Program-made: the position numbers and the translations under genes | Source of the DNA: Octopus sinensis | Taxonomy: Eukaryota | Assembly (NCBI RefSeq): GCF_006345805.1 | Contig: NW_021833262.1 | Location: 1-64,000, forward strand | Length of the DNA: 64,000 nucleotides | Reading direction: 5' to 3' | Part shown: in pieces, positions 1 through 64,000 of the stretch | Layout: each line of letters opens with the position of its first letter | How positions within the stretch are numbered: position 1 is the stretch's first letter | The notes under the pieces: model-generated | The model's database searches: none | Seen by the model: only the letters and a program-made list of their open reading frames with translations | What the model was told of the DNA's origin: nothing

Positions 1-193
1 ATATGGCAACGCTCAGGAGGCACTTAATGCCTTCCGAAAAAGGACTCTTAGCTTCTCAGACCCTGGGACATCGTCGTCTCAGGCCGATCTTGCGGGAAGG
101 ATTGAACCTTTCAGAAGGATCTCCCTCGTTTGGATCGGCGATCACGGGATTAACTGGCTTGCCCGTATTGGTCTTTAAATAATAATAATAATA
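1..193 (+). mobile_element. 3' end of a non-LTR retrotransposon with (TAA)n tail (runs off window start)
   Basis: Open frame YGNAQEALNAFRKR...DHGINWLARIGL* ends just before a (TAA)n tract. A closely similar copy lies at ~38640-38820 and a weaker one at ~42260-42365. Confidence 0.6.
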
Positions 194-354
194 ATCTAAA
201 GCAGGGGTGTCAAACTCGTTTCGCTTTGAGGGCCGCATTTTGTAACAATTTCGCTTCGAGGGCCGCATTTATAATAATTTCTCATTATCAGTTAGTCCTG
301 TTCTTTAAGAAGTTTTTGTCATTTTCATAGATGAAAAAGCTGTTCACACACATA

Positions 355-1694
355 TTACAAACCAAACATAGCAATGATTTTTGTTGCAAACTTTTTAAAG
401 TTTTTAAACTTTCCAGGAAGATATGAAAAGAAAGCAGGTATTCCAACCTCCAAATATTTAGCTTTAAGTATAGAATCTGATTGGATTTCCAATAGTTCCA
501 TTTGTAAACTTTCATCTGCATTGGAAACATTAAAAGAAAATGGTGATGCGAATAATGAAAATTGTTGTTCAAAAAACGAAAAATCGTTAAATCTTTCTTG
601 AAATTCCTTTAACAACGATTCTAGTTGTCTTTCATACTGAGAAAAATTCATTACATTATGTGCATCAACAGTACTCCTGAGCTCTTTGCACGTAGGAAAA
701 TGAGATAAATCTTCATTTAATAGCTGAAACTTCCATAATTTGATTTTCGAAATAAAACACTTGATATGATCTGACAACTGAGTTATGAGCTTGTCTTTGC
801 CCTGCAATTATAAATTAAGGTCGTTCATATGTGTGGTAATATCCACTGCCAAATCTTTGATCCAAGATTGACTTTTCATTTCGTCTGTGTTTTGCCCTTT
901 CATCTCCATAAATAAAATTATTTCCAATATCAACAAATAAAATTTTGCACAGCTCGCAATTTAGCGGCAACCCCAGCATGTCGTCCAACCATATTCGGAG
1001 CACCATCAGTGCATAAACATACAAGCTTCTTCAAATCAAACCCATATTCAAAGAAAATTTGTAGTAGTTTTACAAAGATATCTTTACTTGTAGTAGTATC
1101 GTGCATTAGTACCAGTTCGAGAAATTCTTCATAAATATTAAAATCTGAATCACAGGCTCTAAAAAAGATTGCTAATTGTGCAATTCCAACGACGTCGACT
1201 GTTTCATCGATTGCAATTGAAAAATATTCGAATTTTAACAAATCAGACTTTAATTGGTGTTTCAAATTCAATGCCATTTCATTAATGTGTTCAGCAAATC
1301 ACCATCACAATATGATTTTCCATTTACTGCAAGCATTCTGCTGATTTCATAGCTTGCAGTGACTAATGCAGTACTTCGATTATGATTTTTGTGAAATGAG
1401 TTTGTAACGCAGATAAATTTTTTGCAATTCATTTAGCTTTGAAACACGCATTGGACCTTCTTGGTTAATAAGCAACTTAATACCTTCGAAATAATTGTAT
1501 GATAGATGATTAGATTGATAATGCCTCTTTAGGTTGTATTCTTTCGGTATAGCGATAAACTTGTTACATATCAAACAATGTATTTTTCCATCAACCATTG
1601 TGCAAAAATAGAGAAGTTCCGATTTATCTTGAAACACTCTCCGTTCATCTTTCAAGGAGCGTTTCTTTTTTATTCCAGAAGAACCACGTGACAT
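355..1694 (-). pseudogene. SPIN/GTF2IRD2-like hAT transposase, frameshifted and internally deleted
   Basis: Motifs RRVFQDK..CLIC..KEYNLKRHY, SIAIDETVD, CTDGAPNMVG and QGKDKLI..FQERF.DF in separate ORF fragments. Putative 27-nt intron at 1457-1483. Confidence 0.9.
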
Positions 1695-1975
1695 TAACAA
1701 ACACGATTTAAAAATACAATTAAAAATTTTAATTAAATGTAAAAAAATAAAAAATAATTTTTTGCATTGTATAGCCCAGCGGTTCTCAACCTTTTTTAGA
1801 CTGGGGACCACTTTTGCACTATAAAATTTTGTGGGGACCACCTTAAATAAAATAAACATTTTTTGGTATTAGCGCACAATTTTTGGCCTCGTCAGGGCCA
1901 GGTTTAGACATGTTCGAATATTTATTATAAAAATAACATGAACATTATCAAAATAACAGAAAATTTAATAGTAAT

Positions 1976-3836
1976 TTAGTGAGATTTCTGATCTTGTTTG
2001 CTCAGAATAATTTTACTTATATCAGGCTCTATGTTCGACAAAGCTACTCGCATATCATCTTGTACCCGTAGTCTATTTCTATATTTTGTTTTTAGAAAAG
2101 TCAGACACGACATCGCCATTTCACAGTGATAAGTAGTGGGGAATGCAAGTATTGATTCCAATGCAGTTTTACTCAAAATGGGGAATTCTTTCGCCATCTG
2201 ACACCTAACAATAAAAAGTAATTATTAATGAGAATACCAAAAATCTAATAATGAAGTACATTTGAAAATAATCTGAGCAGACTGATTACATTGAAGTTCA
2301 ATCAAGCTCTGCTGAAAATTGAGTTCCTGATATTCTTTAAATGAGGTCAAGAAAGGTTAACGATCCAGTTTGGAATTGGGTCTTCAACAGGAAAATAATC
2401 ATCAAATTTTGTCTTGAGATTTTCCAGATGTTTGATTATCAGACTTAGAAGAACATTATCCGGTGGGTTGTGTCCGAGATGATATTCAAGCATTGGGAAC
2501 ATTGATGTTATTCCTTTTTTTATTTTCATTATCCACAATAATAACTTTTTTTAAAAGCCATTATTATTTGATTGACCTCGACAATTGATATATAAAGACC
2601 TTTAAATAAATTAATAAAAATTTTACCCTGCATTGACAAATTAAACTCATTTAAAATGTTTAAAAAATCGGCAAGATAATACATTTTCGATTTAAAAGTA
2701 AAATCATCAAATTGATCGGCCCAATCATGCTGCATATTATCACGCAAAAACAAAGAGATCGCAGGGGAAAGTTCACAAATTCTCGAAAGGATTTTCCCTC
2801 TTGAAAGCCACCTAATTTCAGAATGATAAAGTAGTATAGAATGATCACTTCCTAACTCTTCACAAAGAGTTTGGAAAATTCGATGATTAAGTGGTCGAGA
2901 TCGAATATAGTTTATCACTTTTACAATGGTGTTTAGTGTTTCTCTTAACGACGAACACATAGTTTTTGAACAAAGTGCATATTTGTGCAATGCACAATGT
3001 CTTGTAACAATATCAGGAACCAAATCCTTAATACGAGTAACAAGTCCAGATTGATGACCAATCATCACAGGTGCACCATCAGTACATATAGATCCAACTT
3101 TATCCCATTGGATTTTATTCGTCTTCATAAAATTGTCAAAAATATTAAAGATGTCCTCTCCACGAGTGTGTCCATCCATCTCCAAACAAAATAAAAACTC
3201 ATCAATAATATTCTCATCATCAACAAAGCGAACATAGGACACAAGCTGACAGACGTTAGAAATGTCAGTTGACTCGTCCAATTGAATACTTATTCTGCAT
3301 TTACTTTTATTGATTCTTTCAATTAATTGCTTCAGGATATCAGATGACAATTCTGAAATTCTACGGGAAACTGAATCATTGGATAATGGTATGTCCTTAA
3401 GTTTGGTAACTGCATCCGGACCAAACAAAATTCGAGCCATTTCAAGAGCCGCTGGTTTGATTAACTTTTCACCAGAATTATGTGCAGCTTTGTTTTTTGC
3501 GATAATCATTGAGACCTATTTGTTTTGGATATAAATTAAAATTACAGCATATGATGCTTCTAATCTCGGTTTATCTTGAGATTTATTAAACCACTCAAGC
3601 TTTGGCTGTGAATCAAACTTCGTTCTTTTGACTTTAAAATATTCATGTGAGGAAGAATTTTCTAGGTGTACAGACTCTTTGTGGCGCCTAAGTTGAAAAG
3701 ATTTCAGTGAATTGTTTCCCAAAATTTTATGGCAAATCATGCATTTTGCCTTTATTTCATTATTTGGGACAATGAATTTAGTAAATCCAAATTGTACGTA
3801 AGAATCCGACCAAAGACGACGATTCTTGTTAACCAT
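1976..3836 (-). pseudogene. ZBED5/Buster-like transposase with three micro-introns and at least one frameshift
   Basis: BED-like CMIC..LRRH, IQLDESTD, CTDGAPVM, HCALH, RWLSRG and TTYHCE motifs. GT-AG introns at 3516-3545, 2600-2626 and 2205-2237 restore family-like sequence. Confidence 0.9.
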
Positions 3837-3869
3837 AACTAGAATGATAAACCACGCTAATCAAATCAG

Positions 3870-4122
3870 ATTAATTTCAATGTTTTTGATTTATACTTAA
3901 TTGTACAATTAGTTTGAAATTTAATATATTGTTATTTTTCGAAAATTCCAGGGGACCACTAAAAATTTTCTGGGGACCACGATTGAGAACCGCTTGATTA
4001 ATTTCAATGTTTTTGATTTATACTTAATTGTACAATTAGTTTTAACTTTAATATATTTTTATTTTTCGAAAATTCCTGGGGACCACTAAAAATTTTCTGG
4101 GGACCACGGTTGAGAACCGCTG
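3870..4122. repeat. Tandem duplication (~126 bp x2) of the inner hAT terminus including the TIR
   Basis: 3870-3996 and 3997-4122 are near-identical. The first copy ends GATTGAGAACCGCTTG, the second GGTTGAGAACCGCTG. Confidence 0.9.
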
Positions 4123-4758
4123 GTATAGCCATTAAATCAGACCGCACTTATGTTTGGCAAAGTACGCTGAGGGCCGCACCTATGTCTTTCGAGGGCCACA
4201 TATTTGACACCCCTGATCTAAAGCAAATCTAATTATAGAGAAATTTTTGCTTTAGGGCATTAAATAAATTTTTCAAGGAAATAATAAAATTTAATTAATT
4301 TCTTTTTTGACTCTCAGGGACAAATAATTCATTTGATTATGATTTGGGATGGAGTCGTCATGAAGTTCTCCGAAAATTATATTGATAACTTATCTATTGG
4401 AGAAGCAAAGAGGACGCACATCCAATCAGTTACGCTGAAAATGACTCTTAAGAGTATGCTAATTGAGCAAAAATGGGATGAAGGTATCTGATAAAGAGTA
4501 TGATTCTATTTCTGATCGGTTTGTTGAGATATCATGTAGTGGTAGAGACGACCCAATGATTTCTGAAGAAGACACATTGATAAAATAAGATGTGATGATT
4601 TTGAGTAAAAGGCAATGTGAGATAAGCTCTTCTTCTAAAAAAAGAGAGTGGATACTAACGACTTGGAGTGCAGGTACACTTAATCAGATTTAAAAATATT
4701 TTTCATAAAATAAAGAATACTTTAGAAAATTAGTTATTCGGGCTTTAATATAGAAGGT

Positions 4759-4833
4759 TCAAGCATTGATGTTGACCCTCCAAACATTAGTGTTGACGCT
4801 TCAAGCATTAGGTTAAAGCTTCAAAAATTAGCG
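4759..4833. repeat. Degenerate 21-bp tandem repeat, ~3.5 units
   Basis: Units TCAAGCATTGATGTTGACCCT / CCAAACATTAGTGTTGACGCT / TCAAGCATTAGGTTAAAGCT. Confidence 0.6.
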
Positions 4834-5701
4834 TTTTTTAGGAAATCAAAACATTTTTACTAAATCAAAGTAGCTATTTATTAGTTGTTACTTTCTTCTC
4901 GGCAAGGGAAATATATCTGAGCATTTTAAGTTAAAAAGATTCATGATTATTAATAGTGATTTAATTCATTTTTCAGTAATGACATTTTTTAACTCTAATT
5001 TAATGTTGACATTGACAGAAATAACAAGATGCTTTCATACAGAAAATATACTTTCTATGGATTCAAGAAAGAAGAATATACTGGTAAATATTCGGAATGA
5101 CTTTAGTTAATCTCTTAATTATAAATAATTTATTTGAAATATCATAATTTTAACTGCAACTTTTTTAAAGTTTTATTAGACATTGAATATGAAATTGAGT
5201 TGTTTAAAATTGGTAATAACTTGAGTTCTACCAGTCTTCTACAGTCTTTGTAGAAGAAATCTTTGTAGGGTTGTTTTTTTCTCTTTGTAAAGTTTTGTTT
5301 TTCAACTTTGGAATCTTTGTAGGCAGTATATTGAAATTCCTGTTAAATTAGATTATTGTTTCTAACAATTTATTTAATTTGTCCTATTTTGAATTTATTA
5401 ATAATTTATTATTAAAGCCAAACAAGACTGATTATTGTTAGTAAATTTATTTAAGCATTCTAAAACTTAATAATCATCCCAATCTACCAGTAATTTTTTG
5501 TCAATTGAATCGACATCAGTTAGAAGCTCCCTCTTTTTCTTCTAAATTACATATTAATTAACTAATACTTATATCTTCTGGCGACTTTTACTGCTGAACA
5601 AATAATGGATAGTGTTATTAATGTGCTTCCGGTAAAAAATAATGAAGTATAGATTATATGACGATGTTCAAAAAACTAAAATAAACTCTAAACATATAAA
5701 A

Positions 5702-6352
5702 TCAAACCCAGAGGCCGAATTTGTCGCTGAAAGATAAGTTTTCACCTATAGATTTTATTTTCTTCGTAGATTTGTGAAAATATGGATAATCAGAGGCATA
5801 ATTTTTTTGTATATCCGGATGACGAGAAGTATAATATTCATTCATGTTCAGGTCATTAGAATTAAAATATTCATCCATATTCAACTCATTGGAGTTATAA
5901 TATTCATTCATATTCAGGTCATTAGAGTTATAAAATTCATCCATATTCAACTTATTGGAGTCATAACATTCATCCATATTCAGCTCATTGGAGTCATAAT
6001 ATTCATCTATATTTAGCTCATCTAAGTCAGAATATTCATCCATATTCAGGTCATCGGAGTTATAACATTCATCCATATTCAGCTCATTGGAGTCATAATA
6101 TTCATCTATATTTAGCTCATCTAAGTTAGAATATTCATCCATATTCAGGTCATCGGAGTTATAACATTCAAACATATTCAGGTCATCGGAGTAATAACAT
6201 TCATCCATATTCAGCTCATTGGAGTCAGAAAATTCACAGAGCTCCGGTATATGTGGAGTTTCGAAATCGTAAGATATTTCATTAAACTGTTCTTCATGCA
6301 CTTTATTATCTTTTGTGGATTTAAATTTTGTTTTTTCTTTTAAATAGGTCAA
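5702..6352 (-). CDS. Exon of an orphan acidic protein with 11-aa Asn/Asp/Glu/Tyr repeats; probably part of a larger multi-exon gene
   Basis: 216-codon open frame with repeats of the type NSDDLNMDEYS / DSNELNMDECY. Coding-like segments on the same strand flank it. No homology recognised. Confidence 0.55.
   Translation of the reverse strand: MTYLKEKTKFKSTKDNKVHEEQFNEISYDFETPHIPELCEFSDSNELNMDECYYSDDLNMFECYNSDDLNMDEYSNLDELNIDEYYDSNELNMDECYNSDDLNMDEYSDLDELNIDEYYDSNELNMDECYDSNKLNMDEFYNSNDLNMNEYYNSNELNMDEYFNSNDLNMNEYYTSRHPDIQKNYASDYPYFHKSTKKIKSIGENLSFSDKFGLWV
5831..6226. repeat. 33-bp tandem repeat x12 with a 99-bp higher-order duplication
   Basis: Consensus ATAA(C/T)ATTCATCCATATTCAG(C/G)TCAT(T/C)GGAGT(C/T). 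Units 5-7 nearly equal units 8-10. No spacers. Confidence 0.95.
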
Positions 6353-6849
6353 CTAATGAGGCCAATACCGATTTGATCTAATTTTGCAATTTCAGCTATT
6401 GCTTGATCAATGGTTAGTTCAAATTCACTTATGTCTGAATCATAATACTAATATTTTATCAATTATTTATTAAACTTTTGGAATGATTTGGGTTTTCAGT
6501 GTTTTCAAGAAATCCAAAGCTGAAGATAGTTCTAGGGTATATGTCAAAGTTTTTCCCCCGTTTTTAAGATCGATGTCGACGTCCCTTGTACGTGCAAGAA
6601 AAAACAAAATTGAAAAAATCTAGGTGTTAGAAAAAGTGAAACACCAAGAAAATCATTGTATTAATTATTCACGATTGATCTATATTTTATTTCTTTTTAG
6701 AATTTAAGGTTATATTATTTTAAAAAATTTTACATAATTATTAAAAAATTAAAATATAATAATTTAATTGTTGTTTTCATTCACAATATAAATTAAGATA
6801 AAAAGATTGGATATTTTATTTTGATGAAACATAAAAAGTTAATAAATTG

Positions 6850-7100
6850 ATACTTTTTCATCTGCTAGCAGCAATTACAAACTTGTTGTTTGCACGACTT
6901 ATACTTAACAGAATACACGAAAAACTTAAATGTACTGCCCACCGTGATACGGTAAGACAAAGGCTTTCCACTAATCGACGATATTGTACAACTCTGAGAA
7001 ATTGCATTGTATCGACGAAAATCAAAACGGTGTATTATATTTATATAGTTCTATGTAAATTTCATTTGTGTTCAAAAGCTTCTTTGACTGGCAATTGACA
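6850..7100 (+). mobile_element. Degenerate RTE-like LINE reverse transcriptase fragment
   Basis: LLFARLILNRIHEKL resembles the RT domain 1-2 region of RTE-type LINEs. Confidence 0.5.
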
Positions 7101-7689
7101 CATTTTTGACAATTTCATCACCCTCTGTAGTCGTAATATTATAAAAGAGCTTTCCTCTTTGCTCAAAAAACTATCAATTTCCACATATGATTTATTGTAC
7201 ATTTCGAATAAAAAAATTTTTCAATTCATTTTCTTTGATGCAGAAGAATCTTTTGCTTATTGTTTTCGGATCAATTATTGGTTCGTCTAACTTTGCGTGG
7301 TAACCTCATTGTACGATGACATTAATTATTAAAGATAAGCTCTCGATTCGATGGCAAAAAACTTATTGTGCCCAGTTTTTTAAACCTGGAATCTACCATC
7401 CGCTGAGTTCATTTTGATTGCAAAGATTGTATAAAACAATACAAAATCCAGTATTCGGAAATATCTGTTTTAGTAGTCACTAGAAAGTGAATAAGTTTTC
7501 CCTTGAATTTGATAAAACTGCCGCATGCTCAACAAGTCAAGTATTAGTTTCCTGACATGAATGTTCATACCGTTGCAAGTGAATGTATAAAGCTGAAAGT
7601 ATGGGAGTAATGTTTTTTTGAAATGAAGAATGAAATCTGGATTTTAGGCTCAAAAAGGAATTCTTTTTAAAGTAAAAGGATGTTGATAA

Positions 7690-7850
7690 AAGGATAAGGA
7701 AGCTGTCACCACCTATTGGGATTCAGGATCAATCTCTGCTTCTTGCTACCTGATTGCAGCCGGCTTCCTACATGCTAGAGAAGCCGGGGTAACTAATTAA
7801 CTAACTATGACCGCCTTTACTAATAGGGCTTTGTATCAATTATTTTTTTA
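7690..7850 (+). mobile_element. LINE 3' end remnant with hairpin
   Basis: AGAGAAGCCGGG followed by TAATTA is shared with the LINE tail at ~24620. Stem CCGGCTTC/GAAGCCGG. Confidence 0.4.
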
Positions 7851-7877
7851 TTTGTTAATGTATTTGTTTATATAGCA

Positions 7878-8026
7878 CAGCGGTTCTCAAACTTTTTAAC
7901 ACTAAAAACCACTTTTACACAATAAAATTTTATCACCTTTTTTTAATTAGCTTTAATTTTTTATAATTATTTGAAATTCCTGACGACAACATTAAATTTT
8001 CTAGGGACTACGGTTGAAAACCACTG
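7878..8026. mobile_element. MITE derived from the inner Buster element
   Basis: Ends CAGCGGTTCTCAA and GGTTGAAAACCACTG, with subterminal sequence matching 1777-1850 and 4060-4122. TSD degenerate (ATATAGCA / ACTTAACA, central TA). Confidence 0.8.
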
Positions 8027-8219
8027 ACTTAACAAGAATTTTACAATGCTTATTTTTTATTCAATTTCTTATCTTTTAACTGCTTCCATGATAGTTCTTT
8101 TGTTTTTTAATGACTTTTTTAGCTAGTCTTTCTCAAATTCTCGTGTCGATGAATTGTTGATTTTTATATTTAAGTCATATCCTCAAAATGAAGCATTCTA
8201 AATTGTGAACCTCGCAAAG

Positions 8220-9731
8220 TTATTTATCAAAAATGTTGTTTGCGCCAAGCCTTCTGATGTCATGGGTAGATTTATAATCATGGAATACCTGGGACTTATT
8301 TGACATAATTTTATTCGATGTGAAGTCCGGAATATTTAAAATTAGTGATACTATTGAAGATATCTCTGAATCAATATATCTATTTGAGAGGTGATAATTG
8401 TATACTAACATTACAAACAATTTTCTAACCAAGTAAATTTATTTTATTATTTGAAGTTATTATTAAAATATTTTAATTTATACTATCAAGTTTATTCAGA
8501 ATTTCTTTATAATATATTTCATGAATTTTATGATTTCTATCTGTCTCCGCTTGGAGAGAAACAATCATTTCATTAATTTTTCCAATGTCCGATAGCGAAT
8601 AACTTTCTTCAAATAATATTCTTTGACAATGCTTGATTCCCCTCATTCTCTTTTTAGCCTTAATTAACATTCTCTGTTGTCGGATAAGCTGAGCTCGATC
8701 TCTATAAGAACTTTTATTTAAAATTCTCTTACTACACTAAAGAGAATGACCAGGTATGCTACCTCATATATTTGATGACTGGCTTTCGATACATTGACGC
8801 ACTCTTCTTCGATTTTTTTGGAGTTTTCTAATTTTAAAAAGTCTTCATAAACATTTCTTTCGGCTTTGGTAAACCTCAAATTTGGAATCACGACGGCAAT
8901 CAAAAGAGCAGTACAAAAAGCTCCAAATATTCCAGTGAGTACAGCAGTGGTTCGTCCGCAAAAAGATATGGGGACAATATCTCCGTACCCCACAGACATA
9001 TAAGTTATAGCCACAAGCCACATTGAGTTAGCAAAAGATCCGTGGATCTCATCAACTGATATTTCACAGGCTCTAAGGGACCAAGAAGAGATCAGAAATC
9101 CTGTAGCTATCATTACTATCAACATTCTGATTGGATATTGATAAAGAAGTGATTTAACGATAAACGTGGAGTTAAGGTCAATGTGCCCTAACATACCAAC
9201 AACGTGTGGAGAGAAATTAGTATAATATCGAGAATTGAGCTTAAATACTCTGAGGACAAGATATAGTCTGTTAAACATGAGGATAGTCAGCAGAGAATTG
9301 AGATGGAAGTAAGCAACGGTCATGTCGGGGAATGATAGCATCGCATTTATCGGAAATTTTTTGTCAAAAATTTGTACGGGGTGTATTAGACATACAAATA
9401 CTTCAAGAAATATTAAAAATATGTCCTTTAAATTGATGTAGGCAATAAAGGAAATTGATTCATCCCATAGGAGCCTTGATTTTATTTTATAATAATGATA
9501 AAACAAGATTAATAACACCAAAATTGAAGTTGAAAGAGATAAGAAGACTGAAAGCATCATTGGAAATGAAGAATTCGGTTTATAGTAATTTTTAAATCTC
9601 AATTCTTGGTCCATTATTCCGACTCCAAGGCCTGTTAGTGCTGTTAGTAATGCTACATTTGTAAGGATTTGTTTCTTTTTTAGATAATACATTCTCATTG
9701 ACAGTAGGCACACTGATGCTTTTTCTGGCAT
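8220..9731 (-). CDS. KCNN: Small-conductance Ca2+-activated K+ channel (SK/KCNN family), multi-exon
   Basis: LEVFVCLIHP, MFNRLYLVLR, SWSLRACE, WLVAITYMSVGYGDIVP pore and a C-terminal CaMBD-like helix (QQRMLIKAKKRMR). Start and last exon approximate. Confidence 0.9.
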
Positions 9732-10589
9732 CCTGGCTACGTCTTAAAAACACATTTTTCCCAGATGTTGCTTTGTCTGCCAGTTTATTATTAAAAATAA
9801 TAATTATAATTATTTCAAAAATATAGAAAAAAAACCAATTTCGTTTATTACTCTTTGAGAAGAACAAATTTTTGTCCTAGTAAGTGGTTTTGACAAGTGG
9901 AAGTTATTTATACACTTAAGAGTCTTAAGTGTCATAAATTAAGACAATAAGAGAAATTTAGTACATCAGGATAGAATTCCTTCGAGTTTTTTAAAGAACA
10001 GAATTTAGATTCTTCTAATTGATATTGGCCAGCAAACTCGGGTTTTGGTTTATGTCCAATTTTGTGGCGGAGATAACACGTAAATCATTGGATAAGAAAA
10101 ATCAAATGCATCGAAACAAAATACATTTAATTTCAGCTGCAGAATCAGGTGGGGATTGAAAAAACGAAAATTGAATTCAATATCTCGAGAAAAATAGCAT
10201 TTCGTGGATATGGGACGGAATCAAACTTGACACGAGAGTTAGAAATTATAGAAAAAGTTTAATAAAGAACTATAGAATGTAGTATTTTTATATCATGCAT
10301 CAAAGACGATAATACAATTACATTTCATGGAATACAACAAAAATTTGACTTACATTTTTCACAATTATCAAAATCAAAAGTATTGCTTGACATCTCGATC
10401 TAAGTTTGTATACATTAAAGAAATTAAAATTTGCACCTGAAAATCGAAAGGAATTAACAAAATCAAGAGAAAATAATTTGTTGAGAAATATTTAAAATTT
10501 CAATTAGAAAACAGATCAATTTGGTTTATGGATTATTTTAAAAAGACCAGATTTGTCATTAGATGAAAATTTTTTAAGGTAAGCACGGA

Positions 10590-12300
10590 TTAAACATGGT
10601 GGTCCAGTTAAATTTGACTTGAAACCTTCCAACATAATACACCATCCTTCTCCTGGGACCAGTTTAATCAAGTTTGAACATATTTTATTTGGAAGCCATG
10701 ATCACTGCCAATGTCTTTGATTTTCCCCTAGGATTCACATAAAAGCTTCAATGAGAGTAAAGTTAAAAACAGCCTTAAGAAATCATCTTCATGGCATGAA
10801 AAATGATTTAGTTCTTAGATGTCCAGAAATCAAAACCAGCTTGATCGGATATAGCCCGCAGTATTTTTCCATCTCGGTTTTCTTTTCGACAGCAGCCAAA
10901 AGATAGGCATTCAGAATTTAGGTCTCCTGCAATCAGTGCAAATTGGTTACGTTTGAAGAAATCAGCACTTGAGTTTTTGTTTTCAGCTCATTTCTTAGAG
11001 TACATTCCCCCAATCAGAATCCACTTTTGTCCACATATTAACTCGAGAGATAATTCGCAAGTAATTTCGTTTTCTATTCTCAAGTTTTTTATCTTCAACC
11101 CATTCATAAAGAAGATGAATGTGTCCGTGCCAGCATCCGCACCATCCCTCTACGTGACACCATATGAAATATAGTCATCCAAGGTAAATATCATTTCATG
11201 TTTCAATTTTGACTTGTTTACTACTAAGATATCCGGCCGGTGGAAAGCCATGAGCCGGATTAGCTCGGAATGCGTTCACGAGAGTGATCACAAAAGAGCC
11301 TTTTACATGGATTAATAGCAGCCCTCGCGTGGGAGTACCACCACATCCCGTAAATATCGTTCTTTTTTGTTGGAGATCGCATCTCTCGATTCCAATTGAT
11401 TTAAGTGACCTGTCTATCGACATATTGAGTTTCTTTTTAAAGGGGATTTCTTTTTTGAGACGTTTGCCTTTGTTAGTTTTTTCTCCGGAGTTGAATTTGA
11501 AACTTATAATGCTTCCAGATCTATCGTCTTAGTATAGTTGTCATTATATTTTGAGTCCGCAGGCTCATTTGTTTGAGATCCAATAAATACTCTGCTTTTA
11601 AAGGCTTCCGTTGGCAGACAATTCTTCCAAACTGGAGTCGTAGTTTGCTGTTTCTTTCAGACTTAGGTCATATTTGGGGCTTTATTAGAGACCGTGTACA
11701 ATCCGGAATCTAGGAGGTGGATTGGAATCTGTAGTTTTATTATTCTTCATTGAGGGGCAGCCCCCATATGTAGCCCAGTGTTCTAATGATCCACAATTGA
11801 TGCAGAGATTCTCTCGGATTTGGAGATTCTTTCCTATCATGAAGATCGTCACAAGTAAAGCATCTTACTTCTGCTTGGAAAAACGTGCTATATGCCCGTA
11901 GGCTTGACATTTTCAACAACGAGTCTCATGCTTACAGAATCATGCGCAGTCAATTTTTCTGAAGCCAACGTTTAGTCCTAGTCGGATTGCCTCACGTCTC
12001 AAGGGGATAGTTAACTTTCCTACTGGTAAGCTTTTTCCAGACTTCATAAAACGTTCCACTTTAAACCCGGGTGAGAGTATCGTGGGAGGTACTTCTCCAG
12101 TTCTTCATTACCTACCCAGTATAAAAAATTCCTTAGGAAGATCTCCGATGGACGTAACTCAAACTGGCGTATTTGATGGCACTCAGAGCCAAAAAGTTTT
12201 AGCTCATCACCTCCATTTGGAAGTTATTAAAATCCGCATGAGATCTGAACTCGAGTATAAATGAGCCATTCAGTTTAAATTGAGCATAGTATGTTGTATT
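10590..12300 (-). mobile_element. 5' part of a decayed I/Jockey-group LINE (ORF1 zinc knuckles plus APE endonuclease)
   Basis: Three knuckle-like motifs (RC*KCQAYGH, RCFTCDDLH, CINCGSLEH), then APE motifs LIAGDLNS..GK and GSDH. Many stops. Confidence 0.8.
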
Positions 12301-13723
12301 TCTGTATTTCGCAAAGTATTTGGCTGTTTATTATCAGATTGAGGGATATAGTTTCACGGGGAGTATCAGTATCATTATTTTCAATGTTAAGATTATTTTT
12401 GAATTTTGGACATCACAAGAATGATGTGCTAAAATAAGACTTTTTCTTTCACATTACAAAATCTTTGAGAAACTCCTGATGCAAAAACATCCTTTCTTTG
12501 ACAGGAATCTTTATAAATTTGGAAATAGATCAATAATAGTAAAGTATTTAATCAGGGCCGATCAATAACTTCTTTAATGTTCCAGCCCCCATCTATAAAG
12601 TAGAAATCATTGGATTTAGCGTATTATAAACTCTTATAAGGATTAAGTAAAATTTCTGATGTTAGAATGCTATGCGTATATGCTAATAACTGTTGCCACC
12701 TAGTGTGGTTTGCTTTCCCTACTTATTTGTAGCAAGGTAATTTTGCCTAAGAAAGTTTAAATCGCGGTATCGATTTTATATTTTTTGACAAATTGCAAAT
12801 TAAAGAGCGTAGAAACCACAGGTTGTTGACAAAGTGCTTCATAATACTGACAGAGAAACAACGCAGAAGAGGCATACGTTGTCTCATTAACTTTCTCTTT
12901 TTTTCGGCTTTTCTTTTTAAATAAAATCATTCATTCAATACTGACAGAATGAGGCTTGAAACGATGATTAACGAGTTTGTTAGAGTATCCATTTGTCTAC
13001 TTTTTGGAGAACATATTGAAATGTTGACACCGAGTCACGTGCAAGATATTTTTCATAAGTAGGATTGAAAGAAAGGAAATTACTTCTTTATATATGAAAT
13101 ATTTTTTTATAAATTGAATTTATTAATTTTTTTACCTAATCTTATTGATTAAAAATTAAATAATAATAAGTTTTTTTAATTTAATGGCAATTATATTTTC
13201 CATTAATTCCATACTTGATTAAAATTTTCTCAGGAATATTTCTATCTTTGAGTGAGACCTTTAGGCGTTCCACTACTTTTTCCATATCAACTTTAACTGG
13301 TGTGAATTCGAAATCTTGGAAAACATTTTTCTAAAAATCACTGAAAATCAAGACATACTTTAGTTGGCTTGTATGTATCAGGCCATACTGACTCATTTCC
13401 GTAGTCAAACTCGTCATCTTCAAAATCACTTTCTACGTTAAGGATATTAATATTCTCTAGAAATGAATTTCAGCTAGTACTTGTGTATAAATTTGAACTT
13501 GCATTTGGCATTTAAAAATTGCTATCATAGACGTTAATTCTTATTAAAACAGAAAACAACAACGGGTTGCCAAACGACTTAATAACAGACTAATTATCAT
13601 CGATTTATTGACTGCATACTTCACATCGGAAATAAACGAGCGCAGCGTAGACTTTATATTCATTCTATTTATATTATAATTTGGCTATCACTCGTAATTC
13701 TTGTCATTTCTTGGTATTGACAC

Positions 13724-15808
13724 ATGAAAAATGACGGAATTGTTGATTTAAAAGGAAATGAAGTCCTAGCTTCTTATCCTGATGGGAGTCTCATGACCAT
13801 TCCAGTTACTTTCAGGTATCTTTATTTTGTTTATTTGTAGTATGAACGTCGCACAGCTATTTATGGACGTCTGTGAAAATATGTACTTAATTCCTTCAAA
13901 CTATGCCTATCAAGTCTATGATAGTCAATTTCCAGAATGTGAAGCCATTGCTTGTAATGGTTATGATAAAATAAATGATCTGAACATTTGTTACATAAGG
14001 CTGATACCCAGAATATTCATACAGGAGACTAACCATTCCATTAGTTCACTATTTTCAAAACATGTTAGTACTGCAGGAATAATGATCATCACTTAGACGG
14101 AAAAAATTAACATTTCGGTCATAAATAAAACGACAGGTGAAGCTATCAATATTTTTACAAACATTGACACAACAGTGGAACAGTTGGCTCTCAAGGCTTG
14201 TAAAGTATTCAAATTGAATCCTGTCGAAGACTACAAACTGATACACCCCACCCGTCCAGAGGAGATTATCTTATCATTACACTACCCCTTTATGGTGTAT
14301 GGTCTTAAATATGGAATCCTCATAGGTAAGGTCCTCCATCACTAAATTTTTTGTACTTTATCGAAACAAAGAACGCATGAATGGCGTCATAGTTTATATT
14401 GTTAACCCAAGAGTCGATTTAATATCAACAATTAGTGGCTACGATCAATGCTGTTATGTTCTTAACGATAATTTACCGCATTTGATGAGTTTGCGCATGT
14501 GTAGGCCACATAAATCCACTAATATATATTTAATATTTATTATTCGATATTTTAAATTTATTTCTTAGGGGGGAAGATTAAGAAAAAATGCTCAACCCTT
14601 AAACAGCGAATCATTAAACGTCGACCGAAAAACAAAAAAAACATCGAATTTACTGGTCAGTCAAAACAACCGAACGAAATGGAGTGTAGAGAAATGTCAG
14701 AAACTGTCCAGAATTCTCAGATGAAGGATTTGGTCGGGGAAACCGCAAATAAAGAAAAATTTTCCACATTTCTACTTGTTTTTACTAATAAAACATTTCT
14801 AGTCGAAAAAACAAAAAAGGGCACCATCACCTCCTCCAGTCAGTGTCACTTCAAAGCAGTCATCATTAAATGGAAACTATCAGAACGTTATTTCCCAACT
14901 TAGAAATGTCTCAGTATCAATATTTATTATCTATTGATAGGATAATACTGACAAAGAGAGGCTTGAAACGATGATTAACGATTTTGAACTGGTTCTCAAA
15001 ATATTTTAGATTTTTTAGATTAAAGAATCTGTCCCTACTGTGCCGTTGCCTGTGGTTTATGAAAAATATTCTTGCACCCCTAATGTTTCATAATTAATTA
15101 AATTAGTCTAATTAGACAACCAATTCTGTCCAATTAGTTGAGGATGAATCAGCTATTTCAGAATCACCGGTTATCGGTAACCTTTATTCGACCATATGTT
15201 ATAGAAAAATATGAAATAGAAGAATCTGAAATTCCTTGTTATTCCTTCGAATCAACACGGGATAATGACGATTCTGATAATACTAAAAAAGATTCAGTTA
15301 TTGGGGTGATTGATATGCTTATCAAACATCCCTCATCGGATGAAATAAAAGAATATCGGAAAAGACATGTTGAAAATAGCTTTGAATCTCGTACCAGTAC
15401 GGAGTTGGCAGATTCATTTATTCTTCCCACTCTTGAACGTAAATCTGTGAAGGATGTAGCACAGCTGTTTGACGATGGAGTAAATTATTGCAGCACACTC
15501 AAAAGTGAGATCGATACAACAAAATTTGAATCTGATATGTATTTATATATATTTATTATAGAAATAATGAAGAAATTATAGATTCAGTTGAAGAAAAAAA
15601 ATCAATTATAAATGATTCTACAGAACCAATTTTATCTGAAGCTGCAAATCCATGTTTGTTAAGCAGTACAGAGAAATCTGACGATGACCCAATATCCACG
15701 AATTCTTGTAAACAAGAAGAATATCAACGCGAAAAATCCCTCAATAGAGATTCGCTTTTGAGATTTATAATGCCCAAACCATATCAAAAACCGACTAATG
15801 GCTTGTAA
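13724..15808 (+). CDS. Multi-exon protein with two ubiquitin-like/RBD-type domains and an acidic low-complexity tail
   Basis: Spliced reading LASYPDGSLMTIPV..AQLFMDVCE and INISV..NIDTTVEQLALKACKVFKLNP. Short GT-AG introns. Stop at 15806-15808. Confidence 0.6.
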
Positions 15809-16001
15809 TGTCACTTGATAAAATAAAATTATTTATTTAAGAAAAAAATATCAGGTTTAAGTAGCAATTGAAACAAAAATATAATAATTTGCTGGTGCTA
15901 ATCGAGAACGGTAAAGTTTCAGGTTTTAAATTATAAATAGTTTAAATTAACATCATTTGATTTATTTTTACAGTATGTAGCGCAATAAGAAAAGCTGTGT
16001 A

Positions 16002-16411
16002 CTAATAAATTTGAATCGTGTACCAATACTGAGTTAGCAGATTACAGGTCGAACTTTCAATTTTAACTTCTTTCAGTCGCCCTGGTAAATAAATCCATGA
16101 AGGAATATTTGAATTATCATATTGTTTTAGTAAAACTGAAAAGCAGAAATTGCATTCTTTAACAACTTGCCGAATGATCTGTCTTCTCAATTTAAAAAAT
16201 TTTCGCCTATATAAGGCTTTCAGAGAATTATGTTGACAATGATTGGCTTCATACATCTCACGTGCAATTATTTTCATCTCTTCTAAGCTCGTGGAAGCAA
16301 TTACGAGCCTGTGTAGGTCGTTTACATTTTTAAGATATATAGTTTCCTCTCTTTAATTAGGAAAGTTTCTGCTTTCTTTGTGAGTTGATACTTCTTATGT
16401 TTTCGAAGATC
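16002..16411 (-). mobile_element. Ginger-like integrase N-terminal fragment (HHCC zinc region), interrupted by a CRE insertion
   Basis: KKAETF..LVIAS..EEMKII..HCQHN..RRQIIRQVVKECNFC aligns by eye with the integrase at 39815-40200. The frame continues beyond 16863 once the CRE is removed. Confidence 0.75.
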
Positions 16412-16423
16412 AACCTACTCATT

Positions 16424-16851
16424 GTTTTAGTAAAACTGAAAAGCAGAAATCACTGTGTTTCCCTTCAACAGGGGGAAGCCTCTCACCTGGGATGCCACGT
16501 GTGTGGACTCTTTCTCGCCTCAGAACCTGCTGATGTCCGCATCCGCTCCTGGATCCATTGTCACAACCGCGGGATGCAAAAAGATGCGGAAGTACTCCTC
16601 ACTTACGGAAAAGTTCCAATTCCTTCCATTCGCGGTTGAGACTTCCGGTTCCTTGGGCAGTAAGGCAATCAGCTTCGTTCAGGAGATCGGGTACCGCATG
16701 TCCGCTATCACAGGCGACGCCCGCGAATCGAGATGGTTTTTCGAGCGGATATCCCTTGCGATAGTACGCTCTAACTCTTTCTCGATCGCGTCGGCTTTCC
16801 GCCCATGAAGCTTTTATTAATTAACTTGTAGTTATTTACTTTGTTAAAAAA
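16424..16851 (+). mobile_element. 5'-truncated CRE-clade retrotransposon (RLE endonuclease end)
   Basis: GKPLTWDATCVD..KMRKY..FLPFAVETSG..FERISLAIVRSN, A tail, and 12-bp TSD AACCTACTCATT at 16412-16423 and 16852-16863. Confidence 0.9.
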
Positions 16852-17389
16852 AACCTACTCATTATTGAGTATAAATCTCTAAATTAAGATTTTTTTCTTA
16901 GGATGATTTTGAGCTAAACCTCAAAATTATTGAAGTAGTTTAGATTATTTATTATATTCTGAGCATAATTTGAATCACTTTGGTAAAGATCTCATTTTTT
17001 CTAAATTAAAGACTACTTTGTATGTGGCGACAAAGTCTGAGGTCGCTGCGATTTTGCGGAGGTGTGTTTATTGCTAATCAAAACGGCTCTTATTGACAAA
17101 ACAACCCATTACTTAGTATCATCGCCAAGACCGAAAGCGCAATGAAAATAACAGGATTATTTTCAAATGTGAGACAACTCTAACCTGTGTAAAGACAATT
17201 AGAATAATCTTTAATTTTGCTTCATAGAGGATCGACAGTTCGCTTGAAGGAGGTCGCATTTGTAAAATTTCTCCATTTCAATATGCTTTAAACATTTTTT
17301 TGAGGTAATGTTTACTTAGATTAAATTTATTTATTTTTCCTCTTGTCATCCACGAAATCTTCAGTTAGATATAAAAGTTGCGCAGATTG

Positions 17390-18056
17390 AAATTCGCTCG
17401 CAAGCCGACCAGATGCAGTTGGTGTCGTTGAACTGCGAATGCCAGCCTCATTCTAGAGATTAATTAAATGCTCTCCACTGGCGTCTAATGGTCTGCTCCT
17501 GGAAGATGAAACCGTCCGTATCAGCGTGTGTCTGCGACTGGGATTGGACATATGTCAACCACACTGTTGTCAATGTGTTTCGGTGGTCTCAAAAAATACA
17601 CTTCTCAATGATGTCATGAAGAGGGTTTTGGATTTCGGCGGATTCCCGTCTACACTGGAATCTGTTGGACTCCTTCGGAACAACAGGAAACTTCATATCG
17701 GGATGACTCGTCTGCGACGTGACCTATGTGGATTCTTTTTCCGAGAAGCTGTTGCCCTGGACAGCATGTTCCTCAGGATACGCTTGCGCGCTTGCGGAGG
17801 AAAGGAAGAAATAGAAATACGTACCACTTTCTTAGGCTTACGAGTTCGTCCCCCTTGCTTTTGAAACCACTGGCGTGATCGGAAGGAAACCGAGAGGTTG
17901 TTGCGTATGTCGGCGATAAAATTGCCTTGAAGACGCATGACCGGAGGGAGACGAGCTGCTCTTCCAGCGCGTCTCGGTCTCTATTCTAAATCTCTACTCT
18001 ATTCTAAAAATTTATAAAAATGTTTGGGAAGACGGCCACTATATTTTATAAAAAAA
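17390..18056 (+). mobile_element. Decayed CRE-clade retrotransposon 3' part
   Basis: LNAL..GLLLEDETVRISVCLRLGLDICQPHCCQC, then PPCFETTG and LFQRVSVSI. The 3' end is inferred from the A tract at 18050-18056. Confidence 0.75.
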
Positions 18057-18091
18057 TTTTTAGTTTAATAATGAAAATTATTATCGAAAAA

Positions 18092-18173
18092 TACCAGCAG
18101 TGGGATTCGAACCCACGAGGACAATGTCCATTTGATCTTGAGTCAAACGCCTTAACCACTCGGCCATACTGGC
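18092..18173 (-). tRNA. tRNA-Leu(CAA)
   Basis: 82-nt cloverleaf with long variable arm, TGGCCGAGTGG A box, GTTCGAATCC B box and CAA anticodon. T5 terminator immediately downstream. Confidence 0.95.
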
Positions 18174-18339
18174 TGTTAATTTTATTAATGACGCAATTTT
18201 AAAATTTAGTTTTCTGCTAATCCCACTTAGTTTGGTGTTAATCCCATTTAGTACGGGAAATGGTATAGTTTGTTACCTGCTAAAATTATATCTGTCTTGA
18301 TAAATTTCTAGTCTTATTTTTTTAAGATCTAGTTATTTT

Positions 18340-18590
18340 ATTAATAAAAGGACTAGAGAAAAAAGGTCATTGGCAGATAGCCAGAGTATTGCTTCTGACT
18401 ATGGTTATAGATATTCGTTCGGTTAAATACCGATGCTCACACGGGTCGCCAGTAACCCTTTCCATTAGTGAGCCAATCTGCTGGAGTACGTTCCAAGTAG
18501 AAGACCCCCGTATTCCTGACGTCTCAACACCCAGGGGGACTCTGCCATTCCTAATTCCAGCGTATTTTACTTTTTCTCCACTCACCCCGT
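18340..18590 (-). mobile_element. 5'-truncated CRE-clade retrotransposon end
   Basis: KVKYA..VPLGVETSG..VTGDPCEHRYLTERISITIVRSN. Confidence 0.8.
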
Positions 18591-18738
18591 TCAGACGAGT
18601 TTTATTTTGACAGACTTATTTACTAACACTGACAGTAATGAATTAAGTTTTTAATTTCTTCAGAGTATGAATTTTTTATAACTATTTTTAAATTATTTTT
18701 TTAATTAAAAATAAAAAGAATAAGCGTGCCAACATACA

Positions 18739-19470
18739 ATGGGTTGTGTGTTATTTATAGTTCTAAGGAATATCACGAGATTCATGTCATAAACGACGAA
18801 AGACAGGAGGAAGAATGCCACTCTTCCGTAAAAAGAGAAAGTTTGACATGGGTCGTCAGGCTGCAAATACTAAAGTAAAATTTATCAACACATTCAAGCT
18901 ATCTACTAAAGAAGTGGTCCGTTCAGTCCGCTGTCGAGGGGGGAATAAAAAATACAGAGCTCTACGACTGGCGACTGGAAGTTTCTCATGGCCCTCTGAA
19001 GGATTCACAAAACGTGCTCGAATAAACGACGTTGTCTACAATTGTACGTCAAACGAGCTCCTAAGGACTAAAACGATTGTAAAAGGCTGTATTCTCAGTG
19101 TGGATGCTGCCCCTTTCAGGACTCTCTACGAGAATTACTATGGGAGAGTACTTCCTCGCAAGAAAGGAGAAACTGTCGAGGTTTTTCTTAATTGGTCAGC
19201 CTTATTAAGCAATCTGATGTTCCGAAAACAGAAGACAATGCTCGAAATGCTGAATTAATGGCCAAGAGGCAAGTTCATGCTGCTTTGGCCCCTTCGTTGC
19301 TTGAGCAATTTATGAGCGGGAAGTTGCTTGGTTGAATACTTGGATTGATATGTTTAGCTATTGTAACATCAAGACCAGGACAACATGGAAGGTGTGATGG
19401 CTATATTCTTGAGGGGGCAGAACTTGATTTTTATGTCAAGAAATTAAAGGCCAAGAAGGGGCATGCTTAA
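18739..19470 (+). CDS. RPS8: 40S ribosomal protein S8 (5 exons)
   Basis: Introns 18743-18767, 18875-18898, 19181-19209 and 19331-19357 give [16 protein letters not shown]...[16 protein letters not shown]...KAKKGHA*. Confidence 0.97.
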
Positions 19471-19739
19471 AATACTTTTTGAGTTCATTGATTTGTCTTT
19501 GGTTTAATCATTTAATTATTTTTATCTTTAAAATATCCAACTCATCTCAATGCACGGAAGTTATTCCATGGTTTCAACAATTTCAGTTTGATTGTTTTAC
19601 TGAATACAGTACGGAAGAACCTAAAAATGTGTTTCCTGAAATTTATCTACTAAAAAAACTTTATTCATTAGCATTATGAAATAAAACCACAAAAGACTAG
19701 TTTTTTAATTAAATTCATAATCTTTAAATAAGGGAAAAA

Positions 19740-22700
19740 TTAATAAACAAATTCCTCTCTGTTGGAATGACAGAGAGGACAGGATTGCCTCTTTTTAATT
19801 TCTCTCCTATCGGCGCAATGTTTACACATGGTACATTGCCAATATGACTCAATGCTTATCGGTCTTCCTGTAATATAGCACACGGGTTTCATCATATCTT
19901 CGGTTCTAATTATAACACAAGTATTTTTACTACATATCAGTTGTATCAGAATTGAGAATTATCTTTCCCTTTTCGCTAATAACTCGATAAAAAATTTAAT
20001 ACCTAGAAAATATTTTAATTGCTAAATTTTTATAATTAGCTTGGTTTGGTCCAGATTTTTCAAGAAAAGTAAATTCTCGGGAACATATTTTGAAGCGATT
20101 TGTGAAACAAGCACATAAAGCTAAAATAATTTATTAGTTTTTTAACCAATAATGGAATGAATATTTTCATATCCAAGAAAATTCTCATAACTTAAAAGTC
20201 GATAGGAACACCAAAAAGCATTTTCATATTTCCCTACAAAATATATATTTGGGAATAACCTTGTCGGAAAAAATTATTCGCCAACATCAAAAAATGATAT
20301 GCCTCTGCACCAGTCCATGGATTATAATCTACTTCATTGCCTGCCATCCTACTATTTTCTTCATCCAAACTTTCAATAATTCGAGCCTTGAAATTTTTTT
20401 ATCAAAATTAATTACCGATTTTTGTTCATTGAATAAGAACCCAGCAAGAACATAAAGTTTTTTAATAGTGGTTAATGAACGACAGTTTTGTCGATATTTT
20501 TCTGTAAAATCTAGGACAAATTTGACAGCCTCTTGATAAATTCCCCCTTCTTTACATAAACTTATAGCTTCAAACAACTGTCCAGAATTTACAAGAAAGT
20601 TGACGTTCTTGGATAATAACGATTTAATATCCACTAAATTTGATTGTTTTGCTAAATTATATGCATATTTCCACAAATTTCCACTGATGCAAACAGAAAT
20701 GGCTTTATCAAAATCTTGGAGCTTTTGGTATATTTCGACCGACTGCAAATACATTCCACTTTTTTGAAATATATCTGCAATCTTCAAAAGAGAATTTTTA
20801 TCATTGGATAGTTCATTTGAATATTTTTTTAGACCTTCAAAGTCTTGAATTGAATAATAACAATCGATTATCCGAGAGTTATCTTTTGCCATTTCTAAAT
20901 AATAAATGGCCTCCTTCCATTTACGATGATCCGCATAATGATTACCAACAATGTGATTAATTTCAGGCATATTCTTATTAAATGTTTCGTCCGAGATATT
21001 TTGTAATTTAAGATAATCTCCGATCAGTTTCCATTGGTTAATTGCCAAATCCTTCCGATTTATAGAAAGATAAATATTTTCCGCCTCTTTATAATTTTTG
21101 AACAAAGTCATTACTTTTGCTAATACTATTTGTTCGTCCTGTATACCAAATATATATTTACTTTAATATTTTTTAGTTCTTTTATAAATTGGATTTTCGG
21201 ATAATTTTTGCAGACTGTATATGCTAGTTCAGCAATTTCCAAATTTAAGCCTTTTAACGATGCCTCGCCTAGTAAGTTCCTTCAAATAATATTAGCTTAT
21301 AATTTATACCACAATGAGTCATGATAATTATCCATAATATACGTTTTTGCAGTTTCATAGTTATTCGATTCAATTAAAGATTTTACGATTTTTATACTCT
21401 GTGCTCAAATTTACATACAAGTACTTTTAGTTCATAAAAATTAATAATATTATCATTTGGGTAATCTGGAAGAATGTAAAGACGTTCAAAATTAATTGTT
21501 TTGACTCGCAAGTCAACAAATTCGCTTATAAATCCAGTCGAATCGAATACTTCCTATAGATGAATTTAACAAATGTGTAACCTCGGTTTCTCCGTTTCTA
21601 AGAATGTATAACTTAGATCGATCCATAACTGCTATTAGTTCCGAGTTGTCCTGTTGGTTAAAACCAAGCATTACTTTTGCCCATCTAACATCCCAAACAT
21701 CAGTTCGTGTAGATACATTAGTTGGCAGTAATGTATTTTTATCATTAGTATCAATGATTGACAATGTTCCGACCGAGTCAATAATAGCAAGCTTCCTAAA
21801 TTTAATATTTAATCAGAATATAACTGTAAATTCATATTTAGTTTTAATAAAGAAGGTACTCCAGATATTTTTAACTTTCTCAATATTGTCAAATTTTTTA
21901 CTTCGTACGAAATAATTTCGCCATTTCTTCTTCCCTTATGCAATCAGAATAAAAATATTACAAGAAAAAGATTTTCTGACAAACAGACCGCGGATATTCC
22001 ATTTTTTGGAATTTTGTGTAGGCTATGTAAGACATCTCTTACCTCAACAATAGAGTCGCCAACAACATATAATCTTATAATATAAGATGGAATTACAACT
22101 TTTCAATTTGTTTTTCTCTGAGATTTAGTTCTTGTATTGCATCAAGTCTTTCATTTGATTTTCGATACTCCCAAATATATAGAACATTTTCCGATGCAAT
22201 CAGAAGATACGTATTATTCATTTCACAAAACAAAGGGTGGAAATTTACTGTTCTGGAATCAACTGGATTGCCAATGGAATTATAAATTGTAACAATATGC
22301 TATAATGTAAGAATTTCGTCTACCTCAAGTGTATTTTCATTTTTTGAAACGATACAACAGTTTTGCTTATAAGATGCAATAAATTCAAGATTCTTGACAA
22401 GCTTTTTTATAATCTGTAAAATAAACAGACTAATAAATCAAACAATTTTTGAGGTTAAATTCCAAAATCTGACAATATACGAAAACGAATATGGCAAAGG
22501 GTGTGCATATACAACCGAGTCATCGCATTGGCACCACTTTAATGTCAATAAAATATACATTGTATTCATTTTTAACAGCTATAAAATATATTTCTTTGTC
22601 AATTGCGGCAGCAAGAATTGAATTATCCTCATTCCAACAAAGAGAATTTAAATTTCCATCTTTTAATTTAATTGAATTTTTATGCTAATCTTTAATTTAG

Positions 22701-23805
22701 TTTATTTTACTTTTCCGTCAAGAGAATAAAAGTTGATTATATTTACTATTTTATTAGCGTTTGTATCTAAAAACGTTCCCCCAATTGCTATCACAGTTCC
22801 ACACGTGTTCCACTTTGTACATAATATTGCCATCTCTGTTTTAATAATAATTCCCTCTGTGATTTTATTATTTATGTTTTCCAAACCTTTATCCCATTCG
22901 TTCTTCAATAATCTGCATATTCCGTTATTCGTACAAATTGCTAATGTCGGACAATTTTCATATCTCAGTCCATTATCTCCGGTATACCAATCAACCGTTG
23001 ATATTTCGGAATCTAATGCATTTGGATTATCAAGTAAAAGTTCAATGTCTTCCTACATTCTATGTTTTTACAAAAATAAACCAATTTTTTTCCAAGACGA
23101 TCGAATATGACAATTTGAGAGTTTTTGAGAAAAACAAAAATTGAATTTTTATCTGGAAACCACTTTAATATTATATTATTGAGAAGAACCTGAATTGACA
23201 CAATATTTTTATAATGAGAGTTACTCCAAATGGGAACCCCTTCGCTTGTAAGTACGGTAATTTGATCTAAATTAAAAAACTATTTTTATAAACTTTCTGA
23301 AATGATACAAATTTGTTGTCCATTCATATTCCATTTTATATCTAGAACGTTTTGAAAATTATTATTGTTTATAAATTCTTCTTTTAAATAATCTATAAAT
23401 ATTATTCAATACTAAACCTCCGAAATATTTCCAAATGATTACTAGTCCTTTATTATCGGCGGATATCAATTTATGTGTCTTGCTAGACCATTCAAGGCAT
23501 ATAACATCATCTATATTAAAAATTAAAAATATTAAAACCTCTATGAATTTGATTTACATTTAGAAAAAATAATTGCCATGTGTCATTGGATTCGTTAAAC
23601 CCTAAAACAAGAATAAATCTCAATATTTTTATTTACCATGTAAATCAAATCGAACTATATTCAATAATCCCTGTTTTCCACCACAAGCTAATACTCCAGA
23701 AGAGTGATTCCATGAAGTGCATAGAAATGCTTCTTTATTAAAAGAAGCCATCTTTATTAATATTTTTAAACAAAATAATACTTTTTTAAATAGAAACGAA
23801 CGCAT
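19740..23805 (-). CDS. WDR35: WD repeat protein 35 / IFT121 (IFT-A), many micro-introns
   Basis: N-terminus MRSFLFKK..CTSWNH.SGVLACGGKQGLL, VWDVRWA, TPR region HWKEAIYY..IKKLYVLAG and C-terminal CYITGRPI..WQCTMCKH..CPLCH. Confidence 0.9.
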
Positions 23806-24310
23806 ACTAGTGTCACCTAGTAACAATTTTTAATTGAAATGACAAAAAATGAGAATAAATAATAACTTTAATAAACTTAATTTAGAATCAGTTTTTGTTC
23901 TTTTTAAAAGCCCGTTCCTGGTTTTTTTCAATTTTTGTTAGGGCAGTTGATTTTAGTTGCATTATTTTTGGTTTACAGAGAAGATAATGAGAAGGCAGAC
24001 AAGAGATTATCTATCATTTCAAGATAATTATGACTTTAATACCTCTCCTGTTTTTGGTATAATAAATTTATCTACTGAAAAATTATCAACCATCACTTGA
24101 TACAAATAAATTCAATTTTTAAAATTAACTAAACTAATAATTTAAAAATAATAATTATTTTTCTAACCAAACAATTTGGCCCTTGTAGTTTACACCAACT
24201 AGAGATTAACAAGATATTTTAGTCAGTTTTCACCATAAGTATGTCCTACGTAGCCTACCTACATTGAACGTTATACACAAGGATTTAATTATTTTAAAGA
24301 ACATCAGTGT

Positions 24311-24688
24311 TTCTCCGAAAATGCAAACAATGGATCAGCTTCCCCGCACGCCAATCAATCTACCGGCAATTCATCGAACCCTCCCTTAGTTATGCTTGTG
24401 GGGCGTGTGGAGGGTTTATCAGTGAAACGAACCGCGTAAAAATCGAAAAAACCCAAGAAAGCTTTCGGAAAGCACTACAACGAGCGAATGAACATCTATT
24501 CATCGCCCCATTTAAAGAAATCTTAGGAAGAAACCTCGGGTCTAAAACTCCACCACCGCGCCTTCACAGAAACTGTGTCGGGACTAGGGAGGAGCACCGG
24601 GCAAAGATGAGGACCCTCCTCAGAGAAGCCGGGATCACCTGATTAATTAGTTTTATGTTTTGGACGGTGATCTTGGTTCTAATAATAA
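24311..24688 (+). mobile_element. 5'-truncated APE-type LINE with (TAA)n tail
   Basis: IYRQFIEPSLSYAC..KIEKTQ post-RT motif. 16-bp TSD TAAAGAACATCAGTGT at 24295-24310 and 24689-24704. Confidence 0.85.
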
Positions 24689-24949
24689 TAAAGAACATCA
24701 GTGTAATCTATTAACCAAACTTAAATAAAGCAGCCCCATAAAGTATCGGCTAAACTCAAAATTCAGTTTTCATTATCAAATATTCGTAATTACGATTAAT
24801 TCTTGCCTTTTCATGATTTTTTAATAAAAAACAAAAAAATCAGCCAGTCTCAGCATTGCCAGTATTAGAATCACACGAATTACCAATATTCAAGTAGTAA
24901 CTAATTTCTATGCGAAATCCCCTACGCCTATAGACTATAAACAAACTGT

Positions 24950-27830
24950 ATAAGTGCCACAGAACCATCATCATTTGAATCCACTCCCAAATCACAATCT
25001 CTCACTTCATTATTAACCACCTCAAATATCCGGATTAAATAATTCTAGTAGTATTACACAACTATCATCAACCGAAAAGTCATTTTTCGAAAGAATTCCT
25101 GATATAGATAAATGACATTTCTTTAAATGCTGCGAGACAGACCGTATGACTGAATTAATATTATTTCCCTCTTTTTTATTCCACTAACAAAAATACTACA
25201 AAACATACTTTTCTTACTTCATTCAACAACGGATTGCTAATCAAATTATATACTCTTTTATCAAGTTCAATCTGGTGTTTACCAATATCCTTTAAACACA
25301 ATACATTTAAAATATTACATTTCTAAGTTTTTCAAAGTGACTATTTATTTGTGGCTCGGAATTCTGTAAACCCGCAAACTTTATAAATAATTGTTGGATT
25401 GGTGGAATGACTTTGCCAATGAGTTCGACAGTTGACAAACAAGTGGCCATAATCTGCACATTCTGGGAAGACCCACGGATATACTTACTGAAAGATAACT
25501 GAGACAAATTTTGATAACACTGCAGATTAAATGTCTATTAGCAGTAATCCAACTACAACTAACTTTGATTAACTCAGAGGAGTTTATTGCAATCAACGTG
25601 GCTGTACATGGTAACGACTTGGCCAAACTCAAATACACAAATATAGTCTCAAAAAGCATCCTCGATGACCTACTATCAAACAAATAGCTCACTACAGTGT
25701 AAAAACATGAGTTTTGTTTCCAAACAGAATAACTTTTGAACATTCAGAACTTCCACTGCTGTCGTCATCTCTTTAAAAATAACGTTGTATAAAGCAAAAA
25801 CAAACGATGAAGAAAAATCAATTTCAGTAGCACCTGAACTATCCAGCAAACTAAAAGTGCGAATAAACAATTGAGAAGAATCCACAATTTTCCACTTTTC
25901 ATTCAAAACAGTTGAGCTGTGTTAAAATGAATAGAATAATACAAACCAAATAGACCGTAAACATTTTTCATGAAATAAATTTGTATACTTGGTAATCTAT
26001 ACACATAATTAAATAAATATACAAAGTCCGATAGTTTAAAACGTAAGGAAGAACTGATCTTCATATACGAATGATCTAATTCGGAGACATGAGTGATCAC
26101 ACTGTTGTAGATTGCAAATAAATCACCCCTGCGAATGTTCCCTAGTCAGAACACTGACTGTAATCATCACCAAATCACCTGAATTGCGCCGTTTATGAAC
26201 TCTCCAGCCAATTTAATACAGTGATTGCAATATTCGTGGTAGACAAGCATCAAGTCGTCAATAACCTTCTCTCTGATTCCATGTATCCCACCATTCCTCT
26301 CTCTATCCAATATTAAATAATAATTATCTCATTAAAACATTTTAAAAAATTACTTTAAAAAATCCTGTGAAGTAATAATCTCATTCACATAGTCAGTGAA
26401 TACCTAAGTATTGCTAATGTGATTATATACTTTAAAACGAGTGGACATAGAGACTATAATAGTCATTATACTATCAAGACAGCCAGTCCAAAATGTGACC
26501 GAATGTTCACTGCGGAGTCAATATAACCCCAATAACCTAAACTCGACTGCTTCTCCACTGAGTTTGTCCTTAAATATAGAAGACTAAACAAACTTTGACA
26601 AAAGAATCGATCGCTGAGATGGCTTCAGTAAGAATAATCCTCACAAAGACAAATCTACGCTTATACAAATAAGCAAAAATATAATTTAGGACTCTCTAAG
26701 ATATACTAAACAATCCCAACCTGTTTATACTCCTCCAAAGTCGAGACACCTCTGAAATATGAACTGCACAAATCCGTGAAATGGTCTGTCAAAACATTCT
26801 CAAGATTCCACGACGTAGAAGCCATCAATTCACTCACATTGCTTAGAATATATAAACATACTACCCCAGTGCATTTATCCCAATCAGATCATTAGTAAAT
26901 AATTCTTTAATGCAGTCAATCTTAATAAACACTCCATAAAAGTCCTGATTATCCAGTAATTCTCTGATTGTAGAATTTGCTGATTTTACAGAGAAAATTG
27001 TCTCGATCTAAAAGTCAAGCACAGGTCATACAATTTTTAATAGTTTTTTGAAGTTGTTCTTGACATGACACAATTTGGATAACTTTGTGGGAAGGACGTG
27101 GAGGAGATCTTCCTCAAATAGTCTTAACTTGTGTCTAAATCATTATTTATTAGTACCCGACCTAAGTTTGCTAATTGAAGACTGAATTTGAGAAATATTG
27201 TCGTGTATCTCGTCGTGGGTGAGAACCGCGTGGAAAAACTTTCCAGAACGTTGTCCTACGTTGAGGGAAATTTGTTGTTCGATAGCGTCGGCATGTGTGG
27301 TCATCTGGACTGGTCATAGACACGATACTAGCTCGTGCATTTTTAGGAATTCGGAGGTCAGTTCTCCCTCTGAGTGAAATAGATTCGATGGGAATATTTC
27401 ACGGAAAATTGACTCTCGGCATAGTTCAAAGTCATTTTCGAAAAATATCTAAAATGTATATATTTGGGGACTTGTGGGACTTCCTTCAAATAGTTCATTT
27501 GGTCTACATATTACAGCATATATTACTCAAAGGAGTACTAATCTGCATTCCGTGGCTCATATATGTATATTTCTAAAGTGGATGTGTAGAATGTACATCT
27601 TTGACAAGTTTGAAGTCGTGTTTGGCTGAATTTACATCAAACGTCTCAGCACAACGAGAATTTACAAATTTATGTCCCCAATCGTCAGAGAGAAATGTTT
27701 GTGGAAGGCTGCTGTTTGGGACAGAGCCAAGTAAGGTAGTAAGACAAGCCTATTTATATTACATATGAGCATACATCGGGCTTAGGTAAGCGTCCATTGA
27801 GTGAAGAGATGTAACTGACACCTTTTAAAA
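24950..27830 (-). CDS. Large uncharacterised multi-exon gene
   Basis: Consecutive minus-strand coding-like segments joined by short GT-AG introns (e.g. GTCGGGTACTAATAAATAATGATTTAG near 27140-27165). Full model not resolved. Confidence 0.5.
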
Positions 27831-28479
27831 TAACCAAAGTATATATACGCTCTTTTTTTATTTCGAGATGATGTTCACCATGAGGTATAGCGGGTCTGTT
27901 CATCTATATTAGTTTGTATATTTTTATTTAAAATATATTTAATTATTTCAACTTAATTAATTTTAAAGATTTGTATGAAAAATTCATAAAATATATTTAG
28001 GTTGAGATTTAAAAAATTAATTTATTCATTTTATTATAATGAAGCAATACATAAAAGCGAGTATTTCAGAAGATATAACTCACTGATGAGGTGCATTTCC
28101 TTAATCTTTTTATGAAATATGGAATCGGCATAGTAAAAAATTGTCAAAAATATTTAGTTCAGTCAATTATATCTGCAAAATGGTTTGTCTTTTTTGGTTC
28201 ATTGTTTTCTGTAAAATTTTCGGTACTTGTAGATTTCATGCTGCACGAAATAAGGCTCTAACTTAATTTTGGAAAATTTTTTTGATTAAAAATATGATAT
28301 TTTAAAAGAAATTACAATGCCGAATTTATAAATATTATTATAAATTTTTTAAAAAAAAATTTAAATTCTTAACGTCTTAATGGTGTTAAGACTATACCGA
28401 CAAAGACTATACGACAATTTTCTAATGTCTGTCTCTTATTTCACTTTTTTGGTTGTGACCGGCAATAGACTTTTGGTGC

Positions 28480-29100
28480 TCATAGCCAACCTTTGCCAAA
28501 CAATTGTTTTGGAAATATTTTTGAGACAGCTAGGTTATTTCTGTTTTTGGCTAATTTTATTGCTATGAACAAGCCGGACGGTGACATTCGCCATATAGCA
28601 ACGTTTGAGAAGACTTTCTGTCAAAATCGGAGGTTTAAAAATTGTCTTTTCTGCCAGCAAATTTTTGCTATCTTTTCAGCGGAGGGTTGTATTAACTGGG
28701 CTTTTGAACCTGCCGCTCATGGCATCTGTCACATTTTTCTTCGAAACAAAATTCCTTTTCTCTTAAAAATTGATGTCTCAAATACGTTTAAATCAGTCCG
28801 CCGTGATCATCTTATCGAAGATGTTTACACTAATTTTTTCTGTTTATTTCCCATTTCCCACGTTGCCCACTCTGTCCAGGTTATTTTTTATCTGGAGATA
28901 GTATCATTTGGTTTAAATCGGAAATCAATTTTTGGTACTTGACACGTCACCTTTGAGGGGCCATAAGGTTTTGAGTGACGTCGTCTAGGTCATTTCCTGT
29001 TATTTGATGACGGGTCTATCGCTCAACAGGAATTAGTCGAGGTAATCAGGATTGCCGAAGGCATTCCCAATTTCAATAGATCATTTTCTGCTATTTACAG
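28480..29100 (+). mobile_element. Degenerate CRE-clade reverse transcriptase fragment
   Basis: FIAMNKPDGDIRHIA and LKIDVSNTFKSVRRD resemble CRE RT motifs. Confidence 0.75.
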
Positions 29101-29699
29101 GATCATCAAAGATTTTTCAGATACAAATATTTAAGATCTAACTGTATCTGGTTTTCAGTCAAATTGTTTGATTGCATGATCAATAGGATTTTGTTTCTGA
29201 GTACTCGTTTGGGCCTCTTTTTCTTAAAAAATTGTCTTTTATTTTGAAACTTACTTTGTTTTGTTTCCTCCGAAGCCCTGTCTAGAATCAATGAAGTAAT
29301 TTCTTACACCTTGCAGGTTCAAAGAGTATCCGGTCTTGTAAAGACTAGACTTTTCCGTCTTTCAGATGGGGATTGCTATTTCGCGATTTTCCCAACTCTG
29401 TTCTTCTCCGAAAACCTGGAATTGTCAGATTCCTGACTACTTTTGGCATCTGGTTCGACTTAAAACTGGAAATTTCTCGATTCTCTTCTTTACTTCAATT
29501 TCTGTTAATACAATAAACCCTCTTGAATCCGCCATTTTTGATTACTGCCTGAAATGTGGCGAATTCGAGGGGGCTTATCGATTTTTTAATTATTTCCTTA
29601 TGAACGCATGAAAAATTGTTTATTTGAAAAAATCAGTAATTTTACTTTTTAATCTAAATTTTCTTAGTTTTTACTAATTTATTCTAACATGTTTAAAGT

Positions 29700-31100
29700 T
29701 TCCATGTTTATCAAATTCAGTTTAAAATAGTCCAATGCGCGAAAATAATCTACAATATCCATATTTTCATTTTTGTCGGTCTCAATTACATTTGTCATCA
29801 ATCCTATCATTGCGAGAAACTTTCGAAATTGTATCATCTTGAAACATTTCAATTAATTCGTTTTTTCACTGTAGCCGTATTCAATAAAATCCTGCTCAGT
29901 CAATGGGTCGTTAATTTGTAATTTTTGTTTAGACTAGGTTTGGTTATCCAATTATGTCGTGTCCGACCGTTGGAGATCCCATAAGCTAATTTTCTCCACT
30001 TATCTCGGTCATTCGCGATTTCGAGAAGTATTGATAAAGGCAATCCCGTGACTAGCTATCGAGTTATCTGTCGGCCGAGACTTCTCTTCCCAGTAATTTT
30101 GCTCAGCATAATGGTTCTTTTCATTGAATTAGAGTGGGCGACATGTCTAAAGAACGCCTATTTGTGTTTTACGATTTTTCCTCATTTTTTGCATGCTTAC
30201 TTGAAACAATTTTAAATTGTTTTGGTTCTACATTTTTATGAAAAAATGAGTGAAAAATATTGAATTCATTAATATAACAGACTTGTATGCACTAAAAGAG
30301 TCTACGCCAACTTCAATTTTGTTAATAATTTAATTGAACTATAATTTGTTAAAATTTCCTTCAACAAATTTAATGACTCCTCTGTCTAGTGGCCGCAAAA
30401 GTGAAATTGATCTCGCGTGTAAAAAATAAAACTTCAATTCTCTTCAGAGTAAATGCTATTTTATGTGACGGGAAACGAACAATAACCAACAAAATGTTTT
30501 TTTTCTTATCTATTTTGAGTTCCCATTTAATTGATTAAAAAAATTTTGTATCCATCCATGCTCTGTTTGAATTTGTATATGCGAGATAAATTTCAATATT
30601 ATTTTCTTTGAAACATCCGGGTTTCTTTTATTTCTCTATCATTAATAGATGTCGGATCCGTTTGTATTAGTGCATAGCATAATTGAAAATCTGTCTTTTA
30701 CCATTTTGAAACCATTTTTTGGCTTTGTGCATACACTTTGTGAAGGAATTGTTTTGTAAAAAATTTATGTTTCCTCAGCGTTGTGTAAATTTTCAATTTC
30801 ATATTTTAGATTTTATCTTTGATCAAAAAAAATCATTAATAAATTTTTCCTTCGGTTTGCAATTTTCTTAATTTTTGATCATGTCATTAAAATTTTTCCA
30901 GCCAGCCTTCAAATTAAACCAAAAAACACAAAAATCTGCACTTGCTTTATAACTGAATAATCCCTCCATTTCTGCAAAAAAGTGCAGACCTATTGACTAT
31001 CGAGTGGAAAAAATGATTACCAAACACAGGCATGGAATCAAAATTACTAAAGAGGAGAGAAATTCAGGCAGTATCCTCATAATTTAAGAAAATTATTTTT
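29700..31100 (-). mobile_element. Highly decayed pogo/Tigger transposase copy
   Basis: YKAS.GWLEKF, IYNAEET*IFYKTIPS, KDRFSIMLCTN.NGSD and RAWMD motifs, collinear with the copy at 36244-38162. Confidence 0.8.
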
Positions 31101-31319
31101 ATGAAGACAGTATGATAAGTGAAGAACAAGAGGCGTCATTAATATGTAAAGTAAGGATAAAAGAGAGGCGGTGGTCATTTCTTTTTCTAAAGAAAAATTA
31201 AACTCAAAAAATAGCAAGTTAATTAATTAATCATTTTGAATTAGTCAAAAATAAATAAAACATACTATTTTATTGAACTATTAATTTATAATAAATTTGT
31301 TTTAGTGTGTCATATCAAT

Positions 31320-32634
31320 ATGAGGAATGTTAGGCTGATATTATCCCGCACATTTACTTATAGAAGTGTGGGAGTATCTCCTAATGCTCTCCCCATTCTA
31401 TTTCCTGAAGATACTCTCATGAATAATTATTTCACCGACGTGTATAACAAATATATCAAACTCGGAAGACGCCAAACTCAATATGAGAATGAAATTCTCC
31501 AATTTGATGAAATATACACTGAAATATGTAATTTAGTGAAACTATTGGAATACAGAGAAGAGTTAACAAAAGTCATAAGTATAGTATACTATTTTTCAGT
31601 CTTAGAAACAGGCGACGATATTAGCGAGTTAGCAGAAAATGAAATGTCCTCCAACTTTGAGCGGATAGAAGAAGGAAAAAATAAAGTAACTCTACAAATA
31701 TAGTCTATTATTTTTATGTTTCAATTTAATCTTGTATATATAAAATATAAATTATTTTATTAGTAATAAAAATTAATTTCCGATCTATTTTCAATTAGTT
31801 AATTCAAGTTTCATGTCAGAAAATAATGCACGATGATACCTCGGTAATTATCGAAGTGGTGGATGGAGTAGGAGGGTCCGAGTCAAACATATTCAGTAGA
31901 GAACTGCTATCCTTGTACCGTCGATTGGCGGAGGATAACAACCTGTCATACAATTGTGTTAGTCAAAATGAAGCCCAAATAAGTGGAGGTGGTGTATATG
32001 GTCTCTTTGGCCATGAAGGAGGAGTTCATAGAGTTCAGCGTGTACCACTGACTGAACGAAGTGGTCGTGTCCATACAAGCACAGTAGCAGTTTGTGTACG
32101 TCCAATGTTTTCTCAGGTTCTGCAAGTGATCATTACTAAAGGTGGATGTGACTTTGACTGAGAAAGATGTCGAAATCCAGACCTTCCGTGCCTCGGGACG
32201 CGGAGGCCAACATGTTAACAAATCTAACACAGCAGTCCGCATAGTCCATAAGCAGACTGGGATTGGAGTAGATAACCAAGAAGAGAGGTCCTTGCCTGCA
32301 AATTTGAAGAGGGCAATGTCTAATTTACGAAAACGGTATTTGAATGATGATGAATGACAGAATTGAAAATATTGAGGAAAGGAAGATGAATGAAGTGATG
32401 GAGGGGCAGAGAAGTGCTCATTTGGCTAATCGGGAACGTTCTCAAAAAATTCGTACTTACAACCAGCCACAAAACAGGATTACCGACCACCGAATATCTC
32501 ATTCGATTTTTGGCTACAACGATTTTTTCACTCGTTCCGATAAATTGGCTGAATTAGTGAATGTGCTTAATCTAAATTCTCCCATTTCTCTGCTTAGAAA
32601 TTATATCGAACATTTTAATAAAACGAGTATTTAG
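31320..32634 (+). CDS. MTRF1L: Mitochondrial class-1 peptide chain release factor (RF1 type)
   Basis: Basic N-terminal presequence-like segment, GGVHRVQRVPLTE (PxT motif), FRASGRGGQHVNK, RSQKIRTYN and short introns. Confidence 0.88.
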
Positions 32635-33344
32635 ATACAAGATTATTATTAAAAAATTTAAAGTGTTTTTTCTATAGTGTTAACGTTTAGGTTCTCAATT
32701 TACATTGTAAAATTTACATTGTAGTATTTAATTTTTTACACCATTGTTTTTATTTTTATGTAAGAGCTATAAATATTGGTTATACAAAATGATTTATTGA
32801 AGTGATTGAATGAAATCGGACAAGAACGCTATTTTAAGTAATACTTACATTCCAGTGATTTTTGTGAGCTACCCCATCTTCACTCAAACATCTAACGTAA
32901 TATCTTATTGTTTTTATAGGATAAATTGTTAAATGTCATATCATTCTAGAATTACATTAGAACTAACATCATTATTTAAATACCTACGGCTTCTCATTTA
33001 GAGACTCTCGATCGCTAAATTCTTTGGCTATAGACTGTCATTAATTATTTGACTTTTTGAAATAAGTTAGTGTTCTAAAATTTTGTATTTTGGCTTACAT
33101 GAAATAAACTTACATATATTTATTCCTTTTAACGATTTAAAAGAGTTTTTCATCCAATAGATAACAACTTAGTATACTAAAAATAGTGATCGAATTTCAA
33201 TTTCTAATTCAACTGAATTTTATGATAAAGCTAAAAAATTACTTAGATAGAGATAACCAAAAAGTGCTGATGGACTTCACAATTCGACTGTTATCAACGA
33301 ACTTTGAATAAGAACTTAAAGTAAGTATTAATTAATTAATTTTC

Positions 33345-33580
33345 TTCTTGGTCGGTACATCCTCTATTTGCACAGTGATTCCGGTAGGCAAGCTTCAACG
33401 TGGAGACTGTGGATTACAAGAACATCACCTTCACTGTCCTCGACATTGGTGGACAGGTCAACATCTGCAGTCTGTGGAGTCATTTCTACGAGGGGTCCCA
33501 GGTAGTCTACGTGCGTCACTTAAGGGACTCATCTATGTCGTCGACTCCAATGACCGACAGAGATCGCGATCAACACAAGG
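33345..33580 (+). pseudogene. ADP-ribosylation factor (ARF) gene fragment
   Basis: [31 protein letters not shown], then a 23-nt intron, then [11 protein letters not shown]. No N- or C-terminus found. Confidence 0.8.
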
Positions 33581-33635
33581 ACATTAAGACATTTTCCTCT
33601 ATTAAAATCAAGAATGTATTGCAAATAAAATTATA

Positions 33636-34843
33636 TTATATAATGCTGCAAAAACGAGATCGGTTTTTAGAAGGTTTTCGGAAATTAAATTTTTTAGAGG
33701 AAATAAATTTGATGGACGGTTTCCTGTTGGGCCTATTCTTTAAATTGTGAAGCAAAATGCGGAAAGTGCCTGCGACCGATCCGCGAGTGTTCATTTTATT
33801 CCTAAAAATGACCTCATTGTCAATTCCCAGGTCGTTGAGCATGTCTTTGGCCCGGAGTTCTGTCTCTGTGACTGAAGGACGGTCGAAGGCAGGATAAAGT
33901 AACTTTTTCTGATGGGAATGGCGAGGAGTCTGCCATTCTATCCACTCAAACTGGCATATTCGATCGACCTCCGGTCTGGTGTGTGGGTCGGGTTGAAGGA
34001 GTGCGGAGAGGACTTGTTTGCACGTGTCAGAGATTTTGGAGTGAATGTGTAGGGAGGCCGCTCTGACAATTGCAGTGTCCTCGGGGAAGATGAAGGTCCC
34101 ACTAATCATATAGTAGAGGAGCACTCCCAACGCCCACACATCAACTTTGAATCCGTCATATGGTAGTTTCATGACCAACTCGGGGGCGGAATAAGCGAGA
34201 GTGCCGCAGGGGACAGTGAGGAGACAGTCCGAGCTGTATTTAGTGGCAAACCCAAAGTCGGCCAGTTTGAGGACATTGTCTCCGAAAAGTATATTTTCTG
34301 CTTTGATGTCTCTGTGAGCATACTCCCGAGAGTGCTGCCATTTTACTTCACAGTCCTCACCACATACTCCACTGCGCCCACTACTTGTCGGAAGTAGGCC
34401 AAACATCCACCCTCCCCCAAACCCCCCGACCTCCTGATTAGTCCGTCCAGGTCTCCGTTCGGGGCATATTCCATTATCATGTGCAGTTTATCCGTCGTCT
34501 CGATTACCTACGGAGAGCACTCACGTTACTTCAAATAGACTCAAAATGTTCGGGTGACTCAGGTCCTCCAAAATCTGGATTTCCTTCCTCAAAAACTCCA
34601 ATTCTTCCTCTTTTTGTTTTCGTTTTAATATTATTTTCACGGCCACGGGGCCTACGTGTTGTCGGGGGACTTACTGTTGGTGAGCGCGTGCTGTGCCAGT
34701 TTCACTTTCGAAAAGTTTCCCTTTCCAATATTCTTAATGAACTTGTACAGTCCAATTCTCTGTCCAAAAATGAATTCTTTCTTTACATTCTCGGACCAGA
34801 GATTCCGAGACTTGAATTGTTGGTATTTGTCATTAGAGGTCAT
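33636..34843 (-). CDS. NIM1K: NIM1-like Ser/Thr kinase (AMPK-related)
   Basis: [48 protein letters not shown] and C-terminal FCSII. Introns of 23, 22 and 26 nt restore the kinase domain. Confidence 0.88.
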
Positions 34844-35408
34844 TTGTGTGTGTACAAGTCATGTCATTTAAATGACTATTGATTTATCCACACAATACGT
34901 CTAACGAACTCACACAACAACCCTCCATGTGGGGAAGAGGGGTCGATCACTGTGTAGACTGTGCAATATTAAGCAGCCCGTTTCACAATTTCTCAAAGTG
35001 ACATCTGAGAATACTCCTCCTAATAACGATGTTATTTCTCACAAATCAAGAGATCCTTATGCAACATTGAGGGACGCAGAACGCCTTTTCCGGGAAAATT
35101 GGAAGCCTCCTCAATGGCTAAGTTCTTTCTGATTTGATTTTCCACAATGGGCTTTTATAGTCTCAACGCTATTAGTCTCTTTCTAATTGAACACACAAGT
35201 CTCCTATTTCGTTTTTTGTACAACTGAATAAAGATTGCTTTAAACTGACGGAGTGACAAGTTTGAGCCATTTTTTCCTACTGCCTGGTTTGCATTGTACG
35301 TTTTTCTTTTCTTGACACTTACCTATTTAATTGTCAAATTTTCAATTTGTGACAATTTCCAATAATATTATTCAAATTTATTAATAAGTTTTCGCGTCGA
35401 ATGACTAT

Positions 35409-36000
35409 ATGGATTTCATTTTATGTTTCACTTGTCTAATTCTGACAACGAGTGTAATTGACTATCAGAAAACTTTCCAACTGGATTGTGCCAACTTTAA
35501 CTTCAAACTGAACTATAATCAGGGCTGTTTAATCCTGCAATCTGCCAGTTCTCGTTATGAAGATATTGTCTTGAACACCCGACTCAGTCCCCTACAAGAG
35601 CACAGTGCACCCAAACATGAGCAAAGTATATATTTGGTGGATTAATTCATAAGGGAGCCTATAGCAAGGAATTGGTTTATACGCCAGACGATATCAAGGA
35701 GATTGTTCAATATGCGGCCTTAAGGGGGATTAGGGTCATCCCTCAGTTTAATTTGTTTGGTAAAAGTCTCACTAATATAACAGATGATCTATTTCCGTTG
35801 CGCAAAGAATACCTGACATAGTATTATCCAACGGAATTATGAACTATCGAATAAATAAATCCACCACTTTCTTATTGAAATTAATAGACGAGTTAGAACA
35901 ACTATTTCCAGACGAATATTTTTACGTGAAAATGCCAAAATTCCCGTACCTAATTTTTTTCATTTCATTGACAGAATGTTTGTTTTAAAAAGTCACTTTT
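35409..36000 (+). CDS. Divergent, shortened beta-hexosaminidase (GH20)-like gene or pseudogene
   Basis: Signal-peptide-like start and GAYSKELVYTPDDIKEIVQYAALRGIRVIP. LFPDEYFYVKMP replaces the usual FPD.Y.H.GGDE motif. 3' end unresolved. Confidence 0.65.
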
Positions 36001-36243
36001 AAAGCAAATAGAATAAACCGCAAAATTATATATGATCCAACCCCTACTTCGGTGATGACCCTCACGAGCCTTTGAGATATTATTATGACGGGGACCGTAA
36101 TCAGGACATTTTTCTTATTGTTTCAGTCTGACACGATGATCTAAAAGGAGAAAAATCAGAATCAACCGGTAAATTTAACGGGGAATCAGGACGTTTTGTA
36201 CAGAGTTCAAATAAAAATAATTTTGAAAAATCTAAAAAGACTA

Positions 36244-38162
36244 CAGTTTACCCTCTATTGCTCGCCAATTCTATTGCTCGCCATTTCTATAACTCGCCAC
36301 TTTTTTGGAAAAAATGCCATTTTTACTAAGGAAATTCCATTGCTCGCCAAATTCTCTCACTCGCCACGTTCTAGTATTAAAAAATTAAAATTTATTATTA
36401 AAAAAATAATTTTTTCAAATATTTATACCGCGTGTTTTTTTTGTAACATGAGGAAGTGCTCAAGATTATCTTATGATCAAAAAAGAGAAATTATAAATTA
36501 TCTTATTGATAATTCTTCTCTAAGTCTAAGGCACGCCTTAGAGAAATTTTTTCGTCGCGTTTCAAAAAATCAATTTCGAGACATGCAATTAACGATCTTA
36601 AATTGAACAAACAGAAGATTCTTGGAATTAATCCAATTTATGGGAGAAGTTCTCGTTTTTCGAAACTTAGATATTCAGCAATTGATTCTGAAATCATTGC
36701 CTGGATAGATTACATGGAATCTATTGGAGTTTGCCTCAATGATGAGATAATTTTGTCGAAAGCAACTGAAATTGCTGCGTTAAACGGTCTCTTCGAATTT
36801 AAAGCCAGTATAGGATGGCTTGAAAAGTTCAAAAAAGGCACAATGTAAAACTAAGAATTTTTCATGGTGAATTGGGATATACTGTGGATGAGTTCAAAGA
36901 CCAAATCGAAGACTTTAAAAAAATTATCTCTTCTAAAATAAATGAATATGGTTCAGAAAATGTTTATAATGCCGACGAAACCGGCGTATTTTACAAGACC
37001 ATTCCATCAAAAAGTGTCTGCAGGAAACGCCGATCAGGACAAAAATTACTTAAAGATAGGTTTAACATTTTTAGCCAATTTTCAGATTTTCATTAATGCT
37101 TTGCGCAAATATGACTGGATCCGATAAAAGAACCCCTTTGATGATCGGGCAGTTTAAGAAACCAAGGTGTTTTAAAAACTTGAACGTTGATGAATATTTA
37201 CAATACCGGAATTCTTCAAAGGCTTGGATGAACATGGAAATATTTAACGAATGGTTGTATAATTGGAACAAGACTCTCAAACAAAAACAAAAAAAGATAC
37301 TTTTGGTTGTAGACCATTGTCCTTCGCATAGAACAACAATCGAATTAAGTATGATAGAAGTTTTATATTTACCAAAAAACACGACTACTGTGGATCAAGG
37401 AATCATTTGATCATTCAAATCTCATTTCAACAAATTTAAATTTAAACATATAATTGAACAAATAAACTACGGTGACGCAACTATTGAATGCTATAAAAAA
37501 TTAACCCTGAAAGATGCAGTCTTATTTTCTTATCTAGCCTGGAAAGATGTGTCAGTGGATACAATATCAAAATGTTTTCAGCACGCCAAATGGGAAAACA
37601 GAATTGAAGAACCTATTATGGGAGACCATAAAATAAAAAATTTCGAACAAATTATAGAAAAATTAATGATCACAGATCCCATAAAAGAGGAGGAGTTTAT
37701 AGACTTTACGTACTCTGAAAATGACGAACTTCATGAATTTGTTCAAAACAATAACTATGAAAATAACGATGAAAATGCAATTTTAGACAGTTCAATTACT
37801 GAAGATTGTGAAAGAAACAACTGTATTACACATCGAGATGCGATAAAATGTATTTCGGACCTCAAAAAATATTTTTCACATGACGATAATTTTGATGTGA
37901 ATATGCTAGAAAGTTTATTAAAAATGCAAAAAAATATAGAGAAAAGATCATACAAAAAAACTATAAATGATTACTTTACTTAAAATTTTGGTTTTTTAAA
38001 TAAATGTTTCGGCTATTTATTTAAATGTTTAGATAGTTAAAAATTATAGAAATTTTTTGTTAATAGAAAATAGGATATTGATTATTTCTCTTACTCGCCA
38101 AATTCTCTTAGTCGCCAATTTTGGCTTGGTCCCAAAAATGGCGAGCAATAGAGGGAAGACTG
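36244..38162 (+). mobile_element. pogo/Tigger-like DNA transposon with decayed DDD transposase
   Basis: 24-bp TIRs CAGT(TTA/CTT)CCCTCTATTGCTCGCCA and TA TSD. HTH-CENPB GWLEKF, NADETG, KKPRCF, WMN and LVVDH motifs. 26-nt intron at 37060-37085; frameshifts. Confidence 0.93.
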
Positions 38163-38574
38163 TATTTGTACGGCTTCAGAGACATCATCCCAAAGCATTT
38201 TTTGTACAACTATTGCAAATTATCATAAATGCGTTAATCTGCGTTTCACACTCCAGAGTCTCGAGAGACAGTCGGTATGTAAAATTGATTCTTTGATAAA
38301 AACACATGCGAAAACACTTTAATTATGGTTTCTGGTGAATGATTATGAACAAAGAGGAAAATTATACGAAATGCAAAAAATTTTTAAAAATTAACAAACT
38401 AATCATTCCCAAAAATCACCGATTACATGATTAAAATCTCTATATAATTTTTGTAATTATACTTTAATATTCTTTATTGTTATATTGATTCCTTTTTCTA
38501 TTTTTTTGTTTTAAGTGAAGTCTTTAATATATTGAGTTTTTTTTCTCGACTTTCAAAGATATAAATTATATAAA

Positions 38575-38835
38575 TCTGAGTGCTTCCGGATTTAGCGTGG
38601 CGTTATGGGGTCCACCATGTCAGTTGGAAAATTCCATTTGGATATGGCAACGCTCAGGAGGCACTTAATGCCTACCGAAAAAGGACTTCTAGATCTCTGG
38701 CCCTGGGACATCGTCGTCTCTGTCCAATTATTGTGAGCAGGATTGAACCTTTCAGAAGGATCTCCCTCTCTTGATTCGGGGGATCACGGGGGATTATAAT
38801 TAACTGGCTTACCCTGGTCCTTTGGTCAATAAAAT
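38575..38835 (+). mobile_element. LINE 3' end, same family as 1-193
   Basis: ATATGGCAACGCTCAGGAGGCACTTAATGCC and GGATTGAACCTTTCAGAAGGATCTCCCTC are shared with positions 1-130. Confidence 0.75.
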
Positions 38836-38861
38836 GTGTTAAATGTGTGTTCACTATAGAC

Positions 38862-38912
38862 CAGACATCACCAAACTACGTTCTGCGAGTGCAAAAAGTT
38901 TGGTGACCCCTG
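38862..38912. mobile_element. 51-bp hAT micro-MITE
   Basis: 16-bp TIRs with 13/16 match (CAGACATCACCAAACT / AGTTTGGTGACCCCTG). Perfect 8-bp TSD CTATAGAC at 38854-38861 and 38913-38920. Confidence 0.85.
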
Positions 38913-39329
38913 CTATAGACAATAGTGAACATGATGTTTTAACGTGGACATTTTGTTCACTATAGAGTGGGTTGACTGTAGTTAAATCCGAAGTCACAAA
39001 ATCGCGAGGAAGGTAGAATCGGAGAAGATAAAAAAGGTCGAAAATGGGTACGAATTTGTTATAAAATTCGTGGTCGATGAAAATTGTTTCGTTAAAAACG
39101 CTAAAGACGGTAATTTAAATAATATATAGCGAATAAACCCTTAATAGAGATAATGAATGAAATGGACATGGCAAAAGACTTACCTTCTAAAAGAAGAAGA
39201 GAAATTATAAAATTTCTGGATTAATATATTTCATTGGATAGTGCGGCCCCGAGAGTCTTTTTTGCGGACGATTTCCAAACTTTTAAATAAATTTTGAATA
39301 TCAAATTAATATATTTTAACTACACGTGT

Positions 39330-39520
39330 TTGTAGATATATTTTAGGCCAACAAAGAAATATCGAACATTGTCTCAAGAAAATAGAGAATATCAAATAGA
39401 ATGGGAAGAAAAGTTTTTTTCGTTTCGTTGAAAGTATGGTAAAGGAGCAGCTTTATCATTAATTTATTGAAAAATTTTACTATTGAATGTCATTATAAGA
39501 AGCACTCAGATTCATATAAT
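39330..39520 (+). mobile_element. Relic of a SPIN/GTF2IRD2-like hAT transposase N-terminus
   Basis: ENREYQIEWEEKFF resembles the R.FQ..W...YF motif. Otherwise very decayed. Confidence 0.35.
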
Positions 39521-39615
39521 TTATATCTTTGAAAGTCGAGAAAAAAAAACTCAATATATTAAAGACGTCACTTAAAAATCAGTCCTTAATATTTAAAAAT
39601 AAGCATAAGTTAATA

Positions 39616-39655
39616 TGTCACGAGCCTAGGTTGTTACTGAGCCTAGGTCGTGACA
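39616..39655. repeat. 40-bp TGT...ACA hairpin
   Basis: TGTCACGA(G)CCTAGG-loop-CCTAGGTCGTGACA. Confidence 0.8.
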
Positions 39656-39814
39656 TTTCGCTTATTTTTCTATAAAGATTAAAAATTAATTTATCGCTAA
39701 TCCTAATAAAATTATTCTTAATATTTAAAATTATTCTATTTAATATTAAAACAAAAATATCCGGATAACCATACATCTGTAATTGTAATATATATATAAA
39801 CGCGTGTTTCTTCT

Positions 39815-41153
39815 GTGTTACTTATGTCGCGTTCCTTTGTAAGAGATATGGATGAGTATCGATTGCTGGAAAAAGTTTTAAATGGACAAAATATCGAAAA
39901 TCAATCAAGACAAAAAGTTTACTGCCTTAAAAAGAAAGCTGAAAAGTTCATGTTAATCAATGGAAGAATATACCTAAAACAGCCGTGTGGAAATCACAAA
40001 TTAGTGATTTCGACGGACAACGTTGACGAGATGAAATTGGTGGCTAGCCAAATTCGTTTCGCATTGTGGACATAACACTCTCGAGAACATGTGCCATGAA
40101 AGATATTTCACTGTAAAACGACAAATAATCCGAAAAATTGTTGCCGATTGTGAAATTTGCAAATTTTCAACTCCCTTGAAACTAGGGGATGAAGAAAATC
40201 ACGTGATTGCCAATCGTCCCAATGAAAAATTCCAGATGGATTTAATTGATCTGAAGAGGTATCAATTTTTTGTATTATATATTAAAGATTTAAACAAACA
40301 AATGAAACTTTCGCATGGCTTTTAACGGTTATTGACGTCTACTCGAAGTTTGCATTCACTCGAAACATAAAAGCGGAATTGACGTTGCTGAAAATCTCAA
40401 AAAAATTTTTCTACGTTTTGGACCGTGTCAATATTTGCAATCGGATAATGGAACTGAATTCAAAAATCCACATGTGACTGCCTTGTGTGAATGTTTCAAC
40501 ATTCAACAGATACACAGTAGGCCAAACAATCCGAGAAGTCAAGGCATCATCGAGCGTTTTAACCAAACGGTTACGAGGTCGCTATCTAAAATGATGGCTA
40601 ATGATGAAGATAAGTGTTGGACGAAGTATATAGATGAAGCTGTTTATTTTTATAATTTAAGTAAACATTCTTCTACTGGTTTTCTTAAAATTATTCATTT
40701 TTAGGAGATTCCCCATTTCATAGATATCGTGGGATTAGAGGATCGAACAACTTCATTCCCGAAAAAGACACTGAGATGAAGAGTGACAATTCAGATGGTT
40801 AGTTAAAATTCGCAATATATAGAATAGATTCAAAAAACATAGAATTTTCTTTCAATTTTCCGCCCACCGATGTTACTTCTCCATATTTCCAAAAAATGAA
40901 CAGGAGAATGGGTGTTCATCGGTCAAAATATTCATTTAAAATTGGAGATAAGGTAAACTCAAATTATTCTAAATTGTAGATAAGAATTCAAAAGGACTAT
41001 GGTACCAATCCTTCACTTGCACTCAAAAAATTTGAAAGTCCATACGGAGAAGTTTGTACAATAAGTGAAATCCTCCCGCATAATATGGTCAGAGTTGAAA
41101 TGGACGATGGAACTACTAAGAAGACACTTATGAAAAGAATTAAAAAAATTTAA
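39815..41153 (+). pseudogene. Ginger-like DDE integrase with four micro-introns and two frameshifts
   Basis: HHCC zinc region, QMDLID, QSDNGTEF, QGIIERFN and FKIGDK C-terminus. Introns at 40259-40287, 40679-40704, 40798-40827 and 40953-40979. No RT, RNase H or LTR nearby. Termini not resolved. Confidence 0.88.
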
Positions 41154-41659
41154 ATAACATAAATTGTCTTAATTGTTTTGTTAATAAAAAAAATTCAAAA
41201 CCTAATTAGCAGAGAAACATGTAGATCTATTAAATGTAGATCTAAATTCTCATTTATCCTTGTTAAATTGTGAATTACAGGAATTACAGAAATATAAATT
41301 TCCCCATTAAATTTGTGGATCTATTGCTTCTTTTGTAGCAAAATTAAAACTTTGGAGAGATCAAATAATGTTCAAAGATACGATTCATTTTAATTATCTG
41401 AGCAAAAATAAAGTCAACGATTCATTTTAAAAATATACTAAGATTATCAGTCCCTTATTGTTAAACTTAAAAAACGTTCAAAATTTATTCATTTTAAGAA
41501 TTTTGATGAAATTTTGCAATTAATGAAAATGTTTCCAGCGCCATTCAAAATAGATCCTAAGAATGCTCCCTCATTAGTCCAAATAGAATTGATCTCGTTT
41601 GTTAGATAAAATAGATAATAAAATTTCTAAATGTTTATTTATTGTCACTGCTATAAAAA

Positions 41660-41932
41660 ACTAAACTCCAACTCGTCGTTCTTTACTCCAATTGCCGTGG
41701 AGTCCTCCGGGATCTTCGGCCCCAAGACACTCCGCTTCCTTCGCTCGCTCGGTCGACGGATTTCAAAGACTAGCCACGATCCAAGAGAGTATTCTTGGCT
41801 CCTGGAACGTCTGTCGATCGCTGTGATCCGAGGGAACGGCTTCGCCATTCGCGAGGCTGGCCGGGTGTCTCGTGAGGCCTTTAATTAGCTTAGCTATCTT
41901 TTTACTTTTAAATGATTTTTAGTCGAAAAAAA
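41660..41932 (+). mobile_element. 5'-truncated CRE-clade retrotransposon end
   Basis: FTPIAVESSG..DPREYSWLLERLSIAVIRGN. Coding end near-identical to the inverted copy at 50297-50442, which also places the 3' A tract. Confidence 0.88.
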
Positions 41933-41968
41933 TTAAAAAACAAATAAAAATCAAGAAAACAAATATTA

Positions 41969-42040
41969 TGCCCAAGGTCGGAATTGAACCAACGACCTTT
42001 AGATCTTCAGTCTAACGCTCTCCCACTGAGCTACTTGGGC
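41969..42040 (-). tRNA. tRNA-Phe(GAA)
   Basis: 72-nt cloverleaf with acceptor stem GCCCAAG/CTTGGGC and anticodon loop CTGAAGA. T-rich terminator downstream. Confidence 0.96.
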
Positions 42041-42379
42041 TTTTTATCTCTATAATCTACCAATATAGAATAGACTTAAAATCTTTTAAAGATGTTTTCT
42101 TTTAATAAATCTGATTTGATAGTTCATCACATTCATTTGATATTGTTAAGAAGCAGAATTTCAATATAATTAGATTATAGGAGGCATCTACTTCTCACCA
42201 AAAAGCACTTCTAAAACTCTGACCCGGTGACATTTTCTTCCTAGGCCGATCACCGTGGGCAGGATCGAATTTTTTTAAAAGGATCTCTGTCGCTTACAAA
42301 GTGAATCGGAGATACGCGGATTATAATTAACTCGTTTATCCTGGTTTTTTTGTCAATAAATGTTTTAATTAAATACGGA

Positions 42380-43740
42380 TAACAAACTGAACAAAGGGAA
42401 TCTTAGCTGCAAAAGAACAAATATCGAGAAGATGATCTGAATAGTACAAGGACGTTAACACAGACAATATCCAGTCGTTAAATACGAAAATGGACACGAA
42501 TAGCAGATTCTGCAGAAGCAGCCGAATTAGTTGCCGACCACTTTTAGAAACTTTGTAAATCAGAAAGCAACGGAATTACAGCATTTACTGGCCATCTCAA
42601 AAAATTGGAGTTGGGAAACTTAAAAATAATAAAACTCCAGGACCAGATTGGCTAGAACCAGAACTACTTAAGTATGGAAGTGAAAACATACAAGTACTCA
42701 TTGCGAACCACAGTTTAAAAAAAACAACCATATGCCCCTAGAAGGAGGGATACTAGTCCCTGTCCAATTTCAGGGCAGTAATTTTTATGAATAGCATGCG
42801 GAAAGTGCTAGCAATTATTACTCTACAAAGAATAAAGCTTCATACAAAACCATTTATATCCGCTTTTCATAGCGGGTTTCGTGAAGGAAGCTTAACTTTT
42901 GACATTGTTTTGAGCTATAGATAACAATGTTCCATTATTCAAGCGTTCAAAAATGCAAAAAAAACATTTACGTAATTAATATGTCAAGAGCTTTTAACTC
43001 GATCAATTATCAGCAATTGATGGATGTTCTGAAAAATCTTCACCCGGATGATCAGGGCACTCTTATCGAAAATCTATCGGTCAGGCTACGAAACATATGC
43101 TCTAAGCCATTTGAAACAACATCGGGAACATTTCAATGGATCCGTTATTTCCTATGCTGTTTGTCATATATCTAGAAGCTGCATTGAGAGAATTAAAACC
43201 ATAGTTTTAAAAAAAGACCAATCTGACAACATACGAAAATAATGTGGACTTTATTTCGGAAAACTATCTTCCTCTATAATCCCGGAACATGGAAACTTTC
43301 AAATACGGAAAATCTCAATATAGACTCGTTCCATAGATACCAACTTCGGCGTACTCTAGCCTCCAAATGGCATTCAAGGCTCAGCAGTAAAACAGTTTAT
43401 GCCAGGACGTCAAGCAAACCAATCTCTCTCGAAATTACAGAATGCGAATGGGGGTTATTTAGACACATCCTATGGATGGAGTTGGAGAAACCTTCAAACA
43501 CCGCTTTGGCGGACTATTTCAAAGCGCACGGCCCACTCTTCCGTAGATGTCCAAAAAATACTCTCCTGGATATATTGGACAGAGACCTCTAGAAGGTGGG
43601 AAAAAATCTAAAAGACGGGGACGATCTTGACGCTTTACGATACGTCGTCCAAAATAGAGGGGCATGAAATAACATCGCGAATATGCATAATAAGAAAAAA
43701 GACTGAGACTTAAAAGATGACTACTAAAATGACACATTTA
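42380..43740 (+). mobile_element. Decayed RTE-type LINE (RT to 3' end)
   Basis: PGPDWLEPELLKYGSE, MSRAFNSI and IDSFHRYQLRR..LFRHILWM..LDRDL motifs with many lesions. Confidence 0.8.
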
Positions 43741-44444
43741 CACCTTTCTATGGATAAATGGCTTAATAAATCAAAATTATTTTATTCACTTTTTGAACAT
43801 GTAACATTATACTATGATTGTTAAATGCAACATTTATTTTTTAGAAGTAAGCTTTTATTCTATTTAAAGTTAAACAATATAATTTATCCTGACCTTTACA
43901 CTGCTGATCTTCTTTATTCAAATTTTTTATTACGTTTTTCCTGATAAAAATTAAAATTCATCAAAAGATCGATTCCAATAATGTGAATTTCCTTTTTGTA
44001 GTTTGGATTATTTGCGCATGCCCATCGATGGGGTCAAACTATGTCTGCTGTAGATCTGTCACTCATGAAACAATTTTGATTACAAATAAATATTCTTGAA
44101 TATTTGTTTTAAAAGATATTTTACATTATTTTCCTTAGCGAACTTAGTATTCGATATAACCAAGTTTTGTTATATACTAGTACCTAAATTATAAAAATGA
44201 CGACTGGGATTTCAAGAAGATTTAAAAATTCGTGATGCCCAATATATACTTAGAGATTTAAGAATGCTATTTTTAATGAATCTTCTATAGTTAACTCAAT
44301 TTCCTGAACTCTATTCAATGGGCAACATAAAACATTATTTTATATTAAATAAATGAAAATTTGAGTTTTATAGAAAAAGCCGTTAATAGTAATATATAGA
44401 ATTATTCGTAGGAATAGAGAAAGCTCAACGAGAAACTACCAAGA

Positions 44445-47029
44445 TTAATATAAAATAAAACGGTCTGGTTTTGGAAGATTTTCAGGTCCCCAAATTATCA
44501 CTTTCTCGTCATCCGAACAACTAACCAACATTCTCGGATTTACAGGATTCCAATGAACAGAATTCACCATTTTAGTGTGACCAATCAAAGAAAAAATCTT
44601 TTTACTTTTCCCAAAATTCCAAATATATACATTTCCATCTTAACCTAAAAAATCAGATATTACCCTCAGCTCCGGAAGCATAAAAAGACTGTCCAAAACC
44701 CCCAACACACGACCTAACAATATATTCAGAATTAGTCGTCCCAATGAAAGTGTGTATTTTAGAACGTGCTCTATAATCCCAGAGATTAATAGTCTAGTTA
44801 TTCAATATATTTCATTTTGAACTGAATTATGAAGCGTGAGGGCAATGTACTCTTCTTTCGAATCAAGTTCCATGGCCACAATGCTTCTCTCCTCCTGGAA
44901 GAGAGTGTCAAAACTCATGTTGATCAGATTACACGATACGACTCGTCGATGAGAGTCGGCAATAAGAGCCATCCCCGTCTTCGTACAGTGCAATCCCACA
45001 GCTCTATATCCCTGATGTGTAAACACAATTTCTCCACTTATTTTCTACAAAATAATCATTCTAATATAATCTTACAGCCAGATGTAGACATCCTCCATTC
45101 CCTCCAACAAAAAACTGTTCCGGATTAATAGTATCCCACGAAATGTACTGTACCGAAGAATTTAACGTTATCCGTCTAAACGTAGAGTCCTGAAATAGAG
45201 CAAAAATATCAACCCGGGTATCCACAAGTATGACGTAGTTTCCAGGTGGAGCGATGGAGGTCAGTATATAGTTCCCAGTGCAGTGCCAGGCCAAAGAAAA
45301 TATCGGAGCATCATTATTAGAAGAACATTCAATTAAAATCTTCCGAGTCATCTGAAAGGTACTATTCTATTACGTAATAACACACTGACAAACATTTATT
45401 CCAAAAATAACCAGATTTGAATCCTTTGTTCCTACTGCCAAATTACATCCATCGTTGGAAAATTTAACACAGAGAACCTCGTCGGAAAAATCTAAAACCT
45501 TGATTTTGTTAACTGGAAGAGATTCTCTGACAAGTCACGTGGTCATAAAAAATACTTTGAACAAGCGTGATCAGAAAAGAGACCGAAATATTCCACATTA
45601 TCGGTTTTTAATTCTTTGTTGTGGTAAATACAACGTCGAGTCTGCATTTCATGTGCTTGTTGTATCAGCTGTCTTAATCTGAACGGAGGCACGATAACAT
45701 CAGAAGGAAGAACGTCTATTTAAAAAATAAATTACAGAATTACTGTTTATTTCGAAAACAAGTTTTTCCCTCATTTTGCCCGTTCTGATTGGATCCTTCT
45801 CGTTTATTCCGACGGAAACTAGAAGTCTGAATAATAACGTAAATCTAACTTCGAAATTTCAAGCAAGTCGACCGAAGAGCATGTGGTAAGGTCCTGGCGA
45901 ATACAAAAAAATGCATCAGCAAATTTTTGATTTTCAACAAGTTCGTAAAATTTCCTTTTGAAAATTAAATATTGTATCTTCTACTCTAAATACAGAACAG
46001 TATTACGTAACCTCAATAGTTACAGAATCCACAATTTTGCTTAGGAGTTGAATATTTTTATAAGCCTACGGAAATTGTATTTATATGATTACGTCATCCC
46101 ACTGAGCTTCGATTATGCAATTTTCAATGTCAGTGACTACTGGGTGTTCGAGCACAATGCCTGTTTCATTCTCTATTTCTGACAAAGTGGATCTAAGATT
46201 AGTGAATTAAAAATGACCTTAGGCCTAAATATTTTAATTCTTGGGCAATTAATCTTAGCTTTTCTTTTTGGTGTGGCGAGAATGGCTTTTTTGGGGTTTT
46301 GTGTTCTTCCGGTTGCGGTGTAGAAGGTTCGGTCAGAGGGCTAACGGACTCCATTATTTTTCTACGCTTTGCTGCAGAAGAGACGGGAGTATCCAGCGTA
46401 TTAATAACAGCAACAAATGATGTATTATTTTATTTGAATTTTAATTGATTACAAAATAGTGAATATATAACATAAATTTTCTTTTTGACAAAAATTGAGA
46501 TATTTTGGATCCGAGACGACCTTCGACCGGCGAACAAACAGAGATTATATCTCCCCCGTAACAATTTTGGAAGAGGATTGAGCTCAATTTCTCTTCTAAG
46601 TGAACGCATGCTTTTTTGATTGCTTACGGACTTAAAAAACCGAAATGGTGTCTGCAAAAGAAGCTTTTTGCTTTTTCAGGCCGAAGTGCTGGAAATAACT
46701 CATCTGATCACTATTGAAGAATACTTTAAGCATAATATCCACTTGAAGAATCAATTTTAACGAACAATGGGAAAACTGGGAAGAAACCAATTCATGATTA
46801 CATCTCATTTCGTACTATCAGGATGCTTAAAAATAACAAACTTCTCGATTCTCTTCCGTTACCAGTCCATTCTTCAGAGCAATCACTCGACAGGTACCTC
46901 CGTGTCCTGCTTGCACAACTTCGCTCGGGACAGTGAATATCAAAAACTCTAAAATATGCACATTCGCTTAAAATCTGTGAACGCACGCGTAAATTCAATC
47001 ACTCACTTAAAGAAGCCTCCTGAGGACAT
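44445..47029 (-). CDS. WDR26: WD repeat protein 26 (GID7, CTLH complex)
   Basis: ALIADSHRRV..QEERSIVAMEL and DGNVYIWN..GHTKMVNSVHWNP..SCSDDEKVIIWGP. 5' end uncertain. Confidence 0.78.
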
Positions 47030-48496
47030 GATTGTTTCTTATTGATACAGTTGAACCGTGGGAAAGAACCCTTGAACTGGACAAAAAAATAAACGAGATT
47101 TATCACCAAATAAGTGTGTTTTTCAACATCGCCAGTGCCTGTCAGTACCTCGAAGGAAAGAGGCGGGCTTGCCTACCTGAATCACTTTGCGAATAGAGGA
47201 TGTAGCGACCAGAAGGAGAAGTTTAATTAATATCTGAATTTTTAGTCATCTCAATTATTGAAAAAAATACATTTGATTATCAGTTGAAGTCAAATATATT
47301 TCAAACTAGCAACAATTACTTTTCAATACTGTCGTCTATATCTAGAAATGCCACGAGTCAAATAATCAATAGACGAATACTTAACTTAATATCAAAATAA
47401 ATTTACGCTTTGATATTGCAATTTGGGCGATCAAAAAAAAACTGACGTCACATAAAATATGGCGAAAAGACGCGTGAGTATTATAATCTATGAGCAACTA
47501 GAGGGTGCGAGTATTTTATGGCCGTTGCAGGAAAAAATAAGGTTCATCTGAAGTTTGAATTTATCAGTCTAATTTATTTTGGAAAAACTGATATTATAAT
47601 GCTCCACAAACAAGACTTTTTCGTAACATAGAACATAAACAATGAATATTGATCCAACGTTCTTCCAAACTGTATAAAACTATTTTTAATCATCTTTATT
47701 ATAGGTAATCTTTTTTACAACAAATAGAACTAAAATGTTGATCTAAAAAATTGTTGATTTGCTAAAAACATTTTTTATGTAATTTTATCAATAGTTTGGC
47801 TATATTTAAACAGCACGAGTTTTCAGTTTTCATTGATTGATCATCTTTTTTGTAACAATTTTTCATTAGGCAGCACCTGAATCTCTCCTCATTGTTTTTT
47901 AATTCGTCTATAAATATTATGGGTCAGGAATAAACAAACCGTTTTCCGAAAGAATTCGTCTTATTCTAATAAATTAATAATTTATCAAATTAACTTTTCA
48001 TGCATTTTTTCATCTGATTCAGAGTATTTTATTTGAAATAACGAAATTAAATGCATTTTCTATAAATATTTTTGCATAATATTTAATAAAGTTATATTAT
48101 AAATTGTATATTTAAACAGTTTTTTGATCCATTATCGTTTGGTGGATAGATTTACATAGAAACAAATAATTGTTAATGATTATAATTTATTTAAATATTC
48201 TATCATTTGTTTTAAAAAATTTCAATATTAACCAAATTGTCAAATTAAAAAAATTAATGATAATTGTTACAGTAAATAGAGAAACTAGGAAAAAACAATT
48301 CGAAGTGAAATAACTATAATTTGATTGAATAATATCCCTTCAACGTTATTTAAAAAATAAATATTTTTCCAAATTAATTTTCATTGGATTTTTTGATTCT
48401 CTTACTCATTTTAAAAATTTATTAAAGTCTTATTAAAATTGGTGATGTTGATTTTGCTAAGTTTGGTAAAATTCATTTAATCAGAAAATTGACAAT

Positions 48497-49113
48497 TTAC
48501 TTTATAAGCCGCTCAGTGAAACTGAAGATTGACTTTGCAGCCTTCTGTAGTAGGTTTGAGATTTTTTGCAGGTTTGTGGGGCCAGACATGGTCCCCAGGC
48601 AACACAAGCATAACCAATGGAGTGCTCGACATATTGTTTGTATATGTTGTTGAACTAGAGTTGTTGTATTCCCATGCATAGACCAAAAAAGAGTTGTCAG
48701 GCTTCAGAATTGGGTAATCTGTGACGTTTTCCATATGGTTGGCATTGTATTGTAGTCGATAGAATAGTTGTATGCTTTTGTCGGCGACATAATTGCCACA
48801 CGTCTAAGATGTTTCATTTGAATTATGAAGAATTTGTCAGGTAGGAGAGAATGAAACTTATTAGAAAAGTTAGAAAAAATAGTTTCAATTAATTTTTGTT
48901 TTCCAGCTTCCAGTAGATTCTACAGAGTTTGCCTTTGTGGTTTATAAAATTTGTTTTAACGATGAATACGTGGAATGTCCATATAAACTACAAAAAATGC
49001 AGAGAAAGATTACAGGGAGACATGCTTCAATTCTTGTTCATTATCTTTCTAAACTGCTTTATTAGAGTCCAATTGCCCTTACTGCCCAATTTAAACAAAT
49101 GTCGACCAAGCAT
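48497..49113 (-). pseudogene. Possible ABCA-transporter-like N-terminal fragment
   Basis: MLGRHLFKL..NWTLIKQFRK then, in a shifted frame, IEACLPVIFLCIFCSLY and an extracellular-looking segment. Weak similarity only. Confidence 0.3.
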
Positions 49114-49399
49114 GATGAGTCCGACGTTCCTCGGGAACTAAATTTCAGCAAAAAACTAGATCGGCGAAAATCAAGCGAAATATTTTTCAGAGTCTTTTTA
49201 AGAACAATTGAATGAATAGTCTTTCTTCATTAAAAACAAGAGTTTGTGAGAAATATACTATATTGAATTTAAATATTCAGTTCTCCACCTCTTTAGGCCT
49301 TTAATTTGGGAAAATTTGATACGCAAAATTTGGTGAGCCTGAGAAGTTTTAGAATAAGCATTAAAACATGGATTTTTTCAGTTCGCGACAAAATCCGCG

Positions 49400-49570
49400 T
49401 GCTGTTGCAAACAACTTTGAAGTTTTAAAACAAAAAATATCTTTTTATCTCTTACCGTTTCCGAATAACGCCAGTCGTTTTTGAAACGTTTGGTGTACCT
49501 GAGAAAGCTAGTGAATCGTTCATCCTTGAAATCGGTCAATTGATCTTAGTGCGAAAAGAGATAACTGTGA
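49400..49570 (+). mobile_element. Very decayed CRE-clade RLE fragment
   Basis: ITPVVFETFG..ESFILEIG. Confidence 0.45.
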
Positions 49571-50296
49571 CGATACTTACACGTATTTTTCAGACATTGA
49601 TATAAAATTAAGTGTAAAGGTTACTTTGAAATTCACTCTAGTGGATTTTCAAATCAATTTTTTTAGCTTCTTAGATTTTTATCCTTTCGCATTTTCAATA
49701 TTGTACTTTTTATGGTACTTAGAATTTCTGATCTTTTAAGGAAAGCTTTAAAGGATTTCATCATTAGATTCGAGTACATGGTTATTGTTCATTTTGACTT
49801 AAATGTAGAAAATAATTTTTTGGAGGGAACATTTAAGAACCTCATCATGTGAGTCGACGATATCTTTTTGTTTACTTTTTATCAAAATGCAACAAATAAT
49901 TTTTTGCGGGAAGGTTTTAAAAACTTTATTTTCGGAGATGTTCTAAACTAGATGACGGATAGATGAAATTGAAAGATATACAATTTCGCATCAATAAAGA
50001 ATTAATTATTTCACTGTAAAAAAAGCTTCTCCTCAGTGATCCACAAAATCGGTTAGCAGTTTGACGTTTTTGCAACTTTATCTAGCTTTCGTCGTAATCA
50101 GCATTTTACCAAAAATCAGATTTTAGATTAAATATTCCGGCTAACAATGAAACCACTAATAAAAAAGATACTCCATTCAATGAAATAAACTACACAAAAA
50201 TCACTTAGTGAAAATAAATAAACAAAGCGAACATAAATTAACTAGACAAATAGTGAAATACAATGAATTATATTAACTTGATTACTTGTTTTAATT

Positions 50297-50448
50297 TTTT
50301 TTATTAACAATATCAACTTTTAAACAAGAAAGAAATTAAAGATAGCTAAGTTAATTAAAGGCCTCACGAGACACCCGGCCAGCCTCGCGAATGGCGAAGC
50401 CGTTTCCTCGGATCACAGCAATCGACAGACGTTCCAGGAGCCTTCTAT
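50297..50448 (-). mobile_element. Very short 5'-truncated CRE copy
   Basis: Reverse complement of ~41800-41930. 15-bp TSD TTACTTGTTTTAATT at 50282-50296 and 50449-50463. Confidence 0.9.
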
Positions 50449-50786
50449 TTACTTGTTTTAATTGCATTTCTATTTACTGTAAACCATTTTTTGAACTGGA
50501 ATGCAATAGTGTTTAATAAAAATACAATGGTCCGAGAGAGTGTGGTATTTATTGATTTTCACAAGCCATGTTCGCAACATGCCAGAAGATTTTTATTTTT
50601 TAAAAAAGATAAAGCCAAAGACTTTATGTTCGACGGGGATGCCTATATTATGTGTCTTCTTTGTGACATTTAATTTATTCAGGATTCTATCCACGTTTGT
50701 TTAGAAAACAATGCAGGTATCTAATCAGATTTATAAAAATTTATTTGTTCGATTTGGCAATAAAAAATAATTTTTATAAGAAAATG

Positions 50787-51972
50787 TCAATTAAAATTGC
50801 AATTCAACTCCTGATTTGGATCTTCATTGTTCTTGAAAATAACAGGGGATACAGCGACCGCAGAAAAAATCGAATTATTAATCTTAATTTCTGGATAAAG
50901 AAAATGCAAGTCGTCAATAAAACGATCTGACACAGAGAGGTCAAAAAACCTCAGCTCCTTCAAAACAGAAAATTTCTTCAAATACGAAATCGCTTCTGTG
51001 TTAGAAAAAAGCCCATAACACCGGGAAATAGACAAATAATATAAAGTTTGCCCCAACGATTTGCATATAAAAGGAATGATGGCTCCTGATAAACGATATG
51101 AGTCATCTATATCCAGTCCTCGAAGACTAGAACACCGAGAAATAATAGACATCAATTCTAGTAATATTAGATCAACCTCAACGCTCATCAGCCAAAGCAT
51201 CTCGATTTCCACTGAGATTGAGAACTACCACAGATCTCGGAATCGAGCTCGCCAAAACTTTAAAAACTTCAGAATTGAGTGACGACCAGGATAAATTCAA
51301 CGAAAGTAGACTATTTAATTATGAAATGGCAAACTTTTCGAGAAAACAGATAGAAATAATACCCCTAGCTGACAAACCCGTGGTAGAGGACAAATCCAGA
51401 GATTGGAGATTTTTATTGAGGCTTAAATAATGACAAATTGTTTCCGTAAGTTTATTTCTCCTGAGGCACGCTTCTCTAAGATATTGACAGCTCTTCAAAA
51501 TTAAATCCAGGGATTCTTCTGATGATGTAATATTGTCAACATTGAGGTAAACCAGTCGTGATAAACTAAAATATTTATAATTTAATATAACCAGTTTTCC
51601 TTTGGAGTAGATTTCTCAAATATTGGATCTGTCAATAAAATAAGACCAATACCGGAAATTATCGAGCATGAAATGTTCAAAAGTTTCAGTCCACGTCGTA
51701 ATAAAATCCCAAGGCTATTTGGAGGGAAAGAATGGTTTGAAGCGTCTATGCCAACCCACAGACGACAATGACAACTGAACTTTTAATATTTATTAATTAA
51801 ACGCATTTTTTCTCCAATTATGATTCACAAGCATGCAACACAAGAGGGAATCAATGGGGAGATATGAAAAAATATTAATTACTAGATCTTGTGGTATTAG
51901 TTCCAGTGGGTCTACGTTTGAGGCTGGCCTAATAACCAGTTGAATTTGAAATAGAATTGTTGTTAGATTCAT
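50787..51972 (-). CDS. SKP2: S-phase kinase-associated protein 2 (F-box/LRR)
   Basis: F-box LELIPQDLVINIFSYLP..WRK, LRRs LNLSW, LNLSGNR, RCSSLRGLDIDDS and LSISRCY, and terminal INNSIFSAVA. Start uncertain. Confidence 0.82.
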
Positions 51973-52129
51973 ATGCTAATGTGCCGTTCATTTTAATTAA
52001 TACACGTGAACCAAATATAAAACTATTTAATCGATTAACACAAAAATTTTTAATTTAGACAAATAATTAAATAAAATTATACATAAAATCTTTATAACTT
52101 ATTATAAAAAGAACCAATATTTATTCCTA

Positions 52130-52400
52130 GAGTTTTAATTATTATTAGCACATTGTGTTTGATCCTCTTATGCATCATGTACAGATCTTCAGTAGATCGT
52201 AAATCCATGTTTAATAAAAATAAATCTTCTTTTAGCACCACTGGTAGCCTGTGTCTAGGCCTTCCTCTGAATTTTGGAACCACTTGTACTTTGAAGTAAA
52301 CTTCCATTACACGGTTTCTCTTTATCCAGGATATGTCCAAAGAGGTTCTATTGCCTTTTACCATATCAATCCTTATAGGCCACAAATTTCACATCTAGTA
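52130..52400 (-). mobile_element. RTE-type LINE 3' fragment
   Basis: NLFGHIL and FRGRPRHRLPVVLKEDL motifs. Confidence 0.65.
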
Positions 52401-52443
52401 AAGACTTGCAAATCGACGTTTTATTTTGCCATGTAAAGTGGCA

Positions 52444-53050
52444 TCAAGGAAAATCTTGCAATATACTTTTAGAGTATTTAAAAATTAAAAACCCTGAGTC
52501 CTTCAAGCTTGTATAAAAGAAAGTCAATATAAGTTTCTCCTGTATACAGCAACCAGCGAGTTTCAAACATCCTCCATCCTGTGATTTGGCTTGATGAAAT
52601 TCCTCGAGGAGTGAGAATATGTTCCCAGAGTTTCTATTGATTAATAAACACAACAATACTTGTTCAGTATCTATATTTATGTCTTCAAAATCTCCACAAA
52701 TTTCAATAATAATCGGACAAATGATTCCTCGGGTTTTTGTTCTCGTTGGGTCGAATATCAAAAACGATGAGTCTAAAATTTCAAAGACCTTATTTTACTT
52801 GAAACTGCGGATACTAGGTCTTGTAGTGATGCATTTAATTTTTTCATTCTACGAAAAGAGAGGATGTCTTCTAGTTTTATAAATCCAAACTCGTCGCAAA
52901 TTTTTGCAAGATGTGCATCATAAAACAAATTCGTGCTAATTTAAAATTAATTTTATTTTTTACTCAGAAAGATAATACTCCATTTGATATTGTATTAAGT
53001 AGGATTTATCTTTATTTTTGAGAAAGCATGGACCATATTGATGCAAAGAA
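52444..53050 (-). CDS. La-motif (La/LARP family) RNA-binding protein, multi-exon
   Basis: Spliced QMEYYLSDTNLFYDAHL..GFIKLEDILSFRRMKKL is a La motif. Subfamily and ends not resolved. Confidence 0.7.
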
Positions 53051-53588
53051 TTGAATGAATTCATTATTTTTAGACAAGTTATCTGAATAACTTACGTTGA
53101 TGTTTCCTTTATATAATGTTTATTAAAACGTGCAAAATTTGCATGGTAGTCTAATTATAACAAAACATTAAATAGTAGCTTCCTCACGTGTAAATAGTGA
53201 GCACTAGAAAGTAAATTAATTAAAAGAGGCATTTTACGTAAAAATAGTAATCTTAAATTCCTGTGTTGTTGGGGCCAAGACGCTTGCTCATCTCAAGAAA
53301 CTTGGCCGCCTGTGCACCTACCACTCCAGAGATCCGAGGGAATTTATATTCCTTATTCAGAGAACCTTGCTGGCTGTTTTACGCGGGAATTGTCTTTCAA
53401 TCCTGCGAGCCAGTACATAATAGCTAGATTTTTTTTGACGATTTCTTTTAATCTTAAATTGTTATCAATCTATGAATATACATTACTTGTCGTACATACA
53501 TGATTTTCCCTAATTTTTCGCTTTATCAATAAAATAAAAAAGATTTTTAAAATTACTTGCTATGTTTAATTTCAAGTCTTAATTCTTG

Positions 53589-53747
53589 GCTATTGCAGCG
53601 GATATCCATCGCTATTCTCCGTGGCAACATGCATGCGGTACTTTCCGCAGGAGGGTGCGTGCTTTAGCCCCTCCGGAGTTTCCCCTCTATACATTCCTAA
53701 CTTAATTTGTCTTCTTTTATTAATAAAAAAGAAATAATCAATAAAAA
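53589..53747 (+). mobile_element. Very short 5'-truncated CRE copy
   Basis: LLQRISIAILRGN, A-rich tail and 8-bp TSD AATTCTTG at 53581-53588 and 53748-53755. Confidence 0.82.
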
Positions 53748-54065
53748 AATTCTTGTGTAATTAAAAAATCAATTAGAAATTCTTTATAGTTAAAAATTTT
53801 CTAATTAACTGCTATTTTTAGCTCTAAAACTAATTTAAAATATATATGATAATTTATTTTTTTCACGTTTAAAAATCAAGTTCTTCACGTTCTTCGGCCC
53901 TTTAAGATTCGGTTCAAAATATGAAAAGTGGGAAAATATTTAAAGAATCTTAAGTATAACAATTTAAATTATATTTTTTAGAATTTTTATTTATTAATTT
54001 ATATTTAATTCATCAGAATAATATTTAAGTATTATTTGTGGTTCTTTATCGCTTTGTTATACAAT

Positions 54066-55086
54066 ATGGACAAACAATCAAAGAAACAGGTTTTCATTAT
54101 AACACCTATTAATAAATATGTGTTTGGCAATCCCCCAGGCTACATATATATCATAAACATAATACTACCTACTATTAACTATTAATTTAATTAATTAGTA
54201 TATTTGGAATAAATATTAGCTTATATATTTAAAAACAGTTTCCTTGATCATTTAAATCTTAATTTTACATTAAAATAGATAATTCATGAATAAAATTTTA
54301 GCTTGATCATATGATTGCATTTATGGATAAAGAAGCAGAAGAAAAGTCAGAAGAGATTAGAATTAAAGTGTCTCGTCATTAAATAATAATACAAATTAGG
54401 CAAAAGAAGAATTTAATATTGAAAAAGGAAAACTCCTCTCTCAGAAAAAGACAAAAATAGTCGAATATTACACAAAAAAGGAAAAAGAATTGAAACAAAA
54501 ACACAGAATGTTAATATATACTTAATGCAATATTTAGTTCTAACTCTAATCTACTAAACCAAGCTCGGTTACAATACCTGAGATCTCAGGAAGATCACTT
54601 AAAAGTTATTCTGTTTATTTTGATTAATAGTCCATCATGGAATCTGCCAGTGAGAAGATACGAGAAATTATTGTCGACGACGAAAAATACGAAGAATTAT
54701 TAACTGGGCTTATTCTAAGTGCTCTAGAAATGTTATCTGAGTCAGAAGTATTCATCAAATGTAGAGAAAGAGATATTCCTCTTGTGGAGGTCTCCATTGT
54801 CTATTATGACTGGTAGAAAGCATATGCAAAGGCAACAGAATGCTATTTGAATAAGACAGGGAAGGTTGTTAAGTGTAGCTGTGATAAAAAGAACATGTTA
54901 AGTAATAACTGGTATTTGTTGAGTTGTTAGTTTTGGTAGTAGTGGGGGAGTCGAAGTTTTAACGACAAATGGATCCATTAGGTGTATTAATACTATTGAT
55001 AGTAGACTTGAACAGATATTTTACAAGGTTTGTTTTTCTGTCTATTTTAGATGTTGCCTGATATTAAAAAGATGCTTTTTATCTAA
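54066..55086 (+). CDS. ATP6V1E: V-type proton ATPase subunit E
   Basis: HMIAFMDKEAEEK..EEFNIEKGKL..EYYTKKEK, NQARLQYL, SGGVEV and MLPDIKKMLF* across short introns. Confidence 0.93.
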
Positions 55087-55211
55087 GTTAATATACTAAT
55101 GTTCTCTCTTCCTATTTAATTTTTAATAATTTAATCTTTATTGGAATTCTTTAGATAATTAGTGAGAAATTAATTCGTTTTTATATATAATTGAACATAC
55201 CCGATCCTGAT

Positions 55212-55927
55212 GGTTCCTTAAAATGAACGTTGGAAAAACCGACATCGTTGAATCATGAGGATGAGAGCAGCTCAAGTGAAGCCTGGCGCAACGAACAAAC
55301 TCGGTTCTCTACTTGGGGACGGCCATGATATTGTCAGAAGAAAGGCTCTCGCTTGGCCACGATGAACAAGATAAAGAAAGAGTGGATCGGCAAACGACGA
55401 CTCTGTACGTCACTTCGTCTGAGGATGTATAAGCCTTTGTCAAACCAATCCTGACATATAATTCGGCGACCTGGGAATGTCTAGTACTGAACAACGTGGA
55501 CTCGATTCTTTTCACCGCAGGCAACTTAGATCCCTACTGGGATTGAACTGGCCTATAAGAAGCAACCAGAATCGCTATACAATAGATCAGAACTGGCCCT
55601 CTGATGTGGAAATCGTTAAATGCGGTGGAGGTTATTTGGCCATATTCTACGAATGGACATGCTTGCCCCGTCTAACATAGCAATGGAGGGCTACTTCCTG
55701 AAAGAGGATCGAGCTTCCGGTGGACGTCCACGTGTTCGCTCTGCCGGAAACCTTGACGGAGACCTAAATGTGTGAAGAAAAGGCTAAGAGTGGTGAGGAT
55801 CTGACGGCTGAGGAACTCGCTCACGACAGAGGAGGTTGGAGAGGCTGGTTCAAGATTGTTTTTAATGCTGCACGAGTAAAATTTAACTAATATGATTCTA
55901 CTTATGTTGGCAAATAATAATAATAAT
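55212..55927 (+). mobile_element. 5'-truncated RTE-type LINE with (TAA)n tail
   Basis: LDSFHRRQLRSLL..LFGHILR motifs. 15-bp TSD ATACCCGATCCTGAT at 55197-55211 and 55928-55942. Confidence 0.9.
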
Positions 55928-56640
55928 ATACCCGATCCTGATCTATACATCAAGTAATTTGACAGAATTCATAATAAAAAATGATTGGGTCAGAATATTA
56001 ATTAGGTAAAGCTTATTATTTTAAAATATATAATTTTTAAACACAAAATTTGTATTTAAATGTTCGATTTTTCGGAAATTCAAAAAAATGACCTAACATT
56101 CAAAGAGTGTAGCAACTTATATGCTTCACGGTTGACGTTGGATATCATATAAATTAATTAAAAGTGAATGGGCATGCTTATACTTTTGAGTTAAATCATT
56201 GTTAATAATTCTGACCGTATTTCATATTCTTTTCTGCAGTGACTTTCGTTTGGAAATCAAATTATTTTTAGAATTAAAGATAATTATTCAAACTTTAAAA
56301 ATTTATTTGAATTGCGAAACTATTTTTAAACAGCTACATTTGAACTTTTCTAACTTTAAACAGACAAGTTCATTTCAGGATAAAAATATTTTTTTTAATT
56401 GTTAATTAAGTAAATTTATGATGTTAATTCTTTGATTGAGAGGACGCGCGAATAGATAGGCAGTTTCCGCGCAATTCGCGAGCGAAATATATAACAACAA
56501 AAGTTAAAAAATGCTTTTTAAAAATTCGTAATTGTAAATTAATTAATATAACAAATATAATTTTAAATTTATAATATTTTTTTATTCTACTTAAATAAAT
56601 ATTACTTTATTGTTGTGTTGTCATAAAAATCAATCTTAAG

Positions 56641-58069
56641 ATGAATTGGATTGAAAATACATTTAATTCCCATTCTATGACAGATGACGTAATATTTATT
56701 TATATTGTACTAGAATATTAGTGTACCAAAAACTAAAAAATTTAATGAGCTCAGAAAGTGGATTGAACAAATACTTTCCAGAAGTCCCATTTCATTGTTT
56801 CTCTTTCTTTGTGGACCTTCCGGTTCTGGTAAAAAAACGGCAGTCAGGCATTTTGCTCGAATTAACAACATTACCCTCTCGGAATGGACTAATCAAATTT
56901 CAGAACAGTTTTCCGTTGTTGAAGCCGACTCGAGTATTTTGTATTTATCTATTTTAGCATTAAACATTTCTAAAAAGTCCGAAGAAGCGGAATTCCGAAA
57001 ATTTATATTTCAGTCAGATCGTTATTGCTCAGTCCTCCAATCTGAACAGACAAACTTTCGCTTGATCCTCGTTAATGTAATGGCCTTATTACATTAACTA
57101 ATTAGGAGTTACCTTTTGTATTTATCTAAACCAGGGATGTTCTTAAATTTTCTAAGGTTTTTATTATTCTTTGGTTTATTAATTATGTTAAAATACTTTT
57201 AATATTTTTAGGGAGTTTAAAGAAAATGGAAAGTGCCCGTTAATATTTATAACTAATGACCTCCAAAGTATTTTGCCTAGTCAGCGATTTTCTAAGAATT
57301 TATTTTCCGAATTATCAATTAGCATTATTGAGTATATTCTTTATTTAATAAGTAAGATTCCATCAATTGAGTCGGGCGTTTATACGATCTATACTATCCA
57401 AGACAAAAATCAGAAATATTGAATATAGTACTGACACATGTTGTGGGGATATCAACAGCGCTGTGAACATATCACGGAGTTCATGTCATAGTTTTGTCTT
57501 TATAATATTTGATAGAGCTTCTTCTTCCTTGTCGAATTCAGACCTCACCTTCATTTTTCCATATTTTAGGAAAGATTCTGTATGCTAAGAGAGACAAGGA
57601 AGGCCGTCTTGTCGAACTAAGTGACGTAATATTTATTGGTTAAACAATTCTAGGAATTAGTTAGGTTAGCCAATGTTGACGACGATAAATTAATTTTGTT
57701 TTTGTATCAAAATTATTTTGACTTTTGTCCTCAAGAGGCTCTCGTCTCTACTCTTGATCACATTTGTGTGTCAGACGTATTAGCAGTGGGGAATTACACA
57801 AGTGAATTTAATGCGGATACCCACGCTTCATCATTGTTAGTACGAGCAATTATGAATATGAGTGTTATCAATGTGCCCACTCCTGCTTTTAAACCAATTT
57901 CCCCACCTTTTAATTATTCATTTAATTTACAAGTTTATTTTGATTTTTTAATTATTTTTAGAAAGCAAACTATTTTGATAAATTGTCTAATATTGATAGA
58001 AAGTTGCTTTATTGCAGTAATGTAGCTGCTAATCTACATTTTCTAGAGCTTCTGGGTTTCTTGTCTTGA
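56641..58069 (+). CDS. RAD17: Checkpoint clamp loader RAD17
   Basis: KKFNELRKWI, Walker A GPSGSGKKT, EWTN, CPLIFI and GDINSAVN motifs with short introns. 3' end approximate. Confidence 0.82.
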
Positions 58070-58570
58070 TTGATTTTTTTATATTTTGATATTTTTACAC
58101 TTATTAAATAAATTTATTTAGAAAATGCTTGAAACTAGTTGTCAAAAAGTCAAATTCTTTTTGTTATTAAACAACAACTTTAATAGCATAAAGATTTAAA
58201 AATTCATTAAAAGTTTAGATTTGTATAGAAAACTGAATAAGCATTATTTTCGAAAAGCAAAAATAAAATAGTAAATTAACTGTAAATTTAATATTTACTA
58301 ACATTTTATTAGCAAAAGTTTGTTTTTAATGCTTTGTTCGATCCTTTGAAATACCATTAATACAGTCACTTTTAAATCTAATCGGTTAGAAGCGTGTCAA
58401 AGAAGAAATCCTGAAATATTAATAGAAATTAAAATATTTCAAAAATCAATTTCTAGCAAAAAATTAAAAAATCAAATAACACAAAACAGTACTTCGATAG
58501 TGGCATATTAATTAAAAAATGAATAATATTTGAAAACATTTATTACTAGAAAGAAAAGGCAAATAAATAA

Positions 58571-59915
58571 TCAAGACGGATTCAATTTAGAAACATTAGA
58601 TCCATTCGGATCACCAGGATCGGAGGTAGCAACAGATTCTGTGGGACGAGTCCACTTGTACACCCCGGATTTAACAACTGGATGATAGAACTGACAATTG
58701 TTTTTATTTGTACACTTAATCCCAAATTGACACATCTACGAATTTATTTTTCCAAAATAAACTTTATTCCGACTAAATGGCTTACGAAACCTCTTCCCTC
58801 CCCTTAGCATGTAACCCCTCACAGGGTTAACTAAAACATTATTCCATAAAACAAAAACAGTTCTGTCTTGAAGGAGGTTTCAAGTTCTTTGTTGTGTGAG
58901 TATAGGGACAATTTGGACGAGAACAGTTAGCATCAAACATACAATTCGGGTGAATGTAAATGCACTTATCTCCAAATGTACAATTAGGAAACGTTCTACC
59001 AGAAATCAAAAACTCAAATCTTCGAACCGACATAGAACGTTTGGATGATGGAATTGACATTGATCTCCGTTTGCACAACTCGGCCAGAATTTACAACGTT
59101 CTTTTATTTTGGTCACTTTTTGGTCATTTGTCTCCATTTGCTCAACGGGGATATAACTTTCTGCAAACTGGTCGACTGGCTGACTTTTAATAGCATTGTT
59201 AAAGGTAACACAAACAGGACGATTATCCTTATTTTCAGCACATGTACCTACAAACAAAATTGCACTTGAAAATTTAAACTTATCACTGTAATTAATTAGT
59301 AAATATAGTTAATTAAAAAGAGTAAAATACAAACTGTCGAAATCGGCCCGATTGATAACAATGCGTTTAAGCACAGATTGATCGGAGGTGTTCGCTTGGG
59401 GAACATTCGTTGATATTTCATCCATAAATCTATCAATACATGCCCTCTCATTGTCAGGAGAGTTTGAATTCTATGCTAATATAATGACAGAAGCAACATC
59501 AAGGTGGGATCTTCATCTGAATAGTACTCTCCTTCCGATAGAAATACGTCATAAGTGTCCCCTCGCGTCTCAGCCTTCGTCTCAAAGTCTGATTTGTTCT
59601 CCGAATCTGTTTTAAGTTTGTCCATAATATCAGCAAGCCTTTAATTAGTTAAGCATCTTTTACCAATCAACAAATTTTTCAGTGTTTCGTCCAAGGAAAA
59701 GTTTCAAGTCTTCCGTAATAGAACTCCTGGGCTTTCCGTGAGTTACTAGAACGACAATATATTCAGGCAATTCATCGTCTAATTATTAATTTGAATATAA
59801 CAAGGAAAACCTACATAAGCGTTTATTTCTATTAGTTTGTCCTTTATATAAGTCTAGTCGTTATTTATAGATATTATACTTTGATTTTGTCTCTAATCTC
59901 GGGAGAGATTTTCAT
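58571..59915 (-). CDS. ZC3H14: Zinc finger CCCH protein 14 (Nab2 homologue)
   Basis: N-terminal IKDKLIEINAY..ELPEYIVVLV..EDLKLFLG..FVDW and tandem CCCH fingers (ERCKFWPSC..HHP; FPNCTFGDKCIYIHPNC). Confidence 0.92.
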
Positions 59916-60710
59916 AATGATAAATCGGATCTAAAAATAACCAAGACAAGCACTACACTAGAGTGTTAAGAAATTATTTATTTATTAATTTCATTAAAAA
60001 TATACTTCTATTATAATTAACATTATATTTATTATATAACCTGCTTAGTATTTGAAATCCAAATCACAGCGTTTTAATTTTCAAAAACTTTAGAAAAATA
60101 TAAACGTGGTGACAAAACAAACAAGTTTAAATATAAAGGCTTGACTGAAACTTAACATTAATAATACATCAATATTTTTAAATTATTTTGCTTAAAATTG
60201 AATTATATACAGTCAACTGTTTCTATGAAGGCTCTGGAGCCGGTGGGAATCAAAGCCCTTACCCAAATTTTCAATTACTCAGTAAACAAAAATGAAATTC
60301 CGTCATTATGGAAAAAATCACTCATACACCCGATACCGAAAAAGGACAAATCTCTGAACGATCCACTTTGACGATCTAATAATCGCAGCAAAACATCAAG
60401 ATCACAAAGAAGCTACGCGGAAAGTTCAGGAGACCATTAACCTTATGAACCCATGGTTTCTCAAAAACCGAATGAAGATATCACCTGGGAAATCAAGCAC
60501 TACGATTATCTCTTCATACAGGAAACATACAGCACTGGACCCAAAAATAATTTGGGATGGACAACTTATCCCAGTTAAAAGGAATCCTTCAATCCTTGGA
60601 ATTACATTCGACCCATTAATGACGTTTAAAAATCAAGTGGAGTCAGTGATTTCACAAATCCAAAAGAAGATCGGAATTCTCAAAGCTATTGCTATATCTC
60701 CAATATCTTC

Positions 60711-62342
60711 TGTCACCGGTTTTATAGCCCACGGGTTGGATAACCCACCATCGAAAAAACTACCAAAAAAACATAAATATAATCTAAAAATCATCAGAAA
60801 ATATAATTAACTTTAATTTTCTTCTTTTTTATTATTTTTATATTTCTGCCTGTTGCATAAATCACACATCATTCATTTGTGCTTTACATTTTTAAAATAA
60901 ATAAAATTTTATTTATATTTAATTGGAGTCAATAAAATAAGAATTAATTCATTTAAAAAAATCAAATTTTTAATCAAATTTTTTTTAATCTACTTAAATG
61001 CACGTTTGATACTGTTTCTCCATTATCTTTATTAATGGTACACGTAGTTTCAAATTTTTCTGAAACTGTGTACTTATTTATATCCAGTTTGTCATATAAT
61101 GGGTATCTACGGTTACCAGGGTTATCATCCCTGTCGTGTTTCAGCAGCACTGTATTTCCAATTTCAATGTCTTCTGCGTCATATTTCCACTTACGACGTT
61201 TTTTCATTTTCTCTCCAGCTTTAACAAGGTTTTCATGCACTTGTTTCTCAGTTCTTTTATCGTCATTTTCAAAATAATTCGAATTTGACTCATCACTTAG
61301 TTCTGGATTTGTTCCGTCGAACATTAACAATGCATTTATTTGATCTTCTGTTCTCCTTGAACTCTTTCCCATTGTCTGTTTGCAAGATAAACGGGGTCGG
61401 ATTGAGAAGAAAATCTTTTTTAACTTTCTTGTTTTTTTATCAAAATATTTATTTCTTAAAAGAAAACAGAGAGAAAAGAGAGTTAACAAGAGGACTTCCC
61501 CGCCTCGTAGATGGAGAAACAGTTTCCACGTACAATAGCAAGGGAAATCCTCTGAAAGAGCCATCCAGACTCACGCGTGTCGTTTCTCTTGCGAGAAATC
61601 AGACGACCCAGCTTTTTGAGGAAAATGAGTGACCTGTCACCGATTACGCCTGAGGTATCCACGGCGATCGGGGTAAACAGATAGCGTTCCGAGAGATTGG
61701 TGTACTTTGAAATCTTTAATTCTTCTGCTCTGCTCTACTCTTGTTATTTCTTCAGCTGATTTCGTTTTGCAAGTTTTACCACTGCAAATTTGGAAAAGGA
61801 GTCGATTACAACAACCAACTAAGACTTATTCAAAAAAGACCCATCCATAATTGCTGTTAAGGTTTGAATATCTCCTTAGATCCACTAAATCTACAATCAA
61901 GAATTTTTAACTTTAGCTCACTTTCTTCTAGAGTAAAAAAACGCAGTTTTTTATTTCTGACTTTTATATACGTTTTTTCAGAAAATTTGACGCAAAAACG
62001 ATTTTTAAGCGTCCTGAGCCTTCTCCTTTTCTCTTTATCGTATATAGTAGTGGTGTCATCAAAATTTTTTATTTCATTAAGTTGGTTTGTCGTTAATTTC
62101 AAAAGAACCATATTCTAATTGAACTTTATTGAACAACTCTACTTATTTTCACAGTTTTTAAACTTTATTAATAAAAAGTTATAGTTTTCACGCTAAAATA
62201 TTGAAAAAAAAGAACAATAAATTATTAAAATAATTAAGAAAATCATTTTTTCCAATGAAATTAAATATATGAAAAATATTATTATTATAAAATATGTCAT
62301 TAGGTGGGTTATCCAACCCAGTGGGCTATAAAACCGGTGACA
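60711..62342 (-). mobile_element. Ginger-like DNA transposon, internally deleted
   Basis: ~40-bp TIRs beginning TGTCACCGGTTTTATAGCCCAC with TGT...ACA ends and 5-bp TSD TCTTC. Integrase motifs DLVD, IDSFSKFA, QTDNGKEF. 21-nt intron at 61819-61839. Confidence 0.92.
61434..61738 (-). mobile_element. 5'-truncated CRE copy inserted in the Ginger integrase
   Basis: KYTNLSERYLFTPIAVDTSG..FQRISLAIVRGN. 7-bp TSD TCTTGTT at 61427-61433 and 61739-61745. Confidence 0.88.
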
Positions 62343-63328
62343 TCTTCTAATCCTCATTTTGAGTTATTATACAAACAATATATACTGCCTACAATTGAAC
62401 ACGCATGTGCGTCATGGATCAGCCATTGTTAATATTCGCACAAAACAAACTGGAAGTCTTACAGAACCAGTGCTTACGGATTTTACTGAAACGTGATAAA
62501 ATGACGCCGACTTCGGAATTGAGAAATACACTCAACGTCAAAAAATTAATGGACCATTTTACAGAAAGACAGCACACCTTCTTAACGATGGCAAGATCTA
62601 CCGGAGGTCCCCTTGAAGAGGAGTATCTTGCCTATGAGAAGTGTGCTAGGAAATTTGAAAAAAACCATCTCCCTTTTGACGTTGATTAAGAACTCGAGAC
62701 AAAGAAAAGATAAAAGGAGATGCACTGACACCGGGATCACTTAATTAGACGATTAATATTCTTCTTTCCTGTGTTCCCGGGGTTAAATAATAATATGAAG
62801 ACTCTGGAGATTATCTCGTTTAATGCTTGCCGATCTTGTCTTTTCCTAACATTTAGTCAACGAAAAGCGCTGGAATGCACCTTCTCGGAGGTCCAAAGTG
62901 CCGGAGAAGAGGAGGAAAAGGAAAGAAAGTAAGTGCCATTTTCTGTTCACTTCTAAGACTTTGGGTTTATCACTTGGACGCGATTTACCTAAATGGAAAG
63001 TTGACTTCTTTAAGAAAGCCTATTTTCTGTCGTCAAACAATGCATTAAAATTTATTATATTAAGAATATGCCCCTCTTCAAATATTAGACGTTTTTGATG
63101 AGTTCTTTCCATCCACATTATGAAGACGTAGATTAGGTGGTCTCGCTAGAAATCCAAAAAGAATTTTGTGCACAAAACAGATGTAATACCATTACACTAA
63201 CTCCTATTTATAAAAGAAGTGAGCTTTCCTTTTCTTGACACTTATTTTTGATAAAGTTATTTTTTAATAATACTTGGAGACTTTAAGTTTTTTTAACTAA
63301 CTTTGAAAAAAACTTTGATGTTAAATAT

Positions 63329-64000
63329 TGTCGTAAGTTATAGCGTCCGGGCCAGTTCTAAGTGTCCGGAGTGATAAATCGGATTTATCACTCCAAATCA
63401 TTATGATTTTGGGAATAAATTTTATTTGTGTCGCCTAATTTTGGTTAAATAACGTCCTATACGGGGATACGGATGAAATTATTGGTAAAATGTACCCGCA
63501 TGTTTTTCTGGTAGGCAAAAAAATTGTGCATGGTCATTCGCGTTAGAGAATAAAACATCACAAAGCATCTATAATGCAATTGAGAGTTTATTCCAGACTG
63601 TCGGTCCTCCAATTTATTTTCATTCGGACAATGGAAAGGAATTCCGCAACAAAGAAGTTTCAAAACTTCTTGATGATTGGAAAATAACTCCGATATATGG
63701 AAGACCAAGGCACCCACAATCTCAAGGACAAATAGAAAGATATAACCAAACTCTCAAACGTTGGTTGGGGAAGACTTTGTTCGCAACAGAATCTATAAGG
63801 TGGAGAGAAATTCTACAGAAGGTGGTGTATAACTACAACATAACTTGTCATCGCGCAACTGGAAAGTCACCATTTTTGTTAGTCTCTTTTTATTTACCCA
63901 GTCTATTTTACGGAATAACGGGTTTTAATATTTTGCCATGTGGAGGCGCAGAAGAAGAGATTAACTCAGAATCGGAAGAAACGGAATTATCCTTAGAAGT
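63329..64000 (+). mobile_element. Ginger-like element, left end and integrase core (runs off window)
   Basis: Starts TGTC..TTATAGC, resembling the 60711 TIR. Open frame HSDNGKEF..PRHPQSQGQIERYNQ..YNITCHRATGKSPF to the window end. Putative 24-nt intron at 63878-63901. Confidence 0.85.
63368..63394. repeat. Perfect 27-bp palindrome
   Basis: GGAGTGATAAATC-G-GATTTATCACTCC (13-bp arms). Confidence 0.9.

Follow-up and report, generated by a model that had tools for sequence, protein, structure and literature searches.

The Drosophila P element and pogo, Tc1 and Tc3 of C. elegans and maize Ac carry host-type introns that are spliced by the host, and in the P element a truncated repressor is made when one intron is retained. 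Paramecium introns are approximately 25 nt long. Among the Ginger transposons, the motifs YPYY and GPY/F separate Ginger1 from Ginger2. The Ginger1 elements of Hydra and other animals have 0 to 4 canonical GT-AG introns, the number varying by family (Bao, Kapitonov and Jurka 2010; PMC2836005). In Paramecium, the transposase ORFs of Sardine, Thon and Anchois, which are Tc1/mariner elements, are annotated with predicted introns (Arnaiz et al. 2012; PMC3464196). In plants, the exon/intron structure of the CACTA transposase evolves between families, with intron loss reported as the main force (PMC4158355). The premise of the first-pass annotation of the DNA analysed here, that introns are unusual in DNA transposons, is too strong in view of the P, Ac, Tc1/Tc3, pogo, Ginger1 and Paramecium elements.

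The window (the whole stretch of 64,000 nucleotides that was analysed) harbours hAT, pogo/Tigger and Ginger-like transposase genes interrupted by short inserts. On the evidence of the sequence, it is very likely that these inserts are genuine U2-type GT-AG introns, in a host with introns of ~26 nt that is most probably a dicyemid.

Source of the contig and host introns

The contig is filed as Octopus sinensis, and we infer that it is probably a dicyemid contaminant. The host gene WDR35/IFT121 (19743-23829, minus strand) was the yardstick for host introns: its model contains 21 introns with lengths of 19-35 nt and, once these micro-introns are removed, aligns end-to-end to human WDR35 (E=1e-171). 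The host introns of the window (n=40) have a mean length of 26.1 nt (sd 3.3, span 19-35 nt) and a GC content of 23.9%, versus 33.5% in host exons. There is one intron per 202 nt of host coding sequence, compared to a mean exon of 198 nt in the published dicyemid data, and the window introns fall in the same length class as the dicyemid micro-introns (Lu et al. 2019, PMC6736024; PMC13644364). Term searches of both papers found, in the passages covered, no mention of introns within transposons and, in the 2019 genome paper, no word starting with 'transpos'; on repeats, the latter gives a content of 49% and the presence of LINE-1 ORF2 copies (PMC6736024).

Identity and preservation of the transposons

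The carriers are real mobile elements: terminal inverted repeats (TIRs) and target site duplications (TSDs) are present in hAT1, hAT2, pogo (TA) and Ginger B. hAT1 (202-4215, minus strand) is bounded by the TIR CAGGGGTGTCAAA and the 8-bp TSD ATCTAAAG (194-201 and 4216-4223). It is heavily decayed, and its DUF4371 and zinc-finger matches lie slightly under the Pfam cut-offs. Nested in its 5' part is hAT2 (1777-4122, minus strand), to which hAT1 is only distantly related (24% identity). The TIR of hAT2, CAGCGGTTCTCAACC, matches at 16 of 16 positions, and the 8-bp TSD GTATAGCC lies at 1769-1776 and 4123-4130. These short TIRs, the TSD and homology to transposases of ~600 aa over their full length (37-43% identity, 99-100% coverage) identify hAT2 as a hAT of the Buster/ZBED5-like type. 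hAT2 itself gave zero Pfam matches with the library copy used; its relatives bear DUF4371, FAM200-ZBED5 and hAT dimerisation domains. The C-terminal third of hAT2 is decayed, with frameshifts and stops beyond residue ~410.

The pogo/Tigger-type transposon (36244-38162, plus strand) has the TIR CAGTTTACCCTCTATTGCTCGCCA and TA on both flanks. The duplicated TA target, the TIRs (TA|CAGT...) and the HTH_Tnp_Tc5 (49 bits) and DDE_1 (111 bits, a single stretch over the intron junction) domains of its spliced product place it in pogo. The lesions in this copy are two frameshifts of 1 nt each, a stop and a deletion of four codons. A fragment of a second pogo family (30234-30806, minus strand) shows 32% amino acid identity.

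Ginger A (39825-41150, plus strand) is an integrase-only gene (H2C2 + DDE, rve) with its own ATG at 39825, four introns and two 1-nt frameshifts. It aligns to single-ORF relatives of 390-458 aa (36-46% identity, 100% coverage), the nearest of which are integrase-only genes of amphipod microsporidia. Neither reverse transcriptase nor RNase H lies upstream of its integrase-like transposase, and a search for TIRs found none. Ginger B (60711-62342, minus strand) is an internally deleted element, interrupted by an unrelated ORF (60977-61570), with TIRs of 39-40 nt that start TGTCACCGG, TGTCA termini and the 5-bp TSD TCTTC (60706-60710 and 62343-62347). These ends agree with the TGTNR termini and 4-5-bp TSD of Ginger (Ginger2/Tdd-like) elements. 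Ginger C (63489-64000, plus strand), a third integrase lineage with ~31% identity to Ginger A, continues past the window end.

Decay has affected all copies in the window, and consequently none is currently functional. The intron-bearing genes might instead be domesticated, transposase-derived host genes. Ginger A lacks detectable TIRs, and intron-bearing host genes derived from Ginger are known (GIN1/GIN2 and KRBA2; PMC2836005), KRBA2 also being named among our search matches. However, this reading is very improbable, as hAT1, hAT2, pogo and Ginger B have both TIRs and TSDs, several copies and internal-deletion derivatives exist and all reading frames contain stops or frameshifts. An intact single-copy ORF free of TIRs and TSD, as expected from a domesticated gene, was not observed.

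Analysis of the inserts

Profile HMMs were built from the outside relatives alone. Each GT..AG segment of 18-40 nt was then removed in turn and the resulting translation was scored, in 10 regions with 4-25 candidate segments each. In 9 of the 10 regions, the best-scoring removal was that of the claimed insert, with gains of +10 to +102 bits over the unspliced sequence; the product of 1/n across these nine regions is ~1e-10.

hAT2 has three introns, all on the minus strand. Intron 1 (3516-3545; 30 nt, GT-AG, 17% GC, in-frame stop; junction EASYAV|SMIIAK) ranked 1/20 (114.6 bits spliced vs. 99.8 unspliced). Intron 2 (2600-2626; 27 nt, GT-AG, 7% GC, in frame and without a stop; junction LSMQG|LYISIV) ranked 1/6 (59.0 vs. 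49.4 bits). Intron 3 (2205-2237; 33 nt, GT-AG, 18% GC, in-frame stops; junction LLDFW|CQMAKEFP) ranked 1/24 (125.7 vs. 108.9 bits). hAT1 has no intron at any of these positions. The segment proposed as a hAT1 intron (1457-1483, minus strand; 27 nt, GT-AG, 30% GC) was not supported: it is in frame, contains no stop, follows the zinc finger within a linker that is not conserved and ranked 4/17, with a gain of +0.3 bits. The only demonstrably intron-bearing hAT is therefore hAT2, and not two hATs as previously proposed. The claim that carriers occur in all three superfamilies was upheld.

The pogo intron (37060-37085, plus strand; 26 nt, GT-AG, frame-shifting on retention; junction KDR|FSLMLCAN) ranked 1/10 (200.3 bits spliced vs. 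98.4 unspliced). The homologous site of the second pogo family fragment is intron-free and reads KDRFSIMLC without interruption.

The four Ginger A introns lie on the plus strand. Intron 1 (40259-40287; 29 nt, GT-AG; junction DLIDLKR|FKQTNE) ranked 1/4 (117.2 vs. 82.3 bits), intron 2 (40679-40704; 26 nt, GT-AG; junction KHSSTG|DSPF) ranked 1/18 (108.9 vs. 84.2 bits, the best decoy reaching 103.1) and intron 4 (40953-40979; 27 nt, GT-AG, stop inside; junction KIGDK|IRIQKD) ranked 1/20 (81.0 vs. 67.4 bits). Intron 3 (40798-40827; 30 nt, GT-AG) lies in a variable linker and is consequently a probable intron, judged by its ends, its size and the in-frame stop lost on its removal. The Ginger B intron (61819-61840, minus strand; 22 nt, GT-AG; junction NSNYGW|LVVVIDSF) ranked 1/12 (38.8 vs. 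18.4 bits); as first given (61819-61839), it ended one base short and was not GT-AG. The Ginger C intron (63878-63901, plus strand; 24 nt, GT-AG, in frame and without a stop) ranked 1/25 (100.3 vs. 88.8 bits), and its retention would insert eight residues (LLVSFYLP) that are missing in all relatives.

Ten of the at least 11 GT-AG inserts claimed by the first-pass annotation thus behave as introns, one of them (Ginger A intron 3) only probably so. Nine inserts were GT..AG at the positions first given, and all ten supported inserts are GT-AG after correction of the Ginger B and third Ginger A coordinates. Their junctions are gapless in the alignments with relatives, except for Ginger A intron 3, and the DDE_1 and rve Pfam matches span junctions as single stretches. 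The supported inserts are pure additions at which no coding residue is lost. On retention, 8 of the 10 introns would cause a frameshift or a stop and destroy the transposase.

As claimed, transposon inserts and host introns are of matching size (27.4 ± 2.9 and 26.1 ± 3.3 nt respectively); the transposon mean (span 22-33 nt) took in all 11 claimed inserts, including the unsupported hAT1 segment, and Ginger A intron 3 one base out of register. GC content was 20.5% in transposon introns versus 33.9% in the flanking exons, so that transposon and host introns both lie ~10-13 points under their respective exons.

A further alternative is copy-specific decay, the inserts being indels that begin with GT and end with AG by chance. 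All copies carry stops and frameshifts, suitable GT..AG segments are common in this AT-rich DNA (4-25 per region) and ORF-chaining easily produced false introns. Two of these (40348-40373 and 36524-36543) were rejected, as they lie at true 1-nt frameshifts and either remove conserved residues or conflict with an intact copy. However, the inserts outranked the decoys in 9 of 10 regions, the other lesions seen are 1-nt indels or deletions and not additions of 22-33 nt, and the low GC and narrow length band are those of host introns. Moreover, in a second pogo copy (L003, contig VCDQ01010639.1; 96.9% identical overall) the insert is identical at 26 of 26 positions, with GT and AG kept; in the copy L002 the intron region is deleted. 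Decay indels, which the first-pass annotation had itself named as one of the outcomes contrary to its proposal, are thus contradicted across copies for pogo only, since no additional copies of hAT2 or the Ginger families turned up in a search. The decay reading is already largely refuted, and we give it hardly any credence.

Origin of the introns

Intron positions are family-specific: each of the three Ginger lineages has its own, hAT1 lacks those of hAT2 and the second pogo family lacks that of pogo. Outside relatives, one per superfamily (P0027, P0002 and P0145), have uninterrupted ORFs read straight from genomic DNA; these three are confirmed as DNA, and some of the other relatives, taken from short Logan contigs, may represent transcripts. 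Together, these observations favour lineage-specific gain after family divergence. Given the differing positions and the uninterrupted relatives, each transposon lineage most likely gained its introns on its own. With identities of only 36-46% between these outside relatives and the window transposases, the gains are loosely dated and could predate the entry into dicyemids.

Alternatively, the introns might be old, already present before the entry into dicyemids and later shortened to host size, with loss in the uninterrupted relatives. Microsporidia purge introns, and the nearest Ginger A relatives are microsporidian. The distance of the relatives and the 0-4 introns of Ginger1 elsewhere (PMC2836005) also speak for this possibility. 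By contrast, no position is shared among Ginger A/B/C, between hAT1 and hAT2 or among the two or three pogo families, and uninterrupted relatives were also found in two other samples, on a contig of an ENA assembly and on a scaffold from a TARA ocean metagenome. Old introns would therefore require many independent losses, and we regard this origin as unlikely.

The first-pass annotation proposed that this lineage systematically adds introns to its transposons. In such active, ongoing creation, short AT-rich GT..AG segments would often be inserted in transcribed DNA, and the transposons would record recent events. The ten pure additions, which stand at positions specific to each family and are spread over six lineages from three superfamilies, are consistent with this, as is the AG|GT context (AG followed by GT) of 4 of 4 hAT inserts, versus 2 of 40 host introns. 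However, intron density was 1.5-7-fold lower in the transposases (one per ~300-1500 nt of coding sequence) than in host genes. Identity between intron and adjoining exon (0.25-0.55) was no more than chance (null 0.37; every p > 0.06), which argues against tandem duplication. Elsewhere in the window, the best matches of each intron did not exceed those of its shuffled counterparts, and neither a source sequence nor a repeated intron family of the introner type was detected. Moreover, both pogo copies carry the intron at a divergence of 3%, so no gain was caught in progress. The claim of systematic addition was consequently not supported, and ongoing creation is a doubtful explanation, if a somewhat more credible one than old introns.

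Separate gain in each transposon lineage, after its split from uninterrupted relatives, would need no special intron-adding machinery. The host spliceosome would remove the introns from the transposase pre-mRNA, and their size would be set by what it accepts; splicing would have been needed for the past activity of the families. As DNA transposons are copied as DNA, any acquired intron would be kept, and retroelements, passing through spliced RNA, would lose theirs. No reverse-transcriptase core or motif was found within the 64-kb window.

Discussion

The results suggest that the shortest known class of animal introns is recognised with enough reliability that selfish elements can depend on it. 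Family-specific positions against uninterrupted relatives make these transposons convenient for seeking recent intron gain in a lineage that is otherwise genome-reduced. Two practical consequences follow: ORF-based transposon annotation misses or fragments such transposases, and apparent parasite DNA filed as Octopus sinensis might confuse work on octopus repeats or on horizontal transfer.

Retention of the first intron of hAT2 or Ginger A, or of the pogo intron, is predicted to end the protein where the catalytic domain begins or shortly after, leaving the N-terminal DNA-binding part. Splicing may also be required for expression or for escape from silencing, possibilities that the first-pass annotation put forward together with control like that of the P element. 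We tentatively suggest, as a speculation with the odds against it, that dicyemids have a continuing source of micro-introns recorded by six transposon lineages of three superfamilies, possibly with the first intron of each element near this domain boundary, so that its retention would give a repressor that only binds DNA and a self-limitation of the P-element type. If such a source exists, transposon copies of differing age would provide a dated series for intron birth and its mechanism in an animal.

Compared to known systems, the Ginger-like elements of the window resemble Ginger1 in their H2C2 and DDE integrase-like transposase, their GT-AG introns and, in Ginger B, the TGTNR termini, TIRs and short TSD (PMC2836005). 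They differ in having introns of 22-30 nt, a 5-bp TSD in Ginger B as in TDD-4/5 instead of the 4-bp CCGG, amphipod-microsporidian integrase-only genes as the nearest Ginger A relatives and no C-terminal OTU/Ulp1 domain in the window copies. With the Paramecium elements, the window transposons share small host introns and a transposase ORF that becomes readable after predicted-intron removal; however, the Paramecium host is a ciliate and not an animal, its introns are predictions in a supplementary annotation and positions were not compared between families (PMC3464196). The pattern in the window favours gain, whereas loss is reported to prevail in plant CACTA (PMC4158355). Like P, pogo, Tc1/Tc3 and Ac, the window elements are of the cut-and-paste type and have introns of host-typical size, but these putative introns are under half as long, and three superfamilies adjoin in 64 kb. 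Introns in DNA transposons have long been known, and the window extends them to an animal host with record-short introns.

Host genes and probable origin of the contig

The window is AT-rich (GC 29-39%) and harbours closely spaced animal genes (SK potassium channel, WDR35/IFT121, a protein kinase, ribosomal protein S8 and a release factor), all interrupted by very short introns. The spliced WDR35 model has 21 introns of 19-35 nt, and its residues 8-1147 align with human WDR35 (8fgw_A, E=1e-171). Host introns (n=40) had a mean length of 26.1 nt (sd 3.3) and a density of one per 202 nt of coding sequence. This intron size and density, a gene packing as tight as in Dicyema japonicum and the fact that dicyemids inhabit octopus kidneys indicate that contig VCDQ01000240.1 (109,897 bp; GCA_006345805.1, deposited as Octopus sinensis), which encodes one window ORF exactly, is probably DNA of a dicyemid kidney parasite within the octopus assembly. 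Introns of such shortness are reported among animals for dicyemids and myxobolid myxozoans only (PMC13644364), and the mean exon of D. japonicum is 198 nt (PMC6736024). The window also contains minus-strand genes for tRNA-Leu(CAA) (18092-18173) and tRNA-Phe(GAA) (41969-42040, approximately 0.8 kb downstream of the Ginger A element). A predicted protein at 5565-6619 (minus strand) ends in a hydrophobic tail after a long run of degenerate NELNMDEYY-type repeats, and has no family match.

Structure and relatives of the transposons

The elements carrying the inserts are real transposons. hAT1 (202-4215) has the terminal inverted repeat (TIR) CAGGGGTGTCAAA and an 8-bp target-site duplication, ATCTAAAG; hAT2 (1777-4122), nested within the 5' part of hAT1, has TIRs of 16 nt without a mismatch, and its 8-bp duplication is GTATAGCC. 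The pogo element (36244-38162) has 29-nt TIRs between TA flanks, and Ginger B (60711-62342) is bounded by 39-40-nt TIRs starting with TGTCA, its 5-bp duplication being TCTTC. The Ginger A gene (39825-41150) encodes an integrase alone: it has its own start codon, no reverse transcriptase lies upstream of it, and a search for its TIRs gave nothing convincing. Ginger C extends past the window end. All copies in the window show decay in the form of internal deletions, 1-nt frameshifts and stops. At its 5' end, hAT2 carries the terminal ~120 nt, TIR included, as a tandem duplicate (3873-3996 and 4006-4122) with a few mismatches in the inner copy. The interior of Ginger B harbours an uninterrupted 198-aa ORF (60977-61570, minus strand; ...YLFTPIAVDTSGVIGDRSLIFLKKLGRLISRK...LFQRISLAIVRGN...) without a Pfam match, probably a piece of another mobile element inserted there. 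An extra Ginger-like N-terminal fragment (16107-16352, minus strand; 40% identity to Ginger A residues 49-126) adjoins host genes.

The first-pass annotation had contrasted these transposons with LINE and CRE fragments free of inserts. Neither a motif scan nor Pfam searches with 20 ORFs revealed a reverse-transcriptase core in the window, so this contrast is without material.

Sequence searches related hAT2 to Buster/ZBED5-like transposases of about 600 aa (37-43% identity, 99-100% coverage). The pogo relatives used were 33-47% identical, and those of Ginger A were integrase-only proteins of 390-458 aa (36-46% identity). The closest relatives of Ginger A (P0001, P0002 and P0007; full-length identity 42-46%) are labelled Gag-Pol and belong to the microsporidia Dictyocoela roeselum, D. 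muelleri and Nosema granulosis, a hint that transposons may have passed between parasites, or between parasites and hosts.

Ten of eleven inserts behave as introns

GT..AG segments are frequent in the window DNA and ORF-chaining yields false introns at true frameshifts; consequently, a decoy test was used. Region by region, all 18-40-nt GT..AG segments were cut out one at a time, and each resulting translation was scored against profile HMMs built from outside relatives alone. The claimed insert ranked first for hAT2 intron 1 (of 20 segments; 114.6 bits spliced vs. 99.8 unspliced), intron 2 (of 6; 59.0 vs. 49.4) and intron 3 (of 24; 125.7 vs. 108.9). The same was true of the pogo intron at 37060-37085 (first of 10; 200.3 vs. 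98.4 bits), Ginger A introns 1 (of 4; 117.2 vs. 82.3), 2 (of 18; 108.9 vs. 84.2) and 4 (of 20; 81.0 vs. 67.4), the Ginger B intron (of 12; 38.8 vs. 18.4) and the Ginger C intron (of 25; 100.3 vs. 88.8). All junctions were gapless in alignments with the relatives once the inserts were removed. Reading through the Ginger C intron adds eight residues that are absent from all 10 other aligned integrases (nine outside relatives and Ginger A).

Ginger A intron 3 lies in a variable linker, and is a probable intron on the grounds of stop removal, GT-AG ends and size only; its coordinates were corrected to 40798-40827. Eleven GT-AG inserts had been proposed to restore family-like protein, and ten were counted as introns. 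The exception, hAT1 1457-1483, ranked fourth of 17 (9.0 vs. 8.7 bits); it is in frame, stop-free and in an unconserved linker, and was not counted. The Ginger B intron proposed at 61819-61839 exists, but its end was misplaced (corrected to 61819-61840, 22 nt).

ORF-chaining over all GT..AG segments over-predicted introns, mending genuine 1-nt frameshifts with false ones (40066-40102, 40348-40373, 36524-36543 and 36808-36827). The 40348-40373 candidate was rejected because its removal would delete conserved residues, and 36524-36543 because an intact, 97%-identical copy (P0149) has an uninterrupted ORF there.

Similarity to host introns

The match in size with host introns was borne out: the transposon inserts span 22-33 nt (mean 27.4 over all 11 claimed inserts), against the host mean of 26.1 nt. 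They begin with GTA or GTT and mostly end with TAG, AAG or CAG. Their GC content is 20.5% vs. 33.9% in the flanking 60 nt, compared to 23.9% in host introns vs. 33.5% in exons. Retention would cause a frame shift or a stop in 8 of the 10 introns; the remaining two, hAT2 intron 2 and the Ginger C intron, have lengths divisible by three and contain no stop. A host count of zero such introns out of 40 was discarded, as they are undetectable by the chaining method.

Conservation between pogo copies

Were the inserts decay of single copies, further copies should lack them. The pogo copy on contig VCDQ01010639.1 is 96.9% identical to that of the window over 1,484 nt, and all 26 bases of its intron are the same, with GT and AG kept. 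Further hAT2 or Ginger copies were not retrieved: a concatenated query of read-through ORFs gave distant integrases only and zero hAT matches, and this query design may lack sensitivity. At 97% identity, the pogo family of the window recurs on two other contigs of the same assembly, VCDQ01009738.1 and VCDQ01010639.1. The VCDQ01009738.1 (L002) copy has intact ends and a 307-nt internal deletion (L002:3467-3468, equivalent to window 36917-37223) that removed the intron region. It is a typical non-autonomous derivative and shows that the family was recently mobile. A WD40 gene with micro-introns lies 1 kb from this element.

Gain or inheritance of the introns

The three outside relatives checked as DNA, P0027 (175-kb ENA contig), P0002 (D. 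muelleri genome) and P0145 (TARA scaffold), are all uninterrupted ORFs. Identity among Ginger A, B and C is about 31%, and no two of them have an intron at the same position. Ginger A is interrupted at R|F, G|D, the variable-linker site and K|I; the Ginger B site (W|L) is 10 residues from the first of these, and the Ginger C site (F|S) is 4 residues from the second. hAT1 is uninterrupted at all three hAT2 positions, and a second pogo fragment (30234-30806) reads unbroken KDRFSIMLC across the KDR|F junction of the window pogo intron. A related pogo on VCDQ01012648.1 (L004), with 54% identity to the window element where the two match best and 44% across the alignment, also has no intron at KDR|F; this comparison has limited weight, as the contig may belong to either octopus or dicyemid. 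A public gene model there, P0148 (L004:2501-5613), fuses an unrelated upstream exon to the pogo transposase over a long intron and looks like an annotation chimera.

These positions fit separate intron gains in each transposon lineage, which is suggestive but unproven; time and host of the gains are only loosely placed because the relatives are distant. Conversion of coding sequence into intron was rejected, because all inserts are pure additions without loss of coding residues. Similarity between introns and neighbouring exon sequence was not above chance, giving no sign of tandem duplication, and related intron copies, as expected of repeated 'introners', were not found within the window. 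All four hAT inserts are directly followed by GT (1455-1456, 2203-2204, 2598-2599 and 3514-3515, minus strand; junction AG|GT), compared to 2 of 40 host introns, a post hoc observation without a duplication signature.

The first-pass annotation had proposed that the lineage systematically adds introns to its DNA transposons. Intron density in the window does not support this, being lower in the transposons (one per ~300-1500 nt of coding sequence) than in host genes (one per 202 nt).

Possible mechanism and roles

The host spliceosome would splice the transposase pre-mRNA, and most elements would make no transposase without it. Because the element moves as DNA, an acquired intron would be copied along with it and kept; retroelements go through processed RNA and shed their introns. 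Intron length would be set by the narrow optimum of the host. The introns may aid expression, shield from silencing of intronless transcripts, described for human HUSH (PMC8770142), or provide P-like control. The anatomy permits the last: if hAT2, pogo or Ginger A retained its first intron, the predicted protein would end where the catalytic domain begins or shortly after, with the DNA-binding part preserved.

Comparison with known intron-bearing transposons

Overall, the observation was largely confirmed (10 of 11 inserts), and its interpretation only in part: positions are family-specific, but density is below that of host genes and no trace of origin was found in the flanks or the window. 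The signal of lineage-specific gain in the window transposons is suggestive but unproven. P, Ac, Tc1/Tc3 and Drosophila pogo carry introns of host size. Ginger1 families have 0-4 GT-AG introns (PMC2836005), and Paramecium Tc1/mariner elements are annotated with predicted introns (PMC3464196), Paramecium being likewise a host with very short introns. Term searches for introns in transposons came up empty in both the dicyemid genome paper and a recent survey of short animal introns. Introns in DNA-transposon genes are thus already familiar, and the window provides a clean case in an animal with record-short introns.
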